Below, piece after piece: positions 1-64,000 of a DNA stretch of 64,000 nucleotides; position 1 is the first letter of the stretch; each line of letters opens with the position of its first letter. This DNA comes from an uncultured Eubacteriales bacterium. Lineage in GTDB: Bacteria > Bacillota > Clostridia > TANB77 > UBA1234. Below the pieces are notes generated by a model. The model saw only the letters and a program-made list of their open reading frames with translations, did not search any database and was not told the origin of the DNA. The position numbers were made by a program, and so were the translations under genes. The stretch spans positions 95,234 to 159,233 of the forward strand of contig CAYMVI010000002.1 in the NCBI GenBank assembly GCA_964394075.1, read 5' to 3'.

Positions 1-565
1 TATTTATTTCAGTAACCTTCTTCTCTTCAACTTGCTTTACTGAAGGAGTTGTAGCTTCTACTGGTTTAGTAGTCTTTGTTTCTTTTACTTCTTCAATAAC
101 TTTGGTATTCTCTACTTTTGTTATTTTTTCTTCTATTACTTCTGTTTTTGGGGCAACAGGTTCTTCTTTTTTAGGAGTTATAGTTCCTATTTTTCTTGGA
201 GGTGTTCTATATTTAATATTCATCGAAGTATCTGTTCTTCTTTGAACAACGCCTAAATCATTTCCACCTCTTGGATTTCTCGCAATAGGTTTTTCTTCAG
301 GCACTTCTGCAACTCTAGTAACCTCTCTTCTAATTATTACAGGAGCTATTGGCTTCTTTTCTTTTTTTGCAGGAGCTTTGTCACTCTCCGCATTTCCAGA
401 AGCAGCTTTTCCTTTTAATTGTTTTTTAATTTTTGTCACGTCTTCATCTTCAAGAACGGAAAGATGACTTTTTACGTCATACTTTAGTTCAACTAATTTA
501 TCAACTAGCTCTTTACTTTGCATATTAAGTTCCTTCGCTAGCTCATGTACTTTCATTCTTCCCAT
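1..565 (-). CDS. infB: Translation initiation factor IF-2, N-terminal part (partial; continues beyond window start).
   Basis: Minus-strand ATG at 563-565 gives MGRMKVHELAKELNMQSKELVDKL..., the typical IF2 N-terminus. It lies downstream of nusA-ylxR-L7Ae in the conserved operon order. Confidence 0.85.
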   Translation of the reverse strand, partial: MGRMKVHELAKELNMQSKELVDKLVELKYDVKSHLSVLEDEDVTKIKKQLKGKAASGNAESDKAPAKKEKKPIAPVIIRREVTRVAEVPEEKPIARNPRGGNDLGVVQRRTDTSMNIKYRTPPRKIGTITPKKEEPVAPKTEVIEEKITKVENTKVIEEVKETKTTKPVEATTPSVKQVEEKKVTEIN

Positions 566-886
566 TTAATTGTTTGCCCCCTTCAATTCTTTTACTAATT
601 CTAAAATTCTTTTGCTAAATCCTTCGTCAGTGATGGCGAATATAACTTTATTGTCTTTTCCTATTGCTGCACTAAGTTCATCCTTTAGTCCATACAAAAT
701 CATTGGCGTATTACATTCGTCCGTTATATATTTAAATTTTTCTATTGTACTTGGCGATGCATCTTCTGCAATTATAACTAAATAAACATTGCCCGCTTTG
801 ATGTTATCTATACAAACATCAGCACCAGCTTTTAATTTTCCCGCCTTCATACACAGTCCTAACATCGAATAAACTTTATTCGTCAC
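566..886 (-). CDS. ylxQ: L7Ae/L30e-family ribosomal protein (YlxQ-like).
   Basis: 106 aa. Motif KLKAGADV...VIIAEDASP is typical of the L7Ae family. Conserved position between ylxR and infB. Confidence 0.75.
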   Translation of the reverse strand: MTNKVYSMLGLCMKAGKLKAGADVCIDNIKAGNVYLVIIAEDASPSTIEKFKYITDECNTPMILYGLKDELSAAIGKDNKVIFAITDEGFSKRILELVKELKGANN

Positions 887-1139
887 CGGCTAATTCTCTC
901 CTTAAACAATCATATATTTCAGTTGAAATTGTAGTATCAAACTCTTTTTCTAACTTCTTTCCTTTAATTGCTTTTTCTAAACACTCTATATTATGACAAA
1001 TATATGCACCGCGACCATTAATCTTGCCTGTTTTATCAATACATATTTCGCCATCTGTTTTTCTCACTACTCTATATAATTCACTTTTTGGTTTTGATTC
1101 AAAGCAACCAAGACAACGTCTTAATGGTACCTTCTTCAT
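876..1139 (-). CDS. ylxR: YlxR/RnpM (DUF448) RNA-binding protein.
   Basis: 87 aa. Motif PLRRCLGC...GRGAYIC is the DUF448 signature. Immediately downstream of nusA. Confidence 0.75.
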   Translation of the reverse strand: MKKVPLRRCLGCFESKPKSELYRVVRKTDGEICIDKTGKINGRGAYICHNIECLEKAIKGKKLEKEFDTTISTEIYDCLRRELAGDE

Positions 1140-1155
1140 ATATTTTCAACCCTTC

Positions 1156-2214
1156 CTATTGTTGTTGACCCATTTCTTCTTTAATTTGTGTTTCACTCTT
1201 TATATCAATTTTCCAACCTGTAAGTTTTGCTGCAAGTCTAGCATTTTGTCCATCTTTACCGATTGCAAGTGATAATTGATTATCTGGAACTACAACTTTA
1301 GAAGCCATTTCTTCTTCATTAATATCTACAGCAAGTACTGTTGCTGGACTTAATGATGAAGCAATGTATTGAACTGGATCTTCACTCCATTCAACAACGT
1401 CTATTTTTTCTTCTCTTAATTCATTTAAAATATTTTGAATTCTGATTCCTCTTGGACCAACGCAAGAACCAACAGGATCAATATTCATATCTTTTGAGTA
1501 TACTGCGATTTTTGTTCTTGAACCAGCTTCTCTTACGATGTTTTTAATTTCAATTAAACCTTCATAAATTTCTGGAATTTCAAGTTCAAATAATCTTCTA
1601 ACAAAACCAGGATGTGTTCTTGAAATTAACATTTGAGGAACACCTTTCATGTTCTTTTGAATTTCTAAAACATATGCTTTGATTTTGTCGTTTACTTCAT
1701 ATTCTTCCCCTGGAACTTGTTCGTTTGCAGTCATGATTCCTTCGATTCTTCCAAGGTCAACAATCATAATGTTCTTTTCAACTCTTTGAATTAAACCACT
1801 TACGATTTCACCTTGTCTGTCTGAATATTCAGTAAATACGATTTCTCTTTCAGCTTCTCTGATTTTTTGTACAATAACTTGTTTTGCTGTTTGAGCAGAA
1901 ATTCTTCCAAAATCTTTTGGAGTAATTTCAACTTCGATAATATCTCCTAATGCAATTTTCTTTCTTCCTTTTTTCAAAGAATCAATTGCAACTTCGATAG
2001 CAGGATCAAATACTTCTTCAACAACTTCTTTTAATGAATATACTTTTATTGAAGCTTTTTCTTCATCAATAACGATTTTAACGTTCTCTTGAGAATTAAA
2101 GTTTTTCTTATATGCTGTAAGCAATGCTGATTCGATTGCATCTAACAAATATTCTTTACTAATTCCTTTCTCAATACTTAGTTCTTCTAATGCTTCAAAA
2201 AATTCCTTATTCAC
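1156..2214 (-). CDS. nusA: Transcription termination/antitermination factor NusA.
   Basis: NusA-like sequence with S1/KH regions. The likely start is GTG at 2212-2214 (MNKEFFEALEEL...) with RBS GGGAGGAA upstream, overlapping the rimP stop. The longest ORF reaches 2265. Confidence 0.9.
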   Translation of the reverse strand: MNKEFFEALEELSIEKGISKEYLLDAIESALLTAYKKNFNSQENVKIVIDEEKASIKVYSLKEVVEEVFDPAIEVAIDSLKKGRKKIALGDIIEVEITPKDFGRISAQTAKQVIVQKIREAEREIVFTEYSDRQGEIVSGLIQRVEKNIMIVDLGRIEGIMTANEQVPGEEYEVNDKIKAYVLEIQKNMKGVPQMLISRTHPGFVRRLFELEIPEIYEGLIEIKNIVREAGSRTKIAVYSKDMNIDPVGSCVGPRGIRIQNILNELREEKIDVVEWSEDPVQYIASSLSPATVLAVDINEEEMASKVVVPDNQLSLAIGKDGQNARLAAKLTGWKIDIKSETQIKEEMGQQQ

Positions 2215-2695
2215 CTTTAGATTCCTCCCAATTAAATAATATTTTTGCACTTGATATGTCCGCAAATGCGATTTCTATATTTTCATTTTCTGATGTAATT
2301 ATAATTTCTTCTTCCTTGACATCGTTTAACAAGCCTTCATAATTTCTCTTTTTCTTAACTGGTTTAAATAGGCTAAGTGTAATTTGTTTTCCTTTTGCAG
2401 CTTCATAATGTCTTGGTTCTCTTAATCTACGTTCCAATCCACATGATGAAACCTCTAAAGAGTATGAAGTTGGTATTGGATCTGCTTCGTCCAATTTTTC
2501 TCCTACTGCATTGCTCACCTTTTCACAATCATCTAAATCGATTCCTTTTTCGTTATCGATAAATAATCTTACGAACCATTCATGATTTTCATTAACGTAT
2601 TCAATATCGTATAGTTCGTATCCTAACTCTTCAACTATTGGTGAAAGTAGTTCTTCTAATTCTTTTTCTTTATTAGTCATAATACCTCCTTGCAA
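2207..2695 (-). CDS. rimP: Ribosome maturation factor RimP.
   Basis: 162 aa. Conserved position immediately upstream of nusA. RBS AAGGAGG before the ATG. Confidence 0.8.
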   Translation of the reverse strand: MQGGIMTNKEKELEELLSPIVEELGYELYDIEYVNENHEWFVRLFIDNEKGIDLDDCEKVSNAVGEKLDEADPIPTSYSLEVSSCGLERRLREPRHYEAAKGKQITLSLFKPVKKKRNYEGLLNDVKEEEIIITSENENIEIAFADISSAKILFNWEESKGE

Positions 2696-2696
2696 A

Positions 2697-2727
2697 ACGA
2701 AAGAGTGAGGCGGGCCTCACTCTTTAA
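2697..2727 (-). promoter_or_regulatory. Leader hairpin (11-bp GC-rich stem) between the rimP promoter and the rimP RBS. Possible attenuator.
   Basis: AAGAGTGAGGC-CCG-GCCTCACTCTT, followed on the minus strand by TCGTTTTGCAAGGAGG. Confidence 0.4.
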
Positions 2728-2752
2728 GTATCAATTTTATTATGCTACGCAT

Positions 2753-2782
2753 ATTATACTTCTTATATTATATAAATGTCAA
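2753..2782 (-). promoter_or_regulatory. Sigma-A-type promoter of the rimP-nusA-infB operon.
   Basis: Minus strand TTGACA (2777-2782), 18-nt spacer, TATAAT (2753-2758). Confidence 0.5.
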
Positions 2783-2805
2783 GCCTTTTCTTACGGAAAT
2801 TTGGG

Positions 2806-2905
2806 TTTCCGGAGATTTCGGTCCAAAGGGGACGCCCATCTTTGGACCGAAATCTCCGAACGCAAAAACGCTGCCACCCACTAGGGATGACAGCGTTTGC
2901 AATTT
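2806..2905 (-). terminator. Tandem hairpins forming the terminator of the GC-rich two-gene operon.
   Basis: Minus strand after the stop at 2906: AAACGCTG..CAGCGTTTTTGCGTT (stem plus U-tract). A second perfect 18-bp hairpin follows, CGGAGATTTCGGTCCAAAG..CTTTGGACCGAAATCTCCG. Confidence 0.55.
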
Positions 2906-3400
2906 TTAGCTCACCAGATACTTCCACTGATGAATTTTGGCGGATTTCGTTTTCTCTTCCTCAGACTCACCCAGAATGGCGGAGAGCGCTTCGACCACTG
3001 CGTCCACGAGGTCCTCAGAGAAGTACGTGGATGCGTACTCAAAAATATGACCGAAACGCGTCTTCAGGTCGATGACCGTCTTGGGGATGCCCTCATTAAC
3101 GGTCTGCCATACCACGTCGTACCAGCAGCGGTAGATGTTGTCGCCGACGCATTCTTCGTGACGAATCAGACGGAGCTTAATCTCGGTAGGCTTGTCAGTG
3201 CAGCCGCACTCAACGCAGTATTCATCAACATCATCGGTAATGATATTGACGATCGCCTTCGCGGTGCAAGTAGCCGCCCCCTGCAGATAGTCGTCGGGTT
3301 TTTTGCCTTGTTCTGCCTTTTCTCGGAGGTTGATAATTTCAAACGCAAGCCTTTCCTGCTCGGTCGTCTCAACCTTTCCGATAGTAACCATTTCCTTCAT
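2906..3400 (-). CDS. Hypothetical Cys-containing small protein (164 aa), second gene of the GC-rich island operon.
   Basis: RBS AAGGAGG 7 nt before the ATG. GC ~50% against ~30% host. Motifs CVECGC and HEECVGDNIYRC suggest possible Zn binding. Acidic C-terminus. No family recognised. Confidence 0.6.
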   Translation of the reverse strand: MKEMVTIGKVETTEQERLAFEIINLREKAEQGKKPDDYLQGAATCTAKAIVNIITDDVDEYCVECGCTDKPTEIKLRLIRHEECVGDNIYRCWYDVVWQTVNEGIPKTVIDLKTRFGHIFEYASTYFSEDLVDAVVEALSAILGESEEEKTKSAKIHQWKYLVS

Positions 3401-3438
3401 TCATGTTCCTCCTTGATGGCGTTCTATCAGTTACTGTG

Positions 3439-3942
3439 TTAGTTTGTTACCTTGATATACCACTTGTAATGATTCTCATCTTCGTCGTCTGCCTCACCAG
3501 AGTAGTCCAGCAGCTCTTCGAAAGCCTCAATCAGGGCTTCGAACCATTCATAGTAGAAGTACGCCACACCTCTTGCGAAAAGGAAACCGTATGACGTAGC
3601 CAGGTTGATTTCTCCATTCAGTTCGTGGTAAATAGGATGTTCCCACTGAATCACGGATACCTCGGTATCGCCCATATCATCATGAGCGCGGACGTTAAGA
3701 ACAAGACTGTAATTCTGCTTGCTCAGCAAAGCTTCTCGGGTCTCGTCCAGCTTGTTGCAGATGGTGATGATGACACGCTTGGCAACGTAGTGAGCGCAGT
3801 CAACGATATAATCGTCAAGCATACAGCCAGGTTCTGCACTTCTCTGCAGGGATAATACCTCGTATGCAATCTGCTCTCTTCTGTCAACGACAGGTCTGAA
3901 TAAATTTACTTGATGTTTTCTCGGCACAATAATTACCTCCAT
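3439..3942 (-). CDS. Hypothetical small acidic protein (162-167 aa), first gene of the GC-rich island operon.
   Basis: Longest ORF starts at ATG 3942. RBS GGAGG sits 9 nt before GTG at 3925-3927 (MPRKHQ...), which is the more likely start. Acidic tail DYSGEADDEDENHY. GC ~50%. Confidence 0.6.
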   Translation of the reverse strand: MEVIIVPRKHQVNLFRPVVDRREQIAYEVLSLQRSAEPGCMLDDYIVDCAHYVAKRVIITICNKLDETREALLSKQNYSLVLNVRAHDDMGDTEVSVIQWEHPIYHELNGEINLATSYGFLFARGVAYFYYEWFEALIEAFEELLDYSGEADDEDENHYKWYIKVTN

Positions 3943-4054
3943 ATTTGTAATGATACTTGATGCTTTCTACCAAAAGGTAGACTCTGATGCCTACAGGTTT
4001 TTGTGCAACAAAATCCTTGTATATGCGGGTTAGAGCAACCACATATTAAATACT

Positions 4055-4096
4055 CTGACTATTTAAGACGATGTGATTATATCACACTTTGCGGTA
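4055..4096 (-). promoter_or_regulatory. Promoter with extended -10 for the island operon, overlapping a 15-bp near-palindrome that may be an operator.
   Basis: Minus strand TAGACA, 18 nt, TGTGATATAAT. The -10 lies inside the palindrome TGTGAT-ATAAT-CACA. Confidence 0.4.
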
Positions 4097-4189
4097 TTAT
4101 GTCTACTGAAATTTCTTGAAATATTGACTTTTAGCCATTTTTGATATATTAATTAGTTCAAATCAAATACAAGAAAGGAGAATTTCCGC

Positions 4190-4834
4190 ATGGCTAATCT
4201 TAGTCCCGCAACAAATGTTTTGGAATTTTATTTCCTTGCAAACAACTTAAAAGAGATCGTGCGCTCTGGCTGGAAGCAATGGAACGTCCCTCGCAAGCGC
4301 TTAGAAAGCGTTGCCGAACACGTTTTCAGCACTTGCATCTTGGCCATCGCTATCGAATCTGAGTATCACTACAACATCGACTTGTCCAAAGTATTGATGA
4401 TGCTTGTTCTGCATGAAACAGAAGAAATCGTAATTCCCGATATCACACCTTGCGATGGTGTCTCTGCCGAAGAGAAAGTGACCATCGGCCATAAAGCAGT
4501 AGAGCAAGTACTTGCACACTTGGGCAAAGCCAACGAATACAAATCTTTGATTTTCGAATTTGATGCACACGAAACTCCCGAATCTATTTTTGCATACATG
4601 TGCGACAAACTTGATGCTGACATCATGAGCCTTTACTACGACAAAGATGAAAGTTGTACTCTTGCAAAAGCTACAAGTCAGTTGCAAGAAGCACCGCTTA
4701 CCGTAAGACTTAGCGACAACGGCAAAAATTCCATGGGCGAATGTTTCAAACTTTTCGAGTACGAGCTCAATCGTTTGGACCCTAACTTTTTTGAAATTCT
4801 CAATGCAGCAAAAGACTTTTTGCAGAAGAAATAA
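4190..4834 (+). CDS. HD-domain phosphohydrolase, YfbR-like 5'-deoxynucleotidase family.
   Basis: 214 aa. ESVAEHVFSTCILAIA and LVLHETEEIVIPDITP align to the YfbR H...HD...D motifs, with the HD replaced by HE. GC ~45%. Own promoter TTGACT-17-TATATT at 4124-4152. RBS AAAGGAG. Confidence 0.75.
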   Translation: MANLSPATNVLEFYFLANNLKEIVRSGWKQWNVPRKRLESVAEHVFSTCILAIAIESEYHYNIDLSKVLMMLVLHETEEIVIPDITPCDGVSAEEKVTIGHKAVEQVLAHLGKANEYKSLIFEFDAHETPESIFAYMCDKLDADIMSLYYDKDESCTLAKATSQLQEAPLTVRLSDNGKNSMGECFKLFEYELNRLDPNFFEILNAAKDFLQKK

Positions 4835-4847
4835 TTACACACAAAAA

Positions 4848-4896
4848 AAGAAGCTACGAACACAATTCGTAGCTTCTTTGCTTTTTATTAAAACAT
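4848..4896. terminator. Bidirectional rho-independent terminator serving the HD gene and corA.
   Basis: AAGAAGCTACGAA-CACAA-TTCGTAGCTTCTT followed by TGCTTTTTATT. Confidence 0.6.
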
Positions 4897-5835
4897 ATCT
4901 TTTTTCTTCAAAATTATACATGCTATTAATGTAAATACAATTGCAATTCCTGTCACTATCCAAAATCCAAACGGATGGTTTGCAAACGGAAGACCTGCCG
5001 TATTCATTCCCCATAAACCACCAATAATTGTTGGTATTGTCATTACGATAGTCGCTGATGCTAAGAACTTCATTACTAGGTTCAAATTATTTGAAATGAT
5101 TGACGCATATGCTTCCATCGTTCCACTTAAGATGTCTCTATAAATAGTTCCCATCTCTATCGCCTGTCTATTTTCTATGATTGCATCTTCTAGTATGTCT
5201 TCATCTTCTTCATACATCTTGATGCACTTTGTTCTCATAAGTTTTTCCATTACTATTTCATTAGACTTTAAAGATGTAGTGAAATAAACCAAGCTGTTTT
5301 CTAATTCAAGCAATTTTAATAGTTCTTGATTCTTCATTGTTTTTTCAATTCTGCGTTCTGCTTTTTCAGTTTCACGATTGATGTATTTTAGGTATGTTAA
5401 GTAGTATGTTGCAATTTTGTATAACAATTGCAATATGAATCTTGTTTTCTTAAAAGTATAAAAACCTTTTACTTTGCAATCAGAAAACTCTTTTATAATT
5501 GGAGTTTCTTGTGTGCAAACTGTTATAAAATAATCATCTCTTACAACAATCATACCAAGCGGCATTGTAGAAAATCCAGTAATGCTATCTGAATTTCTTT
5601 CAACAATTGGCATGTCTATGATAATAAGAGTTTGATCATCCTCAATATCAATTCTGGCTTTCTCTTCTTGGTCAAGAGGATATCTTAAGAATTCTTCTAA
5701 AACACCAATACTATTACAAAGCGTATTTATCTCTTGGACTGTGGGGTTCACCAGATTTATCCAACAGCCTTTCTCCAATTTGTTTGTTTCTCTAAATAAC
5801 CCTTGTTCATCTTGGGTTCTATAAAATTTCATCAT
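4888..5835 (-). CDS. corA: Magnesium/cobalt transporter CorA.
   Basis: 315 aa. Two C-terminal TM helices with the GMN motif (GLWGMNTAG). Confidence 0.85.
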   Translation of the reverse strand: MMKFYRTQDEQGLFRETNKLEKGCWINLVNPTVQEINTLCNSIGVLEEFLRYPLDQEEKARIDIEDDQTLIIIDMPIVERNSDSITGFSTMPLGMIVVRDDYFITVCTQETPIIKEFSDCKVKGFYTFKKTRFILQLLYKIATYYLTYLKYINRETEKAERRIEKTMKNQELLKLLELENSLVYFTTSLKSNEIVMEKLMRTKCIKMYEEDEDILEDAIIENRQAIEMGTIYRDILSGTMEAYASIISNNLNLVMKFLASATIVMTIPTIIGGLWGMNTAGLPFANHPFGFWIVTGIAIVFTLIACIILKKKDMF

Positions 5836-5910
5836 GGTAACTCACACTCCTTTTTATTCCTTACAAATTAAACAGCGTGAGTTTATGATATTGCCCACGC
5901 TTATATAATT

Positions 5911-6663
5911 TTATTTAATAACTTTATAAACTTTCCAATCTCTTCTACCTAATTGCCATGCAAAGTCTTTATCAAACACCGCATAATCAAATCTGTATTT
6001 TCCTTTTACCGCACTACCAGTATCCATTGCAACTACATATCCTAAACCTTCAATGTAAAATTCAGTTCCCAATTTCCAATAATCAGTATCTACAGCAATT
6101 GATACGCCCGCAACAATCGGCTTGCCAGAAGCAGTAAAACCTAAATTATTACTACATTCTTCTGGACTTGGTGTATATGCAGTTCCTTCGAATATTCCTA
6201 CATATTCGAGTTTGCTAAAATCAACTGCACCATCTGCTTGCTCAGCATCACCGTAATTTTGTGGTGTAATACCTACGGCAGCAGCAATTTTCAAAGTATC
6301 TTGTAATCTCATATTTTCTTCAATAATACTTTGATTGTTTTTAGCTAACATCTCTGCAGTATACGCAAGATTTTCTTGTTCTTCAGCTATTTCTTTCTTT
6401 TGTTCCTCAATTTCTTTTTTAGTTTCTTCTATAACTAATTGATCTTTCACAACTTGCTCTTTGTCTATTTCTAAAGCATCGCTCTTTGCGTGGTATGCTA
6501 TAACAGTCCCCTTAGCGTACATATAAATGCCGGCAGCAATGCAAAGTGCTAATAGCATGCAGCCAAACACAATTCTAAAATTCTTTTTTAACTTAATTTT
6601 ATCTTTTTTTCTGCTAAGCATACCCTTAATTTGTATAGCTTTATCCGCACTCACAATGCTCAC
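5911..6663 (-). CDS. 3D-domain (MltA/YocH-like double-psi beta-barrel) cell-wall protein with an N-terminal membrane anchor and coiled coil.
   Basis: 250 aa. C-terminal GTAYTPSPEECSNNLGFTASG...VAMDTGSAVKG..RFD is typical of a 3D domain. Confidence 0.7.
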   Translation of the reverse strand: MSIVSADKAIQIKGMLSRKKDKIKLKKNFRIVFGCMLLALCIAAGIYMYAKGTVIAYHAKSDALEIDKEQVVKDQLVIEETKKEIEEQKKEIAEEQENLAYTAEMLAKNNQSIIEENMRLQDTLKIAAAVGITPQNYGDAEQADGAVDFSKLEYVGIFEGTAYTPSPEECSNNLGFTASGKPIVAGVSIAVDTDYWKLGTEFYIEGLGYVVAMDTGSAVKGKYRFDYAVFDKDFAWQLGRRDWKVYKVIK

Positions 6664-6786
6664 CTCCGTAAGGTTACAAGTTCATCACAAGTATTATATC
6701 ACAAAAGAAAATATCCGCAAGAAGTAAAATGTCAAAAACAGTAAAACAATGCAAAAAGAGACACCTCGTGCGAAGTGTCTCTTATA

Positions 6787-7617
6787 TTATGCATGAATCC
6801 AAGAACTGAATTCTTCTCTATATAATATCATGTTGATTTTAGCAAGCATTTCGAAAAACGAACTGTCACGCACCATAACAATCTCGATCATCTCTGGAGT
6901 TTTTCTGATACGTCTCTTCCCTACCTTGGTGTTTTTTACAATATCTCGAATCTCGGAATATGTTTCCTGCGTAAGGATTTCGCCACAGTAAATTCTAATA
7001 CGATAATAATAATCTCCCATTATCGAGAAAGCATATTGACCGGATACATTTTCAATGCCAAGTTCTTCAAACCTCTTGAGCTTTTTTGTTACGCCTTTTA
7101 TTAATCTAGATATATAAGATTGAGAGAGATTAAAATATTCTCTTCCAATATCATACTGATTCAACTCACCCAAATTCATCAAAGCTACGGTTGATTCTTT
7201 GACTGTAAGGCGATTCAAAATCAAATTAATTCTTCTTTCAGCCTCTTCTCTCTTCTCTATGTCTTCATAGTAGTTATGGGTATCAGCAAGCATTTCAGCA
7301 AACGTCGATTTGTCTTTCGGTCTATCTGTAGACTCGCTATCAATTGGTTCATCAATAGATATACATTTTGCCCTTATTTTGTTTTCCTTTCGGTAAAACA
7401 TTTTGATTTCATTCAAAATGCATCTAGACGCGTATGTAGAAAATTTTCTATTTAAAGTGGGATCAAAAGTAGAAGCCGCCTTGCAAAGGCCCATCATACC
7501 TAATTGACACACATCATCGTAATCCCGTGGTTCAACCTCGCATTTACGTGCAATCAAGTAATACACTAGTTTTTCGTTTTCCTTAACTAGTTTTTGTTGT
7601 TCGACATTTAATGTCAC
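6787..7617 (-). CDS. Sigma-70-family RNA polymerase sigma factor with a C-terminal extension.
   Basis: 276 aa. Region 2-like FSTYASRCILNEI. Region 4-like LSQSYISRLIKGVTKKLK. Confidence 0.65.
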   Translation of the reverse strand: MTLNVEQQKLVKENEKLVYYLIARKCEVEPRDYDDVCQLGMMGLCKAASTFDPTLNRKFSTYASRCILNEIKMFYRKENKIRAKCISIDEPIDSESTDRPKDKSTFAEMLADTHNYYEDIEKREEAERRINLILNRLTVKESTVALMNLGELNQYDIGREYFNLSQSYISRLIKGVTKKLKRFEELGIENVSGQYAFSIMGDYYYRIRIYCGEILTQETYSEIRDIVKNTKVGKRRIRKTPEMIEIVMVRDSSFFEMLAKINMILYREEFSSWIHA

Positions 7618-7793
7618 AAAAAATCATCACCTTTCCTGCAAAATAACGAAATCTCCACTTGATAATTTCACAATTCAACAATCCACCTCTCATTCCATAT
7701 TAATGAAATTCGCATGTACAATATTCATATTTTGCCACACATGTTATACCACGGAATGTCAACTTCTGTCAACCACAAAAGCCCTCGAATTAT

Positions 7794-7823
7794 TGACAAA
7801 ATCCCTTTTTCTTTGGTATAATT
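7794..7823 (+). promoter_or_regulatory. ssrA promoter.
   Basis: TTGACA, 18 nt, TATAAT, then a 17-nt gap to the tmRNA 5' GGGG. Confidence 0.5.
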
Positions 7824-7840
7824 CTAGTGTTTCTATATAC

Positions 7841-8194
7841 GGGGATGTAAAGGTTTCGACGGATATTTTGAAGCTAGAATAGCGAGTGATGGATTCTCAC
7901 TTGGCCATCTAAAAAATGTGAGAATTATAAATAATTAACAACAATAAAGTTGCTTTAGCTGCCTAGTTGCGGCTACGTTTGCCTGTTTGTGCCACTTTCA
8001 TACAACGCAAGCGTCATCTAAAAGTGGAAACGAAACTATCAAAACTTTGAGATAGTGGGTACCTATCAAGTTACCGATTTATTTAGCCTGTTTACCGGCG
8101 ACTTACTTTGGGAATCTTAAAAGATAAACTGCACTCGGAGAAGTTCTTGTGGATGGATTTTCGGACAGGAGTTCGATTCTCCTCATCTCCACCA
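7841..8194 (+). ncRNA. ssrA: tmRNA (transfer-messenger RNA).
   Basis: 5' end GGGGATGTAAAGGTTTCGACGG. 3' end GGACAGGAGTTCGATTCTCCTCATCTCCACCA (T-arm plus acceptor plus CCA). Internal tag reading frame ends ...NNKVALAA-stop (gttgctttagctgcctag). Confidence 0.9.
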
Positions 8195-8205
8195 AAAATT
8201 AATGC

Positions 8206-8240
8206 CTGTATTTGTTGAAATACAGGCATTCTTATTATTT
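8206..8240 (+). terminator. ssrA rho-independent terminator.
   Basis: AATGCCTGTATTT-GTTGA-AATACAGGCATT followed by CTTATTATTTTTT. Confidence 0.6.
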
Positions 8241-8266
8241 TTTACTGCAATTTTACTGCAACGCAC
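8241..8266. repeat. attL core direct repeat.
   Basis: TTTACTGCAATTTTACTGCAACGCA. Matches 52006-52031 apart from a 1-nt indel. Confidence 0.6.
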
Positions 8267-8277
8267 TAAAAAACAAA

Positions 8278-8469
8278 TTATTTTCTTTTTGGTTTTACAT
8301 ATCTCATAAAATCACAAATATCACAATCAAACATGTAGCAAATTTTAGCTAGTATATCTAAGTCTACTCTATCAACTCTACCACCATCTGAAAATTGGCC
8401 TAAATTAAAAAACATACATGCTTGTCTGTATATTTCAAGCGAATTTATTCTTACATTTATTCCTGTCAT
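8278..8469 (-). CDS. Small HTH-like protein (63 aa) at the prophage left end.
   Basis: C-terminal ILAKICYMFDCDICDF resembles the XRE HTH recognition helix. Weak. Confidence 0.35.
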   Translation of the reverse strand: MTGINVRINSLEIYRQACMFFNLGQFSDGGRVDRVDLDILAKICYMFDCDICDFMRYVKPKRK

Positions 8470-8564
8470 TTTAAATTATACTTTATATTCATTTTGTTTA
8501 TTTTTACTAATCTATGAATTTGGAGAAAAAAAGAAGCCTACCTCGTAAAGAGATAGGCTTAATT

Positions 8565-8810
8565 TTATTTAACTGTTGGCATAACTTCACCTTCAGCGAT
8601 TCTATGTAGTTCTTCAAAATCTTTCTTTGCAAGCTCTTCCGCTTCTTTATATGTTAAGTATGGGTATTTAGCTCCTTTAGTTGCATTCGCTTTAAACATA
8701 CTATAAGCAATATCCATATTAACACCGTTTGCTTTTGATATAGCACCGATTGGTTCATTATATTTATCCTTTATTTCTTTTTCTTTTTGATAAAAATTCA
8801 TATCGTTCAT
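8565..8810 (-). CDS. Hypothetical protein (81 aa) downstream of the lysis genes.
   Basis: ORF with an AT-rich upstream region. No recognisable domain. Confidence 0.35.
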   Translation of the reverse strand: MNDMNFYQKEKEIKDKYNEPIGAISKANGVNMDIAYSMFKANATKGAKYPYLTYKEAEELAKKDFEELHRIAEGEVMPTVK

Positions 8811-8885
8811 TCCTTTCTTTTTAGCCCATAAATTTCATTACCCTTGTCTTTAAAATCGATTTTTGAGGATTCTCGTGGCTCGTTT

Positions 8886-9446
8886 TTAACTCAATAATGT
8901 TTTTACATCGTTTGCCCACTTAATAAAAATCCATTTCTCATCTTTTATAATTTCTAGTTTCTTCAAGGCTAGTTCTTTGTCTAATATTCTTCCCGTTTTA
9001 AATAGATACTCTATTGCATCTAGTTCATCTCCATCTTCAAATAATTCAATTACTTTTTCTTCAACGTAATCTATCCAGTCAAGTTTTCCCCACTGCTTCC
9101 AACCTCTGTCTTTTAAGTTGGTTTCTACTACGCCGTATGCGTGGCCTCTAGCCTCGATTACTTTGCCATTGCCAACATATACCCCAACGTGCCCTGGATA
9201 AAAAACAAGTACACCCTTAACATCTGGCATGCTCGTTATATCGCCTTTTTCTGAACAATGGTCTAAATCAATACCGCCATCAATTTCAGCAGTATATTTA
9301 TCTGGATTATAAAAGTCATCTGGTGTTTCACAGAATAGATATCCTTTTATTAATCCAGAACAGTCATGCACTTTTTGCCCATATTGTTCAGCGAAATCAT
9401 CCGCCTTATAATATTGAGGATATTGAGCCGAAAGTCTTCCTAACAA
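8886..9446 (-). CDS. NlpC/P60-family cysteine peptidase, phage endolysin. The N-terminus may extend to about 9536.
   Basis: HDCSGLIKGY catalytic Cys motif with downstream His. The only canonical in-frame start is TTG at 9446. The conserved N-terminal segment IGRPYWYATHAHK is encoded in-frame upstream with no ATG/GTG/TTG. Confidence 0.7.
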   Translation of the reverse strand: MLGRLSAQYPQYYKADDFAEQYGQKVHDCSGLIKGYLFCETPDDFYNPDKYTAEIDGGIDLDHCSEKGDITSMPDVKGVLVFYPGHVGVYVGNGKVIEARGHAYGVVETNLKDRGWKQWGKLDWIDYVEEKVIELFEDGDELDAIEYLFKTGRILDKELALKKLEIIKDEKWIFIKWANDVKTLLS

Positions 9447-9493
9447 ACTCTCGCTAGCTTTGTGTGCATGGGTTGCATACCAATATGGTCTTC

Positions 9494-9838
9494 CTATTTG
9501 TTTTCGACAGTATTCGACAAGTCCGTAGATTTGTTTTCATTAGTATCCTCTCCTTTCGCTTTATTTATATCTGCCAAACCGTTTGCATTTAATGAGATAA
9601 GAATCCCATTTATGAAGTGCAATACTGTGTTCCACATTTGAAATGTGCCCGCATGTAAATCAACAATTACAAGTAATAAAAAAGCGACTACGATGCTCCA
9701 CAACCTCGTTGGCATTTCCTTTATTCCCCACGCATTTTTAGTTACTGCAACAATCGAGTAAACTGCAAGTACAAATATTGCATAATCTCCAAGCATTTCC
9801 CAAGTCATAAATTGCTCCATATTCTCACCTTCTTCCAC
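9494..9838 (-). CDS. Holin (two TM helices, charged C-terminal tail).
   Basis: 114 aa. Two hydrophobic helices, then a highly charged tail. Immediately upstream of the endolysin. Confidence 0.6.
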   Translation of the reverse strand: MEEGENMEQFMTWEMLGDYAIFVLAVYSIVAVTKNAWGIKEMPTRLWSIVVAFLLLVIVDLHAGTFQMWNTVLHFINGILISLNANGLADINKAKGEDTNENKSTDLSNTVENK

Positions 9839-9860
9839 ACAAAAAGGAGCAGGCTCGTGT

Positions 9861-12800
9861 TTACCTACTCCTTTTATAGATTTTTTCTGATACTGTGTCT
9901 TGTGCAGTACCTTTAGCTTTAGTTAATAAACTTTCTTTTTTCTTTAGTTTCTCCGACTCATTCATCTCTTTGTAACTTCTTTTTTTCTCTTCTGTACTTA
10001 GTAATTTTTCATATTCATCTTTTGCAATCTGTGCATATTCCTTCATGTCAGCTTCTGTGTATTCAACCTCAACTGTCTTCATCGAATTGACTTTGTATTT
10101 ATAGGTTGTTTGTGCTGGATAGTACTCATATAGTTTTATCTTATCTGCGTTACTTGGATTGATTAAATCTTTTCCAAGATAGTATCTAGCTGTATCTGTT
10201 CTTAATTCTTGTAATTCATTGATTTTGTTTTTCTTCTGTTCTGCGTTTAATTGCAAACTATTCCTTGTAGTTTTTATGTCTTTGTTTAATAATTTCAAGG
10301 TATCTTTTGCGTAGTTTAATTGTTTTAGTTGTTCTAACTCTTCTGGTGTAGCCTCGCTATAATTTTTCTTTATCTCAAGTTCACTTGCTAATTCATAAAC
10401 TTCATCTAGAGACACACCACTCTTATATCCGCTAGCAAAGAATCTTTTTAATATAAATTGTTCGCTTTTGTTTTTTGCAGGTTGTTCTCCGCTATCTTGT
10501 ACATCTAAGAATTTATCTGCCAAATCTAAGAATTGTGTACCCAAACCAGCCAAGTATCCCTCAAAAATATTATCAATATATATTGGACTTACATTTAATG
10601 CCCCACCTAGCATTATAGCTAATTCACTAGTGTATTCATTGTATTGATCTGCTGGTTTCGTATCGCCTTTTAAATATTCTGATACTAAGTCTGTTTTATA
10701 ATAAAAATCTTTGTTTAACATATTTTCAAGCAGTGGTTTTATTATTTGTGGCACTGCATTTCCTAAATCATCTGCAGGCAACATATCAAACAATGTATCT
10801 TTTACCCAGTCAGCAAGTCTCTCGCCTTCTTCTCCTTTCGGTATCTTATCATTGCTTAAATCGTATAAATATTCAGCTAGATTTATAAAACTTCTTGCTG
10901 TACCTTGAGCTTTCTTTATAGTTAATGGTTCACTCGTGCTGTCATAAGCTATTACAAAGTTGTCTTTTTTCTTTTGGTCTGTCATTTCTTCAACATGTTT
11001 ATTTTCTTTTTCTTCTGTATATTCTTTTAAAGCAAGAGCAAACGCTATCATTATTCCTAGTTTCAACGATGTTTTAAAAGGATGTGCATGTACAGATTCT
11101 CCAAATCTATATACAGAACCAACTCTCGCTGATGAAAACGGAATAAATTTATTTATAACTCGTGTTGTTTTACCAGCTCTACCGAAGTCTTGAGTTATAT
11201 CTTTTGCATTTAGTGCTGTTTTCAATCGTATATCTCTGTTTGACATTCCCTTTTTTCTATAAAGTTTTGTTTCTTTTCTGAAGTTTTGGAAACGTGTACT
11301 TTCTTCTGTTAACTCCGATGTGTATGTCAAAAGATTCAGCGTTTTGTCTATCAACATACTTGTCAAATCTAAAAACGCTTTGTATTTTGTGCTATTTAAC
11401 TTATATTTACCAGTCTTTGGATCTTTTTTACCAAATAACACTTTTTTGTTTTTACTATATATGTCTGTTGCATTATCTCTTATTTTAGCTCTATATGTTG
11501 AGAATCTACCAGATTGACTCGCTCCACTTTGTTGATATAAATTATAGAACTCTTTTTGTGCTTCTACATATTCCTGGAAAATAGGTACTTGACTTAATAT
11601 TCTTGAAAAAACATTATCTCTTCCAGCAAGAGTATTTACAATTCCAAGGATATTGTCTACCAAAGGAATAAACACAGTATCACTATATAAAAACGCTTGT
11701 TGTGAGTCCGAAATGGCATTCGGCACAGCAAATTCTGCGTTCGCCATTGTAGCACCATATCTCAAAGGCATATTAGCCCAATTCATAAATTTTTCAACTA
11801 TATTCATATTTTGGCTGTTCATACCTTTTAAAACGTTGTACAAGTCTTCATCATAAAATTGAACGAACACCCTTTTTCCATCATCAATATAGCTCATTAT
11901 TTTATTTTTATCATCTGCTAATTTCATGTTAAATACGTTATAAACTTCTTCTAAGTTTAGGTCGGATGTATCTATTCCTTGTTGCGAAAGAGCTTTTTCA
12001 AATTTTGATAATTCAACACTTCCTTTGTATTCCATTGGTGGTGGTACTATTTCAAATAAGTCAGCGTATTGGTTGCTTTTTCTACCTAAATTAACTAATG
12101 ATTTCAAGACTTTATTGTTTTCAACTTGTCTTATAATTCTTGAAGCATTAACAATAGTACTTTCTATTGGATCAATGATTTCACGCTCAGAACCAGTTGT
12201 TTTATACACTGTTTTTCCTACTTTTGCTCCTTTTGTTGATGCAGATATTATTTTACCTTCATTATCCATTACTCTGTTCATCGCAATATAGTTTTCATTT
12301 AATTTTTCAATATCTTCAATTTGTTTCGCTGTAAATAAACCTTCACGCCTTGCATATTCCAAAATACCGTTGTTTTCTTTTCTGAAATTATCTGCTGTTT
12401 TCTTTATTTTTTCATCTTTTTCTAACAGATTAGTTGTCGCAATAGCATCTTCTTTTCTTAATCCTGTTTGTTGCCCTTTCTTCACATAGTCTCGATTTCT
12501 TTGTGCAATCAACAAAGCTCTTAATTTCATCATATCTTCTGCTTTACTTATAGGCTCTAATACACTAGCAAAACCTTGTGTTATTTTTTCATCAGTGTCC
12601 CAATCTCTAATACCCTTATTTAGCATATTAGTTGTTTGGTCGCTTCCACTATTGACCAATCTAAATAGCACATAAGGGTCTTCGCTTGGCTTTAATTCGT
12701 GTCTGTTTCTTAACCCAGTTCTTTTTGCAAGAGTATCGCTAGCCTTTTTCAAATACCAGTTATCATCATAAATTTCAAACATAAGCCTATCTATAAATTT

Positions 12801-15800
12801 ACCAAGAGTAAAATTTTTCTTTTCATCTTCGTTAATAGACACATTACTCATTATTCTTTCTTCAGGTCTCATGTTTATATATGCTTTTACATCGTTTATT
12901 AAATCAGTAAATAACTGATCCAATTCAACATTACTTTCTCTTGCTTCTGTGATAAAATCAGCCAAATAAGGATATTGTTTTATAGCGTTTTCAGTATCTA
13001 CAATATATCTTCTCGTAAATTCTGCAAAACCTTCTTGAAGTTTTATTTTTGGAGTATTGTTATATACATCGCCAAATTGTCTCTCACATAAATTATTCAT
13101 TTCTCTTGCTAATTCTTTGTGTTGTTTTTTCCATGCTAAAGTATCTTTTGTTGGTGTCACATTTAATTGTGCTAAATCGACATGATGTCCTAACTCGTGA
13201 ATAATTGATTCTATATCAGTTAACTGCTTTGTTCTTATAGATTGAATTGCTGAATTATAAACTGCATAAGCTTTTTGTCTAAATCCACCTGTACGAATAG
13301 GTCTGCCTAAATATTTTTCAATTTTTTGGCGAATTTCTTTTCTGCTTATAGTTCCTAAATTTTCTTCTCTGCTAACCTTACCGCTTTCAATGGCTCTAAT
13401 TTTTTGTTCTATTAAAGCTGACATTCTTTCTGCGTTCGTTTTATAAGAATCTTGTACACCATCATCTTTTCTGCTTAACTTTATTTGTGAATCCTCATCT
13501 AATTTAGGCTTTGCCGTTGCTTTTACTTTCTTCACTTTGCCATCTGTATCATGGAATATATTTTCTTCTTTCATGGCATTAATAAGTGCTCGCCACGATT
13601 TATTTATGTTTGCTCTTTCTTCTCCTGCAGGGAAAGGATTAAACAAACCATATCTATCATTGTTAACCGAATGAACCAAATAATCATTTGTTATTCCTTT
13701 TTTCTTTAATTCATCATGTACAAAAGCCTCAAAGCTTCTAGCTAGCATCTCTTCTCTTAGAGCAAAATATGTTGATGCTCTACCCATTAATTTATCCAAT
13801 TCTCTTGCAGATTTACTAAATGCACTTTCAGAGCGAACAAATGCAACCTGTTTAGCAGGCACACCACTTCTATACAAAGAATATACTGTATCATCATCTA
13901 TTTTTCTGTTTGTAACAGCTTTTATAAGTGTTTTCAAATCTTCTAAAGGTTTATCATATATTACTTCAAATTTACTTCTAGAAATTTGTTTGTAATCTCT
14001 TTTGTCCTTTAACTTACCTTCTATAAGTATTTTTCTTATTTTTTCGTACTCTTTCTTTTGTTCTGCAGTTACTTCTATTGGAATATTCTTATATTCGCCT
14101 TTAACTCTCTTATATTTTTTTGCTTTACCATCAAATACATCATCATAATATTTCAAGTTATATTCTATACTGCTTTTTCTATTTTTTTCAAACAAGGCGT
14201 TTTTCTTTGCAATTTCTTCCTCGTTTGTTGAAAAACTGTATTCTATATTATCTAATAGTTCTCTATATGCCTTTGTTACACTTTCTGGAAGATTCCTATA
14301 CATTTTGTGTATACTCAAAAGTCCATCACTATCATAACCAGATAATTGCGATAAATAATTATCTAGTGCATGCCCCATTTCGTGAGCCACACTTCCTGCT
14401 CCTTTTAACTTTGTCATATTAAAAACTTTTTTCACTGGCTCAAAATGTGCAGATGCACCACTTAATCCATGACCTCTTGCACCAAACGCAATAGCCATTT
14501 TACCATTGAATCCTAAGTCTGAAGGTATAATATCTAGTGCTGTTGCCAAATCAGTTAAAGAATCATATCCATAATTTAAAAACTTTTGCCTTTCTTCATT
14601 GTTAACCCAATTTCCAAATTCTCCACCCCTGAAATTAAATTTATCTAATATTTCTTGTCCTGTTGCATTAACACTATTTGCATTATTAGGATTTATTCTT
14701 GTAACTTTTTGAATTTGTGGTCTAAATAGATTTTTTCCATGCTCAGCCAAATACATACTTAAAGCCATTGCGTATGATTCTGCTTCTTCTCTTGTACTAA
14801 AAGATTTTCCAGTATCTCTACTTTTTAATGTTTTAGGTTCTATTATTTTTACAATGTATCTTTTATGCTTATTACCTTCTTTGTCATAAGCATAACCTTC
14901 TTCTACTCTAGCTCTATTATTATTTATGTTTGTTTTAAATTCTTCTAAAAACTTTTCAGCATCCGCTTCTGACTTAAAATCGCCTTTTAAAACATTACCC
15001 TTGAACGCTACACTATATACTTCTTCTGTCTTTCCATCTTCGGTTTCAATAATATCTTTATTGATTGTGTAATTATGAATAACCTCTCTTGTAAAATGTT
15101 TTTTAGTGCCTTGCCATACATCTTTTCTAGCACCACCAATTTTCTCACCAAAATCATCTATTTTTTCTGTTTTGTTTTTAGCTTCCAGTTTTTCAATTTC
15201 ATTTCTTAATCTTTTTCTTTCAGCATCCCATTTATCAAAACCATCTCGTGCTTTTTCAGTATATTGTAATGATTTTGCATATTCTTTGTATTTCAATTCA
15301 GCATAATCAAGCTCTACATTTAACCCTTTTAATTTATCGGCTAAAGAAAAAGAACCCTGTTCATTAGAGTTCTTTTTGTATATTAGTTCTATATGTTTTT
15401 TTATAGTTACAATCGTATCATTGTAAAATTTTTCTCCCAACGCATCAATATATACTTTTTTGAGATATTGTGCATCTTTATCATTTATATCTGTAGTATT
15501 CAGATCACACAAAATTTCTTTTGCAAAATTTTTTAAGTCTTTCGCAATGTCTCTTTTTTGTTTGTTACTTAATAAATCTTTATATTCATTAAAAAGTTTA
15601 TTAATTGCCTTAGCGTTGTTGCTGATAGAGTGTATTATTTTTGAAAAATCTTCTATTACAATTTTAGTATGGTTTAACAGCATGTCTTCTACTAGTTCAT
15701 GATTTAAAACAGCTTTATATCCAACAGACTCTGCTTGCCCTATCGAAATATAAATTCCATCTTGTGCAGTGAAACTAGATATATCATCGTTTTGAAAAGC

Positions 15801-18368
15801 AACAATTTTTAACCCAAAAATTTTTCCAAATTCAATTATTTCCTGTTTCTGTGGTGTCGGCACGATTTCGTTCTTTATCCTTTTCACCAATGTTTCCGCA
15901 TCTTTTCTTTGTCTCTCTGTCTTTTCAATAATCCAGTCCTTAACTCCCAAAACAGTTTTTTCATTTCCATTTCGGTCATTTTTATCCCCCCTGACTTGAT
16001 TATACACTGGAGTTTGATTTTTATCAATCCCAGTACTATTTTCTTTTATTTCTGATTCATTTGATATTTTTTCTTGTTTTTTCTTGTTTGCCTCCTGTTT
16101 TCTATAATTTTCAACAAACTCAATTCCTTCTTTACTGTCTACATATCTATCAAACACAATCTTTATTGCCTGGTCTTCTACTTCACCAACGTAATCTTGC
16201 CAATCCATGTCGAAAGCTTCTTCGCCATATTTATCTTCAAGCAGTTTTTTCTCAGTCTCAATTATTTCTTGCTTATTTAGTTTTTCTAAAATAGCATCGA
16301 ATAATTTCGCATCCTCGCTTCGAAAAAATTTTGTATCTAGACTTTCTATTTTTGCATATTGTCCTTGTAACGAATCAATCCAATCTACATCTTTTAATTC
16401 AACTTCTTTTGAATATATTTTACCGCTTCCTGCATACGTTTGTGCTTCCACTTTTGAAGGTGTAACAAACGTTCCTTGTTTAATAGGATGGCTACTATAT
16501 ACAATAGCTTTACCTGTTTCAATCATTTTTTTTACCATTTCTGCACTCACATCAGGAGTAAGCGATTGGATTTCGCCATCTAAATCTTCTTGTAAAGCCT
16601 CTTCAAATGCTTTTATATCTTCTATGTTTCTAATCCAAGTATGTTCTGAAAGATTAACATCAACAGGGTTTTCTTTCAATATTATATCTAGTTGTTGCTG
16701 TTTGTGCTTATCTATATCTTCAATCGGAGAATATGTAGTTGTTTTTTCCTCTTTTTTTACTGTTTTTTGATTTTCTGGAACATTTCCTACATCTATATCA
16801 TATTCATTCCCTAATTTATATCCTTGCTTACGCATATCTGCATAATTATCAAATCCAGCTTGTTGTGCCATTATATCTCTGTATTCTGCAATCGGTATAT
16901 TACCTATATTAGTTTGCACTGTTTTTTCATTTTTTAGTGCATTTTTATTAGTTATCTGTGCATTTTCTGTTGATGTCTGCACATTCTCTGCAGATTCTGC
17001 AGTGTTTTGAACATTCTCGGTAACTTGGTCATTTTTGTTCAATTTAGTCATTTCTGTATTAGTTGACTGAGTGGCTACTTGGTTACTTGGTTTCCATTCC
17101 TTTTGTTGATTTGTAGGTATTTGTTGTACTTGATTGTTAGTTGGTTGCACTGTATTTTGTTTGTTAGCTTGAACGTTTTTAATCGTATTTACTGCCACAC
17201 TTCCACCTGCATTTAGTCCACCAGATACAGTAGCTATTTTCATGCCACCTTCTACTGCTTCTTTTACTCTTGCTGACTCTTCTTCTTTTGTTCCAGTATA
17301 TTCTATGCCAACCTTTTTAAGGGCTTCTTTTTCTTTTTCTATAGCTATTCTTTCTTGAATGCCCTCTTCAGCACCTTCTGACAAGATGTTTATTCCGTAT
17401 GCTTTTAATGCTTCTGCCAACATTTTCTTAACTGTCACTTGAGTTGCTGTCTTTGCTCCTGTTGTAAATAGCTTACTGAATCCGCCCATTGTAGCTAAAT
17501 CTAGAACGGCTTCTCCACTTTCTACAACTGATTGCCAAAATGCGGTATCACTTGCAATTTCCCTAGCAACCTCATTGAAATACTTTTGTTCTTCAGCTGT
17601 AAGACCACTTCTAGCTCCCAACTCAAGAAGACTTGCGTATGCACTACCTCTCATTTGGTCATAACTCCATTTAGCAATACCACCAACATATCCAGCTTTA
17701 GCTCCCCATATAGCACCAGTACCAGCACCAACTGCTGTTCCTGCTCCAGGAACTACGCTTCCAATTCCTGCTCCAATTCCAGCACCAGTACCAGCACCTA
17801 CTACTGCTCCACCAGCACCAGCTACTTGTTGACCTACTAGCTGTGGAAGATATTGTGCAAAGTCTTTAGTTATCCAATTACCTTTACCAACATTCGTAGC
17901 ATATTTTTGATATCTTTCTATTTCTGCTAGAATCTCTTGGGCTTTTTCCAAATCTTTTTGATTTTGGCTTTCAAAATATTTATTCATTGCATCGTTATAC
18001 TCTATTTGTAATTCACCCAAATGCTTATTACTAGCAAATTTACCCTTATCATAAGATTCCAAAGCTTCTTTCAGTTCCTCTTCCGATAAATCTTTGTGAT
18101 CACTAACTATCGTTGTTTTAAAAGGTGATGTATCATTACCTACTAAGTTTGGAATTTTAGCACCTGTGTTTACTGCATTTATATTGTTAGCCTTTGCATA
18201 CGCTTGGGCTTCTTCTAATGTTTTAAATTTAGGCATTGTAGTCGTTTGTGTTTCTTCTTTCTGTGTTGGGTTTAGTGCATTTTCCTTAAACTTTTTATAA
18301 GCATCGCTAATATTATTAGTTTGTGTTTTCTTTTCTAAAGCAGATTTTTTAAATTGTTCGTATGTCAT
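9861..18368 (-). CDS. Giant 2835-aa virion-associated polyvalent protein (T7 gp16-like internal/ejection protein position) with two zincin HExxH motifs and a glycine-zipper segment.
   Basis: Uninterrupted 8.5-kb ORF. Gly-zipper VAGAGGAVVGAGTGAGIGAGIG. HEMGHALD and IIHELGHHVD metallopeptidase motifs. N/Q-rich linker. Lies between the tail/internal-protein genes and the holin. Confidence 0.8.
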   Translation of the reverse strand: MTYEQFKKSALEKKTQTNNISDAYKKFKENALNPTQKEETQTTTMPKFKTLEEAQAYAKANNINAVNTGAKIPNLVGNDTSPFKTTIVSDHKDLSEEELKEALESYDKGKFASNKHLGELQIEYNDAMNKYFESQNQKDLEKAQEILAEIERYQKYATNVGKGNWITKDFAQYLPQLVGQQVAGAGGAVVGAGTGAGIGAGIGSVVPGAGTAVGAGTGAIWGAKAGYVGGIAKWSYDQMRGSAYASLLELGARSGLTAEEQKYFNEVAREIASDTAFWQSVVESGEAVLDLATMGGFSKLFTTGAKTATQVTVKKMLAEALKAYGINILSEGAEEGIQERIAIEKEKEALKKVGIEYTGTKEEESARVKEAVEGGMKIATVSGGLNAGGSVAVNTIKNVQANKQNTVQPTNNQVQQIPTNQQKEWKPSNQVATQSTNTEMTKLNKNDQVTENVQNTAESAENVQTSTENAQITNKNALKNEKTVQTNIGNIPIAEYRDIMAQQAGFDNYADMRKQGYKLGNEYDIDVGNVPENQKTVKKEEKTTTYSPIEDIDKHKQQQLDIILKENPVDVNLSEHTWIRNIEDIKAFEEALQEDLDGEIQSLTPDVSAEMVKKMIETGKAIVYSSHPIKQGTFVTPSKVEAQTYAGSGKIYSKEVELKDVDWIDSLQGQYAKIESLDTKFFRSEDAKLFDAILEKLNKQEIIETEKKLLEDKYGEEAFDMDWQDYVGEVEDQAIKIVFDRYVDSKEGIEFVENYRKQEANKKKQEKISNESEIKENSTGIDKNQTPVYNQVRGDKNDRNGNEKTVLGVKDWIIEKTERQRKDAETLVKRIKNEIVPTPQKQEIIEFGKIFGLKIVAFQNDDISSFTAQDGIYISIGQAESVGYKAVLNHELVEDMLLNHTKIVIEDFSKIIHSISNNAKAINKLFNEYKDLLSNKQKRDIAKDLKNFAKEILCDLNTTDINDKDAQYLKKVYIDALGEKFYNDTIVTIKKHIELIYKKNSNEQGSFSLADKLKGLNVELDYAELKYKEYAKSLQYTEKARDGFDKWDAERKRLRNEIEKLEAKNKTEKIDDFGEKIGGARKDVWQGTKKHFTREVIHNYTINKDIIETEDGKTEEVYSVAFKGNVLKGDFKSEADAEKFLEEFKTNINNNRARVEEGYAYDKEGNKHKRYIVKIIEPKTLKSRDTGKSFSTREEAESYAMALSMYLAEHGKNLFRPQIQKVTRINPNNANSVNATGQEILDKFNFRGGEFGNWVNNEERQKFLNYGYDSLTDLATALDIIPSDLGFNGKMAIAFGARGHGLSGASAHFEPVKKVFNMTKLKGAGSVAHEMGHALDNYLSQLSGYDSDGLLSIHKMYRNLPESVTKAYRELLDNIEYSFSTNEEEIAKKNALFEKNRKSSIEYNLKYYDDVFDGKAKKYKRVKGEYKNIPIEVTAEQKKEYEKIRKILIEGKLKDKRDYKQISRSKFEVIYDKPLEDLKTLIKAVTNRKIDDDTVYSLYRSGVPAKQVAFVRSESAFSKSARELDKLMGRASTYFALREEMLARSFEAFVHDELKKKGITNDYLVHSVNNDRYGLFNPFPAGEERANINKSWRALINAMKEENIFHDTDGKVKKVKATAKPKLDEDSQIKLSRKDDGVQDSYKTNAERMSALIEQKIRAIESGKVSREENLGTISRKEIRQKIEKYLGRPIRTGGFRQKAYAVYNSAIQSIRTKQLTDIESIIHELGHHVDLAQLNVTPTKDTLAWKKQHKELAREMNNLCERQFGDVYNNTPKIKLQEGFAEFTRRYIVDTENAIKQYPYLADFITEARESNVELDQLFTDLINDVKAYINMRPEERIMSNVSINEDEKKNFTLGKFIDRLMFEIYDDNWYLKKASDTLAKRTGLRNRHELKPSEDPYVLFRLVNSGSDQTTNMLNKGIRDWDTDEKITQGFASVLEPISKAEDMMKLRALLIAQRNRDYVKKGQQTGLRKEDAIATTNLLEKDEKIKKTADNFRKENNGILEYARREGLFTAKQIEDIEKLNENYIAMNRVMDNEGKIISASTKGAKVGKTVYKTTGSEREIIDPIESTIVNASRIIRQVENNKVLKSLVNLGRKSNQYADLFEIVPPPMEYKGSVELSKFEKALSQQGIDTSDLNLEEVYNVFNMKLADDKNKIMSYIDDGKRVFVQFYDEDLYNVLKGMNSQNMNIVEKFMNWANMPLRYGATMANAEFAVPNAISDSQQAFLYSDTVFIPLVDNILGIVNTLAGRDNVFSRILSQVPIFQEYVEAQKEFYNLYQQSGASQSGRFSTYRAKIRDNATDIYSKNKKVLFGKKDPKTGKYKLNSTKYKAFLDLTSMLIDKTLNLLTYTSELTEESTRFQNFRKETKLYRKKGMSNRDIRLKTALNAKDITQDFGRAGKTTRVINKFIPFSSARVGSVYRFGESVHAHPFKTSLKLGIMIAFALALKEYTEEKENKHVEEMTDQKKKDNFVIAYDSTSEPLTIKKAQGTARSFINLAEYLYDLSNDKIPKGEEGERLADWVKDTLFDMLPADDLGNAVPQIIKPLLENMLNKDFYYKTDLVSEYLKGDTKPADQYNEYTSELAIMLGGALNVSPIYIDNIFEGYLAGLGTQFLDLADKFLDVQDSGEQPAKNKSEQFILKRFFASGYKSGVSLDEVYELASELEIKKNYSEATPEELEQLKQLNYAKDTLKLLNKDIKTTRNSLQLNAEQKKNKINELQELRTDTARYYLGKDLINPSNADKIKLYEYYPAQTTYKYKVNSMKTVEVEYTEADMKEYAQIAKDEYEKLLSTEEKKRSYKEMNESEKLKKKESLLTKAKGTAQDTVSEKIYKRSR

Positions 18369-18379
18369 ACTCTGCCTCC

Positions 18380-20161
18380 TTAAATAATATCTTTTTCTAG
18401 TTCTTCATATAACCTTTGTCCTATATCATCTTCTAATCCTTGTTGGATATAATACTCTAGTACTGCCGTTGCTTCTTCTTTGCTGTATGTATTTCCTATT
18501 GCCTTGGCCACCGTTTGATAGTCTTGAGTTCTAGGAATATAGTCCAATCCGTATTCTTGATACTTCTTCTTCCATTCTTCATAACTAATACTTCCATTAG
18601 CAAAAAGGCTATCTATATAATCCATTTTTTCTTCATCATTCATATCAGCAATATCTGGATTTAATATCTTGTTTGCATCTGCTACTGTATAGCCTTGACT
18701 ACCTATCGCTTGCACAAACGCATCATAGTTTTTAGCATTGTCTCTTGCGAATATCAACATTTCTCTTTCAATGTCTTCACCTTCTGAATTGTCGTACATT
18801 ATTTGTAGTTGTTCTTTAAGTGCAGATGCACTCAAATCTCCATTGAATTTATACTTTGATGTAATTTCCCCACTAACGATATTATTTCCATTTTGAGTGT
18901 TATTTTGTTCATCTGAGCCACCATTCTCATAGTAGTAATCAATCGCTTTCTTTTGCTCGTATGTTTGTAGTTCTAATTGTGCTTTCACTTCTGCTAGTGC
19001 CATGTCTGTATATAGCTCGTTATATTTCTTTTCAGCTTCTTCTTGTGATGCACGGATTGACTCTCTTATAGCTGGCGAAAGTATTCCAACTGGTACTCCT
19101 AAAGCTATAGATGCCTCATTATCTACATATCCTAATTGGTTTACTCTGTTCCATTGATATTCTTTTTCATCTTTTTGTGCTTGATAATATTCTAGATTTA
19201 ATTGAACATTAGAAAGCCATCTGTTGTATTGTGTTTCTTCTAGTCCAATAACAAAAGATGCCATTGATTCTAGCCTGCTTAGGTTCTCATAAAATTCTTC
19301 TTTTGCCATTTTGCGATAAGTCTCTTCCAGACTTGCAACTGTACTTGTTACGATTTGTGCTGTCATTGTAGAATCTAATATTCCTTTAGCATTCATGCTT
19401 TCATAGACAGTATTCATTGCGTGCTCTTGTGCTTTTACTAGAGCTTCATCATCGCTTGGATCATAAGTGAATCGCATCGTTAATAATTCATTTACAATTC
19501 CCTTTATTACGCTGTCATATTCGCTCTTATATTCAACACTCCCTAAATAACTAGCACTATTGTCTTGCTCTGGTGCTTTATAATTCACCATGTTTTTATA
19601 GTTTTGTAATTCTATTCCAATAGCTTCAGCTCCTGTATAATCACCACTATTTAAGGCATATGCGATTTTATTCTCGTAATCTTTTATCATGTTTGCTATT
19701 TTTTGATTTCTTAGGTTATTTAGTTCATATACGCTTGTTTTGTATATGGCATCATACCCGTTTGAGACTCTATATTGGTCTATCGCATTCAATGCATTTA
19801 TTTGTGCTTGATAATCGTTTATTTGAACACCATATTTATAGTCATTTATATAACCCTGCACTGTTGCATCTACAAAATCACTAGGCATTTGAACCGCAAC
19901 TGTGTTTCCTGTTGGTTGTGCAACTTCTGATGTATATGTTGCTTGTGGTTGTGTCGATATTGTTGGTGCTAGAGACAGCTCTTGGTTTGGTTGTGTTGTA
20001 TTTGGTTGAGCTGGTTGAGTGCTTTGGGTTTGTTCTGGCACTCCTGTTTGTGCATATGTTTGTGGTTGCACTTGATATGTTGTGTTTGCTTGCGTATTAC
20101 TTCTAACTTCTGTATTCGTTGTGTTAGGCATTTCTACATTAGCATTTTCAGTCTTTAACAT
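18380..20161 (-). CDS. 593-aa putative internal virion (core/ejection) protein.
   Basis: Position upstream of the giant protein, analogous to T7 gp14/15. Q/T-rich N-terminus. No recognised domain. Confidence 0.35.
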   Translation of the reverse strand: MLKTENANVEMPNTTNTEVRSNTQANTTYQVQPQTYAQTGVPEQTQSTQPAQPNTTQPNQELSLAPTISTQPQATYTSEVAQPTGNTVAVQMPSDFVDATVQGYINDYKYGVQINDYQAQINALNAIDQYRVSNGYDAIYKTSVYELNNLRNQKIANMIKDYENKIAYALNSGDYTGAEAIGIELQNYKNMVNYKAPEQDNSASYLGSVEYKSEYDSVIKGIVNELLTMRFTYDPSDDEALVKAQEHAMNTVYESMNAKGILDSTMTAQIVTSTVASLEETYRKMAKEEFYENLSRLESMASFVIGLEETQYNRWLSNVQLNLEYYQAQKDEKEYQWNRVNQLGYVDNEASIALGVPVGILSPAIRESIRASQEEAEKKYNELYTDMALAEVKAQLELQTYEQKKAIDYYYENGGSDEQNNTQNGNNIVSGEITSKYKFNGDLSASALKEQLQIMYDNSEGEDIEREMLIFARDNAKNYDAFVQAIGSQGYTVADANKILNPDIADMNDEEKMDYIDSLFANGSISYEEWKKKYQEYGLDYIPRTQDYQTVAKAIGNTYSKEEATAVLEYYIQQGLEDDIGQRLYEELEKDII

Positions 20162-20175
20162 TTCTTTTCCCCTTT

Positions 20176-20382
20176 CTAAAACAATTTAGACCAATAAAAA
20201 ACAGTCTCTCGTATATTTTCTTTTATTTGAAAAGGCTTACCATATAATTTGGTAAGCCCTTTGCTCCATTGTTCAACTGTTTCTTTCTGTGTGCTGTACT
20301 TTCTATAGTACGCACCATGTCTAGACATCAATATTCTGCTCCATTCATTTAATGTTTGTTCTGTGGTATCATATATCTTCAT
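20176..20382 (-). CDS. Small phage structural-module protein (68 aa).
   Basis: ORF tightly packed between structural genes. Confidence 0.3.
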   Translation of the reverse strand: MKIYDTTEQTLNEWSRILMSRHGAYYRKYSTQKETVEQWSKGLTKLYGKPFQIKENIRETVFYWSKLF

Positions 20383-22007
20383 TTAATTCGCCACTCTTTC
20401 TCTAGCAAGAAGAACTTAGCATCGCCTTCTCCTACAATTCGCACTGCCATTGCATTTACTTTCTGCATGTACATTCTAGGAACTATGAGTCTTTGTCTCT
20501 CGCCACCTTCATGGTAGTATTGGTTTGGTTTATCCATTTGGTGATTTCCAACACGCTTGGTTTCGCCTATTAAGATATAACGTTTTTCCAAAGCTTCTTC
20601 TTGCCATGGTTCTATATTAGTCCAGTGGTCGCTAACATATACCTTTGCTTCAGCATCTGCTTGTAACCATACATCTGTTAATGTTTTCTTATGTTTCACT
20701 GTACCTAATATCCACGTTTTTGTTTCAAATCCATACTTTACTTTCACATAATCACAATTTCTCGTAACTATATCGAATAGCAAGTCTTGGCCTGTTGGCT
20801 GAGTATTCATCATAACTATGTCGCCATTATATTTAGCACCAATTAGGAAATCACTTCTTGTGAATGCTCTTGTATTTGTATCTACATCATATCTTACAAT
20901 TTCGTTAAATTCGCCATCCTCAGCCCACCATACACGATTTCTCGTATCATATACTAGGATTGTGTCATTCTCGGCATCACTTAAAGGACTTCTTTGTACG
21001 ATAATATATAAATATGAATCGTAACTGGCCATTCTAATCTTGTCTAACGCTGACATGTGTATGCCGATATTCTTTATTCCACCATACGATGCGTAATTAT
21101 CTCCGCCGTGTGGTTCAGATACTCTTGTTACATACGAACCATTGTATCTATACACTTTCGTGTCTGTGTCCATCCAATATAGGCATCTATCACAAATGTT
21201 TACAGTATTTTGAGATATACAACCAATCCCATCATCTGCATCTACTAATGTAAATTGATTTACTTCTGCGTTAGGCGAATCACCATATAAGATGTGCCAA
21301 CTTCTCTCACAAAATATAATTAATTTGCCATCGTAAGGAATAAGAGCCACAATTTTTCCCTTTGAATTTGTGATGTTTATTTCTCCTGCCGTATTGATAG
21401 GATCATCTTCACTAATTTCAAAATTGTCATATTGTCTCAAGTTGCTAAACTTTAGACTTGTTCCATCTCCTACCCAAAGTCTGTTCTTATGACATGTAAC
21501 TATACCTGTGTTTTTATCTTCAGCAGTCTTTAATTCTCCACCTTCTGTATAGATATACTTGCTTAGTGGTGTTGAGATTATAATATACACGTTGTTTGCA
21601 TCTCTGCATTCACACATGCTGAGCTCTACAGAATATGGCACTGAGCCAACATACACTTTATCTAACATTCCGTTAGAATTATAAGTGTATTTGTACAGAT
21701 AACTGTCCGCTTCTGTATTCTGTGGTGTCCTTCTGTCCTCTATTGCATACAGAACCTTTGAAGATGATGTGAATAGCTTTTGAATTTTACCAGTCGCAAA
21801 GTCCGTTGTATCTTCCATATACCACGCTAAACTTATTCTACTATTTCTTACTGATAATGTTGGTGGATTCAATAACGCTACATTCCACATATACGCCATT
21901 TGATTATCTTCTATAAATGTCTTGTCATAGCAAGTATTTAGTCCACCTTGCAACGTTATTACATCTGATATAGATTTTCCACCAACCTTATTTAAAAATG
22001 GTTTCAT
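20379..22007 (-). CDS. 542-aa putative tail tubular/nozzle protein (T7 gp12-like position).
   Basis: Synteny after a ~220-aa protein and before internal proteins. Beta-rich composition. Assigned by position only. Confidence 0.35.
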   Translation of the reverse strand: MKPFLNKVGGKSISDVITLQGGLNTCYDKTFIEDNQMAYMWNVALLNPPTLSVRNSRISLAWYMEDTTDFATGKIQKLFTSSSKVLYAIEDRRTPQNTEADSYLYKYTYNSNGMLDKVYVGSVPYSVELSMCECRDANNVYIIISTPLSKYIYTEGGELKTAEDKNTGIVTCHKNRLWVGDGTSLKFSNLRQYDNFEISEDDPINTAGEINITNSKGKIVALIPYDGKLIIFCERSWHILYGDSPNAEVNQFTLVDADDGIGCISQNTVNICDRCLYWMDTDTKVYRYNGSYVTRVSEPHGGDNYASYGGIKNIGIHMSALDKIRMASYDSYLYIIVQRSPLSDAENDTILVYDTRNRVWWAEDGEFNEIVRYDVDTNTRAFTRSDFLIGAKYNGDIVMMNTQPTGQDLLFDIVTRNCDYVKVKYGFETKTWILGTVKHKKTLTDVWLQADAEAKVYVSDHWTNIEPWQEEALEKRYILIGETKRVGNHQMDKPNQYYHEGGERQRLIVPRMYMQKVNAMAVRIVGEGDAKFFLLEKEWRIK

Positions 22008-22675
22008 TAGAATCTCCCCCTTCTAATCCAAGATAAAGGCGGTTTTTTATTGTCTTTTGTCTTAGGATAAAAAGGAGCTCCATTAAATTTCTCGGCTTTT
22101 GTTTGTTCTAACAGATTGTTGTATTTTAACGAATAATTATTAGATATCTCGATGTCTGGATTACTTCCTGCAGATGCCATGTCGGCTACTATTGCATACA
22201 CTAATAAATCAATGTATTTATCATCTATCTCAATAGGATCATCTTTAGTCTTTACCGCTCTTGGCGTTTTCTTATAGAACAACTTTACTCTTTCGTTGTC
22301 CGATGTTGGAACTGGGAATAAACCAATAGTGTTTCCATATCCATTAAAATATCTAACACCTTCTATTATGTCTGCATCTCTTGACCACACACATCTCTTA
22401 GGTGTTTTTGGGTTGCCGAAGTCTCTTGTTACCTCTTCAATATTTCCTTGTTCACAATCTGATGGTAATTTATATAGAGCTTGTCCTGCTATAGCTTGGA
22501 TATCATACATGTCATCTAACAATACAAGTTTATTCATTCTGTTTAATGCACTATTAATATATTCAACAAAGCCTTCTTGTAATTTTGTTTCGTGTCCTAC
22601 TTCTGTTTCAAAAATGAAGCCGTTATTAGGGTATTCTTTATTTACCATGCTTGCTATTTGATACGCTGTATACAT
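22007..22675 (-). CDS. 222-aa putative tail tubular protein A or head-tail adaptor.
   Basis: Size and position analogous to T7 gp11. Start overlaps the upstream gene's stop (ATGA). Confidence 0.3.
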   Translation of the reverse strand: MYTAYQIASMVNKEYPNNGFIFETEVGHETKLQEGFVEYINSALNRMNKLVLLDDMYDIQAIAGQALYKLPSDCEQGNIEEVTRDFGNPKTPKRCVWSRDADIIEGVRYFNGYGNTIGLFPVPTSDNERVKLFYKKTPRAVKTKDDPIEIDDKYIDLLVYAIVADMASAGSNPDIEISNNYSLKYNNLLEQTKAEKFNGAPFYPKTKDNKKPPLSWIRRGRF

Positions 22676-23317
22676 TTATCTCACCCTCCAAACTACCTTT
22701 TTATCTATTAGTCCGCCACCATTCATTACTCCATAATGGATTCTTATTTTATGTGGCAATAATTCAACATTATGCAAATATACTGAATCGCTATCATCGG
22801 CTGTTAAAGGCACAATATCTAAAGGCACAATATCTAAAGCAAATATCTTGCCATCTAATAACACTAAACCATCAACCACATATAAAACATGCTCCATACC
22901 AAGCAGTAGAATTGCTTCTACACCGTTTTTTACTGGCACTTCTATATCAATATATCCTGCTTCTGAAGCTTCTTTACTTAATGTCTCTCCGCCTCTTTGA
23001 TATGGCATTTGGCAAGATATTTGGTATATTTTGATTTCATTTTCGCCATCATATATCTTTGCATAATCTGAATTGCCTAAGAATGTTACTTTGTCTAAAT
23101 CTAACAATGTACCAGTATAAAAATATGTACCTTCTGGAACAAATATATATTTTAGGCCTTTCTTTATGCTCTCATTGATTGCTACTTGTATATTCGCATA
23201 GTTATCTGTTTTGTTGTCGCCCACTGCCCCAAAATAAGTTAATGGCAACATACCAAACGCATCCATAAACGCTGTACCGTATTGTCTTAGTGCTATATAT
23301 CTTTCGTTTTCTTCCAT
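22676..23317 (-). CDS. Pectate-lyase-superfamily (right-handed beta-helix) tailspike/depolymerase N-terminal fragment, apparently truncated at 213 aa.
   Basis: GAVGDNKTDNYANIQVAINESIKKG...FVPEGTY matches the GAxGDGxTDDT..IQ.AI motif of pectate_lyase_3/GH28 tailspikes. The protein is far too short for a beta-helix. Contains the 15-bp tandem duplication encoding DIVPLDIVPL. Confidence 0.55.
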   Translation of the reverse strand: MEENERYIALRQYGTAFMDAFGMLPLTYFGAVGDNKTDNYANIQVAINESIKKGLKYIFVPEGTYFYTGTLLDLDKVTFLGNSDYAKIYDGENEIKIYQISCQMPYQRGGETLSKEASEAGYIDIEVPVKNGVEAILLLGMEHVLYVVDGLVLLDGKIFALDIVPLDIVPLTADDSDSVYLHNVELLPHKIRIHYGVMNGGGLIDKKVVWRVR

Positions 23318-23329
23318 GTAACATCCCTC

Positions 23330-23974
23330 CTATTTTCCAATCATTTTGTCTAAATTTTCTTCTATAAAAAATTTCAACCTTAGTATTTCATTTTTTTCAT
23401 TTGTGTTATAACTTGTACGACTATTTTCAACATATTGTATTCCTAAAAAACCAATAGGCTCTTTGTCTTTATTTTCTAATATTATGTCGTAAAAACCTTT
23501 AACACCTTGTTCTTTTTTTATGTTGTAGGCGCTTGGCATATTATCTTTTATATCTTCTATATCTAGAACATCCATTTCTTTATTGTTTATTAGGTTTTTG
23601 GTGAATCTAGGAATAGCACTAAGAGGTAGTGATTGAAGATACATTTGATAGCCTTTTACCCCAGTTCTCGTAACCTCATAAGTACAACTTGTTTTTAATG
23701 CACTTCTGCCATTCGCATAATGTCCACCATTGTGGAAATCATAAATCTGAACTCTATCTGCTTTTAGCAACTCTTTCATCTGCTCCATTCGTTGTATTAT
23801 TTCTGTGTCTAAGTTGCATTGTTTGTGAAGTTTTTTAGGTATTGTTTCTTGAATAGTCTTTTTAGCTTTAGCAGTTGTTACAATTAAAGTTGCACTAGCA
23901 GAAATAACAGAAGTCAAGCCTATTATAAACGCTGTTAATAATTCCATTATTCTATCACCCCACTTTCTATGCAC
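23330..23974 (-). CDS. Membrane-anchored 214-aa protein within the tail module.
   Basis: N-terminal TM/signal anchor LLTAFIIGLTSVISASATLIV. No recognised domain. Confidence 0.35.
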   Translation of the reverse strand: MHRKWGDRIMELLTAFIIGLTSVISASATLIVTTAKAKKTIQETIPKKLHKQCNLDTEIIQRMEQMKELLKADRVQIYDFHNGGHYANGRSALKTSCTYEVTRTGVKGYQMYLQSLPLSAIPRFTKNLINNKEMDVLDIEDIKDNMPSAYNIKKEQGVKGFYDIILENKDKEPIGFLGIQYVENSRTSYNTNEKNEILRLKFFIEENLDKMIGK

Positions 23975-24076
23975 TTAAGAAAGCTATATTGCAGTATTCT
24001 GTTACCGAAGATGTATTCCCTATATTTCCGCACTTCATTCTCATATTTTTAAATCTATCCATATGCTACACCACCT

Positions 24077-26572
24077 TTACGTTGCCATCGATAAGAACTT
24101 GTACCAATGAGAGTTGCTTATTACTGTACTATAATGTAGGCTACTTGCCAGTGCTGATTTGAATGTACTTGATGTAACCGCCTTAGCCATGAATGTTCCA
24201 GTACATTGTTTAATCATAAATTCGACCGCATTTGCATTCGCAAGCAATGTTGAAGCTTGGTTTATCAATGAGTCCATTGAGTCGGCAAGTATTCCAGCTT
24301 TTAGTGCAAGTGTTTGCCAATCATCATCTTTTAAGAAACCAGTAGCATACAAGTTGTGAGTAAAATCAGCAGCTGGATTTGTTAGCATAGGGCAAACATA
24401 CACCGAGCCACTATAACTTACTCCCGTTTTTATTCTCATTCCTTTTTCGTATGTATATGCACCATCAGATGTGTCTTGTTCTCCGACACTCGCAACGCCA
24501 GTACCATAACCAACACCGTTTGTGTTTGAACCATAGGCAAACGTAACACCCGCAAATGAACCCGTAGCTGTATTACTTTTGGATTTATATGCTTCAAACA
24601 CCGCAAACACTCCAGAATAACCCGTAAAGTCTACTGGGTTAGTTGATTGATAGTGAACATTACCGCCAGAAGATGAGCTTCTTGCCATGTAGATATTATT
24701 CTCGTTCTTAGTAAGTGTCGTTGGTTTTGTATAAGAGTTGCTACCAGTGTTATTTTCATAACCACCAGTTAATGCAGTACACTCATCGCCATAATCATAT
24801 AGCATTGTATAATTTACAATTTGTTCAAATGTTTCCGTTGGTTCTTCTGTTCCACCAGATGATGCACTTGAAAGTGTACCCGTAACTCCAAAGATTTTTA
24901 CACCTGCCTTGATATTTTCAGCAATTAAGTTACTATCTCCAGCAATCGTTACTTGTTTCATTCCAGAATATCCTGAATCTACCGATATAACTTGTTCTTC
25001 TGCTTGTGGTGTGGCAGATTTACTTTGTAAAGATAGTTTCGCTGTTACACTTGATAAACCATCATAACCTGCATCAGCTGTAACAGTTTGAGATTCTTCC
25101 GTTAACGTTATAGTCTTCGCTTGTAATGATGGATCTGGATAACTATATGTATCAAATAACTTTTTACCTTTTCCTAACTCACCTGCCATTATATCTTCAG
25201 ATACAACACCATATACACAATCTTGCTCTATTACATTTCCATCTACACACAGATATGCTAAATATTCTGCTGTACCATCTTTTGGAGCTAATTTGTATAC
25301 TTTTGTACCACTTCTATAAGAATCTTCTCCTTCTACATCAAAGTACCTTGAAGAAATAGTACCACCTGTATAAAGGTCGGTAGTTGGATCACTAATTCTT
25401 CTGATATTAGTATTATACAAAAAGTACTCTCCGTTTTTATCTACATAAGGTACATAAGTTGCTAAATATGTACCACCAGATAATTTCGCTAATTGTTCAT
25501 ATGTCATATCTACTGGATTAAACTTATATATATAAGCCTCTCGGTTGTCATTAGCAGTATAAGCTTGTCTCCCTAAATATCTAGCATTTTTAGAAAGTGC
25601 AAATGTATCAGTGTGCCATTTTCGCGTGCTTCCACTATTATAAGACAATATTGAAGTAATAGTTGCCGAAGTATGCGACACAAGTTCCCCATTATTTAAA
25701 ACATATTTATATGCTACAGATGATACATTAGCGGTGTAATATTTTCCATTATTAGAATAAATTACAATTAACGTGTTATTATCGTACCAAGCGATTGCAG
25801 TTTGAGAGGTTGTTCTCGCATTTATGTTACTATATGTTTCAAATATAGGATGTTTTACCACTGGTAAACTCTTAAATGATGAATCATAGTAATATATTGC
25901 TGTGCTATAATTAAATTTTTCTGTTCCTGCAGAATCTAAATAAGACATTCTAAATGTGTATATCAAATAATTCTTTGTTAAAATGAATCCTTTTATATAA
26001 GTTGTACGACCACTTGAATTAGCAATATGTCCTGTCGTTGAATACTCAGATGTTGTGAAGCTTCCAAATGAACAAGGCTCATCATAATACTTGGCTACTG
26101 CTGTTCTTTTACTTTTGTTCACTTCTATAACTAATATTCCGTTATAAAATCCATTTGAGTTTAGAATACCACCTATCATTATTAGACTTCCATCTTCATT
26201 AATTGAACTAAGTGAAGATGTTGAAAATGCTTCTGTTATGGAACTAGAATCTAATGGAACATCATATAAATCGTAACTGTTGTAATCATTTAAAAAGCCT
26301 ATTTGCACAGATTCAGTTCCATTTGCAATGTTCTGATTTACTAATCCCACACTTAAGTCTTCACTTATAATAGCCATATTACTATTATCATACGAAGCCG
26401 ACACTATCGTTGTTTCCGCCGATGCGTTTGCTATACCTTTGAATTTATCTCCAGTTTTTAAATTCTGCATTGCCTCTATTGTTACTTCTGCCCCCATAAT
26501 TTCAGGTTCACTTGTTTCTCCGTTTGAAGATTGAGCCCCAATTTTAGCCCTCATTTCATCGAACCTATCCAT
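24077..26572 (-). CDS. Tail fiber/receptor-binding protein (~831 aa).
   Basis: Likely start is ATG at 26570-26572 (MDRFDEM...), 2 nt from the upstream stop. S/T/G/Y-rich beta-type composition. C-terminal half typical of fibers. Confidence 0.5.
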   Translation of the reverse strand: MDRFDEMRAKIGAQSSNGETSEPEIMGAEVTIEAMQNLKTGDKFKGIANASAETTIVSASYDNSNMAIISEDLSVGLVNQNIANGTESVQIGFLNDYNSYDLYDVPLDSSSITEAFSTSSLSSINEDGSLIMIGGILNSNGFYNGILVIEVNKSKRTAVAKYYDEPCSFGSFTTSEYSTTGHIANSSGRTTYIKGFILTKNYLIYTFRMSYLDSAGTEKFNYSTAIYYYDSSFKSLPVVKHPIFETYSNINARTTSQTAIAWYDNNTLIVIYSNNGKYYTANVSSVAYKYVLNNGELVSHTSATITSILSYNSGSTRKWHTDTFALSKNARYLGRQAYTANDNREAYIYKFNPVDMTYEQLAKLSGGTYLATYVPYVDKNGEYFLYNTNIRRISDPTTDLYTGGTISSRYFDVEGEDSYRSGTKVYKLAPKDGTAEYLAYLCVDGNVIEQDCVYGVVSEDIMAGELGKGKKLFDTYSYPDPSLQAKTITLTEESQTVTADAGYDGLSSVTAKLSLQSKSATPQAEEQVISVDSGYSGMKQVTIAGDSNLIAENIKAGVKIFGVTGTLSSASSGGTEEPTETFEQIVNYTMLYDYGDECTALTGGYENNTGSNSYTKPTTLTKNENNIYMARSSSSGGNVHYQSTNPVDFTGYSGVFAVFEAYKSKSNTATGSFAGVTFAYGSNTNGVGYGTGVASVGEQDTSDGAYTYEKGMRIKTGVSYSGSVYVCPMLTNPAADFTHNLYATGFLKDDDWQTLALKAGILADSMDSLINQASTLLANANAVEFMIKQCTGTFMAKAVTSSTFKSALASSLHYSTVISNSHWYKFLSMAT

Positions 26573-26573
26573 G

Positions 26574-27929
26574 CTATACCACCTCCGTTGTTTCAATAGT
26601 TTTAGATAGAATCGCACCACTTGCTGAATAAGTGTAGTTATATGTATCAACGTAATTTATTGTTACACCATCTTTCTTATAAAAAGTTTCTACAAATGTT
26701 TGATAATATCCATTTTCATCTGGATTAGAAGCTTCTCTTTTTATTGCTAGAGTTCCATCTATTCTTTTGTACTCTTGATATGTTAGATTTCCTTTTTCAT
26801 CAGCAACACCATTTGCGATACTTAAATGTTCTAATGCTGTGAAGCGTGTAACATCTGCAGGCGGTGGATTTATTAATTGATGTGCTGAGATGCTATATTT
26901 ACCAGGCTTGTATATTGAAGGATATTCACCTGCTACATATGGCTCTAAACTTGGAGCATCTATATAGCATTCGCCTTTATTTCCGCCAACACATGTAAAT
27001 TCAACTCTTACATATGTTGTTGTGTCAAGCGGTGTAAACTTAACCATACATCTATATTTGTTCCAGTTAGCTTCATAAGGGAACTCAATAGCCGTTCCAC
27101 TTCCTAACTCTGCAAGCGATGAATCTAAGGCAGTTAAATTCAAATATTCATCATTATCTACATCATATATTCTAACTTTTACAGCATCGAATTTATGATA
27201 AAAGCATAAAATCGCATCATTTGTATCATAAGCACCTTTTAACCAATTCATATCTGATTGGTGTTGTGATGTTTGTTTCGCTGTTTCTCCAGCTAATAAT
27301 CTTAATGAATACGTTTCAAACATTGAAGCTTCTGCTGAAACTACACCGTTATCCCAACCTAAAGGTCTTAATGTTGTTCCATCAAATACTTCAAAGCTAG
27401 AATTATCAATCATGTTTTTAAATCTATAAAAATACTCTGGATTTATGATATTTTGTGGCTTTTCAACCAATGTTTCAGCCATATTTTGCTCTTTTTCTTC
27501 TCCTGTTTCTGGATCAACTACCGTTGGAAACTTTAATTCGCCGAGTTTATTAGCAAGCTCAGCATCTGTATACTCGTTAGCTTGTTGTACCGCTTTTTGC
27601 ACTGACTCTGTAACAATTCCACTTTTAGCTTGAGTTATAGCTTGATTCGCTATTTCTAATGCTCTTGTTGCGTTAATTGCTTCAGCGATTATTTTTCTTT
27701 TTGCTTCTGTTAGGTGTCTTACATCATCTTGTTTATGTGTATTCAAAGCTTTAAGAAGTTCTTCAATGTTCCCCAACAATATTTTCGCTTCTTCGCCTAA
27801 ATCTTCTAATAAAGCATACTCACTTGGAGCTCTACCGCCTAAATTAAGAGCGTTCCCTGCCAACTCTACTTCTGGTAGTGGTTGATTACTTCCAAATTGT
27901 TTTTGTATTATTTCTACATTTCTTGGCAT
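26574..27929 (-). CDS. Tail fiber protein (451 aa) with an N-terminal coiled coil and a C-terminal beta-sandwich-like domain.
   Basis: Position immediately after the capsid gene. Coiled-coil N-terminus (KILLGNIEELLKALNT...). Confidence 0.45.
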   Translation of the reverse strand: MPRNVEIIQKQFGSNQPLPEVELAGNALNLGGRAPSEYALLEDLGEEAKILLGNIEELLKALNTHKQDDVRHLTEAKRKIIAEAINATRALEIANQAITQAKSGIVTESVQKAVQQANEYTDAELANKLGELKFPTVVDPETGEEKEQNMAETLVEKPQNIINPEYFYRFKNMIDNSSFEVFDGTTLRPLGWDNGVVSAEASMFETYSLRLLAGETAKQTSQHQSDMNWLKGAYDTNDAILCFYHKFDAVKVRIYDVDNDEYLNLTALDSSLAELGSGTAIEFPYEANWNKYRCMVKFTPLDTTTYVRVEFTCVGGNKGECYIDAPSLEPYVAGEYPSIYKPGKYSISAHQLINPPPADVTRFTALEHLSIANGVADEKGNLTYQEYKRIDGTLAIKREASNPDENGYYQTFVETFYKKDGVTINYVDTYNYTYSASGAILSKTIETTEVV

Positions 27930-27991
27930 TTTCTTTCTCCTTTCTTAAAAAAAATAAGCCTACCACATCATGTAGTAGGCTTTTGTGTCGT

Positions 27992-28906
27992 TTAGGCAGT
28001 ATGTTTAACTCCGTATAGACCTCTCCAATCTCTATAACCAACACCCCAACGAGCTAATCCGAATACTCTTGTATCGTATGTTCCTTGGATTCTCTCTTTA
28101 TCGAAGATAGGTTGTTCTCTCCATAAGAAGATTAAGTTATCGATTGAACTATCTTTTAATACCCAAATGCCATTATCGAAATAGCTCATTTGATGTACTG
28201 TTAATGGAGCAACTTTACCAATAACGTTTTTATCGTTATTGTTTGTTCCTGGTACTAATGCAGAGTTAATCAATGTTAACGCTGTGAAATATAGGTCTGA
28301 AGCTACAAATAAACCATCAGCTTTTACTTGAATCTTAATACCTGTATTATCTGTTTGACCTGACATTGCTGTAATAGCTTTTGTCAAGTTAGTGTAGTTA
28401 AGTTCTGTATCAGTTTTAGTTGTGTTTGAACCTGTTCCACCATTTGTTAATGGGTGAGCTTCAGAGAACAATGGCACACCATCGTAACCAACATTATCAA
28501 AACCTTTGTTGATAATTTCAGCACTTGTGATTTCTTGCATTACTCTACAACCTCTACCTAACAATCTAGCTTCATCAGTAATTCCTTTACCTTTCATAAG
28601 CTTTTCTTTGTTATCGCTTACATATTCCCAAGTTACTTTGAATCCTTGGTCGAATCTTCTATTAACGATTGTGATTTCTAAGCCAATGCTTCTTTCAGCA
28701 ATGTTAATAGGTTGTCCTTCATAGTTCTCTTTCCAAATTGGTAAACCATTTAGTTCTCTGTATTTTTCATACGCACTATCTGATTCTTCAATTCTAAATA
28801 AGTTTGGATATTCAAGTGGTTTCTCTGCATATCCTTCGCCAATTATTCTTGAATAATTTGGCCATAAAAAGTCAAAATAATTTTCTCTATTCATTTCTTG
28901 TCCCAT
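27992..28906 (-). CDS. Major capsid protein.
   Basis: 304 aa, directly downstream of scaffold and the small head protein. RBS GGAGGGAATAAATCATG. Size and composition fit an HK97-fold coat protein. Confidence 0.6.
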   Translation of the reverse strand: MGQEMNRENYFDFLWPNYSRIIGEGYAEKPLEYPNLFRIEESDSAYEKYRELNGLPIWKENYEGQPINIAERSIGLEITIVNRRFDQGFKVTWEYVSDNKEKLMKGKGITDEARLLGRGCRVMQEITSAEIINKGFDNVGYDGVPLFSEAHPLTNGGTGSNTTKTDTELNYTNLTKAITAMSGQTDNTGIKIQVKADGLFVASDLYFTALTLINSALVPGTNNNDKNVIGKVAPLTVHQMSYFDNGIWVLKDSSIDNLIFLWREQPIFDKERIQGTYDTRVFGLARWGVGYRDWRGLYGVKHTA

Positions 28907-28922
28907 GATTTATTCCCTCCTT

Positions 28923-29246
28923 CTAAGCCTTTCTTAAAATATAAGTAAATGTACCAGCATCTGTGTCTACGCCGATTACTAATTTGCATCCATCTACGAA
29001 AGCACCGATTGTAGGTACTTCAGTATATTTCTCTAAAAAGATTGATGTTGGATCAATGTCTAACATGATCTTTCCTTTCTCAACTTTATCTCCACCCATA
29101 CATACACCGATTAGTGCACCTGTTGGAGTACCAGTTACTTTTGATGCTTTACCATCATTTACTTCGTAAACAGCTCCGTTTACTACTTCTTCATTTTCTT
29201 TTAGTGGGAATAAAATCACTCCACCATTCATGTTTTTATGTTTCAT
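28923..29246 (-). CDS. Small head protein (107 aa, possible decoration/cement protein).
   Basis: Sits between the scaffold and capsid genes. Confidence 0.3.
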   Translation of the reverse strand: MKHKNMNGGVILFPLKENEEVVNGAVYEVNDGKASKVTGTPTGALIGVCMGGDKVEKGKIMLDIDPTSIFLEKYTEVPTIGAFVDGCKLVIGVDTDAGTFTYILRKA

Positions 29247-29258
29247 TTTGGTTTCCTC

Positions 29259-29972
29259 CTATCTTTTAAACTTACGATTTGCTTCTAAAATCTGATTAAT
29301 ATCCATAGCTCCAGTACGAACTTTTATTTCTTCTTCGCTAACACCAGTAGCTCTAGATATTGCTTTTTCTCTTTCAGAATATGTTGGCTTCTTTTCTTCG
29401 CCAGCAGGAACGACATCTACAAAGCCTTGACTAGCTCTTTCTTTATTAAGCTGTTTGTTAGCTTCTGTTTCCGCTTCTGCTTTCTTTTGAGCCTCTTTGC
29501 TTGAATACTTATTAGCTCCAGCAACTGCCCAATATGCTTGTTCAGCTGTCAATCCACTTTTCATGAGCTTTCTTATATCAGCACCATACTCTTCTATATC
29601 CATGTATAGAGGGTTGCGTTTTAACTCCATAATCTCTCTCTCAGTTTCTTTTCTAGCTGATTTCACTTGGTTTTTTGCTTGTGCTTTACCGAAAGTGTTC
29701 ATTAAATCTTCAATTACATCATCATTTAATTCTGACTTGCCGTTTTTAAGCTTTTTACGGATATCCTCTTCAGCAAGCTTAATTTCCTCTTCCTCTTCTT
29801 TAGAAAGATTTTGTAATTGCTTCTTTAAATTCTTCTTTTCAGTTCTTTCAGCATTCAATGCTTTTCTTAGTTGTTCGATTTGCTCATCACGAGCATCTGT
29901 CCCAACTGCTTCATTTGTTGCAACTTCTTCATTTTCTGTTTCGTTTACAACAACTTCTAGTTCTTCATCCAT
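29259..29972 (-). CDS. Capsid scaffolding protein.
   Basis: 237 aa. Highly acidic, coiled-coil and low complexity. Located between portal and capsid genes. Confidence 0.55.
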   Translation of the reverse strand: MDEELEVVVNETENEEVATNEAVGTDARDEQIEQLRKALNAERTEKKNLKKQLQNLSKEEEEEIKLAEEDIRKKLKNGKSELNDDVIEDLMNTFGKAQAKNQVKSARKETEREIMELKRNPLYMDIEEYGADIRKLMKSGLTAEQAYWAVAGANKYSSKEAQKKAEAETEANKQLNKERASQGFVDVVPAGEEKKPTYSEREKAISRATGVSEEEIKVRTGAMDINQILEANRKFKR

Positions 29973-29987
29973 ATTTGCCTCCTGTTT

Positions 29988-30053
29988 GATTTAGCCAGCT
30001 GTTTTCTCAGCTCGAATTTATTTTATTTAGCCAGCTGTTTTTCTCAGCTCGAA
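29988..30053. repeat. Tandem direct repeat (2 x ~30 bp) between the phage tRNA-Met and the scaffold gene.
   Basis: ATTTAGCCAGCTGTTTTCTCAGCTCGAA occurs twice, with a 1-nt indel. Each copy contains a small hairpin, AGCTG-N7-CAGCT. Confidence 0.5.
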
Positions 30054-30054
30054 A

Positions 30055-30129
30055 TGGGTGCGAAAGCAGGACTCGAACCTGCGACCTCCAACTTATGAGG
30101 CTGGCGAGCTTCCACTGCTCCATTCCGCA
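30055..30129 (-). tRNA. Phage-encoded tRNA with CAT anticodon (elongator Met, or Ile2 if lysidinylated).
   Basis: 75-nt cloverleaf folded by hand. Acceptor TGCGGAA/TTTCGCA. D-stem GAGC/GCTC. Anticodon loop CTCATAA. T-arm GCAGG-TTCGAGT-CCTGC. Encoded CCA. Confidence 0.75.
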
Positions 30130-30198
30130 ATATAAAAAGCTAGCAACATAAGTTACTAGCCTTTGGTATTTATAAAACTACATCTAAAAAAACTGCTT

Positions 30199-30567
30199 CT
30201 ATTTTTTCTTTTTACTTGTTTTTGGTTTTGTTTCATTTCGTGCCATTTCTTCTGTTCCAATCATGTTTTGATTTGTTTCTAGAATATTATCGCCATTTTC
30301 TTCTTGCGAGATTGGCTCATTTTCGATTATTTCTTCTTCAGCTATATCTTCTGTTACCTCTAAATCAATTAAATCTAATTCGCCATATATGTTTCTGCTG
30401 AAATAGCCTTTTAACTCTCTTCCGCATTCACATCTATATGTACCTATCATATGTACTCTTCCACCGTAAAAACTCATATCATGGTTTTGTACATAGTTTG
30501 TAAATCTAATTCCCTTTAGGTCTTTACCACAAAGACAAGTTGTTTTATTTAGCAACATTATATCCAC
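30199..30567 (-). CDS. Hypothetical Cys-pair (Zn-ribbon-like) protein, 122 aa.
   Basis: CLCG...CECG motifs. Acidic C-terminus. Confidence 0.3.
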   Translation of the reverse strand: MDIMLLNKTTCLCGKDLKGIRFTNYVQNHDMSFYGGRVHMIGTYRCECGRELKGYFSRNIYGELDLIDLEVTEDIAEEEIIENEPISQEENGDNILETNQNMIGTEEMARNETKPKTSKKKK

Positions 30568-32422
30568 CTCCGTGTTGATCGTTCATTTTCTTTAATGTGT
30601 TTGGATTTACAGCTCCACCTAATACATTATCTGGGTTTGTAAAAGGAATGTTCACATTCATTCCTGCTGTTCCGCCTTGCATGTCTTCTTCCTTTGGTGC
30701 TGGCAATCCAAAATACTCTTCAAGTTTATCTCTATACTCTTTAATGCCCATTGCTTTATTCATGTATGTTTCTTTTATAACGTTGTACATTAGAGCTTTA
30801 TTCTTTGGCAATCCAGCTCCTACAGACACATTAAGTAATACATGTATTCTTCTGTATTTATCAGGTATTTGCATGTACTCTGGTACTTCTGCATCTGGGT
30901 TATTGCTCTTGAACGCATTAATAAATGTTTCATCTGCTGGTTTTAGCATCGGAATCTTGGCTAGGCTGTGTGGGTTGAAGTAATCGAATTGCCCAACCTC
31001 TTCAGTCTCAAAATACATTTCCTCATCCCAAAACTCAATCGCTAAATTTATGCAGTACATGATTACATCTGAAAGTACTAATTGTAATGTAACCTTTGAA
31101 ACATCTGTTGCTTTCATTGCGTTTTGTTGAATTGCCAAACTCTCTGTAGCTGTATCAACTCCATGGTCTTTTATTCCAGCTTGTTGGTCAGATACACGAG
31201 AAACAATACCTCTCTCTGTAGTTAATGCTAGGTTTCTTCTTTCTACTATGTATGATGGCATGTTTGGTGGATTGATGTATGAAACGCCATTTTTTACATT
31301 TGAAACGAATACTTGGCCTTCCGAATTATCAATCTTTTCTGGATCTACACCGCTTGCCGACAATACTTCTTTCATTGGATTACCTGTTAATCTAGCATTG
31401 GCTAAGATTTGATTGTCAAGCTCATCTATTTGGTCTTGTATTGGATATAGTAAAGATGCGTTTGTTTTACCCCATATAGAATTTTCTCTTTCCATATCGT
31501 TTACACACCAATAAGGATATTGAACGTGTTTTAAACTTGGGAATACATCAACATCTCTCTTCTCTTCAAAGTTCGCACTGTCTTTTAAGATAATTCCACA
31601 TCCACTACATTGAATTAATCTTAGCTTCTCTTTACCACTCTTATCTTTATATTTGCACCAGTAAAGAATATGTAAATAGTTCTCTCCACTCGTATCAACG
31701 ATGTCTTGAGTAGCTAAGTCTAACATTTGTGAATAAGGTTTATAGTTAGGATATATTGCACTTGCTTTCTCCATACCGAATGTTTGCTCAGCCCAATATA
31801 TAGGTGCTGAAAAGATTTCAATGAAGTATCTTCCTTTGTTTATATCTTCAACTTTGAATATTGAAGCATCTGGGAAGATATTCGCACTTGATATCCATTC
31901 GATTTCTGGGCATCCGATTCCATCCAACAGCTTAGGATTAAACATTGCTCTTATCCAACCATTACCGAACTTCTTCATGCTTCTTACTACTTTTTTGATT
32001 TTTAGTGGCATTTTGTTTACATCTAGTATCTTATCTGCCACTCTTCTTGTTCTAGTAATGTATGGAGCATCTGAAGGATCGTATGGTTTTAATTCTATAT
32101 CTATGTTTTGATCCATTAAATCTGCTACTTGGGTTTCTATGTTTGAGTTAATAATGTTTGTGTTTGTGCCTGCATTATGCTCAAATTCACCACTCCAGTA
32201 AGCTTCAGCAATTTCCATGTCCTTAAATACTCCAGCACTTGCTTTAGCCTCATAAGACTTTTTAAAATCTCTGATGATATCTTCTCCAAGCTTTCTCTCG
32301 GCCTCTGTCATCTTGTCTAGTCTGTAGTTTAAGAACTCTTTTGCGTTTGTTCTCTTTCCACGTTCAAAGTAATCTCTTCTACGTTCATCTACAGTACCTT
32401 CGATTTCCTTAATCTTTTCCAA
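30545..32422 (-). CDS. Portal protein.
   Basis: 625 aa, immediately downstream of terminase large subunit. Size and position typical. Confidence 0.6.
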   Translation of the reverse strand: MEKIKEIEGTVDERRRDYFERGKRTNAKEFLNYRLDKMTEAERKLGEDIIRDFKKSYEAKASAGVFKDMEIAEAYWSGEFEHNAGTNTNIINSNIETQVADLMDQNIDIELKPYDPSDAPYITRTRRVADKILDVNKMPLKIKKVVRSMKKFGNGWIRAMFNPKLLDGIGCPEIEWISSANIFPDASIFKVEDINKGRYFIEIFSAPIYWAEQTFGMEKASAIYPNYKPYSQMLDLATQDIVDTSGENYLHILYWCKYKDKSGKEKLRLIQCSGCGIILKDSANFEEKRDVDVFPSLKHVQYPYWCVNDMERENSIWGKTNASLLYPIQDQIDELDNQILANARLTGNPMKEVLSASGVDPEKIDNSEGQVFVSNVKNGVSYINPPNMPSYIVERRNLALTTERGIVSRVSDQQAGIKDHGVDTATESLAIQQNAMKATDVSKVTLQLVLSDVIMYCINLAIEFWDEEMYFETEEVGQFDYFNPHSLAKIPMLKPADETFINAFKSNNPDAEVPEYMQIPDKYRRIHVLLNVSVGAGLPKNKALMYNVIKETYMNKAMGIKEYRDKLEEYFGLPAPKEEDMQGGTAGMNVNIPFTNPDNVLGGAVNPNTLKKMNDQHGGGYNVAK

Positions 32423-32666
32423 GTCTATTCACTCCTTCTTGTTTTATAGGGGCATACAAACCAGACTCATCATCACGATACTTGTTATATCTCTCTAATG
32501 GATCTGCGAACATCCCTATATTCTTTGGTATTTTTCTTTCTAATTTCTTTTCTTGTTTTTCTTCTGGTTCTGCATTCTCTTCTTTAGTGCCCATTTTAAT
32601 GAATAACAATAGCACTAATGCACTTCCTAAGAATGCACCACCAAAACTAGCTAATAAACACTCCAT
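32409..32666 (-). CDS. Small protein with an N-terminal TM helix (85 aa).
   Basis: ORF between TerL and portal. Hydrophobic N-terminus. Confidence 0.3.
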   Translation of the reverse strand: MECLLASFGGAFLGSALVLLLFIKMGTKEENAEPEEKQEKKLERKIPKNIGMFADPLERYNKYRDDESGLYAPIKQEGVNRLGKD

Positions 32667-32668
32667 AT

Positions 32669-34171
32669 TTACCTCCTTGATACTCTAGTTGTTGTCCTTA
32701 TAATAGGATTGCCATACGGCTTATAGTCTTGTATTTCTGTCACCGTGTAGAACTTAGTTGGATCATCTTTCTCAATCTTTGGTGCACTATTCGTAAAGTT
32801 GACACAAAAATACCTCAGAGCATCCAGGATATGTGTGAACTCGTGTGGTTCTGTAGCCACATCGTTTATGTTCTTCTCATCCTTTTGCACTAGAGGTAGG
32901 TATTTTACTAAGTATTCACATTTATTAAATATCTTTAATTTACTTGTTAAAATTGGTTCACCTGTAATGATGTTTCTTGACTCTATCACCTTCAACCATT
33001 CCTTTGTGGCCATCCAGCCATCTATTCTACTTACTGATGTTTGTACTAATGGTAGACCATGCTCTGCGAATATATCAGCCACACTCTTACCAGTTTCCTG
33101 TCTTCTGTTCCATAAGTCTCGTGGTGCATAAATACATTCAACTTTATCATCGCCATTCATTTCTTTTATCTTCTTGCAGGCTTCTGATACGATTAAATCT
33201 CCTTGATGTATCTCTTTATATGCGTATGCGTTACCTTCTGGATCTCGAGCGAACCACAAAACAGCAAGTTTATCTAAACCATAGTCCATAGCAATGTAAC
33301 GTTTCCAATGAGAAGGAATGTCGAACGGATCTATTACATGTACTTGTCTATTGAACTCATTAAAGTAGTGCCCTTGTGGCATACCTGGCATTCCTAAACC
33401 TGTTGTCTTGTAATCTTCGTAGTTCTCCTTACGGAGTTTCTCGAATCTCGCTCTATCTTTCATTGATAAAAACTCATTAAGTTTATAATTAGTTATCATC
33501 AATAATTGACTCATATCTATTTCTACTAGCTTTCCATCATATTCAAACACTTGTTTGTCTGTTGTCACTAGCTCTTGCTTGCCCTTTTCTGCAAGTATCT
33601 TTTCATTTGGTGTAAGCTTATCTGTTATCTTCTTTACTATAAAATGTTCTTCAGACCATGGGTTAAATGATGCCACAGACTGATTAAAATATCCCTCGGG
33701 TAATTCACCTCTAAGGGACATTCTTACTTTATCGTATGTATCTGGATCTTCCATTTCGTAGGCCTCTTCAAACCATACCCACGGAAGAACTAAGTTTGGA
33801 TCATCTATCGTTATTGATGCAATCTTCATCCAGTCATCTAATCCTCTAAAGAATATCTTCTGACCAGTTTTAATGTTGCTTGCTTCTAATGGGCTTCTTG
33901 TGAACTCCCATTTATCATTCAGCATAAGTCTGTGTGATGCCCATTTTAAATCGGCAAACACACTATCACGCATTGTATTTCCTACATATCTTGTGGCTAA
34001 CAAACAAGCTCTCGGATATTTCTCCAGGAGTTTCATCCATCTTAGAGCTACTGTCTTCGACTTCTTACTACTCTTTGAACCTTGAAGTATTACTTCATCG
34101 CCTTTAAAATTCCAGAACGTTGAATATCCCTTACCAACGATGTCCTGCATTCTTATAATTTGATTACTCAT
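32669..34171 (-). CDS. terL: Terminase large subunit.
   Basis: 500 aa. Overlaps TerS by 8 nt. N-terminal ATPase and C-terminal nuclease-like composition. Canonical position. Confidence 0.75.
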   Translation of the reverse strand: MSNQIIRMQDIVGKGYSTFWNFKGDEVILQGSKSSKKSKTVALRWMKLLEKYPRACLLATRYVGNTMRDSVFADLKWASHRLMLNDKWEFTRSPLEASNIKTGQKIFFRGLDDWMKIASITIDDPNLVLPWVWFEEAYEMEDPDTYDKVRMSLRGELPEGYFNQSVASFNPWSEEHFIVKKITDKLTPNEKILAEKGKQELVTTDKQVFEYDGKLVEIDMSQLLMITNYKLNEFLSMKDRARFEKLRKENYEDYKTTGLGMPGMPQGHYFNEFNRQVHVIDPFDIPSHWKRYIAMDYGLDKLAVLWFARDPEGNAYAYKEIHQGDLIVSEACKKIKEMNGDDKVECIYAPRDLWNRRQETGKSVADIFAEHGLPLVQTSVSRIDGWMATKEWLKVIESRNIITGEPILTSKLKIFNKCEYLVKYLPLVQKDEKNINDVATEPHEFTHILDALRYFCVNFTNSAPKIEKDDPTKFYTVTEIQDYKPYGNPIIRTTTRVSRR

Positions 34172-34604
34172 TCACATCATCTACTATCGTTACTTTAACT
34201 CCCGTGCTTGATGTTATATCTTTCTTGTCTATAAATGTTCCATGTCTTTTACCTAGCAATTCAGCACATTTTATTCTGTCTTGTAATGAAGCATCTAATC
34301 CGAAAGCATCTTTTTCTTGTCCTCTTGTTACTCTTGTTAAAAACTCTAAAACCTCATCCTGAGATGCAATTCTTTCCTTATCTTTGTGAGACATCTTGAA
34401 ATAAATGTATTTGTCCAGTTTCGACAAGTTTTCTGAGCCGATTCTATTGATGTTTTTACTGTCTTTATATCCTGCTCTTCTACATGCTTCTGTTGCGTTT
34501 CCAGTCTCTATATAATGATCTATGAATCTTTTCTGCCTTTCTGTTAGCTTGCTCCAATCTGGTTCTTCTTCAATTATCTCTACTGATACTTTGTCTTCAT
34601 TCAT
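34164..34604 (-). CDS. terS: Terminase small subunit.
   Basis: LTERQKRFIDHYIETGNATEACRRAGY is the classical TerS HTH signature. Confidence 0.8.
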   Translation of the reverse strand: MNEDKVSVEIIEEEPDWSKLTERQKRFIDHYIETGNATEACRRAGYKDSKNINRIGSENLSKLDKYIYFKMSHKDKERIASQDEVLEFLTRVTRGQEKDAFGLDASLQDRIKCAELLGKRHGTFIDKKDITSSTGVKVTIVDDVNE

Positions 34605-34879
34605 TCTGTCTCACCTTCTTTCTCTATACCTTTGTAGTAATCAACTAGATATAATAGAAGTGGTACTTTATTAAAGAACTCTTTCTGTAATACATATCTT
34701 CTAACTGTGTTACCATATCTATCATCTGTATCTTCTTTTACATATACTGAATATTTAGTACAGTATGTTTTTGTCTTCTCAGAGTAGAACTCGATTCTAT
34801 CTATTTTTATGTCTACGCCTTTTAATCTTATGGCGGTTAAAACTTTGTTTATGCTTTTTTGAACGTTCATTTGTATCAC
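34601..34879 (-). CDS. Hypothetical late-operon protein (92 aa).
   Basis: ORF overlapping the TerS start by 4 nt. Confidence 0.35.
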   Translation of the reverse strand: MIQMNVQKSINKVLTAIRLKGVDIKIDRIEFYSEKTKTYCTKYSVYVKEDTDDRYGNTVRRYVLQKEFFNKVPLLLYLVDYYKGIEKEGETE

Positions 34880-35043
34880 ACTCTCTTCGTTTTTTACATT
34901 CGTTGCATAAATGTTTCATGCAATACTCAAAATTCATATTTTCCATAGAATCCGCTCACTTCCATAAAAAACGACCTCTGAGAATCGCTTATTTTGGATT
35001 TTATTGCTTATGCTAATATTCCATGTTGCCTATTTTTACACAG

Positions 35044-35080
35044 AAAAAAGAGTTACACGTTAAATGTAACTCTTTCTCCT
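35044..35080 (-). terminator. Rho-independent terminator ending the phage tRNA-array transcript.
   Basis: Perfect 10-bp hairpin AAGAGTTACA-CGTTAAA-TGTAACTCTT, followed on the minus strand by TTTTTTCTG. Confidence 0.6.
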
Positions 35081-35142
35081 TTTCCACTAATGACATTTAA
35101 ATTTTCTTCGTTCATTAAATGGTTGGTAGCCATGAACGAATT

Positions 35143-35229
35143 TGGCGATATGGTGAGGTATCGATCCCCATGCTTTTACACACCAACTGTTTTCAAGACA
35201 GTGCTCAGAGCCATCTGAGTTACCATACC
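35143..35229 (-). tRNA. Phage tRNA-Ser (anticodon TGA), type II.
   Basis: 87 nt. Acceptor GGTATGG/CCATATC (one G-U). D-stem CTCA/TGAG. Anticodon arm ACTGT-CTTGAAA-ACAGT. 15-nt variable arm. T-arm TGGGG-ATCGATA-CCTCA. Encoded CCA. Confidence 0.6.
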
Positions 35230-35297
35230 ATTAATGTGCTAATGCTAACCCCACATCAGCATAACTATCCCTCACGACCACCGATAGTTTTCCCGTT

Positions 35298-35390
35298 TGG
35301 CGACAAGCTGTAGACTCGCACTACATGCGTTGTGACAGAACACACACATCCCTTAGCAGGGGAGTTCCAGACTTTCTGGATTAACTTGCC
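35298..35390 (-). tRNA. Phage tRNA-Ser (anticodon GCT), type II.
   Basis: 93 nt. Acceptor GGCAAGT/GCTTGTC. D-arm TCCA-GAAAGTC-TGGA. Anticodon loop CTGCTAA. Variable stem-loop TGTG..CACA. T-arm TGTAG-TGCGAGT-CTACA. Encoded CCA. Confidence 0.55.
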
Positions 35391-35402
35391 ATATATAAAA
35401 TA

Positions 35403-35486
35403 TGTGGGTTGGGACTCGAACCCAACTTCCTCGTACGCTCCACGAGCCCTTTCGAGTCGCATTATGCTACCTATACACCACCACAT
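35403..35486 (-). tRNA. Degenerate tRNA-like element (possible type II tRNA or pseudogene).
   Basis: Canonical T-arm TTGGG-TTCGAGT-CCCAA and a 3' acceptor strand. 5' strand ATGTGGT pairs with one mismatch. No canonical anticodon stem-loop could be drawn by hand. Confidence 0.3.
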
Positions 35487-35590
35487 ATTATTCGTAATGC
35501 GTTATAATCTCCTAAGATATAAGCATTGGTGAACTCCGTAGAAGCCCGTAGACTTGTTCGGTTGTTCGTACTAGATTTGGTCGACCTAGT

Positions 35591-35665
35591 TGGTTGGAGT
35601 TAAAGGACTTGAACCTCTAACCTGCTGGATATAAGCCAGTTGCTCTGCCATTGAGCTAAACTCCA
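35591..35665 (-). tRNA. Phage tRNA-Ile (anticodon TAT, decodes AUA).
   Basis: 75 nt. Acceptor TGGAGTT/AACTCCA. D-stem GCTC/GAGC. Anticodon arm ACTGG-CTTATAT-CCAGC. T-arm AGAGG-TTCAAGT-CCTTT. Discriminator A plus CCA. Confidence 0.6.
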
Positions 35666-35712
35666 ATATAGAAAAGGGGGAGTATTTGGATTGCCAATAT
35701 ACTCCGTTGATT

Positions 35713-35796
35713 TGTTACAAGTGAGATTTGAACTCACAATCCCTGTACGTTGTTTCGGTATACCATCAGTGCTTTATCCAGTTAAGCTATTGTAAC
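35713..35796 (-). tRNA. tRNA-like element with perfect acceptor, D and T arms but a non-canonical 33-nt anticodon/variable region.
   Basis: Acceptor GTTACAA/TTGTAAC. D-arm GCTT-AACTGGATA-AAGC. T-arm GTGAG-TTCAAAT-CTCAC. The middle segment contains the palindrome GGTATACC and no 5-bp/7-nt anticodon hairpin. Confidence 0.35.
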
Positions 35797-35840
35797 ATGT
35801 AGTGAGATTAGCTGAGTAGTAAGCTAATCTCTAAGGAAGT

Positions 35841-36086
35841 TTATTTAGATAAAAATTCAGCTACACCTTTATTGAATTTATCTAGCGATTCCGCTCCTTC
35901 ATTCAATAGTTTCACTAATTTTTCATCTTCATACATTAAAGCATTGATTTTAAATGTTCCTGCTAGTCTTGTTGTTTCTTTCAATGTATCTGTAAGATTT
36001 AATTTAAGTGTTTCTTTTTTATTCACTTCGTTAATTTTTTGTTTTTGTTCTTCTGTCATGTTATCCACATCTGTCATCTCCTTCAC
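35841..36086 (-). CDS. Hypothetical protein (81 aa).
   Basis: ORF followed by the 10-bp-stem hairpin GAGATTAGCT..AGCTAATCTC at 35802-35832. Confidence 0.35.
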   Translation of the reverse strand: MKEMTDVDNMTEEQKQKINEVNKKETLKLNLTDTLKETTRLAGTFKINALMYEDEKLVKLLNEGAESLDKFNKGVAEFLSK

Positions 36087-36149
36087 TTTTTCATATTTAC
36101 ATATTAACTCTTTTTATACCCCAAAAACTGCAAACTTTTTGCAAGCTTT

Positions 36150-36554
36150 TTATAGTAATCCCATTTCTTGGCCAACGGCAAATACAATTTTATCTCTCAT
36201 GTTGTAATATGTTCTTTCTCCTATTGGTATCTCATTGCATGTTTTTACTATTCCTGCCTGTTTGATATAGTTAAATTCAAAGAACTTCTGATAATCTTCA
36301 TTTAGTCTAGATTTAACTTTTTCAATAGCATTTATTGTATTTTCTAGCTTCACTATGGCAATACTAGACATCAATTTAATTGCTTTACCTTCTGTCGGTT
36401 TTCCTGTTTCTCCTTTTCCTTTAGGCTGACCATCTGATGGTTCTGGGCTTGCATCTATTATATCTGCTCTCATTTCTTCTAATTTCTTTTTGTTCTCCTG
36501 ATAATGTTGCAACTCGTAATCTATGTAATTATATACTTTCTTATCTATTTTCAC
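36150..36554 (-). CDS. ArpU/RinA-like phage late-gene transcriptional activator (putative).
   Basis: 134 aa, located just upstream of the tRNA array and packaging genes. C-terminal sigma region-4-like helix YYNMRDKIVFAVGQEMGLL. Confidence 0.45.
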   Translation of the reverse strand: MKIDKKVYNYIDYELQHYQENKKKLEEMRADIIDASPEPSDGQPKGKGETGKPTEGKAIKLMSSIAIVKLENTINAIEKVKSRLNEDYQKFFEFNYIKQAGIVKTCNEIPIGERTYYNMRDKIVFAVGQEMGLL

Positions 36555-36580
36555 TTACAACACTTCTTTCGTATAGTATT

Positions 36581-36946
36581 TTATTTTTTCATTGCTTCTA
36601 ACCAATCTTTACGATCTTCTTCATGTAATTCATGTAGCTCTTTTGTTCTTTTTAGTGCTCCGTACCAACATGTGCATGCACAAATTAGTCCGCATACAAT
36701 CATTATTAAGTTACCAGTCTTAGAGCCTACTTCTCCAGCCCAACATAAAGCTCCTAAAAATACAGTTGAACCCGCTATGTAGCTTCCAATTAAAGCTAAT
36801 TTAATCAACCTATAATGAGTTTTATGTAATTTTTTCAAAGCTTTCATACTTTCTTTACCTAAATCTTCAATTATAGCATCAGCTAATTGCCCTAAGGTTT
36901 CCTTAATTTCTTTTAATTTTTCTTCTTTTTCTTTTACTTCTTCCAC
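36581..36946 (-). CDS. Phage membrane protein (121 aa, two TM helices).
   Basis: Hydrophobic segments IGSYIAGSTVFLGALCWAG and LIMIVCGLICACTCWYGAL. Confidence 0.35.
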   Translation of the reverse strand: MEEVKEKEEKLKEIKETLGQLADAIIEDLGKESMKALKKLHKTHYRLIKLALIGSYIAGSTVFLGALCWAGEVGSKTGNLIMIVCGLICACTCWYGALKRTKELHELHEEDRKDWLEAMKK

Positions 36947-36948
36947 TT

Positions 36949-37197
36949 CTATCTCACCACTTTCACATATTTTAAATTGTTCTCTTTCGCAACTAAATAA
37001 GATGTATACCCATCTATTAAGTAATTGTTTTCATCTAAAATTATGTCAGCATATAATGTTCCATCATATCTGTACATTAATCTTCTCACCCACATTTTTT
37101 CGTGTCTTGGCGGGTGAGCTTTAAAGCATTTGTATATGTGTATGTTTTCTATATTTTCATATCCAAATAGTTTCATTATCTTATCTAACAGCTTCAT
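36949..37197 (-). CDS. Hypothetical phage protein (82 aa).
   Basis: ORF with 4-nt start/stop overlap to neighbours. Confidence 0.3.
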   Translation of the reverse strand: MKLLDKIMKLFGYENIENIHIYKCFKAHPPRHEKMWVRRLMYRYDGTLYADIILDENNYLIDGYTSYLVAKENNLKYVKVVR

Positions 37198-37610
37198 TTT
37201 TTACCTTCTTTCATGCTATTGTATATAACTCTATTTCTTGCACCTTCTTTTCTTTTTTCTAATACTGTTTGTGCAATAAGCGGTAATTGTTCCTCTGTTA
37301 TTATTTCAGCATCTATCGCACTTTGTAATAACGAACATAAACCTATTATCAATAGTTCAGGGCTTGATGCTGTAAACATTTGCTCTGAAGATTGCTTTCC
37401 TTTTCTCTTTACAATCGTTATTTCATATTCTGCATCTTTATATTCTTTTTCTATATTATTGAAAATCATATTGTTTCCTTTCAGTAATTCCTGAATATTA
37501 TATGGTTCTGTATCTTCCCATTTTATAAATTGGAATAGATGCGTAAACACATCAAAACCTTGAGCACAGCTACCACCGCCAAACTTTTTCTGCTTTAAAT
37601 GGTTTTTCAA
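37194..37610 (-). CDS. Hypothetical phage protein (138 aa).
   Basis: ORF in the early/middle operon. Confidence 0.3.
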   Translation of the reverse strand: MKNHLKQKKFGGGSCAQGFDVFTHLFQFIKWEDTEPYNIQELLKGNNMIFNNIEKEYKDAEYEITIVKRKGKQSSEQMFTASSPELLIIGLCSLLQSAIDAEIITEEQLPLIAQTVLEKRKEGARNRVIYNSMKEGKK

Positions 37611-37881
37611 GGTATAGAAAAATCCTTTTACTTTTATCTCTAGCTATCCATTTATACTCTTTTGGTACATTCTCAAGTATTACTCTTTCTGCTTCGTTTA
37701 GTTTAGGGTTTTCTTTGTGTTCTGCTTTCAGCCAACAAGCATTACACTTATCGCACGTTGTATCTGTGTTGCAACAATCTTCGCATTCTTCTCTGATATA
37801 TTCACTTAAATCGAGTATTCTTCCTAACTCTTCATCACTCATATTTTGCATCTTTTTCATTAGCCATTCTCTATTTGTCAT
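37570..37881 (-). CDS. Cys-rich hypothetical phage protein (103 aa).
   Basis: CEDCCNTDTTCDKCNACW cluster. Confidence 0.3.
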   Translation of the reverse strand: MTNREWLMKKMQNMSDEELGRILDLSEYIREECEDCCNTDTTCDKCNACWLKAEHKENPKLNEAERVILENVPKEYKWIARDKSKRIFLYLEKPFKAEKVWRW

Positions 37882-38207
37882 TCCAAAAAGCCTCCTTTCG
37901 TGCCAAAAACCGACAAGTTATATTCTTCTATATCTGCTCTGTCTATGTCATACCATATAGCGTGTATCACAAAATTTTCGCCCTCAATATTTAAGTCTTT
38001 ACTATCTTCATAAGCCAAACCATATTGACTTAAAAATGGTTGTATCTCGTTTACAACTTCTTGCCATAACTCTTTATGTTCTAATATATATTTGCAAACA
38101 TTTAACAAAGAATGTGGTTCTGTTTCTTCTGCCGTTATTCTAATAAAGTCATTCAATTTATCGCTTTTAACTTTATCTATAAAATTACTTACATTTAACC
38201 CATTCAT
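37878..38207 (-). CDS. Hypothetical phage protein (109 aa).
   Basis: ORF with 4-nt overlap. Confidence 0.3.
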   Translation of the reverse strand: MNGLNVSNFIDKVKSDKLNDFIRITAEETEPHSLLNVCKYILEHKELWQEVVNEIQPFLSQYGLAYEDSKDLNIEGENFVIHAIWYDIDRADIEEYNLSVFGTKGGFLE

Positions 38208-38340
38208 TGTTTGTCACTCCTCTTTCCAATAATACTTACACTCTTTACCCTCTTCATAAAAATCAGCTACACTATATTGGCAACCTAAGTTCTTAGGTCT
38301 TTTGCTTATTATCCTTTTGCAATCTTTGTTTTTACATTTC

Positions 38341-38736
38341 TTACTGTTGACACACCACGTTATATCGTACATTGTTTGTCACCTCATTTTTACTATTGTA
38401 ATTGCAGGTATTTCTATTCTTTCTTCTGTGAAACAACCGTCCCTTAGGATAGTCATAAAAATGTCCTACAGTTCTATGTACGGGAATTTCAATATGATTA
38501 TTGTCTCTCGCCTCTGTTGTTCCAAATTCTTTTAGTATGTTCATAATCCACTCTATTAGTTTTTTATTTTCGTTCATTGTATTATCGATTATTCTATTCA
38601 GATCGTTAACTCTTTTTTCTAATCCTCGACATTTTGTTTCTCTTTCGGTTAGTGCTTCACTATATCTTGCTAGTTCCTTATTAAGTTCTGCAATCTTCTT
38701 TTTATTGAATAAATCTATTTTTTTTATTTTAGGCAT
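38341..38736 (-). CDS. Hypothetical coiled-coil phage protein (131 aa).
   Basis: ORF. RBS GGAGGAATTAATAATG. Confidence 0.3.
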   Translation of the reverse strand: MPKIKKIDLFNKKKIAELNKELARYSEALTERETKCRGLEKRVNDLNRIIDNTMNENKKLIEWIMNILKEFGTTEARDNNHIEIPVHRTVGHFYDYPKGRLFHRRKNRNTCNYNSKNEVTNNVRYNVVCQQ

Positions 38737-38748
38737 TATTAATTCCTC

Positions 38749-39450
38749 CTAAATATCTGAAATATCAATGTTATATTTTTGAGCCACCTTCTTAAAATTC
38801 CCTTTTCCATAGTCTTCATAATTCTTAAATTCAACTAATAATTCATTATCTTCTAATACCTTTAGCCATGATTTTACGACTTCGTGCATTAAATTTGCAG
38901 AGATTCCCTTTTCCGCTTCTGCCTTTTCAAGTCCAAATCTAACATCTTCTTTTAATTGATTTATAACATTTTCTTTTGTCCATTCTTTTGGTGTGCCCCA
39001 CTCGTTGCCTTCGCTTGCCATATATCCTATCGTTTTTCCTTGTTCTTCCGTTAAGAAATCACAAAACCTTATTCCAAATCTGTCATCTAAAAATGTTTCA
39101 TATTCTTTATAATTATCTAATATTTCTTTTATACTTTTCATACTATTTATTCTCCTCGTATAATATTCAATTACACATCCATAACACGCATCGTACATGT
39201 CAGCATAGCAATCACATTCTTCTTTTTCAGGACTTCTTACTTTTCTGCATATATCTTCATCTAGTTTATTTTCTGCTATATCTTTTGCCATTAACTCAAT
39301 TATTTTTTCTTGTTTTTTATATTTGCTTGTTAGTTTTTTAATGCTTTTTATTGGCACTTCTTCATAATATGAGCTTTTTTCTAGCGGATCTGTTACTGCT
39401 TCATAGTCTTTTATAAATTCTTCCAGTATTCTTATATATGCTTCACTCAT
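38749..39450 (-). CDS. Hypothetical phage protein (233 aa) with a Cys cluster.
   Basis: ORF. CDCYADMYDACYGC motif. Confidence 0.35.
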   Translation of the reverse strand: MSEAYIRILEEFIKDYEAVTDPLEKSSYYEEVPIKSIKKLTSKYKKQEKIIELMAKDIAENKLDEDICRKVRSPEKEECDCYADMYDACYGCVIEYYTRRINSMKSIKEILDNYKEYETFLDDRFGIRFCDFLTEEQGKTIGYMASEGNEWGTPKEWTKENVINQLKEDVRFGLEKAEAEKGISANLMHEVVKSWLKVLEDNELLVEFKNYEDYGKGNFKKVAQKYNIDISDI

Positions 39451-39661
39451 TTAATTGTCCTCCTATCAATTCTGGATTATCATGTATATTTCCAATAATT
39501 TCTCCATAAGTTTCTAGCCCTTGATAAGTACTTCTATGCCACCTTGTGTGTTTGTCTTTTTTCTTATCGTAAGGCTTATCCAAAAAACTAAATTCTACTT
39601 TCCCATATTTAACTAATACAATTCTGCTCCACTTGTCATTGTTGCATGTTTTTCTTAACAA
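39443..39661 (-). CDS. Hypothetical phage protein (72 aa).
   Basis: ORF with 8-nt overlap. Confidence 0.25.
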   Translation of the reverse strand: MLRKTCNNDKWSRIVLVKYGKVEFSFLDKPYDKKKDKHTRWHRSTYQGLETYGEIIGNIHDNPELIGGQLNE

Positions 39662-39874
39662 TATATCTCCCTCGTAAATTTCTGTTCCGTTCTTATCATA
39701 TTGTCCGTGTGGATTGTCCTATTGTTTCTTCTAGCACTTCCATATAAAACCCTGTACGAGCTACAATTTGGTAATGGTTTAACATGTTAGTTAAACTTCC
39801 ATATACCCAATCACCGCATTTAGTTTTCCCTCTGAATTTAATCTCTCTCATTCATTCACCTTCATATTACTCTC

Positions 39875-40504
39875 CTAATAAATAAATCTTTTCTTTTTGG
39901 CTATCTCACAAAATCTATTTATCCCACCAACTTCAATAATTCTCAAAAACACTTCTATTAAGGCTTGAGTATCTGGATGAAATATCCTCTCGTGTTTGTG
40001 TGCGTTATAATATTGCATTGGTTCAGGATATGGTTTGTTTTCATCCACTTTTTGCTTTGAATATACTATTCCTGCACCTAACCAATCACATATCATTTCC
40101 ACTACATACTCATACGGGATTTTTATTGGAGTGTTCTTATAAGTTCCAATATTATCTATCCAATATTCCCAATGATGTGGATTATGCCCTTTGTGATGTT
40201 GCCACGCTAACGAATATCCCTTTTCTGATTTTTCAGCATCTATTGGGCTTTTGTTGCCTTGAAAATGTCTGGCACTACTTGCAAACTCCGTGATTCCATA
40301 CTTGCTCAAATCATGTAATAACCCTCTTTTATATATTCCACATTTAAAACAATATTTCATAACATATAATTTGTGTTTTGTTATGGTAATAAAGTGTTTT
40401 ATATATTTATTCATTTCACTTTCCTTCTTTCTTTTCAAAAAGTCTTCTACCCTCTTCAGTAGTAACATAAACATTCGTGAATAATATCGGCACAGATACA
40501 TCAT
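39875..40504 (-). CDS. Hypothetical phage protein (209 aa, His-rich motif HHKGHNPHHWEYW).
   Basis: ORF. Possible metal-binding motifs. Family not recognised. Confidence 0.3.
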   Translation of the reverse strand: MMYLCRYYSRMFMLLLKRVEDFLKRKKESEMNKYIKHFITITKHKLYVMKYCFKCGIYKRGLLHDLSKYGITEFASSARHFQGNKSPIDAEKSEKGYSLAWQHHKGHNPHHWEYWIDNIGTYKNTPIKIPYEYVVEMICDWLGAGIVYSKQKVDENKPYPEPMQYYNAHKHERIFHPDTQALIEVFLRIIEVGGINRFCEIAKKKRFIY

Positions 40505-40790
40505 ATAATCCGTTATAATAATCTTCGTAATGAGTACCGACTTTTCTTATTTCCATGTAACCTTTTTGTAATAGAGATTTATAGGCTTTCTGAACTTGAT
40601 ATTTTGAAGTGTTGAGTAAATTTGCCATCATTGTTACAGAAATCCAGTCTAGCCAGCTTCCACAACTATAGTGTGTTCCTTGTTCTTCAACATATTTTTC
40701 TAGCACTTCCATTTCTGTTACTTTGCGATACTTTTTCACGTTATCCCTCCACAAAATATTTTCCTTTTTCAAATTGCTCTTTTGTGACAA
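40416..40790 (-). CDS. Hypothetical phage protein (124 aa).
   Basis: ORF. Confidence 0.3.
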   Translation of the reverse strand: MSQKSNLKKENILWRDNVKKYRKVTEMEVLEKYVEEQGTHYSCGSWLDWISVTMMANLLNTSKYQVQKAYKSLLQKGYMEIRKVGTHYEDYYNGLYDVSVPILFTNVYVTTEEGRRLFEKKEGK

Positions 40791-41082
40791 TTTCCATTAT
40801 TTCATTCTTGTAATAATAGCCCCTCATACAATCAACTTTTAAAACCTTTTCTCCATCTTTTTCAAAAACATCCCAAACATAGTGGCCATTCACATAGTCT
40901 CCACATTCTATAATGTCAATAGGCTCTTCCCCAAACTTAACAATATCTTTTCTCTTGCATTCACATTCAAATTTTTGTACATCGTTTGCTTGTAAGAAAT
41001 ATGTTCTGCCATATATTCCAGTTACTTTTCTGATTCTTCCGTTTACAAGTCTGACATAATATCCTTCTTTAATTTCAGCCAT
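40741..41082 (-). CDS. Hypothetical phage protein (113 aa).
   Basis: ORF. Confidence 0.3.
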   Translation of the reverse strand: MAEIKEGYYVRLVNGRIRKVTGIYGRTYFLQANDVQKFECECKRKDIVKFGEEPIDIIECGDYVNGHYVWDVFEKDGEKVLKVDCMRGYYYKNEIMEIVTKEQFEKGKYFVEG

Positions 41083-41440
41083 TGTTTTGTTCTCCTTTTA
41101 ACAGGTCTTCAAGTGTATCAATTATAAATATATTGCCTGCATCATAATTTATTTTTAAGTATTCTATCTCTTCTTTTATCTTGCTTTCCCAGTAAACACG
41201 TTCTCTCTTTGTGCCTACTATTAAGCCAACTTCATAGGTTCTTTTTGCTTTTAGTGTCTTTCCTGCACTTCTTGTACCATAGAATACAACCTCTTCTTCT
41301 GGCATGTCTAAAACTTTTAATACTGTGTCTAATGCTAAATGTTCTTGGTTATGGTCAAAGCCACATTCATTAACTTTCTTGTAGTATTCACATCTTTCTT
41401 TTAATATTTCTATTGCCTCTTTTAATTCCATCTGCATCAC
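41075..41440 (-). CDS. Hypothetical phage protein (121 aa).
   Basis: ORF. Confidence 0.3.
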   Translation of the reverse strand: MMQMELKEAIEILKERCEYYKKVNECGFDHNQEHLALDTVLKVLDMPEEEVVFYGTRSAGKTLKAKRTYEVGLIVGTKRERVYWESKIKEEIEYLKINYDAGNIFIIDTLEDLLKGEQNNG

Positions 41441-41801
41441 TTCCTTGCAATAATTCTTCTAATACTTCTATTTGTGCTAAAGCCTTGTTATCATGTTGAA
41501 AGCAAGTCTCCACTTTCAAACAATCTGCAATGATTAACTCTCTTACCCTCTTTTTTATTTTGTCTATCGGCACATACCTATTCTCAAATTCTTTTTTTGT
41601 CATATTTTGAGAGCACTTTAATTTCTTATTTATTATTTGCAATTTTTCTAACTCTTGTGTCACTGTAAGCATTGCTTGCGTGTCTTCACTATCTATATAG
41701 CACCCATCACAATGCTCTTCATCGCAGTTCCCGCAACGGCCTATTAACCCGTTTAGAATTTTTGTCGCTTCTTTTAGTTCCATCTCATCACCTAAATCCA
41801 A
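41388..41801 (-). CDS. Cys-rich hypothetical phage protein (137 aa).
   Basis: RCGNCDEEHCDGCY motif. Confidence 0.3.
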   Translation of the reverse strand: MDLGDEMELKEATKILNGLIGRCGNCDEEHCDGCYIDSEDTQAMLTVTQELEKLQIINKKLKCSQNMTKKEFENRYVPIDKIKKRVRELIIADCLKVETCFQHDNKALAQIEVLEELLQGSDADGIKRGNRNIKRKM

Positions 41802-42322
41802 TAAATTTTCTCTTTTAAGGCATCAATGTTGTAACAAATCCAGCAACAACCTGTGTTGAAACTGTTTGATTTACCTATAAATTTGATTCTCTTTTTGAAT
41901 ATCAAAATGCTAAGTTTGTCTATGTATTTTTCATAAATATCTGCTCTCTTCTCAGTTTCTAAAGTAGATAAAGGCAGTAACAAGCAAAATGCTTTTATCT
42001 TCCCACTGTCTATTAGCTCAAATGTTCTTTTTATGATTTCATTTTGTTGCCCAAATGGTGGATTACTTATTAGCAAATCGCAGTTTTGTGGTGGTTCTGT
42101 TTTAAAGAAATCGTTTCCGCAGTCATCAAATATATGTGTTGCTTTATATTGTAGTTTTAGTTCATCGGCCTTTAGTTTGAATTGACTGTCGTAATTGTTA
42201 AACGGAAACCAGATAGAGTTATAGCTTTGAATATCTATTAAGTCATATATGTTTTCTACTACATATCTGGGTGTTGCTACATGGTCTTTGCTAGTTTGTT
42301 TCTCTATTTCGTACGGGTTCAT
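41792..42322 (-). CDS. Orphan DNA N6-adenine methyltransferase (small phage T1/Dam-type).
   Basis: 176 aa. Motif IV DLLISNPPFG (NPPF). No adjacent restriction endonuclease. Confidence 0.7.
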   Translation of the reverse strand: MNPYEIEKQTSKDHVATPRYVVENIYDLIDIQSYNSIWFPFNNYDSQFKLKADELKLQYKATHIFDDCGNDFFKTEPPQNCDLLISNPPFGQQNEIIKRTFELIDSGKIKAFCLLLPLSTLETEKRADIYEKYIDKLSILIFKKRIKFIGKSNSFNTGCCWICYNIDALKEKIYWI

Positions 42323-42497
42323 TATCTACCTCCAAATTTAAAATCATATTTGCTCTTAAATTATCTACACTTCTTATTTGTTTTGTTATTGAAGTTCTTT
42401 CTGGATCATCTGCTAAAAATGCCTTTAGAAGTACAACTCTGTATTTTGTTAATAAATGATTCAACTGAATGTATTCCTCTTCATTCATTAGCAACAC
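42291..42497 (-). CDS. Hypothetical phage protein (68 aa).
   Basis: ORF. Confidence 0.25.
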   Translation of the reverse strand: MLLMNEEEYIQLNHLLTKYRVVLLKAFLADDPERTSITKQIRSVDNLRANMILNLEVDNEPVRNRETN

Positions 42498-42500
42498 CTC

Positions 42501-42821
42501 TTATTTCAGTTCTATTTTCATCTTTTTAATTTGCTCTTTTATTTCTTCATAATCACTTCTGGTTAGATGTCCTGTTCTGAACGCATCTATGTTGTTGAAT
42601 ATGTGATACATGATTTCTCTTAGTTTCTTTTGACCAGACTTTAAGTTATCCCAATTCAACTTATAATAGAGCGTATATGCTGTCATGTAAAACACGCATT
42701 CTTCTACATGTCTCATTCCATCTTTGAAGCCCTTTTCGTATAAGTCGTCACTATACTTGTCCATTATTGATTTCTTACTGTAGCCTTGGCGTTCTAATCT
42801 TCTACGTTCGCTTCTATTCAT
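42501..42821 (-). CDS. Hypothetical phage protein (106 aa).
   Basis: ORF. Confidence 0.3.
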   Translation of the reverse strand: MNRSERRRLERQGYSKKSIMDKYSDDLYEKGFKDGMRHVEECVFYMTAYTLYYKLNWDNLKSGQKKLREIMYHIFNNIDAFRTGHLTRSDYEEIKEQIKKMKIELK

Positions 42822-42822
42822 A

Positions 42823-43296
42823 TTAGACCTCCCTGATATATTGCTTGTATTTATACATGAACATTTTCTTTTTCATGTTATAGACTGGTGTTTTTATGCC
42901 TTTTACATCTTCAATTACTAGCTTTCCATTTTCGTAGTATGTAAAATCTGCGATGTATTTTATTGCTTTAATCTTTTCTCCATTTATTTCAAACGCATCT
43001 TGCAAAACAAAAGGAACTTGTAACTGAAGGTCTGTAATCACACCAGCCTTTTCTAACATCTTTAACTCTGTGTATCTACTTGCTTCTTTTTCTGAATCGA
43101 ATTTGATGTCATCTACAACGCATTTGTTTGCTCTGTATTTTGATATTTTCTTTTCCTCTTGTTGTTTATCAGTTGCCACTAAAGAATTGATTTTAGGCAC
43201 AACCTCTTTAATTCTTGCATTATGTTTTTTGACATCTTCCATAGTCCACTCTTCAAAGCCACTCATATTACAGCCTCCAGTTTTAATTGCTCCCAA
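42823..43296 (-). CDS. DUF1064-like phage protein (putative nuclease/resolvase-like).
   Basis: Segments YRANKCVVDDIKFDSEKEASRY and DLQLQVPFVL resemble the DUF1064 family common next to phage replication genes. Probable start is the internal Met at 43266. Confidence 0.35.
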   Translation of the reverse strand: MGAIKTGGCNMSGFEEWTMEDVKKHNARIKEVVPKINSLVATDKQQEEKKISKYRANKCVVDDIKFDSEKEASRYTELKMLEKAGVITDLQLQVPFVLQDAFEINGEKIKAIKYIADFTYYENGKLVIEDVKGIKTPVYNMKKKMFMYKYKQYIREV

Positions 43297-43709
43297 CCTG
43301 TGCAGTCATCTATAAGTTCATACACAGATACTGTTTTGCCTGTATATTTACACTTCTTTTTGTCAGTCACTTTCACTAGATGATATCTTTTCTCTAGTTC
43401 AGTTAACCTTGGAGCTGACCAGTTGCGTTCCGTTGAGCTAGCATAACCAAGCTTGTACATTTCAACAGCCACTTCTTTAGCGGTCATTGCTCCATTAGCC
43501 TTTAATATTTCTCGAATCTGAGAATATCTTTTAACTTTATCCACAGATTCGTTAGATTCTCTTCTACACTCATTGCTTATCATTTGCACACCACGCTCCT
43601 TATAGTCTGTGAGTAAAACAGAATTGGTCTTCGTATGGGATTTGCTCCCACCCTTCTTGTTCTTTTGCCCAAGACAAAGCTTTAATTTTTCCACCAAAAG
43701 TAGACACAT
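43263..43709 (-). CDS. Winged-helix-like hypothetical protein. Probable true start is the internal ATG at 43583.
   Basis: The longest ORF overlaps the replisome-organizer gene by 110 nt. The internal Met (MISNECRR...) reduces the overlap to 18 nt. Confidence 0.35.
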   Translation of the reverse strand: MCLLLVEKLKLCLGQKNKKGGSKSHTKTNSVLLTDYKERGVQMISNECRRESNESVDKVKRYSQIREILKANGAMTAKEVAVEMYKLGYASSTERNWSAPRLTELEKRYHLVKVTDKKKCKYTGKTVSVYELIDDCTGWEQLKLEAVI

Positions 43710-44229
43710 CGAATTTGTCTCGTGCGTTTTTTAATAATGAATTATAAAGATCATTAGTTTTATTGTTTATAGTTTTATTTATGTTGTCATTTTGTCTGTC
43801 ATTTTGTTTGCCATTTTGTATGTCATTTTGTATGTCATTTTGTTTTGACTCTGCAATTTGACTGTCATTTTGTGGAGTCAAATTAATTTGTTTGTCATTT
43901 TGCAGTGGCAATTCGTTTTGTCTGTCATTTTGCTGAGTCAGCTTTTCATCATACAATTTGACAATCTTATATTCTCCTGCTTGATTGCCTCTGCCTTTTT
44001 TGTACTCGATATATCCTTTTTGGATGAGTTCGTTCCTTACTCTGTCAAATGTTCTATCATCTAAACCAGTCTTAATTACTAATTTTGAATTAGGTATCAC
44101 AAATCTTTCTCTCCAAAATAGCTTATTGTTTATATCCAGCAAATGGTGGTATAAGCAAAATGCTTTTATAGAGATTGGATGTTGTTCTAGTAATTCATAA
44201 AAAGAATTTAACTGTTCGATATAGTTCAT
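43600..44229 (-). CDS. Phage replisome organizer (DnaD-like N-terminal domain) with an internal iteron-encoded QND-repeat region.
   Basis: N-terminus MNYIEQLNSFYELLEQHP...FCLYHHLLDINNKLFW...RVRNELIQKGYIEYKKGRGN is typical of phage_rep_org_N. The C-terminal half is coded by 9-10-bp tandem repeats. Confidence 0.65.
   Translation of the reverse strand: MNYIEQLNSFYELLEQHPISIKAFCLYHHLLDINNKLFWRERFVIPNSKLVIKTGLDDRTFDRVRNELIQKGYIEYKKGRGNQAGEYKIVKLYDEKLTQQNDRQNELPLQNDKQINLTPQNDSQIAESKQNDIQNDIQNGKQNDRQNDNINKTINNKTNDLYNSLLKNARDKFDVSTFGGKIKALSWAKEQEGWEQIPYEDQFCFTHRL
43786..43935. repeat. Iteron array (at least 9 copies of TGTCATTTTG-like 9-10-bp units) inside the replisome-organizer gene. Putative phage origin of replication.
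   Basis: Sequence gtcattttgtctgtcattttgtttgccattttgtatgtcattttgtatgtcattttg...gtcattttgcagtggcaattcgttttgtctgtcattttg. Confidence 0.6.
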
Positions 44230-44243
44230 TTTCTCACCCGCTT

Positions 44244-44864
44244 TCAGTCGTATTTAAAACCATTCCACTTATGGAACACTAAATTTTCTTCGTTCCAAGA
44301 ATCCCCGTATATTGATTGCAGGTATTCTCTTATTGTTTTTCTTGTTTCTTCTAATTTTGAGCCATTGTCGTATTCATGGTGACACTCTGGACAACCTGTT
44401 ACGATATTTTCTTCTATTCCTAGTCCGCCATTGTTGCGTGATATGTAGTGCATGTTAGGTTCTCCTTTTCTTACACCACACACCACGCAAATGCCATTGT
44501 CTCTTTCAGCTACTTTAGCTCTTACTTCTGGCGATATATCTGTTAATTTAGATCTAGTAGATTTAAACTTTGGTTTGCTTCCATATACTTTTACTAGAAG
44601 TTCTTTGTTATATTCCGTTACATTCTTGTTATCTTTTATCTTCATCATGAAGTCGTTTTTATTTAGAAAAATCTCTTTTTTATCACACCAGAATGTTTTC
44701 TTTCCATAGCTATCTACTAAAAATTGTTCTCTATCTTTACTTTCGCCTTGAATGTGTACCTTTTGCATCTTGTATTCAGGTTCATCGTTCCAGTCGTTAC
44801 ATGATTTGTTGTAAAGCAATCTATATGCTTTTATTTTATTGTTATATTTAATGTATTCTTTCAT
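44244..44864 (-). CDS. HNH endonuclease (C-terminal HNH).
   Basis: CVVCG...GCPECHHEYDNG is an HNH zinc-finger motif. Confidence 0.65.
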   Translation of the reverse strand: MKEYIKYNNKIKAYRLLYNKSCNDWNDEPEYKMQKVHIQGESKDREQFLVDSYGKKTFWCDKKEIFLNKNDFMMKIKDNKNVTEYNKELLVKVYGSKPKFKSTRSKLTDISPEVRAKVAERDNGICVVCGVRKGEPNMHYISRNNGGLGIEENIVTGCPECHHEYDNGSKLEETRKTIREYLQSIYGDSWNEENLVFHKWNGFKYD

Positions 44865-45407
44865 CTACATCACCTCTACTGAATATGTAGTGCCGTTTCT
44901 TTCAAATGTGTTTTGACCTTTCTTTAACATTGCACTAATAAATCCTTGATTGTTGCCAAAAAACATTCCAGCTTGAGACATGCTTCTGAATTTTGCTTTT
45001 GCTCCCGTTTTTGTGTTAGTAATTGCAATGTGTTTCTGAGTTGTTTGTAAATTTGTTTCAAAAGCGTGGCGAATATTATCCTCTAACGTAAGCCACTCTA
45101 AATTTTCAACATTATTATTAAAACGATTACCATCTTTATGATTCACTGTCATATTAGTATCTATTAAATCCTCGAGAAATGTTGTTGCTACTAATCTACA
45201 CACAAGAAAACTTTTTGGTTTACCATCTTTCCATAAATCAACTCTATATCCCGTTTTTATATTTCGACTTTTAAATTGTAATATTCTATCTTTCCAATGC
45301 CTTGTCCCATGTCTTTCAGTGCAAGATATTTTATTGTGCGTTCTTACTCTTCCTTTATTGCTTACTTGATAACCAGGATAGCCTCTAATATCTCTCCATT
45401 CTTCCAT
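44865..45407 (-). CDS. HNH homing endonuclease (NUMOD4 plus HNH_3).
   Basis: EEWRDIRGYPGYQVSNKGRVR is the NUMOD4 motif. VNHKDGNRFNNNVENLEWLTLEDN is the HNH_3 motif. Confidence 0.7.
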   Translation of the reverse strand: MEEWRDIRGYPGYQVSNKGRVRTHNKISCTERHGTRHWKDRILQFKSRNIKTGYRVDLWKDGKPKSFLVCRLVATTFLEDLIDTNMTVNHKDGNRFNNNVENLEWLTLEDNIRHAFETNLQTTQKHIAITNTKTGAKAKFRSMSQAGMFFGNNQGFISAMLKKGQNTFERNGTTYSVEVM

Positions 45408-45416
45408 ATATACCTC

Positions 45417-45833
45417 CTAAAAAGGTAAGTCCAATCCATCATCTTCAGTCACTAGATTAAATGTATTTGCTTCTTCAGAATTAAATGGAGCTGATGATGT
45501 TGTTTCTCCTTTTTTCTTTGTATCTGCAAAATAAACTTCTTCAGCAATAACTTCTGTTACATATACTTTCTTCCCATCTTTGTCATCATAGTTTCTTGTT
45601 TGTAATCTTCCAATAACACCTACTTGTTGACCTTTGTTGAAGTACTTGCTACAAAACTCTCCAGTTTTATCCCAAGCTACTATATTAAAAAAGTCTGCTT
45701 GTCTTTCTTCACCTTGCTTTGCAAATCTTCTATTTACCGCTAATCCAAAACTGGCTACCATCGTGTTATTTCCACTTGTGTATCTTACTTCTGGATCTCT
45801 AGTTAAACGCCCCATTAATATAACTTTATTCAT
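45417..45833 (-). CDS. ssb: Single-stranded DNA-binding protein.
   Basis: OB-fold N-terminus MNKVILMGRLTRDPEVRYT. Acidic C-terminal tip DDGLDLPF. Confidence 0.85.
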   Translation of the reverse strand: MNKVILMGRLTRDPEVRYTSGNNTMVASFGLAVNRRFAKQGEERQADFFNIVAWDKTGEFCSKYFNKGQQVGVIGRLQTRNYDDKDGKKVYVTEVIAEEVYFADTKKKGETTSSAPFNSEEANTFNLVTEDDGLDLPF

Positions 45834-45848
45834 CTTTTTTCTCCTTTT

Positions 45849-46568
45849 TTATTTAATAACTATAAGGCTTTTAATGATTTCTTCTGTGTCTCTCCATTGT
45901 TTTTCTAATTCATCTGCTAGTTTTTGTTCACCACAAAAAGTAATCATTACATAGTGACCTTCTTCGTATTCTTTTATTGGAAATGCAAGTTTTTTCTTGC
46001 CTAGCTTTTCCGCTTTAACAACAGTTCCTTCTGCATTTAATTGAGCAACAAATTTATTGGTTAATGTTTCTAGAGTTTCTTCAGATTGAGTGGGATCAAT
46101 AATCATAATCGCTTCATATTGTTTAACTTTTTCTTTATGTTCATTTGATTCTGTTTCTTTATCCTTTTTTTCTTTTTCTTCTTTTTCAACAATTTCTAAA
46201 AGTTTTTTAATAGCTTCATCTACAAATTTATCCATTTCTGTTTCTGTTTTTTCTTCATAAGAACTTGAACCCTTATTAATAGTTTCTGTTTCATAAAAAT
46301 GTTGTGCTAATTTTATTTCTGGGTGCTCTTCTAAATATATCTGTGTCATTTGTTTTAACATGTCATACATTGTTAATTTCATGATTATATTGCTTTTTGA
46401 AGTTTCAACTACTATATGAGGTTCTGTTTGTTCTCCGCTTTGTTTTATTGCAGGCACAATTATTTCGACTCTAACATAATGACCACTTTTTAAAATTTCA
46501 TTTCTTCTTTGTTCTCCTTTTTTACTTACTTTATTTTTTTGCATTTTCAATACCTTCCTATAATTCAT
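45849..46568 (-). CDS. Fusion protein: N-terminal domain of unknown function plus C-terminal ribosomal protein bS6 (RpsF)-like domain.
   Basis: The last ~90 aa, YEAIMIIDPTQSEETLETLTNKFVAQLNAEGTVVKAEKLGKKKLAFPIKEYEEGHYVMITFC...EIIKSLIV, align position-by-position with bacterial S6 (B. subtilis MRKYEVMYIIRPNIDEE...GKRRLAYEI..GFY...). Located immediately upstream of ssb, as in the host rpsF-ssb-rpsR operon. Confidence 0.6.
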   Translation of the reverse strand: MNYRKVLKMQKNKVSKKGEQRRNEILKSGHYVRVEIIVPAIKQSGEQTEPHIVVETSKSNIIMKLTMYDMLKQMTQIYLEEHPEIKLAQHFYETETINKGSSSYEEKTETEMDKFVDEAIKKLLEIVEKEEKEKKDKETESNEHKEKVKQYEAIMIIDPTQSEETLETLTNKFVAQLNAEGTVVKAEKLGKKKLAFPIKEYEEGHYVMITFCGEQKLADELEKQWRDTEEIIKSLIVIK

Positions 46569-47037
46569 ATTTGATAGCTTCTAATTTCTTTTTCAAGGCG
46601 TTTTGCTTGCTATCTATACTTTCATACGCCTTTTTAAATCTAAATAATCTCGCACCAAGCTGAGCTAGTTCGACAAGTTCTTTCTTTACGAACTCTTTCG
46701 CCATTGCCTCAAAATAACTCATCGCTGGAGCTTTATCTGTATTTGTTTCTTGCCATTGTTTTCTTTGCATATAAACTTGTTTATTTTCTGCGATGCTTGT
46801 TTCTGTTTTTAATACATCGTATTGCTCTTGTAGTCTTGCTATCATTTCTCCTAATAAGAAGTTCATATTTGCATATATTTCAATGTTTTTAGCTATGTTA
46901 AATCCTGTGTCAGCATCTTCTATTATTTGTTCTTGCAATTTTGTATATGTATCTGCTATCTGTTGATTAGTTGCTTGTGATATTACAAAAGGATTAAATA
47001 AATATAGTTTCTTAAAATCTTCTCCCATTGTTTGCAC
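46558..47037 (-). CDS. Hypothetical phage protein (159 aa, coiled coil).
   Basis: ORF between the ERF and bS6-fusion genes. Confidence 0.3.
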   Translation of the reverse strand: MQTMGEDFKKLYLFNPFVISQATNQQIADTYTKLQEQIIEDADTGFNIAKNIEIYANMNFLLGEMIARLQEQYDVLKTETSIAENKQVYMQRKQWQETNTDKAPAMSYFEAMAKEFVKKELVELAQLGARLFRFKKAYESIDSKQNALKKKLEAIKYEL

Positions 47038-47637
47038 CTACTTTACATCTGGCATTCCTGAAATTTTTTTCATAATCGCTATTTTTCGTGCAACTGTTAA
47101 TTCTTTAGTCGAGCTAACTTTGTAATTATGTTGTAATTGAGCTTCAACATCTATTCCTTTTTTCTCCATGATGTCATGTAGGATTTTGGCTTGTTCTTCT
47201 GATAACAATTCATCGCTTTTTTGTGATGTCTCTGGAGCTCCTTCATCTGGATCATCTTGTGTTGGAATACAGAACACTTGAAATAGTGCATATTTCATAG
47301 CTATTGCCATTGCTTTATTGGTTGCCTTATCTCCGCTATCCATACCTTCACCTACTGTTATAGCTTCTACAAACGAACCATCTTCTGCGTAAAATGTATA
47401 TTTAACAGTACATATTGAATAAAGTAATTGAACTCCGTTTTTGGTTATTCTTTCTTCTCTTTTTTGTTCTATTACTTGCGGAACTATAAATACTTTGTGC
47501 TTAGCTAATAGTGGTTGAAATGCGTTCATGACATCATCAATACCTCTATACTTAAACCCTTGTTGTTTGTTTTCTTTATCCTTACTGATTGCTGGTACTT
47601 CCTGCATAATGTTACTTATTGCTTGATAGATGTGCAT
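47038..47637 (-). CDS. erf: ERF-family single-strand annealing protein (recombinase).
   Basis: IYQAISNIMQEVPAISKDKENKQQGFKYRGIDDVMNAFQPLL is typical of the ERF superfamily N-terminus. Confidence 0.65.
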   Translation of the reverse strand: MHIYQAISNIMQEVPAISKDKENKQQGFKYRGIDDVMNAFQPLLAKHKVFIVPQVIEQKREERITKNGVQLLYSICTVKYTFYAEDGSFVEAITVGEGMDSGDKATNKAMAIAMKYALFQVFCIPTQDDPDEGAPETSQKSDELLSEEQAKILHDIMEKKGIDVEAQLQHNYKVSSTKELTVARKIAIMKKISGMPDVK

Positions 47638-48458
47638 AACATACCTCCTAATTCATGAGTTATTTTTGCAGTTTCTAAATATTTAAGAACATTGGCTAGT
47701 TCCTCATCTGTTACATTTAATATAAGTGCCACTTTCTTTTTTTGTGGAACTAATTCAAACTCTGTCTTTGGCTCAAATTCTATTTGTTCTACTTCTTCTA
47801 TTGTTGGCACATGTTCTACTTGTTTTTTTATTTCTTGTTTTGCCTTTTCTTCTTCAATAGCCTTAAATCTATCGTTTACATTCGTAATTGCCTTACTTAC
47901 ATTTAGTGATTGCTTGTATTCAACCAAGATTTCCGCTTTGTGTTCTTGTGTTTCAATGAGATTTAAGTCATCGGCAATCTTATCTATGAATGCTTTCGCT
48001 TGTTCTTTTAAACTCTTCATGCTAGCTGATAATGTTACATTTATGTTTGCGTTCTCAAATGTAACAAAATCAATATTCTTTTCACTTAGATATTCATTGA
48101 AGTATTTCTTTACTTCTTCTTTTTTCTTTTCTTTTAATTCATTCTCAACTGAATCTATTTTGCTTTTCAAATCTGCATCAGCTTTCTTGAACTTATCGCC
48201 AATGTATATTTGGTAAGCAGTTTCAAACTCTTCATAAGGCTTCATTATTTCTGCTTTAACGTGTTTTCTCTTGTCTTCAAAATCTTTAGCTTCCTTATTT
48301 AAACTTGCTCTTACTTCTTTGATTGTCTTTACATTCTCTTCTGTGCAAATTAAAGACATTGCTTCATTTACCTTCTTGTCGATTTCTTCGCTTGCTAGTT
48401 TTAATTGCTCTTTTATAACTGGTAATTGCTCAATTACGATTAGTTCGTTATTATTCAT
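47616..48458 (-). CDS. DUF1351-like phage protein (commonly ERF/SSB-associated).
   Basis: 280 aa. Coiled-coil-rich. Conserved synteny upstream of erf in Bacillota phages. Confidence 0.4.
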   Translation of the reverse strand: MNNNELIVIEQLPVIKEQLKLASEEIDKKVNEAMSLICTEENVKTIKEVRASLNKEAKDFEDKRKHVKAEIMKPYEEFETAYQIYIGDKFKKADADLKSKIDSVENELKEKKKEEVKKYFNEYLSEKNIDFVTFENANINVTLSASMKSLKEQAKAFIDKIADDLNLIETQEHKAEILVEYKQSLNVSKAITNVNDRFKAIEEEKAKQEIKKQVEHVPTIEEVEQIEFEPKTEFELVPQKKKVALILNVTDEELANVLKYLETAKITHELGGMLCTSIKQ

Positions 48459-48667
48459 CCTCTATTCCCCTTTCAATGTTCTTAATTCTTCATTAAGTTC
48501 GGCCAATCTTTTATAATCACTGGATTCTAAATGGTCAGCCATCAATATAAAAAATCTCTCTTTTTCTATTTCTTCTATTCTTTCTTCCACATTTACACCT
48601 TGCTTTCTGCTTGGTTTTTGTGCTAAAATATAAAAAAATACTTTTATATGTGGTTATTTTTTTGGGA

Positions 48668-48997
48668 CTAAACATTTTCGTTGGTAGCGGTCGTGTTTAG
48701 TTCTTTTTTATATTTATTAGCATTTATAAGTCTGTTTACCTTTTCTTCTGCATTCTGAATTTTTATCACATCAGTGACAAGCTCAGTTTTTAAATCTTCT
48801 ACAGCTTTATAAGCTTCTTCATACCTTCCTGCTTTTAATTCGTTTGATATATAACCTAATTCATTAATTAGTGTTTCTTGTGTTTCAATATGTGCATCTA
48901 CTACTTTTTTAAACATATTTTTCTCACCTCTCTTTTGTACAAATCTTACGATTCTTGATTGTTTACTTTCGATATAAAACATCTTGATTCTAAACAA
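48668..48997 (-). CDS. Hypothetical early phage protein (109 aa).
   Basis: ORF. Confidence 0.3.
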   Translation of the reverse strand: MFRIKMFYIESKQSRIVRFVQKRGEKNMFKKVVDAHIETQETLINELGYISNELKAGRYEEAYKAVEDLKTELVTDVIKIQNAEEKVNRLINANKYKKELNTTATNENV

Positions 48998-49115
48998 ATA
49001 CTTCTGTCATTCTCAGATTGTTTCTTGAACTTCTAAATACAAACATAATCTTGATACGATTATTGATAAAAAACTCTTTTAAATTGAATAAAACATACAT
49101 CTTTTTCGTTGGTTT

Positions 49116-49433
49116 TTATCTAATAACTTTTTTTCTCCTTGGTGTGTTGAAATAATCTCTAAAAGCACCTATTTCAACTACTTTTTCTTTCCCATAATCA
49201 CAACTTGGAAAGTCTGGTCTATTAAATAATTCCTGTACTGTTTTTCTACTCCAAGGTAATATTTTCTTTTCAACGATTTCATCTACCGTTAAAAAATGAA
49301 GCCCTTTTGTTGTTTTTTCTAGTTCTTGTATGGTTTTAATAAATTCCTTTAGATTTTCAAGTTGTGGTTCAAGGTCGGTATTCACTTTTAATTCCAAATG
49401 TCTTCCTCCCTTCATTTGTGTGTCGTGTCGCAT
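49116..49433 (-). CDS. HTH_17/excisionase-like DNA-binding protein.
   Basis: LTVDEIVEKKILPWSRKTVQELFNRPDFPSCDYGKEKVVEIGAFRDYF is a MerR/Xis-type HTH. Confidence 0.5.
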   Translation of the reverse strand: MRHDTQMKGGRHLELKVNTDLEPQLENLKEFIKTIQELEKTTKGLHFLTVDEIVEKKILPWSRKTVQELFNRPDFPSCDYGKEKVVEIGAFRDYFNTPRRKKVIR

Positions 49434-49470
49434 TATTTTTTAATCATTGTTTTCAATGTTTTCACTTCCT

Positions 49471-49686
49471 TTACCGTTTAACTGTAATTTCATTGCAAAA
49501 AAAATCAATGTCGTTGTAGCTTATATTGAAATGTTTTTCAATTCTTTTTAATACAGGAACATCTGGAAAAGTTATTCCTTTTTCATAATTAGCCCACGTT
49601 TCAACACTTACGCCTATAGCTTTTGCGGTTTGTTCTTGTGTCTCATTTGCGTTAACCCTTATTGCTCTTAACGAATATTTTGGCAT
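49471..49686 (-). CDS. cro: Cro-like XRE-family HTH regulator.
   Basis: 71 aa. ETQEQTAKAIGVSVETWANYEKG is an XRE HTH. Divergent from the CI-like repressor. Confidence 0.65.
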   Translation of the reverse strand: MPKYSLRAIRVNANETQEQTAKAIGVSVETWANYEKGITFPDVPVLKRIEKHFNISYNDIDFFCNEITVKR

Positions 49687-49689
49687 TCC

Positions 49690-49815
49690 ACAATCACCTC
49701 CATTACTGTTTTACTGTAATTATATTATTACGGTTTAACTATAAAGTCAATAGTAAAACTGTAATTTTTTTAATTTAGCATTGAATAAATTACGGAATAG
49801 CTGTATAATAGCTTT
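49690..49815. promoter_or_regulatory. Divergent PR/PRM-type promoters with repeated TTACGG/CTGTAA operator half-sites (cI-cro switch region).
   Basis: Plus strand TTGAAT-18-TATAAT (49781-49810) for cI. Minus strand TTGACT-17-TAATAT for cro. Half-sites ACTGTAATTATATTATTACGGT (49714-49735), AAACTGTAAT (49755-49765) and TTACGGAATAGCTGTAT (49791-49807). Confidence 0.5.
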
Positions 49816-49831
49816 TGCGGGGGGTGAATTG

Positions 49832-50458
49832 ATGAGTGATTTAGGTAATAAAGAAATATTAGCTAAAAATTTAGAATATTATATGAAGATTAACAGTAAA
49901 GACAGAAATGATGTTGCAAGAGATTTGGATATTCCTTATACCACTTTAACTAGCTGGCTTAAAGCTGAATTTTATCCAAGAATTGATAGAATCCAACTAT
50001 TGGCTAACTACTTTGGAATACAAAAATCAGATTTGGTTGAAGAAAAAAAGGAAGTATTATTTGAATCAAAGCAAGTGTTTCCACTACTTGGTACTGTAAA
50101 AGCAGGATATAACTATTTAGCACAAGAAAATTTTATTGGATATATCTGTATGGATAAAGAAGTTTCAGATCCTGAAAATTACTTTGCATTAAAGGTCACT
50201 GGTGATAGTATGCAACCTATACTTTATGATAATGATATTGTTATAGTTCACCAGCAAAATGATATTGAAAACGGACAAATTGGGATCGTTGTAATAGATG
50301 GAGAAGAAGCAACTGTAAAGAAAATAAACAAATATAATGACCATATTGATTTAATTGCTTTTAACTCTTATTATCCACCAAAAAGATTAGATATAGACTC
50401 TAATTTTAAAATTATAGGTAAAGTTGTAGAAGCCAGAATTAGCAAGATATTTGAATAA
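49832..50458 (+). CDS. CI-like phage repressor (XRE HTH plus S24 LexA-type peptidase).
   Basis: RBS GGGGGTGA then ATG at 49832. N-terminal HTH. C-terminal VTGDSMQPIL...K Ser-Lys dyad autopeptidase motif. Confidence 0.8.
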   Translation: MSDLGNKEILAKNLEYYMKINSKDRNDVARDLDIPYTTLTSWLKAEFYPRIDRIQLLANYFGIQKSDLVEEKKEVLFESKQVFPLLGTVKAGYNYLAQENFIGYICMDKEVSDPENYFALKVTGDSMQPILYDNDIVIVHQQNDIENGQIGIVVIDGEEATVKKINKYNDHIDLIAFNSYYPPKRLDIDSNFKIIGKVVEARISKIFE

Positions 50459-50476
50459 ATTACAAGGAGAAAAATT

Positions 50477-50680
50477 ATGAAAAAAATTTTAAAAATATTA
50501 TGGTGGTTAGTATTTATGCCAATATTAGCAGTTGCGTTAGCTGTTTTTGTAACATTTGCTATATTACACCATTGTCAGTATAGTAATATAACTATAAGTA
50601 CTGTTACTACATTATTTGTTAATCCAGCTGTATTTTTTGTTTCTATACTTTATGGGTTGAAAAAAATTAAGAAAAAATAA
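50477..50680 (+). CDS. Small two-TM membrane protein between cI and int. Candidate superinfection-exclusion/moron protein.
   Basis: 67 aa. Two hydrophobic helices. RBS AGGAGA. Confidence 0.4.
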   Translation: MKKILKILWWLVFMPILAVALAVFVTFAILHHCQYSNITISTVTTLFVNPAVFFVSILYGLKKIKKK

Positions 50681-50685
50681 AAAGG

Positions 50686-50806
50686 ATAATGTGTTTCAAG
50701 TTTGCGACACGACACACATTATCCACCAAGGTAAACACTCCGAAAAGTGGTTACAACACATATTTTATATGTTGTACCTCCACTTTTCAAGTGTTTATTG
50801 TAATAA
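50686..50806. promoter_or_regulatory. Long imperfect inverted repeats/hairpins upstream of int.
   Basis: GGATAATGTGT..ACACATTATCC (50687-50728). Also AAACACT..AAAAGTGG..ACAACATA mirrored by TATGTTGT..CCACTTTT..AGTGTTT (50740-50800). Confidence 0.4.
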
Positions 50807-50830
50807 ATATTTGAAATGGAGGTTTTTTAT

Positions 50831-51997
50831 ATGGGGAAAAGAGGTAATGGCGAGGGTTCTATCTATTACCATGAAAAGCTTAAACGATGGGTTGGCCAAT
50901 TTACTGCTGGATATAAAGATGATGGAAAATTAAATAGAAAAACCGTATATGGGAAAACTAGAAAAGAAGTTGCCACAAAAATTAATGAAAAACAAAATGA
51001 ATTGATTAATAACACTTTTGTAGATAAAACAGATGTCAAATTCTACGAACTGGCACAAAAATATATAGATGATAGATATAATTCTAATATTATTACGGCA
51101 ACCACATATTTATCTAACACATATGCGTTAAATCGATTAAAACAAACAAAAATCTATTCTGCAAAAATTCAAGATTTAACAGCCAATTTTATCAATAAAG
51201 AACTTACAAAATTAAAAAAATATTCTGCTTCTGTTATTGAAAAGGAAAAGTTTATAATTTCTAATACATTAGATTTGGCTGTGTTAAATAAATTAATTTA
51301 CACAAATCCTTTTTCTATTAAAAAATCAATTATAATTCCCAAAAGCGATGTGCAAACTCGTGAAGTTGATGCTTTCACAACTGATGAACAAAAATCACTT
51401 ATAGAAGAACTAAATTCAAAAGATTACAAATATAAGGATATTATATTAATAGCTCTTTATAGCGGTATGCGTATCGGCGAAATACTTGCATTGGAAAAAG
51501 ATGATGTTGATTTAGAAGAAGGGATTATTCATGTTAAAAGAACGCTAACTAAAAACGAAAGTCAGAAATTTATCGTTGGCTCAAAAACAAAAACTTATGC
51601 AGGCAAAAGAACAGTGCCTATTTTTCCACAAATCAAATGTTTTTTTTACGATATGCCTGAAGGATTATTATTCACCCAAAATGGAAAAATAATAATACCA
51701 CCAGCAATCAACTCAGCCTTTAAAAGAATTTGCAAAAATGCAGGCATTAGATTGGCCAAATACCCTTTACACAGAGGTGGAAAAGTAATACAATTAAATA
51801 CAAGTGAAGCACATACGCACATGCTTAGACATACGTTTGCAACTAGATGTATTGAAGCTGGTATGCAAGCGGTAGTATTACAAAAGATTTTAGGCCACAA
51901 AGATATATCGGTGACATTAAATACATATACATCTATTTTTAATAAATTTAAACAAACGGAGATTGAAAAAGTGACAAATTATTTAGAGACATTTTAA
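50831..51997 (+). CDS. int: Tyrosine-type phage integrase.
   Basis: RBS GGAGG then ATG at 50831 (MGKRGNGEGSIYY...). C-terminal catalytic region HMLRHTFATRCIEAGM...LGHKDISVTLNTYT (R..H..R..Y). Confidence 0.85.
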   Translation: MGKRGNGEGSIYYHEKLKRWVGQFTAGYKDDGKLNRKTVYGKTRKEVATKINEKQNELINNTFVDKTDVKFYELAQKYIDDRYNSNIITATTYLSNTYALNRLKQTKIYSAKIQDLTANFINKELTKLKKYSASVIEKEKFIISNTLDLAVLNKLIYTNPFSIKKSIIIPKSDVQTREVDAFTTDEQKSLIEELNSKDYKYKDIILIALYSGMRIGEILALEKDDVDLEEGIIHVKRTLTKNESQKFIVGSKTKTYAGKRTVPIFPQIKCFFYDMPEGLLFTQNGKIIIPPAINSAFKRICKNAGIRLAKYPLHRGGKVIQLNTSEAHTHMLRHTFATRCIEAGMQAVVLQKILGHKDISVTLNTYTSIFNKFKQTEIEKVTNYLETF

Positions 51998-52005
51998 TAC
52001 AAAAT

Positions 52006-52031
52006 TTACTGCAATATTTACTGCAACGCAA
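52006..52031. repeat. attR core direct repeat.
   Basis: TTTACTGCAATATTTACTGCAACGCA, immediately 3' of int. Confidence 0.6.
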
Positions 52032-52186
52032 AAACTTTTTAAGATATTCTGTATATATTTGAAAAACACAAAAAAGTTTAAATCTCATTAAAACACGCAT
52101 TATATGAGCTTTGAAAGAATTGCAGTATATATACAAAACATTATATTTTTATCATCTCCACCAATCAATCACAAAACAACGATAAA

Positions 52187-52225
52187 AAAACAGACCATCT
52201 TATGCAGATGGTCTGTTTCATTTTA
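52187..52225. terminator. Bidirectional terminator hairpin.
   Basis: AAACAGACCATCT-TATGC-AGATGGTCTGTTT flanked by A/T runs. Confidence 0.5.
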
Positions 52226-52315
52226 TAAAATTTTAATAACGTTATCTTTTAATTTGTCAAACATGCATAAATGGCAGCCAAAAGTAAAAAATTTAATCCT
52301 ATCATCTTCCATATT

Positions 52316-52954
52316 CTACGTCCTCTGCATGCACTTTTCCCAAAAACAAGCATTGCTACTATTGGAGCAACTATAATAACGTACCCTGATAAAATCGCAG
52401 CCATAACTATCATTCCGGTAACCATTTTCATCATTCAAACCAACAATCGGAATAATTATAATTAGACAAGCTAAAATTAAATAATAAATTGCCAATATTG
52501 TTTTTGAAAACAAACTTAATGGTTCTTTCGGCAATTTAGTTTTTTCATTTTTAGCAATTCTTTCTGCATCACTTTCTTCTATTTCTTCTAGTGACACTTT
52601 TTCTTTTTTTATAATCTTTACTGTCAGGTACCCTATTACAATAAAAAGAGTAGCAAATAAAATACAGCAATTAATAGTATCACTAAAAATCGAACAAAAC
52701 CAACTACTAATGACAACAAACAGTAACGGCAAATACATCACTAAAGATGTTGTAATATACACTTTTAATAGATCCTTTTTATTTTTTATAGACAAGATGG
52801 CTAATAAAAAAATAGGCACAAATGTAAGCACCCCAAAAGCTATTGCCCATCTAATATCCATAAACTCACACCACGAATCTAGGCAAAACAAATTAAGTAC
52901 TATATGTAGCAAAAAGAATGCTCTGTAATAATTATCATTATTCTTTTGAATCAC
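52316..52954 (-). CDS. Polytopic membrane protein (212 aa), possibly frameshifted near its 3' end.
   Basis: About 5 TM helices. A second TM-rich ORF (52249-52434) overlaps the 3' end in another frame. Confidence 0.4.
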   Translation of the reverse strand: MIQKNNDNYYRAFFLLHIVLNLFCLDSWCEFMDIRWAIAFGVLTFVPIFLLAILSIKNKKDLLKVYITTSLVMYLPLLFVVISSWFCSIFSDTINCCILFATLFIVIGYLTVKIIKKEKVSLEEIEESDAERIAKNEKTKLPKEPLSLFSKTILAIYYLILACLIIIIPIVGLNDENGYRNDSYGCDFIRVRYYSCSNSSNACFWEKCMQRT

Positions 52955-53131
52955 TAAAAATCCCCCTTTTGTTCAAAAAACCAATCTTTCATATCTACAT
53001 ATTATCATTCTACAAATCTTTTTTCTATAAAAAGATACTTTTTTTACACACAAGAGAGAATTTGTAGTAAAATGGTGGTGTTAACACACATGTTTTCAAA
53101 ACATATCGAACAATTCTTTAGGAGGAATTAT

Positions 53132-53725
53132 ATGAAAAAACGAATGATAGCTTATGGTGCTATTTTACTAGCAATTATCGTTGTAATATTGCTAATTTCA
53201 TTTTCAAGAAGCACCACAGTAAATAACGAAGTAGATTTAACTACAATAAAGGATACTTTTGATTTAGACTTAATTATTAACTTAGGAAACTTTGATATAA
53301 AAAATTACGATGAATCAAAACTTCTTGATGTTGCAATGCAACTAGCAGAAAAAAATAATTTATTATATGAATTTTCAGACGAGACAACATTTATTCAATA
53401 CGTTTCAAGAGAAGATTTACATTCAATAATAAAAGACTTCACAGGTATAACTCTTGAATCACCAATCGAAATCGAAGATTTCTATTATTTATATGATAGT
53501 GAAAATGATTATTATTTCTACAGACCAGCTTCACCATCATACTTCAAGGTAAAAGAAATTACTTCAACAAAAGTAAAAGATGACTCATATTCAATTAAAT
53601 GTTTTATAGCAGAAGACATCGCAAATGAAAATGTTGAATCAGAAGATGCTACTCTTTCAATAACATCAATGCCAAGCAACAATTGGATAAAATACAGAGT
53701 AGAAAAAATTGAAATAACTAAATAA
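53132..53725 (+). CDS. Membrane-anchored hypothetical protein (probable start MKKRMIAYGAILL...).
   Basis: RBS AGGAGG 6 nt before ATG 53132. N-terminal TM anchor. Terminator hairpin AAGCATCTCAAACTCGAGATGCTTTTTT at 53731-53760. Confidence 0.5.
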   Translation: MKKRMIAYGAILLAIIVVILLISFSRSTTVNNEVDLTTIKDTFDLDLIINLGNFDIKNYDESKLLDVAMQLAEKNNLLYEFSDETTFIQYVSREDLHSIIKDFTGITLESPIEIEDFYYLYDSENDYYFYRPASPSYFKVKEITSTKVKDDSYSIKCFIAEDIANENVESEDATLSITSMPSNNWIKYRVEKIEITK

Positions 53726-53764
53726 AACGAAAAGCATCTCAAACTCGAGATGCTTTTTTGCTTA

Positions 53765-54580
53765 TCACTTCAACTTTATAAACGCTGCATTAAGTCCAAA
53801 TCTTTCTCCATCGCCTCTTCTTGTGTGTAGAGTTTCTGTATTACACAAAGTACAAATATCCGAATCAATAATATTCTCAGACTTTACTCCAGCTTCTTCT
53901 AGAAGCAATTTTGTAATTAGTATTGTATCAATATAGAATTTTTCTTCATCATTTTCTATTCCTTTAAACTTAATTATTTCATTAAGCTTGTTTGTATATT
54001 CAAATATTTTTCTACACTCAGATTCAACATCTGTCTTAACTTCAAAATGACATTTTCTAATGCTTGGACAAATACAAGCTATAATATCTTTAGGATCAGA
54101 ATTATAATCACTTTGCATTTTTTCAATAGCTTTTAAAGAAATCTTTTTAAACGTTCCCTTCCATCCAGAATGCACGTTAGCTATAACTTTTTTCACAGGA
54201 TCATACATTAGTAGTGCAATACAATCCGCGCTAGTTGTCGCCAATATAAAATCTTTTTTATCCGTTATTAAACCATCTACATCATTAAGATATTCCATTA
54301 AGATTTCTGGTCCGTTAAAATTCTTTTTTTCTTTCACGTTTTTCACTACATCTGTGTGTTCTTGCAAAGCTCTCACAACATATTTATAATCCAAACCTTC
54401 ATAATCACAGAATTTTTCATAATCCTCCGCAATTGTTTTTTCAGCTTTATTTCCTCTAAAATTTAATGGCTTAATAACAAATGCATGCCAAAGTTCTGGA
54501 TACTGTAACAACTTTTTAAATTGTAAATATTCATATCCATTATTCTTTACATGAATAATATTTTCATTTGATAAATCCAT
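53765..54580 (-). CDS. pgeF: YfiH/PgeF-family (DUF152, laccase-domain) purine nucleoside phosphorylase/peptidoglycan editing factor.
   Basis: SADCIALL...HSGWKG...CPSIRKCHFEV matches the conserved Cys/His residues. Start at internal Met preceded by AGGAGG. Confidence 0.7.
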   Translation of the reverse strand: MDLSNENIIHVKNNGYEYLQFKKLLQYPELWHAFVIKPLNFRGNKAEKTIAEDYEKFCDYEGLDYKYVVRALQEHTDVVKNVKEKKNFNGPEILMEYLNDVDGLITDKKDFILATTSADCIALLMYDPVKKVIANVHSGWKGTFKKISLKAIEKMQSDYNSDPKDIIACICPSIRKCHFEVKTDVESECRKIFEYTNKLNEIIKFKGIENDEEKFYIDTILITKLLLEEAGVKSENIIDSDICTLCNTETLHTRRGDGERFGLNAAFIKLK

Positions 54581-54588
54581 TTTTCCTC

Positions 54589-55332
54589 CTAGCAATCATA
54601 ATTAACACTAACAAGATACAAACCATGTGGTGGTAATGTTTTTCCTGCTTTTGTTCTATCTCCAGATTTTAATATTTCAGGAATATCATCTGCATTTATT
54701 TTACCAAGTCCAACATCAACTATAGTTCCCGCAATTATTCTAACCATGTTATATAAAAATCCGTTTCCTGTTAATTCTATATAAATTCTGGTTCCATCTT
54801 TTCTTATCGAACAGTTTGTTAAAGTTCTTACTGTTGTTTTTTTCTCGCTTCCACCAGAAGATTTGAAACCTTTAAAATCGTGCTCACCTTCAAAATATTT
54901 TATCGCTTTTTCCATAGCTTCATAATCTAAATTATATGGCATGTGAAACTCTCTATATCTTTCTAATGCAGATGGAAATTCTGAATTGTTTACTATATAG
55001 CGATATGTTTTTAATTTGCAATTATACCTTGAATGAAATCTTTCTTCGACTTCTACTGCATCTTTAATAACTATACTCTTTGGCAATTTGGAGTTAAGCG
55101 CATAAGGTATTTTATTAATTTCTATATTGGTATTTGTATGAAAGTTCGCTACTTGTCCTAATGCATGAACCCCAGCATCTGTTCTACCAGAAGCAATCAC
55201 ATCAACTTCTTCTCCAGTCACTTCAAAGATAGCTTTTTGAATTTCTGATTGTATGCTCATTTTACCAGGTTGTGATTGCCAACCAGGAAAATTTTTGCCA
55301 TCATATTCTATTGTTATTCTTATATTTCGCAT
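54589..55332 (-). CDS. truA: tRNA pseudouridine(38-40) synthase TruA.
   Basis: IRITIEYDGKNFPGWQSQP...ASGRTDAGVHALGQV is the catalytic Asp motif. Confidence 0.85.
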   Translation of the reverse strand: MRNIRITIEYDGKNFPGWQSQPGKMSIQSEIQKAIFEVTGEEVDVIASGRTDAGVHALGQVANFHTNTNIEINKIPYALNSKLPKSIVIKDAVEVEERFHSRYNCKLKTYRYIVNNSEFPSALERYREFHMPYNLDYEAMEKAIKYFEGEHDFKGFKSSGGSEKKTTVRTLTNCSIRKDGTRIYIELTGNGFLYNMVRIIAGTIVDVGLGKINADDIPEILKSGDRTKAGKTLPPHGLYLVSVNYDC

Positions 55333-55347
55333 TTCCTGCCTCCAAAA

Positions 55348-55980
55348 TTATTTAATCATAATTCTTACTTCTTTATCTTTAACAAGTTCTTTAAACTTTT
55401 CTCCGTCATCTTTTTCACCAACAATTAAACCATAATGTGTTGGTACTACAATCTTTGCGGTAATTAGATTTGCAAGTTCAGCCGCCTCTTCATAATCCAT
55501 CGTATATTTACCACCTACAGGTAAAAATGCTACATCACACTCAACATTTCTAATTTCCTTTATATTATCTGTATCTCCAGCAATATAATATTTCACGCCA
55601 TCTAGTTCAATTATATATCCAACCCAATTTTCTTTCTTCTGGTGATACATTTTTTCTTTATTAAACGCATATGTTGTTTTAAACTTGACACCTGGCAACT
55701 CATATTCTTTATCTGGTTCAACCAAGAAAACTCTTTCCTTATTTTTTGTTAAATCATACGCAAGTTCTCTAGATGATTCTGGCGTAATTATATGAGTATT
55801 TCCTTTTAAAACTTTTTCAATATCATCCTCTGAAAAATGATCATAGTGGGTATGAGTTGAAAACACATAGTCCGCATCCCCATAATATTTATTTTCTAAG
55901 TTATATGGATCTATATATATAGTTTTTGAACCTTCAATCTTTATACTATTGTGACAAAAAACTGTAACATTTTCTAACAT
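55348..55980 (-). CDS. MBL-fold metallo-hydrolase.
   Basis: STHTHYDHF is the metallo-beta-lactamase HxHxDH motif. Confidence 0.7.
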   Translation of the reverse strand: MLENVTVFCHNSIKIEGSKTIYIDPYNLENKYYGDADYVFSTHTHYDHFSEDDIEKVLKGNTHIITPESSRELAYDLTKNKERVFLVEPDKEYELPGVKFKTTYAFNKEKMYHQKKENWVGYIIELDGVKYYIAGDTDNIKEIRNVECDVAFLPVGGKYTMDYEEAAELANLITAKIVVPTHYGLIVGEKDDGEKFKELVKDKEVRIMIK

Positions 55981-56236
55981 ATTAGCATCCCTCCAAATTA
56001 TTCTAATGGCATCTTATCATAAATACTTCAAAATCTCAATCGCATCTCTCCGTAGCTTTTGGCAATTTATGTAAATGGCCACAAAATATTCGTATCATAT
56101 TGCAAAAGTTTTTTAATATTTATATAATAGCGGTGTATCCATAAAACTTCTTGTTTCATATTTATGAAGCTAAAAATCTTTCTACTTTAGCCGATTGTCT
56201 CGAGTCAGGTTTTATGGAAAGAAAGGGGAAAATCTT

Positions 56237-57580
56237 ATGAAAACGTTTCTAAAAAATTACAAGCAAACGTTAATTTTGTTAGCGGCTATAATTATAGGTG
56301 CTATCGCGGGGTTAATCTTAGGAGAGAAAGCCACAGTACTTAGTCCACTAGGTGATCTATTCATCAACCTAATGTTCATTATTATTGTGCCACTTGTATT
56401 TCTTACGATTTCAACTTCTATTTCAAAAATTACCCAACCAAAAAGAGTTGGAAAGATACTAGGTACAATTGTACTTGTATTCGTAGTAACATCTTTAATT
56501 TCTGTACTTATTGGTTTAGCATTTGCTTATCCTATTTCACTTGTTGATGCAGGTGACAAACAAATGCTTATTGATAGTTTAGGTGCAGAACCTGAAGGTG
56601 AAGCAGAAGAAATTTCTATTTTAGATAGAACTGTTTCTGTACTTACAGTTAGCGATTTTTCAGGACTATTCTCAAAAAATAACATTGTTGCAATCATCGT
56701 ATTTGCTTTGTTATTTGGTTGTGCGATTAGAATGGCTGGTGAAAAAGGAAAAAGAACGCAAGAGCTTTTAGAATCATTAACAGAAGTAATCATGTCTGTT
56801 CTTAAACTTGTAATGTACTATGCCCCAATTGGTCTTGGTTGTTATTTTGCAGCGCTAATTGGTACATTTGGTGCATCAATCGCAGTTGGTTATCTAAAAA
56901 CTTTTGTGATCTACACAATAGCTTGCTTAATTGGCTACTTTGGTGTTTATACACTTTATGCATTTATTGCTGCAGGAAAAACTGGTGTAAAAAGATATTG
57001 GTCTTCAATTATCCCAGCAACAGTTACAGCTCTTGCAACATGCTCTAGTGCTGCATCAATCCCAGTTAACTTAGAAGCAGCTAAGAAAATCGGTGTATCA
57101 GATGATATTGCCGAAACAATCATTCCTCTTGGAACAAGTTTTCACAAAGACGGATCAATCATTGGTTCTGTATTTAAAGCAATGTTCTTAGTATATTTAT
57201 TTGGACTTGATATGATGAACCCAGTAGGATTCTTTAAGATTCTTTTAATATCTGTATTTGCAACATTACTTGTTACAGCAGTTCCAATCGGTGGTGGTAC
57301 AATTTCCGAAACATTAATTATAACAATGTTAGGATGTCCATTATCAGCATTACCAATACTTACTATCATAGCAACTATTATCGATGCTCCAGCCACAGTA
57401 CTTAACGTAGTTGGCGACTCAGCATCATCAATGCTTGCAGCAAGAATTATTGACGGTAAAGACTGGATAAAAAATGATGCGCAAACAGAAAATAATGAAC
57501 CAGAAGAATCTGTATCTCAACAAAAGAATATTGAGGTATTATCTAACAAGTTAAAAAAGAAACATAAAAATAAAACTTAA
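56237..57580 (+). CDS. Dicarboxylate/amino acid:cation symporter (DAACS/GltP family).
   Basis: About 8-10 TM helices. GltP-family composition. RBS AAAGGGGAAAATCTTATG. The longest ORF starts at 56195. Confidence 0.75.
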   Translation: MKTFLKNYKQTLILLAAIIIGAIAGLILGEKATVLSPLGDLFINLMFIIIVPLVFLTISTSISKITQPKRVGKILGTIVLVFVVTSLISVLIGLAFAYPISLVDAGDKQMLIDSLGAEPEGEAEEISILDRTVSVLTVSDFSGLFSKNNIVAIIVFALLFGCAIRMAGEKGKRTQELLESLTEVIMSVLKLVMYYAPIGLGCYFAALIGTFGASIAVGYLKTFVIYTIACLIGYFGVYTLYAFIAAGKTGVKRYWSSIIPATVTALATCSSAASIPVNLEAAKKIGVSDDIAETIIPLGTSFHKDGSIIGSVFKAMFLVYLFGLDMMNPVGFFKILLISVFATLLVTAVPIGGGTISETLIITMLGCPLSALPILTIIATIIDAPATVLNVVGDSASSMLAARIIDGKDWIKNDAQTENNEPEESVSQQKNIEVLSNKLKKKHKNKT

Positions 57581-57593
57581 TTTTTACAATTAA

Positions 57594-57632
57594 AATAAAA
57601 AAGCACTCCATTTCGGAGTGCTTTTTTATTTT
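57594..57632. terminator. Bidirectional rho-independent terminator.
   Basis: AAAAGCACTCC-ATTTC-GGAGTGCTTTTTTATTTTT. Confidence 0.6.
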
Positions 57633-57636
57633 TCAA

Positions 57637-58260
57637 TTACATTGTTTCTTCTTGAGGTTGAGCTATTTTAAATTCAAATAAAGCTTTTTCACTTGAATTG
57701 TTGTGCGAAACAGTTACTCTGTGACCCAATTCACAAACAGCTTTATACATAACATTTGCTTCTGTTATTGTTATTGGATATTTATAATCTTTTTTTAATT
57801 CTTTTAAATATGCTTCAGTCTCTTTTAGACTAACATTTTTAAGGAATATTCTAAATACATCATCTTCATATTCAAAATATTCTATCTTTTTACTATCTGG
57901 CATTGGGATTGTTTTTAGGAATTCATAATCATCTAATACTAAGTGTGTTCTTAATGTCTCTGTTGCATCTTCATGTTTAATATGAAGTCCTTTCTCATCA
58001 AAATAACATCCATCTTTACCGTATATAATATACGCTTCTTCTTCTTCCTCTTCAGTCGGATTAGTATAATCTCTAGCTATTCCATCTTCTTCTACTTCAG
58101 AAATATCAAAAGGTACTTCAGTAGGAACATCTTGATGTTCTTTAAAATTTTGTTGTTGTGTTTCTAAATTTTCTTTTTTATCACAATTAGTTACAACTAA
58201 AATTATAAAAAGTATTACAACAATTAGAATTGCTAAACGTTTTAGTTTTTCATAATTCAT
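57637..58260 (-). CDS. Lipoprotein (207 aa).
   Basis: Signal peptide with lipobox LVVTNC. Acidic mature domain. Confidence 0.5.
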   Translation of the reverse strand: MNYEKLKRLAILIVVILFIILVVTNCDKKENLETQQQNFKEHQDVPTEVPFDISEVEEDGIARDYTNPTEEEEEEAYIIYGKDGCYFDEKGLHIKHEDATETLRTHLVLDDYEFLKTIPMPDSKKIEYFEYEDDVFRIFLKNVSLKETEAYLKELKKDYKYPITITEANVMYKAVCELGHRVTVSHNNSSEKALFEFKIAQPQEETM

Positions 58261-58273
58261 ATTCTAATCCTCC

Positions 58274-60310
58274 TTAGTAATTATTACCGTTTTGATTTGC
58301 TTCAGGCGGCGGTGTTATTTCACCGAAATCATCCATGTCTTTTTCTTGATACATAGATCTTTCTATAAAAATCTGTTCTAATGTCTTTTTCATTTCTTCG
58401 TCAATACCTTCAAACCACTCATCAAATCCAACTTTGTTATCTCTTCCATACAAACCTTTTCTCATTGAATCTAGAATTGTTCTAGTTGTTGGTGATAATT
58501 GCATAGCTGATATTGCTTCTAACATTTCTGGTGTAAGCTCTGATAATTCCTTAACAGATTTTATTGCTTGACATCCTGTCGCAATAAACATTGCTGTTAC
58601 TCCTGGTTTTGCACGTCTTCTCATTCCCATTTTTTTATACATGTCTTTTTCATCTTGTCTTTTTTGATTTGCTTCATTGTCTAAAGCATGTCCGTGCTCA
58701 ATTCCTCTATCTGCAACTTCTGTTTCAGATACCTCAACATCTCCACCATCAGTTGTTATATCCAAAGCCGGTAATGATGATCCTCCTACATAGAACGAAT
58801 CAGATGTATCATTATCCTGTTCTATAGAAGTTTTTCTCACTACTACTATTCCTTCTATATTGTATGACGTCGATCTAGACAATACATCAGCAACATCATC
58901 TATCATTACGCCTCGTTCATCAAATAGTTCAAGTTCATTTACTGTTCTGCCACTTGAATCTACTTCAACTCCCATACCCTTTAAGATTCCTTCTTCAGAG
59001 TATAGTAAATTTCTAGATTTAATTTTACTATTTTCTCTATCTAAAGCCACTGTTTTTTGTGTTTCTCTTAAATTATCAATTGCGCCCTCTAACTCAACTT
59101 GATGTCCTTGAGCTCTCGCATTAAAATCATGTTCTAATTTTGACATTCTCGCATAAACATCTGCAATACCTCTTTTTAATCCTTCTACTTCATGTGGTCT
59201 TCCTTGTTCTATTGCTCTTAGCATTGCTATTTTCATCGTTGCTATTTCCATTTGCATTTTGTATTTTTGTGACGCATAAATTGCAGCATCCATATCCATC
59301 GCATCTTTAGCAACTTCTAAATCTCTACGTGCAGCTAACACCTTTTGAGCTTTAACATCTCTTTCTAAAAGTTCTTCTTTCATTGCATTAATTTCTCTTA
59401 ATAACGCAGGTCTACGCATAACTTCATTTGCCAAATCTCTAACACTAGGTGGGCCTTCTCTCTCTGGTTCCTTTTCTTCTCTACCTTGTGACGGATCTTG
59501 ACCACCACTTGCTGTCGCAGTAGCTTCTGATGAACCTGTTCCAATTTCATCAAACTCATCATCTTCTATAGCTCTCGGTTGTTGAGCTACTACTGTACTT
59601 CTTGGTGTTGATGTAGCAAGAGGAATGCCATCTTCTTCAATTTCTGTTTCAGGATCTTGAGCATCAATTTCAGTTCTATTTGCACCAACCGGAATTTCTT
59701 CATCTTGTTCTAATTCCATATCTTTAGCTGCGCTAACTTTTTGAGGAGCCTTTTTAGCAACTGGAGCAGGAGCCTTTTTCATTCCCAAGTCAGCCGCTAA
59801 ATCTTCAATCTCTGCTGCAACATCTTCTCCAGGTTCAGGTTCTACCGTTGAATCAATTTGCACTTCCCCAGTTGTTGGGTCAAAAGTAACACCTAATTTT
59901 GCCGCCGTTGCAGCAATGTTCTGCTCTAATTCAGCAAGTCTTGTTACAAGATATCCTTCTGAAATTATTGACTTTTCTTTTTCAACTATTAAACCAATTG
60001 GGCTAGTTGTTTGAATACCTTCGTTTAGTTTATACCACAAATCCCAATCTTCTTCAGTTGTTGGCATTTTACCTTCACCACTAGCAGGTATTGGTTGTCC
60101 ATCTGCACCAACAGGTACACCAGATCTTCTTGCACCTTCAACAAGCGAAAAATCACATTCAGGATCTTTTCCTTTCATTGCACGAAGAGCATACATTTCT
60201 TCTATACTGTATTTAGGTTGTCCAACCCATGTTACTCCAGGTCTAATATTCTTAGCCTCTTCATTCAATTCTTGCCACTCTTCAAATTCTTTTTTTACAT
60301 TGCGGCTCAT
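58274..60310 (-). CDS. Large acidic hypothetical protein (678 aa) with a coiled-coil centre and elevated GC.
   Basis: Uninterrupted ORF. GC ~40-45%. No signal peptide. No recognisable domain. Confidence 0.5.
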   Translation of the reverse strand: MSRNVKKEFEEWQELNEEAKNIRPGVTWVGQPKYSIEEMYALRAMKGKDPECDFSLVEGARRSGVPVGADGQPIPASGEGKMPTTEEDWDLWYKLNEGIQTTSPIGLIVEKEKSIISEGYLVTRLAELEQNIAATAAKLGVTFDPTTGEVQIDSTVEPEPGEDVAAEIEDLAADLGMKKAPAPVAKKAPQKVSAAKDMELEQDEEIPVGANRTEIDAQDPETEIEEDGIPLATSTPRSTVVAQQPRAIEDDEFDEIGTGSSEATATASGGQDPSQGREEKEPEREGPPSVRDLANEVMRRPALLREINAMKEELLERDVKAQKVLAARRDLEVAKDAMDMDAAIYASQKYKMQMEIATMKIAMLRAIEQGRPHEVEGLKRGIADVYARMSKLEHDFNARAQGHQVELEGAIDNLRETQKTVALDRENSKIKSRNLLYSEEGILKGMGVEVDSSGRTVNELELFDERGVMIDDVADVLSRSTSYNIEGIVVVRKTSIEQDNDTSDSFYVGGSSLPALDITTDGGDVEVSETEVADRGIEHGHALDNEANQKRQDEKDMYKKMGMRRRAKPGVTAMFIATGCQAIKSVKELSELTPEMLEAISAMQLSPTTRTILDSMRKGLYGRDNKVGFDEWFEGIDEEMKKTLEQIFIERSMYQEKDMDDFGEITPPPEANQNGNNY

Positions 60311-60326
60311 AACAAATCCCCCTTTA

Positions 60327-60923
60327 TTACAATTCGGTTCTATTTTCTAACGCCTTTGCAAGCGTTACTTCATCTACATATTCTAAATCTCCACCGATTG
60401 GAATACCGTGAGCAATTCTTGTAGTTTTAATTTCAAAAGGTTTTACCAATTTTGAAATATACATTGCTGTAGCTTCACCTTCAACATTAGGATTTGTTGC
60501 AAGTATTAATTCTTTTATTTCGCCTGTTCCTATCCTTGTCATTAGTTCTTTAAGTTTGATATCGTTTGGACCGATTCCATTCATCGGAGAAATAACACCG
60601 TTTAATACGTGATAAACGCCGTTATACTCATGAGTTTTTTCAATTTGTACTATATCTCTAACATCTTCAACCACACATACTACTTCTTTTTCTCTCTTTG
60701 GATTTGCACAAATAGGACATGGATCTACATCTGTTATATTATTACATACTGAACAATATTTTAAATTTTTTCTTGTGTCTATTACAGTGTTTGCAAATTG
60801 TTCGCACTCTTCTTCTGGTAATCGAAGCATATGAAAAGCAAGTCTAACAGCAGTTTTGTGACCAATGCTTGGCAACTTTTCAAACTCTTCAATTAGTTTT
60901 TCTATTGATGCACTAAAGCCCAT
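60327..60923 (-). CDS. recR: Recombination protein RecR.
   Basis: C4 zinc finger [16 protein letters not shown]. Toprim region. Confidence 0.9.
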
Positions 60924-60949
60924 CTTTTTTACCCCTTATAACTTACTTT

Positions 60950-61294
60950 TTATAGTAGTGAATCTAATCCACCTGGAATATTATATTTGCTCATTCCTTG
61001 TTCCATCAATTCATCAGCTTTTTTAATTCCTTCATTAACAGCTGTTAATATTAAATCTTCTAACATTTCAACATCATCTCTATCAACAACATCTGGATTT
61101 ATTTTAATAGCTTTGATAGTTTTCTTACCTGTCATAGTAACAACAACCGCACCACCGCCGCTAGTAACATCAAATTCTTTTTCTTCAACTTCAGCATGAC
61201 TTTTCATCATATCTGCTTGCATTTGTTTTGCTTGTTTTAATAATTGATTCATGTTTGCTCCGCCCATACCTGGGTATCCACCAAATCTTGCCAT
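60950..61294 (-). CDS. ybaB: Nucleoid-associated protein YbaB/EbfC.
   Basis: 114 aa, with conserved synteny between dnaX and recR. Confidence 0.85.
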   Translation of the reverse strand: MARFGGYPGMGGANMNQLLKQAKQMQADMMKSHAEVEEKEFDVTSGGGAVVVTMTGKKTIKAIKINPDVVDRDDVEMLEDLILTAVNEGIKKADELMEQGMSKYNIPGGLDSLL

Positions 61295-61325
61295 AATAAA
61301 AATCTTCCTTTCTTTTTATAAAAAA

Positions 61326-62723
61326 TTAAAATACATATTTAATTCTCATATCTTTTCCAAAAACTTTTTTTATAACTTCTTTTATAAGCACTTTGCTTTC
61401 ATCTTTTTGCATATATTGCTTATTCATTTCGTCTAAAGTTTTACTAAAAATTATATGAACTAAATCATCCTCTACTTTTTGAATATCTGAATTAGATAAA
61501 ATTGTATGCATTATCATTTTGTGACTTTCTTTAAGCACTGCAAGAACATCTTGTTTAATCTTGTCTTCTGCAGAAACAACTGATGAGATTTGAGGTGCAG
61601 CTGATACTTTTTCTTGAGCTACAGTTGCTACTGGTTGTACCACACTTTTTTGATACGCAAGTCTAATCAAACCAGTCTCAAAAATAACTTCTTTGTCTGT
61701 TGCCCATTTCATCTCACTTTGAAGTTTAGATAAATCAGCAATTAATTCAAGTAATTTATCTTTAGTTGCTTTCTTTAACAGTTCTTGCATTTTAGCTAAT
61801 TCTTCATCTTTGTAGATAACTAAATCTGTAGAAACTTGAAGCATTACCAGGTCTCTTACAAACTTAACAAGTTCCCAAATAAACACATCTAAATCTTTAC
61901 CTGCATTTATAACTTTTTCTGATTCCATCAAAGCTTTTTCTGCATTGTTTGAAATTAAACTTTCTGTAACTTCTAACAGATATTCAATTTCAGGTATACC
62001 TACGATTTCTTTTATTTGTTCTTCTGTAACTTTATCTGTACCAGAAGATATACATCTTTCTAAAATACTAATCGCATCTCTCATTGCTCCATCTGACATT
62101 TTAGCAATAATTTTTAATGCACTCTCTTCAATTTCAATATTTGATTCCGCACAAATTATTTTTAATCTACGAACTATATCTTCAATAGAAATTCTCTTAA
62201 AATCAAATCTTTGACATCTTGAAAGTATAGTAATTGGAAGCTTTTGTGGTTCCGTTGTTGCCAAAATAAAAATTACATGTTTAGGTGGTTCTTCTAATGT
62301 TTTTAACAAAGCATTAAAAGCTCCTGTTGAAAGCATGTGAACCTCGTCTATAATATAAACCCTATACTTAGCATTAGTTGGAATAAACTCAACTTCCTCA
62401 CGTATATCTCTTATATTATCTACACCATTGTTTGAAGCAGCATCAATTTCACTAATATCTGTTAAAGTTCCATCTAATGCGTGTTTGCAAATCTCACATT
62501 CATTGCAAGGTTCGCCATTTATAGGATTTAAACAGTTAACCGCTCTTGCTAAAATTTTAGCAGTTGTAGTTTTACCACTACCTCTACCTCCACTAAACAA
62601 GTATGCATGTGCAACTCTTGAATTTATAAGTTGATTTTTAAGAGTTTTTGTTATGTACTCTTGTCCAACCATATCTTCAAACTTTTGTGGTCTAAACTTT
62701 CTATACAAAGCAACATATGCCAT
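61326..62723 (-). CDS. dnaX: DNA polymerase III subunit gamma/tau.
   Basis: MAYVALYRKFRPQKFEDMVGQE...FSGGRGSGKTT is the AAA+ Walker A motif. Four-Cys Zn module. The longest ORF extends to 62753. Confidence 0.85.
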   Translation of the reverse strand: MAYVALYRKFRPQKFEDMVGQEYITKTLKNQLINSRVAHAYLFSGGRGSGKTTTAKILARAVNCLNPINGEPCNECEICKHALDGTLTDISEIDAASNNGVDNIRDIREEVEFIPTNAKYRVYIIDEVHMLSTGAFNALLKTLEEPPKHVIFILATTEPQKLPITILSRCQRFDFKRISIEDIVRRLKIICAESNIEIEESALKIIAKMSDGAMRDAISILERCISSGTDKVTEEQIKEIVGIPEIEYLLEVTESLISNNAEKALMESEKVINAGKDLDVFIWELVKFVRDLVMLQVSTDLVIYKDEELAKMQELLKKATKDKLLELIADLSKLQSEMKWATDKEVIFETGLIRLAYQKSVVQPVATVAQEKVSAAPQISSVVSAEDKIKQDVLAVLKESHKMIMHTILSNSDIQKVEDDLVHIIFSKTLDEMNKQYMQKDESKVLIKEVIKKVFGKDMRIKYVF

Positions 62724-62756
62724 CTTTCTACCTCCAAATATTTCAAAAAACAAAAA

Positions 62757-62883
62757 TACCGTAAAGTATACTTATATGAATGGCGTATCGCACAAAAGAA
62801 TCTACTTATTGCTGCTTCCTTCCGGACCTGACAAGGTTCATAGCCTTTCATCGCACACCATTCATATAAATACACTTTACGGT
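62757..62883 (-). ncRNA. ffs: Signal recognition particle RNA (small/4.5S-type).
   Basis: Minus strand contains the domain IV consensus GTCAGGTCCGGAAGGAAGCAGC inside a long hairpin (5' TACCGTAAAGTG.. 3' ..ACTTTACGGTA). Promoter TTGTGT-17-TATAAT immediately upstream. Conserved position upstream of dnaX. Confidence 0.7.
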
Positions 62884-62936
62884 ATGATTATATACTTTTT
62901 ATTACCTTTACACAAGGAAATATACTATTAAAATTA

Positions 62937-63941
62937 TTAAGTTTTAGCAAAGCGAGCTCTCAATTTATTCCAGATTTTTTTGATATGTGTAACTAAGTTA
63001 TTTTTATAGATTGCAACAGCAAGTTTTTCCTTTTTCTTATCCATATAATCTATGTAATATTCCTTAGCATCAAGCGGAGTAACAATTACTGCACCATCAA
63101 TGTAAAACACACCTTGTTCATCATAAGTAATTGGCAATGTGTAGCCACTTTCTTTTGATATTGTCACAACCCAATCAATCAAATCTTTATTTTTTATAGC
63201 ATTTATATATGAAGCCGCATTTGCTTCAAATTCAGCTTTTATAGCTGGATCAACCTTTTTGTTGTATATCTCGCTTATTATATCTTTTTTATTTACTGTG
63301 TTTACTACGTTTCTGTAAAAATGATACGCATCAATGATTTTTGCTTGGAAATCTGTAGCCGTTTTTTCATCATTCATGGCAATATCTGTATCAGCATAGG
63401 CAATATTACCACAGCTCATATGGAATTTGCAAGAAAAATAATTCGTAATATTGCTAATTGTAGCAAGCATCCTCTTATCTTTGCTCAATTTAAGCACATC
63501 TTCATAGTTAGCAAAAATTTCTGATTTGTCCATATTTACATTCATATAGAAATCGTTTAAATCTAGTAAACTATCATATGCTTTTCTAGCCTCTTGGATG
63601 TTATCAAATTCAACATTTATTGGGTTAATCTTGAATTTATCTTCATTTATGTGTTCTATGTATATTCCGCACTCATAAAATTTTTGAATTTTGCAGATTT
63701 CCTTTACATAATTTTTGTGTGGGATATATTTAGCTTTCATCGAGTACTTTATAGCCTCTCCTGTTATCAAATAACGATTATACGCTCTTATCAAAACATC
63801 GTTAGCATTCACAATATAGCTTTTTCCATTATCTTCAAAACACATTAAAAACATGCTTTCTGATAACTTTTCCAACAATATATCATATGCCGAAACATCT
63901 GGAGGTAACTTAGCTTTGTAGATTTGAACATACGCATCCAT
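62937..63941 (-). CDS. Hypothetical protein (at least 334 aa; N-terminus may lie beyond the window).
   Basis: ORF. The reading frame stays open upstream to the window edge. Confidence 0.4.
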   Translation of the reverse strand: MDAYVQIYKAKLPPDVSAYDILLEKLSESMFLMCFEDNGKSYIVNANDVLIRAYNRYLITGEAIKYSMKAKYIPHKNYVKEICKIQKFYECGIYIEHINEDKFKINPINVEFDNIQEARKAYDSLLDLNDFYMNVNMDKSEIFANYEDVLKLSKDKRMLATISNITNYFSCKFHMSCGNIAYADTDIAMNDEKTATDFQAKIIDAYHFYRNVVNTVNKKDIISEIYNKKVDPAIKAEFEANAASYINAIKNKDLIDWVVTISKESGYTLPITYDEQGVFYIDGAVIVTPLDAKEYYIDYMDKKKEKLAVAIYKNNLVTHIKKIWNKLRARFAKT

Positions 63942-64000
63942 CCATCTTGGTTCATCATAATTAGTGCCAAGAACAGATGTTAGCTTAGAAAAATCAAGAT

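Follow-up and report, generated by a model that had tools for sequence, protein, structure and literature searches.

Loci for polymorphic toxins typically have tandem paralogous immunity genes, and the tandem immunity-gene arrays of polymorphic-toxin and T7SS systems (EsaG/DUF600 and SUKH families) form the comparison set for the pair of small genes discussed here. Depletion of nucleotides is, according to reviews, reportedly used against phage, and the dNTP-depletion defences that bear on our locus are those with a Dgt-type dGTPase, a dCTP deaminase or a SAMHD1-like protein. The small HD phosphohydrolases include human HDDC2, yeast YGL101W/YGK1, the 5'-deoxynucleotidase YfbR of E. coli, OxsA of B. 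megaterium and the dATPase DatZ of phage S-2L. DatZ-type enzymes of this fold hydrolyse dNTPs, and the metal-A ligands are conserved across all representatives compared (PMC8065100).

We have analysed a stretch of 64,000 nucleotides from an uncultured Eubacteriales bacterium (contig CAYMVI010000002.1), which we call the window. The patch at 2700-4850 has a coding GC of 42-51% against about 31% in its flanks, and carries two small genes, A and B, and a divergent gene for an HD phosphohydrolase (HD). The reading that we favour, and consider somewhat probable, is that the patch consists of two independent transcription units, inherited vertically at a fixed chromosomal site by a small clade of uncultured Clostridia from the ruminant gut. 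The first would be a strongly promoted bicistronic B-A operon for two soluble paralogues, each of about 163 aa, and the second a divergently transcribed HD_3 phosphohydrolase from a broad subfamily with an HE dyad, which would have no need of A or B. The locus would then be a cautionary case, in that a compact GC-foreign unit with divergent promoters, resembling a defence or TA module, can be two unrelated, vertically inherited units at a fixed site.

Genes A and B

Gene A (2906-3400, minus strand) encodes a soluble alpha/beta protein of 164 aa, with the Shine-Dalgarno (SD) sequence GGAGG at 3408-3412. Gene B (3439-3927, minus strand) encodes a protein of 162 aa from GTG 3927, the likely start since GGAGG (3936-3940) lies 8 nt upstream, ATG 3942 overlaps the SD sequence and the relatives are called at 162 aa; the ORFs of A and of HD are as given in a preliminary description of this DNA. 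To judge from their sequences A and B are paralogues, with a BLASTP match over the full length (E 4e-13), and the AF2 models have one topology for the two (pLDDT 83.5 and 84.7, pTM 0.83 and 0.84). The duplication behind them is ancient. Both are under strong purifying selection, with dN/dS of 0.02-0.07 between close strains, rising to about 0.4-0.5 between species.

In AT-rich genomes a GC-rich spot is often a structured RNA, and there is a long antisense ORF at 2897-3442 on the plus strand (181 aa in the window, with a 374-aa counterpart in the relative L015), so that one might take the stretch for such a non-coding RNA, or the antisense ORF for the real gene. We regard this as extremely improbable. 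Rfam, at gathering and permissive thresholds, gave only hairpin noise in the patch and no match, and substitutions in the A and B frames fall mostly at third positions (dN/dS at or below 0.07). The antisense frame, when codon-aligned, has 56-70% protein identity against 88-95% for the sense frames and is interrupted in L012 and L060, and this poor conservation and the breaks rule it out as a true gene. The paralogy, the SD sequences and the confident AF2 models support the sense frames.

With regard to other features that had been remarked on, the cysteine cluster of A (CVECGC...HEEC) is ruled out as a metal site, as the cysteines already vary at 60-70% identity. The proteins are acidic as described (pI 4.7-4.8) but not distinctively so, since the products of rimP, nusA and corA have pI 4.6-5.1; with flanking housekeeping proteins just as acidic, the acidity is no clue to a DNA mimic.

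It had also been said that the small proteins match no nameable family, and this holds after family, PDB and Foldseek searches. Pfam, NCBIfam, PHROGs and PADLOC gave no family for the single sequences or for 16-19 family members, the scattered sub-threshold matches (SCF, SAND_ULT1, DUF5442, phrog_7503) being inconsistent, and a PDB sequence profile search gave no match. A structural match was taken as E <=0.001, which Foldseek reached neither in the PDB for models A and B (best E 0.03-0.06, TM < 0.3) nor in BFVD for model A (best E 6e-3). A and B are a new protein family without detectable sequence or structural relatives. The family is of restricted distribution: in a set of 5.8 billion proteins it makes up 15 clusters (90% identity), in one of 1.84 billion it has about 4 representatives (50% identity), and in 185,579 species genomes it occurs in 2 species and one mis-binned contig. 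No relatives were found in phages, plasmids or IMG/VR, and small neighbours of HD in L021 and L061 proved unrelated when compared with the A/B profile by hhalign.

The order B then A is kept in all lineages with a spacing of 18-47 nt, which is 38 nt in the window and again in the most distant lineage, and the pairing appears from these arrangements to be obligate. That lineage, the fourth (P0018), is known from contigs of 760-786 bp, and there the pair adjoins a flavodiiron/flavorubredoxin-like gene instead of HD; this sole HD-less context is a 786-bp contig with one flank visible. A set of Glu/Glu/Asp/Tyr/Lys on helices 1-2 is without variation in allele groups 1-3 (the A1 set), with the most distant members varying at D37, and we suggest that these residues may be the working surface, the remainder of the protein diverging very fast between species. 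A and B most likely act together as a pseudo-symmetric hetero-oligomer, presumably in a ligand- or partner-binding role. If this is right they would be a new family, predicted to be well folded, of two ancient paralogues in a few uncultured ruminant-gut Clostridia, and so a candidate for structure determination and a test case for clade-specific pairs.

It is also conceivable, if unlikely, that the B-A pair serves in conflict by itself, binding an external toxin or phage protein as an orphan immunity-like or inhibitor pair would; it would have been kept after loss of its cognate partner or be aimed at the effectors of competitors, with HD a bystander. A and B do resemble the immunity arrays of T7SS and polymorphic-toxin loci in being tandem soluble paralogues (about 160 aa) whose sequences change fast from species to species but are strongly constrained within each, and the promoter and SD sequences are strong and look constitutive. 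However no toxin gene (LXG, Rhs or nuclease) is adjacent or nearby in any locus, and no known immunity family or fold is matched in sequence or structure, the comparison with EsaG (8gup) giving only E 1.2 and TM 0.14. Furthermore there are always exactly two copies, in a fixed order, whereas immunity arrays are variable. It is very unlikely that B-A is a new-fold heterodimer under episodic diversifying selection, forming a conflict module with or without HD and with its GC codons kept by selection; the suggestion that such a module senses or inhibits an effector that hydrolyses nucleotides, or that the pair confers immunity, is equally doubtful.

The HD phosphohydrolase

The HD gene (4190-4834, plus strand) encodes an HD_3 (HDDC2/YfbR/DatZ-type) phosphohydrolase of 214 aa. 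It matches PF13023 (HD_3) at E 3.5e-26 and 92.5 bits (cut-off 22.5) over residues 18-164, and PF12917 (YfbR-like) at 31.9 bits (cut-off 25.9). In the PDB it matches HDDC2 (4dmb, E 3.8e-12) and also 1xx7, 2cqz and 5yox, the relatives there being HDDC2, PF0395, PH0347 and YGL101W. Alignment with HDDC2 gives R25, H44, H75-E76, E79, D84 and D142 as putative ligands. The dyad H75-E76 aligns to the HD of HDDC2, and the metal-A set H...HD...D is thus altered by replacement of Asp by Glu; the protein is indeed YfbR-like with an HE dyad, as first noted. With residue roles taken from E70, D75 and R19 of DatZ (PMC8065100), the site-B Glu (dyad+4, E79) and Asp (dyad+9, D84) and the N-terminal Arg (R25) are all present. 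In comparison with the small HD phosphohydrolases listed above, HD keeps Arg-x-Gly-Trp, H44, H75, E79, D84 and D142, but differs in having Glu for the dyad Asp and Pro-Asp for Gly-Asp.

The HE dyad is found in 113 of the 120 closest HD homologues, which defines an HE subfamily. The dyad is therefore real but not a local oddity, being a trait of a subfamily that, on the sequences available, is broad in Firmicutes. The change of Asp to Glu is conservative, and we have filed the HD protein as a member of a variant subfamily. Homologues that are about 60% identical occur by themselves, in other contexts and without A or B, and HD probably has metal-dependent (deoxy)nucleotide phosphohydrolase activity and works independently of A and B. 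The small HD phosphohydrolases with an HE dyad are an uncharacterised subfamily of more than 100 clusters, and they test the assumed invariance of the metal-A Asp in this fold.

Promoters and leader

The B-A promoter (4076-4105, minus strand) comprises TAGACA, an 18-nt spacer and the extended -10 TGaTATAAT, and scores 11/12 in the promoter scan. The palindrome TGTGAT-TAT-ATCACA (4072-4086, 6-bp arms) lies over this -10, as had been described, but it is not conserved, being lost in L013, L015 and L011; the extended -10 is the sole conserved part of the palindromic region. With the palindrome lost in relatives, the proposal of a self-regulated unit is not supported. The putative HD promoter (4124-4150, plus strand) was found by eye, the promoter scan being silent, and consists of TTGACT (4124-4129), which is conserved in relatives, a 15-nt spacer and TGaTATATT (4142-4150). 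Divergent promoters are present in the intergenic region as reported, and in allele groups 1-3 they are back-to-back, about 20 bp apart.

In having two small co-transcribed genes, a strong promoter, a -10 palindrome (in this strain) and a foreign-looking composition, B-A is like a type II TA system. It differs in that A and B, equal in size, are paralogues without a match to any TA family, the palindrome is not conserved and the locus is fixed, and we do not retain TA as a description of the small-gene pair.

The B-A operon has a 5' leader of about 140 nt (3928-4068, minus strand), taking the transcription start at its predicted position. Within it an inverted repeat, TTAAATA-N7-TATTTAA (4066-4046), is invariant, and it also has a hairpin AUAUGUGG/CCGCAUAU with the conserved loop UUGCUCUAA (4046-4021), in which there are two compensatory pairs, and alternative hairpins with a U-tract around 3994-3968. 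Between allele groups the leader is better conserved than the coding sequence, and it probably controls or stabilises the mRNA. A search for the leader core in metagenome and viral collections gave 37 matches, of which two are real and both at this locus, so it is not a general regulatory motif.

The locus in relatives

The trio had been described as wedged between the rimP operon and corA, and in all relatives of allele groups 1-3 with flanks visible its position in the corA|rimP gap is unchanged and the GC3 excess recurs. Housekeeping genes flank it, rimP-nusA-infB on one side and corA/3D on the other. In the preliminary description, presence at the same locus with a similar skew in related strains was held to speak against an acquired module, and this is largely what we find. 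Co-localisation is confirmed within allele groups 1-3, but outside this clade the genes are found apart.

Protein identities between the window and L015 are 49% for A, 52% for B and 78% for HD, with 86% for rimP, 96% for corA and 97% for nusA. The divergence at four-fold sites is 0.50-0.58 for the island against 0.42-0.54 for corA, rimP and 3D, with nusA at 0.24. As island and flank thus have similar synonymous divergence, the trio has been inherited vertically since before the split, and as it is common to lineages with a four-fold-site divergence of about 0.5, the islet is old. The corA|rimP gap is structurally variable, and divergence along the locus is mosaic, involving HD in L017, where the allele is 78% identical against 96-99% for its neighbours, and A in L001; this mosaic pattern suggests recombination. 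An exact-sequence look-up with the rimP of the window, aimed at finding island-free strains, gave no record.

These data bear on the proposal that the three genes form one nucleotide-centred module, TA-like, for immunity or anti-phage, in which the HE-type HD would deplete or alter (deoxy)nucleotides and A and B, as a hetero-complex, would detect a trigger or keep the enzyme in check, all under a shared control region. The constant adjacency and divergent arrangement in allele groups 1-3, the raised GC3 of all three genes, the pattern of A/B evolution, fast between and constrained within species as is often the case for conflict genes, and the divergent HD allele of L017 would all fit, as would the activity of DatZ-type enzymes and a weak match of HD to the phage dATPase PHROG 7076. 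However, co-occurrence in one vertically inherited lineage is a single observation and counts once, and HD homologues elsewhere are without A/B just as the most distant B-A pair has no HD upstream. PADLOC gave no match for A, B or HD and no significant one for any family member, with one of 19 A3 members matching PDLC04153 at E 0.007. There is no defence-island or mobile context, and the trio is in every sampled relative rather than patchy. A and B are paralogues, which is not TA-like, the codon signatures of A/B and HD differ, and the promoter palindrome is not conserved. With dNTP-depletion defence the HD gene shares the HD-superfamily nucleotide phosphohydrolase, but as a 214-aa HD_3 protein it is unlike the large Dgt/SAMHD1-type dNTPases. 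We therefore consider a three-gene module to be quite unlikely and have set aside the TA, immunity or defence description, given the paralogous A/B, the PADLOC result and the fixed locus. In the two-unit account that we prefer, coupling of HD and B-A may nevertheless exist within the clade, as the adjacent, divergent arrangement with back-to-back promoters in three allele groups makes this possible.

Composition and origin of the patch

The overall GC of the 64-kb window is 0.332. By gene it is 0.509 for A, 0.458-0.464 for B and 0.422 for HD, against 0.31 for rimP and nusA and 0.32 for corA. The excess is at synonymous sites, with GC3 of 0.64 for A, 0.53 for B and 0.47 for HD against 0.14-0.34 for flanking genes, and no other ORF of at least 90 aa in the whole window has GC3 above 0.38. 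The claim of a compositionally foreign patch is thus well founded, with no further genes of this kind in the 64 kb. A/B have a codon set that looks foreign throughout (CTG for 13/25 Leu, no ATA, CAG 8/10), and in every lineage A/B are enriched in C3 and G3 and HD in C3 only.

We infer a horizontal origin for the patch genes. The GC-rich codons are most likely due to long-past acquisitions, one of A/B and another of HD, from bacteria richer in GC, with amelioration still incomplete. The P0018 pair is not anomalous in its contig of about 41-48% GC, which is compatible with a GC-richer source. It is unlikely that the composition is not foreign but kept in place by selection on codons or mRNA, or by gene conversion biased to GC at a spot prone to recombination. 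GC3 is still 0.45-0.64 in lineages at a four-fold-site divergence of about 0.5, above a simple neutral estimate of amelioration, and HD homologues from other AT-rich genomes also have raised GC3. No GC-rich donor carrying A/B was identified, and the mosaic divergence and variable gap would also suit such a spot. Among the synonymous singletons of the island 58 are GC-to-AT and 37 AT-to-GC, only a mild excess towards AT, in a small polarised test whose flank control gave an unexpected AT-to-GC excess. On the other hand the shift is very large for gene conversion, and the full foreign-looking codon set of A/B and the unremarkable P0018 pair count against a composition kept in place. Under an old acquisition, as we prefer, it is a small puzzle about amelioration that synonymous sites have stayed GC-rich over substantial divergence.

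Edges of the patch

The patch is like ORFan islets acquired by horizontal transfer in its sharp break in composition and codon usage, its lineage-restricted genes and its variable intergenic gap. It differs in being old and in having neither an identified donor nor, within 2500-5100, any integrase, tRNA target, direct repeats, att repeats or mobility genes. Of the description as horizontally acquired, the foreign-looking synonymous sites remain, but a mobile unit is not supported. An inverted repeat flanking the island (2888-2904 and 4939-4955, 82% over 17 nt) is attributed to chance.

The patch has its own terminators, as had been reported. Between the convergent HD and corA genes there is a bidirectional intrinsic terminator (4847-4879) with a perfect 14-bp stem. 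Directly 3' of the gene A stop codon there is a terminator-like hairpin with a T-run (2866-2898, minus strand), conserved in groups 1 and 2. The only repeats at the A|rimP boundary are palindromic and strain-variable. In the window a perfect inverted repeat (2810-2858, minus strand) with 19-bp arms and an 11-nt loop separates the terminator of A from the promoter of rimP. This repeat is peculiar to the strain, and a related 22-bp unit has been expanded in L015 to an inverted repeat with 74-nt arms.

Composition of the patch

A sliding-window profile gives a GC content of 0.41-0.54 across about 2700-4800, against 0.28-0.36 on either side. The patch holds gene A (2906-3400, minus strand, GC 50.9%), gene B (3439-3927/3942, minus strand, 46%) and the HD phosphohydrolase gene, HD (4190-4834, plus strand, 42%), while rimP, nusA and corA are at 31-32% and the whole window at 33.2%. 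The excess is located at synonymous positions, with GC3 of 0.64 for A, 0.53 for B and 0.47 for HD as compared with 0.14-0.34 for the flanking genes, and among about 65 window ORFs of at least 90 aa no other gene has GC3 above 0.38. The GC-rich patch of the preliminary description is thus real. The codon set of A and B is foreign to the host: CTG accounts for 13 of 25 Leu codons in the two genes and 1 of 71 in rimP, corA and nusA, ATA is absent, Gln is CAG in 8 of 10 cases and Lys AAG in 14 of 20.

The raised GC3 is kept in all allele groups at this locus, and in every lineage A and B are enriched in both C- and G-ending codons and HD in C-ending codons only. It could be argued that the composition is not of foreign origin and that selection or biased gene conversion keeps it where it is, as GC3 persists beyond a simple amelioration estimate and the synonymous singleton spectrum of the island is near-balanced, although the flank control for this spectrum behaves oddly; we consider this unlikely. 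In that control (corA, 3D, rimP and nusA against the related contigs L001, L005, L014 and L017) there were 95 AT-to-GC and 23 GC-to-AT synonymous singletons, an excess opposite to the usual mutational bias; it might stem from polymorphism that is slightly deleterious, from imports by recombination or from noise in the assemblies.

The A and B proteins

A and B are genuine proteins that are paralogous to one another, and together they constitute a new family. BLASTP aligns them over their full length (24% identity, E 4e-13), and dN/dS between close strains is 0.02-0.07 for each. Seventeen positions are invariant across 16 A1 sequences spanning both subfamilies; among them are five on the first two helices (E16, E21, D37, Y38 and K48), as well as W93, G117, Y126 and W159. 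That the genes are a non-coding or antisense artefact is barely conceivable. An antisense ORF at 2897-3442 was considered as a gene and rejected: it is codon-aligned and stays open solely through the avoidance of TTA, CTA and TCA codons, conservation of its translation is 56-70% against 88-95% for A, and its frame is broken in L012 and L060, so that we take it to be a by-product. There is no Rfam match in the island region. For B the GTG at 3927 (minus strand) is the most likely start, as GGAGG lies 8 nt upstream of it, the upstream ATG overlaps the Shine-Dalgarno sequence and the relatives are called at 162 aa.

AlphaFold2 gave confident models (pLDDT 83.5 and 84.7, pTM 0.83 and 0.84 for A and B), with the same predicted alpha/beta topology, in which a short helix and one of 30 residues are followed by a long beta-hairpin, two further helices and C-terminal strands. 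Foldseek found no structural match in the PDB (best E 0.03-0.06, TM below 0.3) or, with the model of A, among viral structures, sequence profile searches found no PDB relatives, and there was no match among the models of Pfam, NCBIfam, PHROG and PADLOC. By the tests applied A and B belong to no known family. The ancient duplication, the constant retention of both copies in the same order and closely spaced, and the invariant polar cluster that they share suggest that the pair probably forms a pseudo-symmetric hetero-oligomer.

The distribution of the family is extremely restricted. Among 5.8 billion proteins, word-seeded searches gave 7 clusters with A and 8 with B, and among 1.84 billion representatives an exhaustive profile search with HMMER gave 4 proteins. 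In GTDB contigs, with one genome per species, it was found in two Clostridia/Eubacteriales animal-gut MAGs and on one 1.6-kb contig; the latter, which has HD and B arranged in the same way, is binned to Paludibacteraceae, probably in error. Relatives are absent from GenBank phages, PLSDB plasmids and IMG/VR.

The HD phosphohydrolase

The HD protein is a member of the HD_3 family (92.5 bits), and the nearest solved structures are human HDDC2, two archaeal 'oxetanocin-like' proteins and yeast YGL101W. Alignment shows that R25, H44, H75, E79, D84 and D142 are retained, and the equivalent residues in DatZ and HDDC2 bind two metals and stabilise the intermediate (PMC8065100). The sole change among the aligned ligand residues is in the dyad, H75-E76, with Glu for the canonical Asp, and the protein is thus a variant member of a known family. 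The HE dyad is present in 113 of the 120 nearest homologues, and therefore marks a broad Firmicutes subfamily and not local degeneration.

GC3-rich genes recur near HD homologues of other AT-rich genomes. On L021, from another Clostridia MAG, such genes lie near corA and a 3D gene (4955-9263), namely orf182 (GC3 0.63), HD (0.47), an MBL-fold protein with an Apyc1-type Pfam match (0.45) and orf135 (0.57), interleaved with ordinary genes of GC3 0.18-0.28. On the contigs L019/L020 a 44-aa Cys/Asn-rich ORF with a hydrophobic tail (MGDNCCNNVANTNCGCNNNNGCDICNN..., 5641-5775), just upstream of a lone HE-type HD gene, may encode a small modified or membrane peptide.

The locus in related genomes

There are three allele groups at the corA-rimP locus: group 1 (the window, L001, L005, L013, L014 and L017), group 2 (L015, L011 and L060) and group 3 (L012). 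The contigs L001-L010 derive from sheep and yak rectum samples. In all three the gene order, wherever flanks are visible, is corA, HD (on the opposite strand), B, A and rimP-nusA-ylxR. Between the window and L015 protein identity is 97% for nusA, 96% for corA, 86% for rimP, 78% for HD, 52% for B and 49% for A. Divergence at four-fold sites is similar for island (0.50-0.58) and flanks (0.42-0.54), which indicates that the island genes co-diverged with the host. The low identity of A and B reflects a high non-synonymous rate, dN/dS being roughly 0.4-0.5 between lineages, in contrast to the tight constraint inside group 1.

The gap between corA and rimP is structurally variable among the relatives, and is an insertion hot spot. 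In the L015 lineage only, two low-GC genes lie between corA and HD (2516-8192), which we name by reading the sequence: one encodes a surface protein of 1338 aa that is rich in repeats, SLH-like at the C-terminus, and the other a polytopic protein of 534 aa resembling O-antigen ligases. The spacer from the A terminator to the rimP promoter carries strain-specific palindromic repeats: in L015 (10535-10718) the 22-bp unit TTCCGTCCAAACGGGGACAGCC is present three times directly and twice inverted, giving an inverted repeat with 74-nt arms, and in the window there is a related single hairpin with 19-bp arms (2810-2858) that is in none of the other loci compared. At the boundary of the island there is thus a family of palindromic repeats that varies between strains. 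The patch is not bounded by any integrase, tRNA or att-like repeat.

Separability and relationship to known systems

HD homologues at about 60% identity are found in unrelated contexts without A or B. In the fourth, more distant lineage, that of P0018, the most divergent B-like protein, an A-like gene lies 38 nt downstream, and the divergent upstream neighbour has a flavorubredoxin/flavodiiron-type N-terminus and is not HD; contigs of this lineage, 760-786 bp long, are about 41-48% GC. The lone HD homologues, the P0018 context and the differing codon enrichment argue for HD and B-A as separable units that differ in history; that they are neighbours in this clade is a single arrangement passed on by inheritance and does not amount to replicated evidence of coupling. 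The explanation that we favour, at somewhat better than even, is an orphan B-A operon encoding an obligate paralogue pair, with a neighbouring HE-variant HD gene of ordinary type; both units would have been acquired long ago and then inherited vertically at one fixed site.

The preliminary description likened the three genes, taken as a self-regulated unit, to toxin-antitoxin, immunity or anti-phage modules. The back-to-back promoters, the fast divergence and an HD allele swap in L017 are in keeping with a nucleotide-centred module of this kind, but the separability, the ubiquity within the clade and the absence of defence or mobile signatures speak against it, and we regard it as distinctly improbable. 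The unit lacks the testable defining features of type II toxin-antitoxin modules, catalogued defence systems, polymorphic-toxin immunity arrays and classic mobile islands; that B-A alone is an immunity-like pair is also quite improbable. On present evidence we have a clade-specific gene pair beside a variant of a known enzyme and not a new kind of system, and the pair is worth structure determination and pull-down.

Regulatory elements

The cis elements described previously are present: a perfect inverted repeat with 19-bp arms (2810-2858), a hairpin with a T-run (2866-2898), a bidirectional terminator (4847-4879) and a sigma-70-type B-A promoter (11/12) with a TG extension. The palindrome reported there does lie over the -10 (4072-4086), but is lost in L013, L015 and L011, and the extended -10 alone is conserved.

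The 5' leader of B-A, about 140 nt from a putative transcription start near 4068, surpasses the coding sequence in conservation. It has an invariant TTAAATA-N7-TATTTAA repeat, and a hairpin (AUAUGUGG/CCGCAUAU) with an invariant loop (UUGCUCUAA) and two compensatory pairs, which are weak evidence as both are from one lineage. Closer to the start codon there are also alternative hairpins and a U-tract. The folding energy is unremarkable (z -0.13), the leader core was at no other locus in the metagenome and viral collections searched, and the leader is absent from the P0018 lineage. A cis-regulatory or stabilising role of the leader is probable.

In the rimP 5' leader a hairpin with a perfect 12-bp stem and a T-rich run after it (2700-2725, minus strand) sits between the rimP promoter (2782-2753) and Shine-Dalgarno sequence, also in L015 and L011. 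All relatives keep the stem, with a loop that varies (CCCG or GAGA), and the hairpin probably acts as attenuator for the rimP-nusA-infB operon.

Other features of the window

A stretch at 34880-35800 has GC of 0.43-0.46 and is free of ORFs of at least 90 aa. It is beside a minus-strand tRNA cluster with tRNA-Phe(gaa) (88 nt, 35400-35487) and tRNA-Ile(tat) (35591-35665), both from ARAGORN, and a further tRNA at 35713-35796 from Rfam, which gave no other matches in the stretch. It borders many small same-strand genes (about 36-49 kb) with a prophage-like look. A single 2835-aa ORF (9861-18368, minus strand) has a local GC-rich patch at about 17400-17900. The tmRNA (7841-8194, plus strand, 157 bits) and small SRP RNA (62772-62866, minus strand, 60.5 bits) are ordinary housekeeping RNAs.

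Follow-up and report, generated by a model that had tools for sequence, protein, structure and literature searches.

We begin by considering the 64,000-nt window, the whole stretch of DNA from an uncultured gut Clostridia bacterium that was analysed here. It carries, at the tmRNA gene ssrA, a temperate-type prophage that is apparently intact. The best explanation of the element as a whole, to which we give a probability of about 0.8, is a prophage recombined at ssrA across a 12-bp core, with CI/Cro lysogeny, a short tail and an ejected giant protein. This is a known kind of phage and the mechanism is not new; the overall design most resembles that of the temperate podophages P22 and 933W/phi24B.

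The integration target, ssrA (7841..8194, + strand), is identified by ARAGORN and by a full-length match to Rfam RF00023 (157 bits). Its final 11 nt plus one further nucleotide make up the attL core, CATCTCCACCAA (8184..8195, +), and this exact 12-mer is found at only one other place, where an identical copy, the displaced tmRNA 3' end, makes up the attR core (52153..52164, +). Comparison with prophage-free relatives (L001-L004, 85-88% DNA identity) shows that the homology ends at 8194/8195 on the left side and that host homology picks up again at 52184 on the right side (L001, L003, L004), and in L002 ssrA directly adjoins the sequence at window position ~53117. The same locus also holds prophages with 84-86% identical integrases; eight related attR regions are alike from int through the P arm to CATCTCCACCAA and diverge immediately beyond it, and integrase P0071 has three different downstream flanks. 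Because these comparative data place the crossover at CATCTCCACCAA, the prophage is taken to extend from 8196 to 52164 (43,969 bp). The first-pass annotation had proposed a 43.8-kb temperate prophage at the ssrA 3' flank; the prophage and its association with ssrA stand, and its borders have to be moved. Judged from the sequence comparison, the crossover lies within the 12-bp identity that is the tmRNA 3' end, and the insertion is inside ssrA rather than 46 nt downstream of it.

Integration would be carried out by a Tn1549/Tn916-family tyrosine integrase (388 aa; 50831..51997, +; PF00589, 97 bits; phrog_1; nearest solved structure Tn1549 Int, 6en0), recombining the phage attP with the tmRNA 3' end in CATCTCCACCAA. 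Such a reaction would leave ssrA intact and move the original tmRNA 3' end to the other border of the element, 155 nt beyond the stop codon of int, and the phage hairpin directly after the core would act as the new terminator of the gene. This terminator-like hairpin, borne by the phage in its P' arm (8201..8230, +), consists of a perfect 13-bp stem with a T-rich tail behind it, with a fold energy of -17.3 kcal/mol (z = -6.4); it is absent at the empty sites of L001-L004 and is the replacement for the native ssrA terminator.

The lysogenic state would be kept by a LexA-like self-cleaving CI repressor with an HTH and an S24 peptidase (49781..50458, +; PF00717, 110 bits; PF13443; phrog_4), divergent from the gene of a Cro-type HTH regulator (49471..49686, -; PF01381, 37 bits; PHROG repressor/regulator families). 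The divergent cI-cro control region (49687..49780) has palindromic repeats of the ACTGTAAT type and is conserved in L018. A partial Cro/C1-type HTH protein of 63 aa is located at the left end of the prophage (8278..8469, -; PF13443, 26.8 bits). The early region for replication and recombination (36581..48458, -) encodes a methyltransferase, RusA, a DnaD-like initiator, two HNH endonucleases, SSB, a bS6-domain protein, Erf and a DUF1351 protein, and a candidate transcriptional regulator of the late genes is found at 36150..36554 (-; phrog_36, E = 1.9e-20). No phage RNA or DNA polymerase is present in the prophage, and the early genes (CI/Cro, Erf, SSB) are of the lambdoid rather than the T7 type.

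The packaging genes encode the terminase small subunit (34164..34604, -; PF03592, 82 bits) and large subunit (32669..34171, -; PF04466, 122 bits). The head is expected to be of the HK97 type, combining a Mu gpT-like capsid protein with an SU10-like portal. The major capsid protein (27992..28906, -; PF10124, 53 bits; phrog_371) belongs to the HK97 fold family, and the portal protein (625 aa; 30545..32422, -) matches PHROG portal families as well as PF23899 SU10_portal with 26 bits, under the Pfam cut-off of 30, a family whose match is clear in relatives. By tblastn this portal is 22-25% identical to those of phages PK1, API480 and SV21; API480 is a podovirus by electron microscopy (PMC6937236), and we count the relation between its portal and that of the prophage as support for a short tail. 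A highly charged protein of 237 aa (52 acidic and 44 basic residues), encoded between portal and capsid genes (29259..29972, -), is by its position a candidate scaffold. For lysis there is an NlpC/P60 endolysin with more than 1600 homologues (8886..9446, -; PF00877, 31 bits), and directly upstream of it a holin-like membrane protein of 114 aa (9494..9838, -) with hydrophobic stretches at residues 14-39 and 41-69, which matched no family. With the integrase, CI, Cro, Erf, SSB, DnaD-like protein, RusA, both terminase subunits, portal, capsid, holin-like protein and endolysin all accounted for, the complete lysogeny, replication, packaging and lysis set that had been claimed is borne out. The prophage also holds a tRNA-Met(CAU) within its structural module (30055..30129, -; ARAGORN and Rfam) and a cluster of tRNA-Ile(UAU) and two atypical tRNA-like genes (35400..35796, -).

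We turn our attention to the tail. The 222-aa protein (22007..22675, -), a head-to-tail adaptor of the gp11/tail tubular protein A type, matches PF24175 SU10_adaptor with 50.4 bits (cut-off 27) and, weakly, a PDB entry named 'Tail tubular protein A' (9k09_d). The 542-aa protein (20379..22007, -) is assigned as the tail nozzle or hub from its AF2 model (pLDDT 81.5, pTM 0.83), for which the best 32 Foldseek matches in the PDB are all podophage nozzles or hubs (Pa223, VP1, SU10, P22 gp10, T7 gp12), with E = 3e-19 for the Pa223 tail. The comparison of these two proteins with T7 gp11 and gp12 that the first-pass annotation had proposed is thus positive, and matches to tail tube, sheath and tape-measure proteins, sought even at E <= 0.5, are absent as it had stated. 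These results support a tape-measure-free, podovirus-type short-tail module, as it had suggested; its term 'T7-like', however, is too specific, given the lambdoid early region without phage polymerases and tail proteins that are closest to the SU10, P22, VP1 and Pa223 types. In the assembled particle, the adaptor, of dodecameric type, would sit on the portal and be followed by the beta-propeller nozzle, with fibres or appendages attached. The oligomeric states of adaptor and nozzle are taken from homologous structures. The missing tail tube genes are negative evidence, and the morphology is a prediction from the genes.

The remaining tail genes are less well characterized. An appendage protein of 213 aa (22676..23317, -) has a pectate-lyase-like N-terminus (PF12708, 39.6 bits) and matches PHROG tail spike and pre-neck appendage families, a conserved virion-module protein of 214 aa (23330..23974, -) matches PHROG families of unknown function only, and a conserved tail-associated protein of 451 aa (26574..27929, -), 81% identical in L033, has a weak match to phrog_10588 'tail protein'. 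The variable 857-aa protein (24077..26650, -) is a candidate receptor-binding fibre; it matched no family, and L033, a relative of 87-90% identity, has a 417-aa protein in its place. No fold could be assigned to the virion-module proteins of 593, 857, 451 and 214 aa. The morphogenetic synteny is kept in L033, L034, L035 and L030.

The giant protein of 2835 aa (9861..18368, -) is a phage-type polyvalent protein with the domains LPD38 (PF18857, 88.5 bits) and LPD1 (PF18796, 66.9 bits), the motifs HEMGH and HELGH and a stretch rich in Gly (residues 175-235); this agrees with its earlier description as an internal-type protein. Its tblastn matches are in Page-like Bacillus phages, Pelagibacter phage HTVC010P, Vibrio phage VvAW1 and the Stx phages, and include phage genomes of 33-41 kb. 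Proteomics of phi24B virions detected its gp47 (2811 aa; LPD5, LPD1 and LPD38 plus a metallopeptidase; bioRxiv 10.64898/2026.04.10.717836). By analogy with gp47, to which it is linked only through shared domains and partial alignments, the 2835-aa protein is presumed to be a capsid-packaged ejection or effector protein that would leave the head with the DNA. The 593-aa protein (18380..20161, -), predicted to be all-alpha with a disordered N-terminus, is probably packaged and ejected likewise. Its position is conserved in L033, L034 and L030; it matches neither families nor the PDB, and its single-sequence model is poor (pLDDT 41). The ejected proteins could lengthen the channel, act on host targets, or both.

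Which role, then, do the imperfect repeats play that lie 46 nt after the tmRNA end and just after int? Their reported positions are correct: the left one, TTTACTGCAATTTTACTGCAACGCA (8241..8265, +), belongs to the P' arm and is separated from the attL core by 45 nt; the right one, TTTACTGCAATATTTACTGCAACGCA (52005..52030, +), belongs to the P arm, begins 7 nt beyond the stop codon of int and lies 122 nt before the attR core. Each is a tandem of 2 x TTTACTGCAA, and the 14-mer TTTACTGCAACGCA occurs at these two places only, with two matches in 0 of 100 shuffles. The first-pass annotation had them delimit the element, which would make the prophage 8241-52031 and its insertion intergenic. Such a reading accounts for repeats that are long (25/26 bp), far beyond chance, and that bracket all phage genes, but we consider it very improbable: the tmRNA 3' end recurs without a mismatch at 52153-52164, the empty sites near ssrA in the relatives have neither repeat nor hairpin, and the 122 nt from the right repeat to the second CATCTCCACCAA are kept with int in other prophages before different flanks begin, and are therefore phage DNA. 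Most probably the integrase binds the repeats as arm-type sites, a role that we infer since a sequence search of the N-terminal 90 residues of Int matched no known arm-binding domain. That domain result, together with an arm motif, ACTGCAAT, one base off the cI-cro operator half-site ACTGTAAT, leaves room for another binder, and in the same architecture the repeats could instead serve the phage repressor, or some other HTH protein, as binding sites, for example to couple immunity to int expression or excision. This is unlikely, because the operators are palindromic and the arm repeats direct, and because the P arm repeat, kept after int in L018 and L019, has a related form (TGCAAC..TGCAACG) in L020-L026, where an 84% identical int directly precedes it and repressor and operator are unrelated.

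No attP or circular form of the exact phage was found in our search, so its competence for excision is presumed, and the exact nozzle and integrase sequences are on a single contig each; a cryptic prophage that has lost induction and has merely intact-looking genes deserves some weight, though the odds are clearly against it. For every expected module there are long open frames, the two att cores match exactly, and a relative with 87-90% protein identity is found on a 44.7-kb contig with gene positions that, by inferred arithmetic, would fit a circularly permuted map of the prophage. There are also eleven nozzle homologues, with a longest contig of 42.6-50.4 kb. Scarcely credible, by comparison, is a long-tailed phage with tube and tape-measure genes too divergent to spot, in which the 2835-aa protein might serve as tape measure. 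Several virion-module proteins are indeed unassigned, and the giant protein is long, with a Gly-rich hydrophobic segment; yet both adaptor and nozzle are found, the giant protein has LPD1/LPD38 and HExxH motifs and homologues in Stx phages, Page-like Bacillus phages and other phage genomes of 33-41 kb, and neither a chaperone-frameshift pair nor distal tail or baseplate matches are present.

Among known systems, the Stx phages 933W and phi24B, temperate lambdoid podophages of E. coli, share with the prophage the lambdoid early region, the adaptor-nozzle short tail and a late-region protein of ~2800 aa with LPD1 and LPD38, linked to the giant protein by tblastn and phrog_616. They differ in host phylum and attachment site, DNA similarity is undetectable, capsid, portal and nozzle are fold-level relatives only, and their toxin cargo is absent in this prophage. 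The temperate podophages P22 and Sf6 have CI-type immunity and head-packaged ejection proteins alike, and the P22 tyrosine integrase acts at the 3' end of a small RNA gene, which we count as a likeness. The nozzle fold matches P22 gp10 and Sf6 gp8 (E about 1e-13, TM about 0.55), whereas no homologues of the P22-type gp26 needle, gp9 tailspike or gp7/gp20/gp16 are recognisable in the prophage, which has one giant polyvalent protein and a Mu gpT-like capsid protein instead. The E. coli Kuravirus SU10, source of the Pfam SU10 families, matches in its adaptor above the cut-off and in its nozzle fold (E = 8e-16), with chains of about 910-920 residues as opposed to 542 here. SU10 is virulent, its head is elongated and its genome is ~77 kb long, and it has no lysogeny genes in common with the prophage.

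Elements integrated in ssrA are like the prophage in using the ssrA 3' end as attB, duplicated at the far junction, and in the tandem build-up of remnants downstream. Prophages and islands in ssrA were reportedly reviewed by Williams in 'Traffic at the tmRNA gene'; known examples are mostly from Proteobacteria. Compared with other ssrA elements, the identity block here is short, and we count its length of only 12 bp against the best explanation.

The closest cultured relatives, both distant, are Bacillus phage PK1 and the Paenibacillus podophage API480. Together with SV21 they have Bacillota hosts, genomes of about 41-45 kb and the late gene order of the prophage (TerL, small ORF, portal, scaffold, capsid, tail proteins, giant protein, lysis), but protein identity is just 22-41% and there is no DNA similarity. 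API480 differs in that it encodes a DNA polymerase and a primase of its own but lacks an integrase. PK1 is 41% identical in TerL, 25% in the portal, 31% in the capsid, 29% in the nozzle and 26% in the giant protein; it carries an XRE regulator, Erf and a recombinase, annotated as 'recombinase family' as opposed to the tyrosine integrase of the prophage. Nothing in the literature consulted refutes the claimed rarity of such phages in Bacillota; bearing on it, the Bacillus phage PK1, which is distantly related and carries lysogeny genes, is already in GenBank.

The tmRNA gene occupies 7841-8194 on the + strand (ARAGORN; Rfam RF00023, 157 bits, match to the full model) and is left intact. The first-pass annotation had bounded a 43.8-kb prophage at its 3' flank (8241-52031) with imperfect 26-bp direct repeats, and both repeats exist where it put them: TTTACTGCAATTTTACTGCAACGCA at 8241-8265 on the left and TTTACTGCAATATTTACTGCAACGCA at 52005-52030 on the right, their sequence confirmed and each copy made of two 10-mers TTTACTGCAA in tandem. 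The 14-mer common to the two has no other copy in the window, and two matches were seen in 0 of 100 shuffles. A second direct repeat, the 12-mer CATCTCCACCAA, is found at 8184-8195 (the last 11 nt of the tmRNA gene plus one base) with an exact copy at 52153-52164. The question is then "which of the two repeats marks the crossover?"

Prophage-free related chromosomes, retrieved through an exact match to the window's RecR protein, are only 85-88% identical in DNA and therefore represent species different from the window's host. In the four loci considered (L001-L004), ssrA adjoins the right-flank genes with no prophage between, and neither the TTTACTGCAA repeat nor the hairpin seen after ssrA in the window is found. 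In L002, ssrA ends with …CATCTCCACCAA and is followed directly by the RBS and start of the gene at window position ~53133; the other three have an unrelated 237 bp after ssrA, and homology picks up at window 52184. Integrase homologues of 84-86% identity reside in prophages of other genomes at the same chromosomal locus, and eight attR regions from related prophages were aligned. These are alike from the end of int across the repeats and the next ~120 nt as far as CATCTCCACCAA, and unrelated directly beyond; in addition, downstream of one and the same integrase (P0071), three different sequences occur. The ~120 nt that follow the right repeat are thus phage DNA, and the crossover falls in the 12-mer. 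The junction comparison with prophage-free relatives, suggested with the original boundaries, moves the crossover away from the 26-bp repeats, and by these alignments the prophage is the segment 8196-52164 (43,969 bp). A more general caution follows from this correction, that the longest direct repeat at the ends of a prophage may be arm-site DNA and not the crossover.

Upon excision, position 52152, the core CATCTCCACCAA and position 8196 would be joined as attP with a junction reading …TTTTTATCATCTCCACCAAAAATTAATGCC…, and the empty chromosomal attB would read …TCCTCATCTCCACCAATCAATCAC…. Directly after the attL core is a 13-bp perfect hairpin with a T-rich tail (8201-8230; -17.3 kcal/mol, z = -6.4), and this phage hairpin takes the place of the native ssrA terminator. 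Searches for attP or the excised circle, with two patterns each in viral contigs and JGI metagenomes, gave no match, and these collections may lack this phage. The empty-site junction TCATCTCCACCAATCAATC gave only four matches in the species-representative genomes, all by chance and in unrelated genomes. No relatives of the integrase were found in IMG/VR, and neither the 217-aa ORF of the right flank nor either start variant of the integrase had an exact match on record. Endolysin homologues were also considered as a route to further attL sites; the homologue followed up belongs to a phage that is unrelated and encodes a serine recombinase, the lysin being a shuffled module.

The ssrA 3' flank is a pile-up of old insertions (window 52165-53116; L001 18663-18899; and 11322-11880 of L021, a locus with a related prophage). 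L002 is without 950 bp of window 52165-53116, which holds a 212-aa membrane-protein gene (52316-52954). The 237-bp insert of L001, L003 and L004 differs from that of the window, is rich in TTGAATA repeats and has CCACGCG at its bounds, and three loci with related prophages (L021, L024, L025) carry a decayed copy of the window phage's P'-arm hairpin directly after their own attR. Within the tmRNA gene (window 7937-7960 vs 8024-8050), the tag peptide given by ARAGORN, VETKLSKL-stop, is probably a miscall; another frame reads …NNNKVALAA-stop, with the canonical ALAA ending.

What are the 26-bp repeats, if they are not the crossover? In the reconstructed attP one lies in the P arm, right behind int and 122 nt ahead of the core, and the other in the P' arm, 45 nt beyond the core. 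Their orientation is the same in both arms, with two 10-mers per arm, written TTTACTGCAAT(A)TTTACTGCAAC. The arm-type integrase sites of lambda-like systems show such a layout, with repeats in both arms around the core. The integrase (50831-51997; PF00589, 96.8 bits; phrog_1, E = 4e-60) has its stop codon 155 nt before the attR core. Its closest solved relative is Tn1549 Int (6en0, E = 3.5e-17), in an alignment that begins at residue 91, and in the Tn1549 Int family the arm-binding domain is in the N-terminal part, equivalent to the ~90 leftover residues here. Since these N-terminal 90 aa have no Pfam or PDB match, we infer the arm-site role from the layout and regard the repeats as putative integrase arm-type sites.

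The other DNA-binding protein to be weighed is the CI-type repressor. The cI-cro operator half-site ACTGTAAT, which is palindromic (49702-49765), is one base off the arm motif ACTGCAAT, which is direct, and this likeness may be a coincidence or cross-talk between immunity and integration. In related prophages (L020-L026), the repressor and control region are unrelated, yet TGCAAC…TGCAACG is kept right after an int of 84% identity. This retention favours Int over CI as the putative binder of the arm repeats, as the motif appears to track Int across the relatives. An inverted TATACTGCAA at 52120-52129 was considered as a third arm site; it is not conserved in L018, a further related prophage, and is taken as chance.

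Gene content was assigned from PHROGs and Pfam, and at this level of annotation the complete lysogeny, replication, packaging and lysis set of the first-pass annotation holds. Nearly all ORFs between the repeats are on the minus strand, with the exception of the repressor-integrase block at the right end. The lysogeny-control group includes the tyrosine integrase, a 67-aa membrane protein, the CI-type repressor (49781-50458; HTH and S24 peptidase domain) and a divergent Cro-type HTH gene (49471-49686), and a late regulator candidate is located at 36150-36554. For replication and recombination there are a DUF1351 protein, Erf, a protein with a ribosomal S6 domain, SSB, two HNH endonucleases, a DnaD-like initiator, RusA and a methyltransferase. 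Packaging and head genes are TerS, TerL, portal, a charged scaffold candidate and a Mu gpT-like capsid protein, and lysis is represented by a holin-like protein with two hydrophobic segments and an NlpC/P60 lysin.

Several of these genes deserve a remark. The two HNH endonuclease genes are different from each other and lie in tandem (44244-45407, minus strand) between the SSB and DnaD-like initiator genes. A tRNA-Met(CAU) gene is found inside the structural module (30055-30129, minus strand), and a tRNA cluster at 35400-35796 (minus strand) contains a tRNA-Ile with the uncommon UAU anticodon. Two further tRNA-like genes of 84-88 nt are atypical, one called by ARAGORN (Phe, or Ser with an intron) and the other by Rfam. 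The S6 domain (PF01250, 75.5 bits) is at the C-terminus of a 239-aa phage protein (45849-46568, minus strand) encoded directly upstream of the phage SSB gene, an arrangement reminiscent of rpsF-ssb in bacteria. In animal-associated phages, bS6 genes have been reported (PMC6375957).

We turn to the tail. The 222-aa protein (22007-22675), whose gene adjoins that of the 542-aa protein, matches the SU10_adaptor family (PF24175, 50.4 bits vs a cut-off of 27) and, weakly, the PDB entry 9k09_d, "Tail tubular protein A". For the 542-aa protein, without a family assignment beforehand, 65 homologues were collected, 41 of which were aligned for structure prediction, and the resulting model is all-beta (pLDDT 81.5, pTM 0.83). 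In a Foldseek search of the PDB, its best 32 matches are all podophage nozzle, hub or muzzle proteins, headed by 9nwi_Y of Pa223 (E = 3.4e-19, TM 0.63) and including those of Pan3, VP1, SU10, P22 gp10, PhiM1, Pam1, A4, Sf6 gp8, T7 gp12, GP4 and crAss001. The comparison of the two proteins with T7 gp11 and gp12 that had been proposed thus returns an adaptor family and a beta-propeller nozzle fold. Tail tube, sheath and tape-measure genes are again not recognisable: no late ORF matches these, or a tail-assembly chaperone, in PHROGs or Pfam, even at E <= 0.5, this being negative evidence. Among deposited phages, tblastn with the portal matches only Bacillus phage PK1 and two Paenibacillus phages, API480 and SV21. 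For API480, a distant relative, EM gave a tail of 12 x 8 nm (PMC6937236). The late gene order is kept in relatives at 30-90% protein identity; it runs TerL, small ORF, portal, scaffold, small ORF, capsid, a ~450-aa protein and variable fibre, then a ~210-aa protein, adaptor, nozzle, 68 aa, ~590 aa and the giant protein. Taken together, the adaptor, the nozzle fold, the portal relatives, the failure to match tube or tape-measure genes and the conserved order make a short podovirus-type tail a well supported prediction from the genes.

Of the "T7-like" morphogenetic module first described, then, the podovirus-type tail is retained and the label is not. No polymerase family is found among the ~30 larger early-region ORFs and the late module, replication being that of a DnaD-like initiator, SSB, Erf and RusA; with no phage RNA or DNA polymerase and with a lambdoid early region, "T7-like" is not supported. 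The sole match to internal core proteins of the gp14/gp15/gp16 type is phrog_511 "internal virion protein", a weak one and on the nozzle itself. The position of the T7 internal core proteins is taken by a polyvalent LPD1/LPD38 protein.

This giant protein of 2835 aa, whose gene is between the tail genes and the holin in the late operon, contains LPD38 (PF18857, 88.5 bits) and LPD1 (PF18796, 66.9 bits), a glycine-rich hydrophobic stretch and two HExxH motifs, HEMGH (~1329) and HELGH (~1724), with no Pfam peptidase model matched. LPD38 is phage-only according to Iyer et al. 2017 on polyvalent proteins (PMC5512222). By tblastn it is related to large proteins of Page-like Bacillus megaterium phages, Pelagibacter HTVC010P, Vibrio VvAW1 and Stx-converting phages, the last being the most numerous. 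The phi24B gp47 (2811 aa) of this last group has LPD5, LPD1, LPD38 and a metallopeptidase; a 2026 preprint reports it to be abundant in virions by proteomics and invisible in the reconstruction, and its authors propose an ejection protein (bioRxiv 10.64898/2026.04.10.717836). By analogy with phi24B gp47, the one protein to which the virion proteomics applies, the 2835-aa protein may be a packaged and ejected effector or conduit protein. The earlier "internal-type" assignment of two proteins is accordingly kept, as a likeness in domains, for the 2835-aa protein; the 593-aa protein has no identifying match. It is predicted to be helical, its single-sequence AF2 model is of low confidence, and a profile search against the PDB gave no usable match.

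Among phages of Proteobacteria, the temperate short-tailed type is well known. P22, the 933W/phi24B phages and the window phage have a common design: temperate, with CI/Cro immunity, a tyrosine integrase at a small-RNA gene, an adaptor-nozzle tail and head-packaged ejection proteins (putative in the window phage). The 933W/phi24B phages resemble the window phage still more than P22 does. No DNA similarity to deposited phages is detected except in the tRNA-Met gene, and proteins of the nearest cultured phages are 22-41% identical, figures that put the window phage outside the genera of P22 and 933W/phi24B. As to the suggested rarity in low-GC Bacillota, we found no description of a temperate short-tailed phage of Clostridia in the literature consulted, and to this extent the suggestion is not contradicted. 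It has to be softened for Bacillota as a whole, since Bacillus phage PK1 is already on record with five late proteins in common with the window phage and with a recombinase, an XRE regulator and Erf; the type is thus not wholly absent. Faecalibacterium phage Epona was also considered as a temperate podophage of Clostridia and was set aside, since its paper lists it as Myoviridae-type.

A more far-reaching reading, at a probability of roughly 0.55, is that the window phage belongs to a lineage, probably at family level and so far undescribed, of temperate short-tailed phages of uncultured ruminant and human gut Clostridia, in which the conserved late module combines an SU10-type portal and adaptor, a nozzle of P22 size and a giant LPD1/LPD38 ejected protein. 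If so, the Stx-phage design of a "lambdoid podophage with a giant polyvalent effector" would also be present in Gram-positive gut anaerobes, and the lineage would offer a Clostridia example with a recognisable adaptor, nozzle and putatively ejected giant protein. It has dozens of metagenomic relatives, many on ~45-kb contigs, and prophages of this type may be annotated as "incomplete", being without tail tube and tape-measure genes. The phage is of moderate interest in classifying gut phages and in the study of polyvalent ejected proteins, whose effector domains differ between close relatives.

The exact phage proteins are on one NCBI contig (202.8 kb), and relatives are found in ruminant and Hadza human gut assemblies. 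Eleven nozzle homologues have their longest contigs at 42.6-50.4 kb. Against 1.84 billion cluster representatives, the nozzle profile recovers 43 proteins at E <= 1e-30 and 2130 at E <= 1e-3, and by this profile the nozzle clade is a small one within a broad podophage nozzle superfamily. In the closest relative, L033, the virion proteins are 87-90% identical to those of the window phage. Its giant protein is 3191 aa long, with an ADP-ribosyltransferase (ART-PolyVal) domain replacing part of the middle region (13658-21629 vs window 9861-18368), and the 857-aa fibre candidate (window 24077-26650) is swapped for a 417-aa protein (7100-8353). These two loci are hot spots of module exchange. On the 44,742-bp contig of L033, ERZ28436054 NODE_444, the nozzle-gene position would, by arithmetic, fit a circular permutation of the prophage map. 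As for the host, NCBI labels "MAG: … [Clostridia bacterium]" are attached to members of the 90%-identity clusters that hold the window's RecR, YbaB, CorA, TruA and MBL-fold proteins, and to the RecR sequence itself. Its small (4.5S-type) SRP RNA at 62772-62866 (minus strand) is a hint on lineage; many Clostridia and Bacilli have a long Alu-containing SRP RNA.

Follow-up and report, generated by a model that had tools for sequence, protein, structure and literature searches.

What does a short-tailed phage do with a virion-operon protein of 2,835 residues? We asked this of a gene from an uncultured Eubacteriales bacterium (contig CAYMVI010000002.1), analyzed within a window, that is, the whole stretch of 64,000 nucleotides of DNA under study; the gene and all features given below lie on its minus strand. 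Positions 9861..18368 hold a single intact ORF of 2,835 codons plus stop, free of internal stops, just as a sequence-only reading of this DNA had described it, and this ORF makes up ~19% of a ~44-kb prophage. Its ATG lies 11 nt past the stop of a 593-aa ORF and is preceded, at a distance of 6 nt, by the ribosome-binding site GGAGG, which supports this start well. The exact protein is recorded in NCBI and Logan; it forms a single-member cluster, and its nearest relatives have only individual modules in common with it. Compared by sequence, it is composed of six modules (A to F), each with its own set of relatives.

The prophage is of podovirus type, inserted at the tmRNA gene and bounded by this gene and an integrase. 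Its genes include TerS, TerL, a portal, a Mu-gpT-like capsid protein and an SU10-type adaptor, and the prophage ORFs scanned yielded no family of tail tubes, sheaths, assembly chaperones or tape measures. A megablast of the DNA against phage records gave no match. The host is low in GC, and the closest relatives of the prophage include metagenome-assembled Eubacteriales genomes. The giant gene is the last structural gene, flanked by genes for the adaptor, a probable nozzle and the 593-aa protein on one side and by lysis genes on the other. The three preceding proteins of ~220, 542 and 593 aa noticed earlier are indeed encoded there: a 222-aa tail adaptor (22007..22675; Pfam SU10_adaptor, E 4.9e-13, 50.4 bits, cut-off 27); 3' of its gene, a 542-aa virion protein, the probable nozzle (20379..22007; matched weakly by the PHROGs "virion structural protein" and "internal virion protein"); and the 593-aa protein (18380..20161), with a 50-aa gene also called between the last two. 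The 593-aa protein, which has a Q/T/N-rich N-terminus followed by a helical region, is 81% identical in a sister prophage and gave no match in family searches; it could be a second internal or ejection protein. On the lysis side, a 114-aa ORF (9494..9838) has fourteen 19-residue windows with hydropathy of at least 1.6 but no match in family searches, and we therefore call it only holin-like, while a 186-aa NlpC/P60 peptidase (8886..9446; PF00877, E 2.4e-7, 31.1 bits, cut-off 23) is the probable endolysin. The giant gene had been placed just before holin and endolysin; this is plausible, with a weak annotation for the holin.

This location recalls T7 gp16, likewise the last large gene of the structural block of a short-tailed phage, and the two proteins presumably share the same job. 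The arrangement recurs in the sister prophage and in Bacillus phage Pony, where the giant gene is followed by holin, holin and endolysin. T7 gp16 carries a lysozyme or transglycosylase domain, as do some relatives of the giant protein. We detected no sequence or fold similarity between gp16 and the giant protein, so the "gp16 position" assigned to it earlier describes synteny only. Unlike gp16, the giant protein carries zincins and no lytic transglycosylase domain (no SLT or lysozyme match), and it is about twice as long.

On its domain matches, placing the giant protein in the LPD38 class of phage-type polyvalent proteins (Iyer 2017, PMC5512222) is largely right. Like members of this class, it is giant, multi-domain and encoded in a late/virion gene block, and two of their signature domains lie above Pfam thresholds: LPD38 (PF18857; aa 2460-2636, 10461..10991; E 7.7e-25, 88.5 bits, gathering score 27) and LPD1 (PF18796; aa 1530-1602, 13563..13781; E 1.6e-18, 66.9 bits, gathering score 27). 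Together with two conserved zincin sites, these matches bear out the polyvalent-protein architecture that the sequence-only reading had perceived. It differs from the class in lacking any ART, nuclease, methylase or helicase domain: Pfam searches of the protein, and of its segments at E<=10, gave no match to ArdC-N, DarB, methylase, methylase-helicase pair, helicase, ART or nuclease models. MPTase-PolyVal was likewise not matched by the whole protein or by 260-520-aa segments (E<=10), so the zincin assignment rests on the other evidence given below. The profile families thought relevant at the outset thus divide, LPD1 and LPD38 matching, and MPTase-PolyVal, ArdC and DarB not. Since no anti-defense domain is recognizable in it, neutralization of host defenses, an activity earlier attached to it through its class, remains conjectural for this protein. 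Its full domain set was shared with no protein found, in keeping with the initial impression of an unfamiliar combination.

The conserved C-terminal module F (~1,150 aa; aa 1648-2835, 9864..13427) comprises zincin 2, a large helical body and LPD38. It occurs in giant proteins of many phages and in these homologues ends ~100-280 residues or less from the C-terminus. A structure search with it returned 67 BFVD fold matches at E<=0.001 (best TM ~0.5 over ~1,000-1,200 columns), LT_GEWL proteins among them, and no PDB match. A hydrophobic helix (aa 2430-2448, 11025..11081) lies just N-terminal of LPD38; at the same columns, 19-residue hydropathy is at least 1.3 in 8/13 homologues, the giant protein being weak at 1.15.

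Two groups of homologues of this module have been studied in virions or in infection. Module F is homologous to gp47 of phage phi24B (hhalign 99.6%, E 2.6e-24, 671 columns) and to ORF C30 of Stx2 phage II, an "LPD5 domain-containing protein" (hhalign 99.3%, E 3.8e-20), and in phi24B and Stx phages, as here, the giant gene is the last large gene of the podovirus late region. The Stx-phage proteins differ in that their hosts are Gram-negative, module A is not detected in them and the hhalign match begins C-terminal of the zincin 2 region. phi24B gp47 also differs by its reported LPD5 and MuF-C domains, neither of which Pfam finds here; it is abundant in the virion proteome, is invisible in the cryo-EM map and was proposed to be an ejection protein, and the authors propose a conduit and favor peptidoglycan degradation for the peptidase (bioRxiv 10.64898/2026.04.10.717836). 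In Escherichia phage PTXU04, a polyvalent protein has a C-terminal piece whose BFVD entry matches module F by fold (E 2.1e-27). We take this entry to be gene 00025. PTXU04_00025 is a 2,198-aa LPD38 protein without other confident annotation whose knock-down impairs infection (Adler et al., CRISPRi-ART, bioRxiv 10.1101/2023.09.18.558157); it differs in belonging to a lytic coliphage and in its N-terminal two-thirds. Virion presence and a need in infection are thus shown for homologues only. N4 virion RNA polymerase gp50 is comparable as a giant encapsidated protein with a HExxH zincin in a region needed for encapsidation, but it has an RNA polymerase module that the giant protein lacks. Homology of module F to the N4 polymerase C-terminus was considered and rejected: hhalign against the last 1,658 residues of gp50 gave 6.9% probability over 61 columns around the HExxH.

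HExxH occurs exactly twice in the giant protein, as HEMGHALD (aa 1329) and as HELGHHVD (aa 1724), against a chance expectation of 0.027 given its 29 His. The sequence-only reading had noticed both, at ~1215 and ~1745, positions that were off by ~115 and ~20 residues. Residue conservation and profile matches indicate that both are real zincin sites, of the gluzincin kind represented by lethal factor and CLCA_X, and both would be expected to have peptidase activity.

The first site belongs to module E (aa 1061-1621, 13506..15188), which combines zincin 1 and its helical insert with LPD1. The module has matches in PHROGs 616, 30335 and 29900 and is 74-79% identical to the relatives P0002/P0003 and 28-33% to other giants. 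The zincin 1 core (aa 1226-1408, 14145..14693; HEMGH at 14370-14384) is of the CLCA_X type and ~40% identical to Stx-phage giant proteins. It matches NCBIfam NF041907 (CLCA_X) at E 1.3e-34, covering positions 5-185 of the 250-position model, with 119.8 bits, below a whole-protein cut-off of 260 bits that was set for ~250-aa stand-alone proteins. CLCA_X is a sister to the CLCA protease domain found mostly on phages and plasmids, often in very long proteins without other known domains; its HExxH is followed by a conserved Asp, and the paper describing it mentions no biochemical tests of its members (Lenart et al. 2013, PMC3650047). Here, H1308, H1329, E1330, H1333 and D1336 are invariant in 18 sequences. 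H1308 and D1336 correspond to two features of the phage-clade zincins, a conserved His ending strand 2 and an Asp three residues past the HExxH (Iyer 2017, PMC5512222). We also considered whether LPD1 provides the helix with the third zinc ligand of zincin 1; the lethal-factor alignment puts this helix ~40 residues past the HExxH (~aa 1371-1385), not in LPD1, and we rejected the idea.

Zincin 2 (aa ~1690-1800, 12969..13301; HELGH at 13185-13199) carries an EGFAEF helix at aa 1779-1784, and H1724, E1725, H1728, E1779, G1780 and A1782 are invariant in 13 sequences. In the AF2 model, HELGH sits on a helix that two short strands precede. The two zincins are related to each other by hhalign (E 5.9e-5), and the best PDB match of both profiles is anthrax lethal factor (peptidase M34; PDB 2l0r, 4dv8), at E 0.0039 for zincin 1 and E 0.0075 for zincin 2. 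HEFGHAVD of lethal factor aligns with HEMGHALD and HELGHHVD, and its EFFAEAFR with EGFAEFTR of zincin 2, which brings E1779 to the position of the downstream acidic third zinc ligand. These E-values are marginal, the alignment covers ~70-90 residues around the active site and the other domains of lethal factor are absent here. The zincin of the N4 polymerase was linked to lethal factor likewise (Iyer 2017, PMC5512222).

At the other end, module A (aa 1-515, core aa ~108-470; 16824..18368) is a conserved N-terminal module without a Pfam model, with 25 invariant columns in its alignment (A5). Its matches almost always begin 1-330 aa from the N-terminus of 1,500-4,000-aa proteins. Within it, a Gly-zipper helical hairpin (aa 165-253, 17610..17876) includes the stretch VAGAGGAVVGAGTGAGIGAGIG (aa 182-203, 17760-17825), which the sequence-only reading had singled out as a membrane segment. 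This is one of just two stretches in the protein in which 19-residue Kyte-Doolittle hydropathy exceeds 1.4 (1.51 over aa 188-206). A hydrophobic window occupies the same alignment columns in 14/21 homologues, and G184, G187, G222 and G226 are invariant. AF2 predicts helices at 165-203 and 210-253, with pLDDT mostly 70-85 and 54-69 around the turn (aa 200-229). The Gly-zipper is thus a conserved hydrophobic small-residue helix of membrane-spanning length, and it may act in a membrane. Pfam matches in this protein to Gly-zipper_YMGG (E 0.07-0.66, 10-13 bits, cut-off 28.9) and DUF3482 (E 4.6e-5) are below the cut-offs of these families, and a word search of Iyer 2017 (PMC5512222) found no mention of transmembrane segments. 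The first 100 residues are polar and charged, without a signal-peptide-like segment. The N/Q/T-rich low-complexity linker was also correctly noted before (aa 401-520, 16809..17168; 46% N+Q+T in aa 401-500); AF2 pLDDT is <50 for aa 374-490. As an unnamed Gly-zipper module at the N-terminus of proteins, present in 345 clusters at E<=0.001 among 1.84 billion representatives searched, module A is modestly new.

Modules A and F are not an obligate pair, as only 16/94 long module A proteins carry a detectable module F; this figure weakens the idea of a "two-ended delivery chassis." Giants that have module A and no detectable module F carry ART, GNAT or MuF_C domains, not tape-measure domains.

The center of the protein opens with three domains without an assigned family, which are modestly new as well. 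Module B (aa 546-676, 16341..16733) is a ~120-aa domain with 14 invariant columns, 43-53% identical to parts of 300-900-aa proteins and of giants, in which it lies just 5' of ART domains; it gave no Pfam match, and a profile search against the PDB was empty. Module C (aa 682-781, 16026..16325) is common to P0002 and P0003 (48-59% identity), occurs also in P0194 and directly precedes ART-PolyVal in P0002. Module D (aa 789-1015, 15324..16004) has an H-E-[LVI]-[VM]-E motif (aa 890-894, 15687-15701) that is conserved in an alignment with relatives P0008 and P0044 and that AF2 places on a helix after three strands, at pLDDT <65. We set aside module D as a third, degenerate zincin, keeping the idea only as a lead, given negative hhalign comparisons with both zincin profiles and low AF2 confidence; its one hit to alignment A4 was a 16-residue overlap of identical sequence.

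Comparison with relatives shows that this center is exchanged. The sister prophage has the same order of upstream genes, and its flanking genes share 78-91% identity with those here. In its giant protein, identity is only 64% for module A and 42% for module F, and the center is unrelated and bears ART-PolyVal (ADP-ribosyltransferase). The relatives P0002/P0003 carry ART or PBECR nucleases, and across relatives the central region holds ART, PBECR RNase, GNAT, DnaJ and zeta-toxin domains. Some relatives have cell-wall-cutting domains (lysozyme or SLT) N-terminal to module F, PF18013 in P0058-60 and PF01464 in P0049, P0052 and P0053.

Structure prediction adds to the domain map for part of the protein. 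Two AF2 models cover aa 1-1060 and aa 1648-2835, at poor (pLDDT 51) and moderate (mean pLDDT 67.9) confidence, respectively. AF2 was run on aa 1-1060 because MAFFT had put fragments of one module on columns of another across modules B to E; alignment depth in this segment was good for module A only, and modules B and C, in effect modeled from single sequences, came out unfolded. Helix predominates in both models. A PDB search with the two halves found no solved structure resembling either, so the models lend no support to a similarity with ejection proteins of the T7 gp14/15/16 type.

We propose that the giant protein is an LPD38-class polyvalent protein that is probably made late and packed in the capsid, and that probably leaves through the short tail, either before the DNA or together with it. 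The conserved ends would then be delivery parts: module F may serve encapsidation, help build a path across the envelope, or both, and the N-terminal Gly-zipper hairpin may insert into a membrane. The center (aa ~520-1650) would be an exchangeable cargo cassette, made up here of the three domains without a family and the CLCA_X-type zincin with LPD1. For the two zincins, protein is the most likely substrate, be it the giant polypeptide, whose parts would thereby be released, or proteins of the host; peptidoglycan, the substrate favored for phi24B by its authors, seems less likely. An extension of this proposal, which we find rather doubtful, is that the N-terminal hairpin is a general membrane-insertion or translocation device which, with whichever C-terminal module is present, yields one self-processing polypeptide that is both a trans-envelope ejection channel and a carrier of exchangeable cargo (a "one-protein ejectosome" whose payload bay is swappable), in which case modules B, C and D would represent new payload folds.

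The same data can be read with the delivery function or the cargo function left out. In a purely structural reading, the whole polypeptide is an ejection channel and a functional analogue of T7 gp16, with zincins for maturation or local wall clearance and central domains as spacers. The place of the gene at the end of the structural block, past the adaptor, the probable nozzle and the 593-aa protein, would suit such a conduit, as would the conserved hydrophobic segments, the lack of a known effector domain, the need for an LPD38 homologue in efficient infection and the proposal of the phi24B authors. Against it, the central region is swapped as a whole between two prophages that share 78-91% identity in the genes around it, and the ART, PBECR RNase, GNAT, DnaJ and zeta-toxin domains found there in relatives are host-manipulation enzymes rather than channel parts; with no fold or sequence likeness to gp16 or to any solved ejection protein either, we consider this reading unlikely. 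No better are the chances that the protein is dispensable packaged cargo that, like P1 DarB or DdrB, protects incoming DNA or disables immunity and plays no part in delivery. The reading of the class by Iyer 2017 (PMC5512222) points that way, as do the ART, nuclease and toxin domains of relatives and the much faster evolution or exchange of this gene than of its neighbors. Against dispensability stands PTXU04_00025, needed for efficient infection of a laboratory host; moreover, the C-terminal module is conserved over many phyla and far larger than an effector requires, lysozyme/SLT fusions and the Gly-zipper suggest work at the envelope, and the giant protein contains no known anti-restriction domain.

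Two further readings would take the protein out of the ejected class altogether. It is highly improbable that it is an unpackaged, prophage-encoded secreted or surface protein, or a polymorphic-toxin-like one, benefiting the lysogen: its size, many domains and hydrophobic N-terminal segment would fit, and lethal-factor-like zincins are classical toxins, but the gene belongs to the late structural operon, where it shares its strand with the upstream virion gene and is separated from it by 11 nt, a homologue is present in purified virions and the N-terminus does not resemble a signal peptide. Gly-rich hydrophobic segments occur in tape-measure proteins too. That resemblance, with great length and a largely helical make-up, is what speaks for a tape-measure protein or an external tail fiber, a reading already largely refuted and with next to no likelihood left. 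The sequence-only reading had itself named a tape measure or fiber devoid of enzymatic modules as an outcome that would overturn it, and this is contradicted by the two conserved enzymatic zincin domains and by the absence of tube, sheath, chaperone and tape-measure families from the giant protein and the ORFs scanned. The adaptor is of the podovirus SU10 type, homologues occur in podoviruses (Pagevirus, Stx phages and Pelagibacter podophages), and the module A giants without a detectable module F have ART, GNAT or MuF_C instead. An ejected LPD38-class protein with conserved ends and an exchangeable center thus remains our preferred reading.

Taken together, our findings describe a known kind of protein with a new domain mix. 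Giant LPD38 proteins make up as much as a fifth of some podovirus genomes; virions of an Stx phage contain one of them in abundance, and infection by another phage requires its own. What is added here is a clear module map of one such giant, two conserved active sites that can be mutated and a natural swap experiment, in which a sister prophage has near-identical flanks and a different central cassette. With these in hand, one can directly test the rival models against each other, whether delivery parts plus cargo, a conduit alone or cargo alone. If the prophage proves inducible, it would offer a Gram-positive-type counterpart to phi24B; otherwise, the outcome is a correct annotation rather than a discovery.

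The giant gene is a single ORF of 2,835 codons on the minus strand (window 9861-18368) with zero internal stops, as the sequence-only reading had described it; a GGAGG ribosome-binding site precedes its ATG by 6 nt, and the ATG lies 11 nt past the stop of the upstream 593-aa ORF. The exact protein sequence is already on public record (NCBI, Logan). Pfam bears out the proposed assignment to the polyvalent class, with LPD38 at 88.5 bits and LPD1 at 66.9 bits, both far over the gathering score of 27. The protein holds exactly two HExxH motifs, where 0.027 would be expected by chance (29 His in 2,835 residues). The sequence-only reading had recognized both but placed them only approximately, near aa 1215 and 1745; their actual positions are aa 1329 (HEMGHALD) and aa 1724 (HELGHHVD). 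Its Gly-zipper stretch maps to aa 182-203, one of only two strongly hydrophobic stretches in the protein, and in its N/Q/T-rich linker these three residues make up 46% of aa 401-500. Local alignments to 73 relatives, which differ from module to module, delimit six modules: A (aa 1-515, N-terminal with the Gly-zipper), B (aa 546-676), C (aa 682-781) and D (aa 789-1015), the last three with no domain assignment, E (aa 1061-1621, zincin 1, a helical insert and LPD1) and F (aa 1648-2835, zincin 2, a large helical body and LPD38).

Every gene between about 49 kb and 8.5 kb of the window lies on the minus strand. Among their products are both terminase subunits (small and large), a portal, a capsid protein of the Mu-gpT-like type, and proteins resembling fibres or spikes; the order thereafter is SU10-type adaptor (222 aa), probable nozzle (542 aa), 50-aa ORF, 593-aa protein, giant gene, 114-aa ORF bearing TM-like segments, and NlpC/P60 peptidase. 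None of the ORFs scanned matches tail tube, sheath or tape-measure families, which marks this as a short-tailed phage. The giant gene has the same placement in Bacillus phage Pony, where it is followed by holin, holin and endolysin, and in Stx phages, where no large gene of the late region comes after it. Adjoining the lysis end is a genuine tmRNA gene (window 7841-8194, plus strand; 157 bits to Rfam RF00023), and its 3'-terminal 13-mer TCATCTCCACCAA (8183-8195), probably the att core, recurs exactly at 52152-52164, just past a tyrosine integrase (50816-51997, plus strand). Because of this repeat, we identify the element as a prophage of ~44 kb integrated at the tmRNA gene (~8.2-52.2 kb), of whose length the giant gene takes up ~19%.

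The tag peptide called by ARAGORN for the tmRNA, VETKLSKL, looks atypical and may be mis-called. Three tRNA genes, Met-CAT, Phe-GAA and Ile-TAT, lie inside the prophage on the minus strand (30055-30129; 35400-35487; 35591-35665), of which one falls within the portal-to-capsid block and the remaining pair directly precedes the small terminase gene. Immediately outside the prophage, past the tmRNA gene, the minus strand encodes a sigma-factor-like protein (window 6787-7617; PHROG 351, E 2e-29) and an L-alanyl-D-glutamate-peptidase-like protein (window 5911-6663).

In zincin 1, residues H1308, H1329, E1330, H1333 and D1336 are invariant across an 18-sequence alignment, which is the pattern of the common phage-type peptidase clade, with a His ending strand 2 and an Asp three residues past HExxH (Iyer et al., 2017, PMC5512222). 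The domain (aa 1226-1408) matches the NCBIfam model CLCA_X (E 1.3e-34), a mostly phage- and plasmid-borne zincin family whose sister group is the CLCA protease domain and which is often hosted by very long proteins without other known domain (Lenart et al., 2013, PMC3650047). In zincin 2, H1724, E1725, H1728, E1779, G1780 and A1782 are invariant (13-sequence alignment). The two zincins are related to each other (hhalign, E 5.9e-5), and the best solved-structure match for both profiles is the catalytic core of anthrax lethal factor (E 0.0039 and 0.0075); with zincin 2, the alignment spans HEFGH and the EFFAEAFR helix of lethal factor, the latter pairing with EGFAEFTR. The comparison with MPTase-PolyVal proposed in the sequence-only reading was negative, the Pfam model matching neither zincin. 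Known peptidoglycan peptidases have other folds and motifs than the zincins here. Peptidoglycan was suggested as the peptidase substrate by the authors of the phi24B study (bioRxiv 10.64898/2026.04.10.717836). We favour protein cleavage, in which the zincins would cut either the giant polyprotein itself or host targets, because the nearest characterised relative, lethal factor, is a protein-cutting toxin, because CLCA_X is sister to a protease domain, and because the case for autoprocessing has been made before (Iyer et al., 2017, PMC5512222).

AF2 models module F as a mostly helical fold, with moderate confidence (mean pLDDT 67.9). Among solved structures nothing resembles this model; among predicted viral structures, 67 match it at E<=0.001, the best ones reaching a TM of about 0.5 across 1,000-1,200 columns. 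Most of these are later fragments of split giants that bear the annotation 'large polyvalent protein associated domain', from sources that include phages PTXU04, Ralstonia phage Alix and Cellulophaga phage phi46:3. A pattern scan finds relatives among the prophages of Firmicutes, Bacteroidia, Acidobacteria, Delta- and Alphaproteobacteria and other groups. In most relatives the module includes zincin 2 with its catalytic residues intact, and in some it is preceded by a phage lysozyme or SLT domain. A hydrophobic helix stands right before LPD38 in 8 of 13 relatives and is weaker in the giant protein itself. By hhalign, module F aligns with the 2,807-aa giant of Stx phage phi24B (99.6% probability, E 2.6e-24, 671 columns) and with the equivalent protein of Stx2 phage II (99.3%), and the zincin 1 core is ~40% identical to these giants. 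In phi24B, gp47 is an abundant component of the virion proteome, is missing from the cryo-EM reconstruction, and was proposed to act as an encapsidated ejection protein (2026 preprint, bioRxiv 10.64898/2026.04.10.717836). In PTXU04, knock-down of PTXU04_00025, a 2,198-aa protein whose sole annotation is LPD38, impairs infection (CRISPRi-ART study, bioRxiv 10.1101/2023.09.18.558157).

Module A is widespread: searched exhaustively, 1.84 billion representative proteins yield 345 clusters at E<=0.001, and among the matches listed it nearly always starts within ~330 residues of the N-terminus of proteins of 1,500-4,000 aa. It has no Pfam model, and a word search of Iyer et al. (2017, PMC5512222) finds no mention of transmembrane segments. 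AF2 is confident within the module only at aa ~100-280 (pLDDT 70-94, falling to 54-69 at the hairpin turn), where the predicted fold is a long hairpin of two helices (165-203 and 210-253) that takes in the Gly-zipper; four Gly of this hairpin are invariant, and the same columns are hydrophobic in 14 of 21 relatives. We considered modules A and F as an obligate pair and rejected this: among the module A representatives P0074-P0216, module F is detectable in only 16 of 94 long proteins, the other 78 starting with the Gly-zipper module and showing no detectable LPD38-type C-terminal module. Three scanned proteins of the latter kind carry ART-PolyVal, GNAT or MuF_C domains, indicating that they are polyvalent and not tape-measure proteins.

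The central region behaves, as judged from sequence comparison, as an exchangeable cassette. We compared window 9494-23317 with a sister prophage (L034; ENA ERZ27298633 k141_103649, 2855-18101), which is 78% identical in the fibre N-terminus, 90.5% in the adaptor, 86.5% in the 542-aa protein and 81% in the 593-aa protein. For the giant protein of the sister prophage, identity drops to only 64% in module A and only 42% in module F; its centre is unrelated and bears ART-PolyVal, and the 114-aa ORFs 3' of the two giant genes show no similarity. Module E is 74-79% identical in two relatives (P0002 and P0003), which elsewhere carry ART-PolyVal or a PBECR nuclease; other relatives have DnaJ or zeta-toxin domains. 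Module B (window 16341-16733, minus strand) is a compact, well-conserved domain of ~120 aa (consensus ...YHTWIR...ITVYSSHPI..G.FVTPS...A..YAG...VAWID..QGQYA) with no match in Pfam or PDB; it stands on its own in small proteins (300-900 aa), and in two giants ART domains follow it directly. Module D (window 15324-16004, minus strand) has a conserved HE[LVI][VM]E after three predicted strands (motif at 15687-15701) that looks like a zincin motif with the second His changed to Glu; hhalign finds no link to the zincin 1 and zincin 2 profiles, and AF2 confidence is low over the module. For the 593-aa protein (window 18380-20161, minus strand), whose N-terminal ~100 residues are rich in Q/T/N/P, searches of Pfam, PHROGs and NCBIfam give no family match; a role as a second internal or ejection protein is possible.

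We consider it probable that the giant protein is a polyvalent protein packaged in the virion and co-ejected. A purely structural conduit is unlikely given the cassette swap with the sister prophage and the enzyme domains of relatives. That the protein is instead dispensable anti-defence cargo also seems improbable, since phage PTXU04 depends on PTXU04_00025 to infect efficiently and module F is large and widely spread. A toxin that is never packaged is very improbable in view of the operon context and the phi24B proteomics. The case that the sequence-only reading had set against itself, a tape measure or fibre, is the remotest of these, as both the podovirus gene set and the two zincins speak against it.

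The giant protein belongs to a class that was defined in 2017, is recognised by Pfam and has recent experimental support in homologues. Modestly new are its domain combination (a single-member cluster), the unnamed yet widespread N-terminal Gly-zipper module, the three central domains B, C and D with no assignment, and the clean natural cassette swap. The giant protein will be no surprise to the specialist, and the locus would be a good experimental system.
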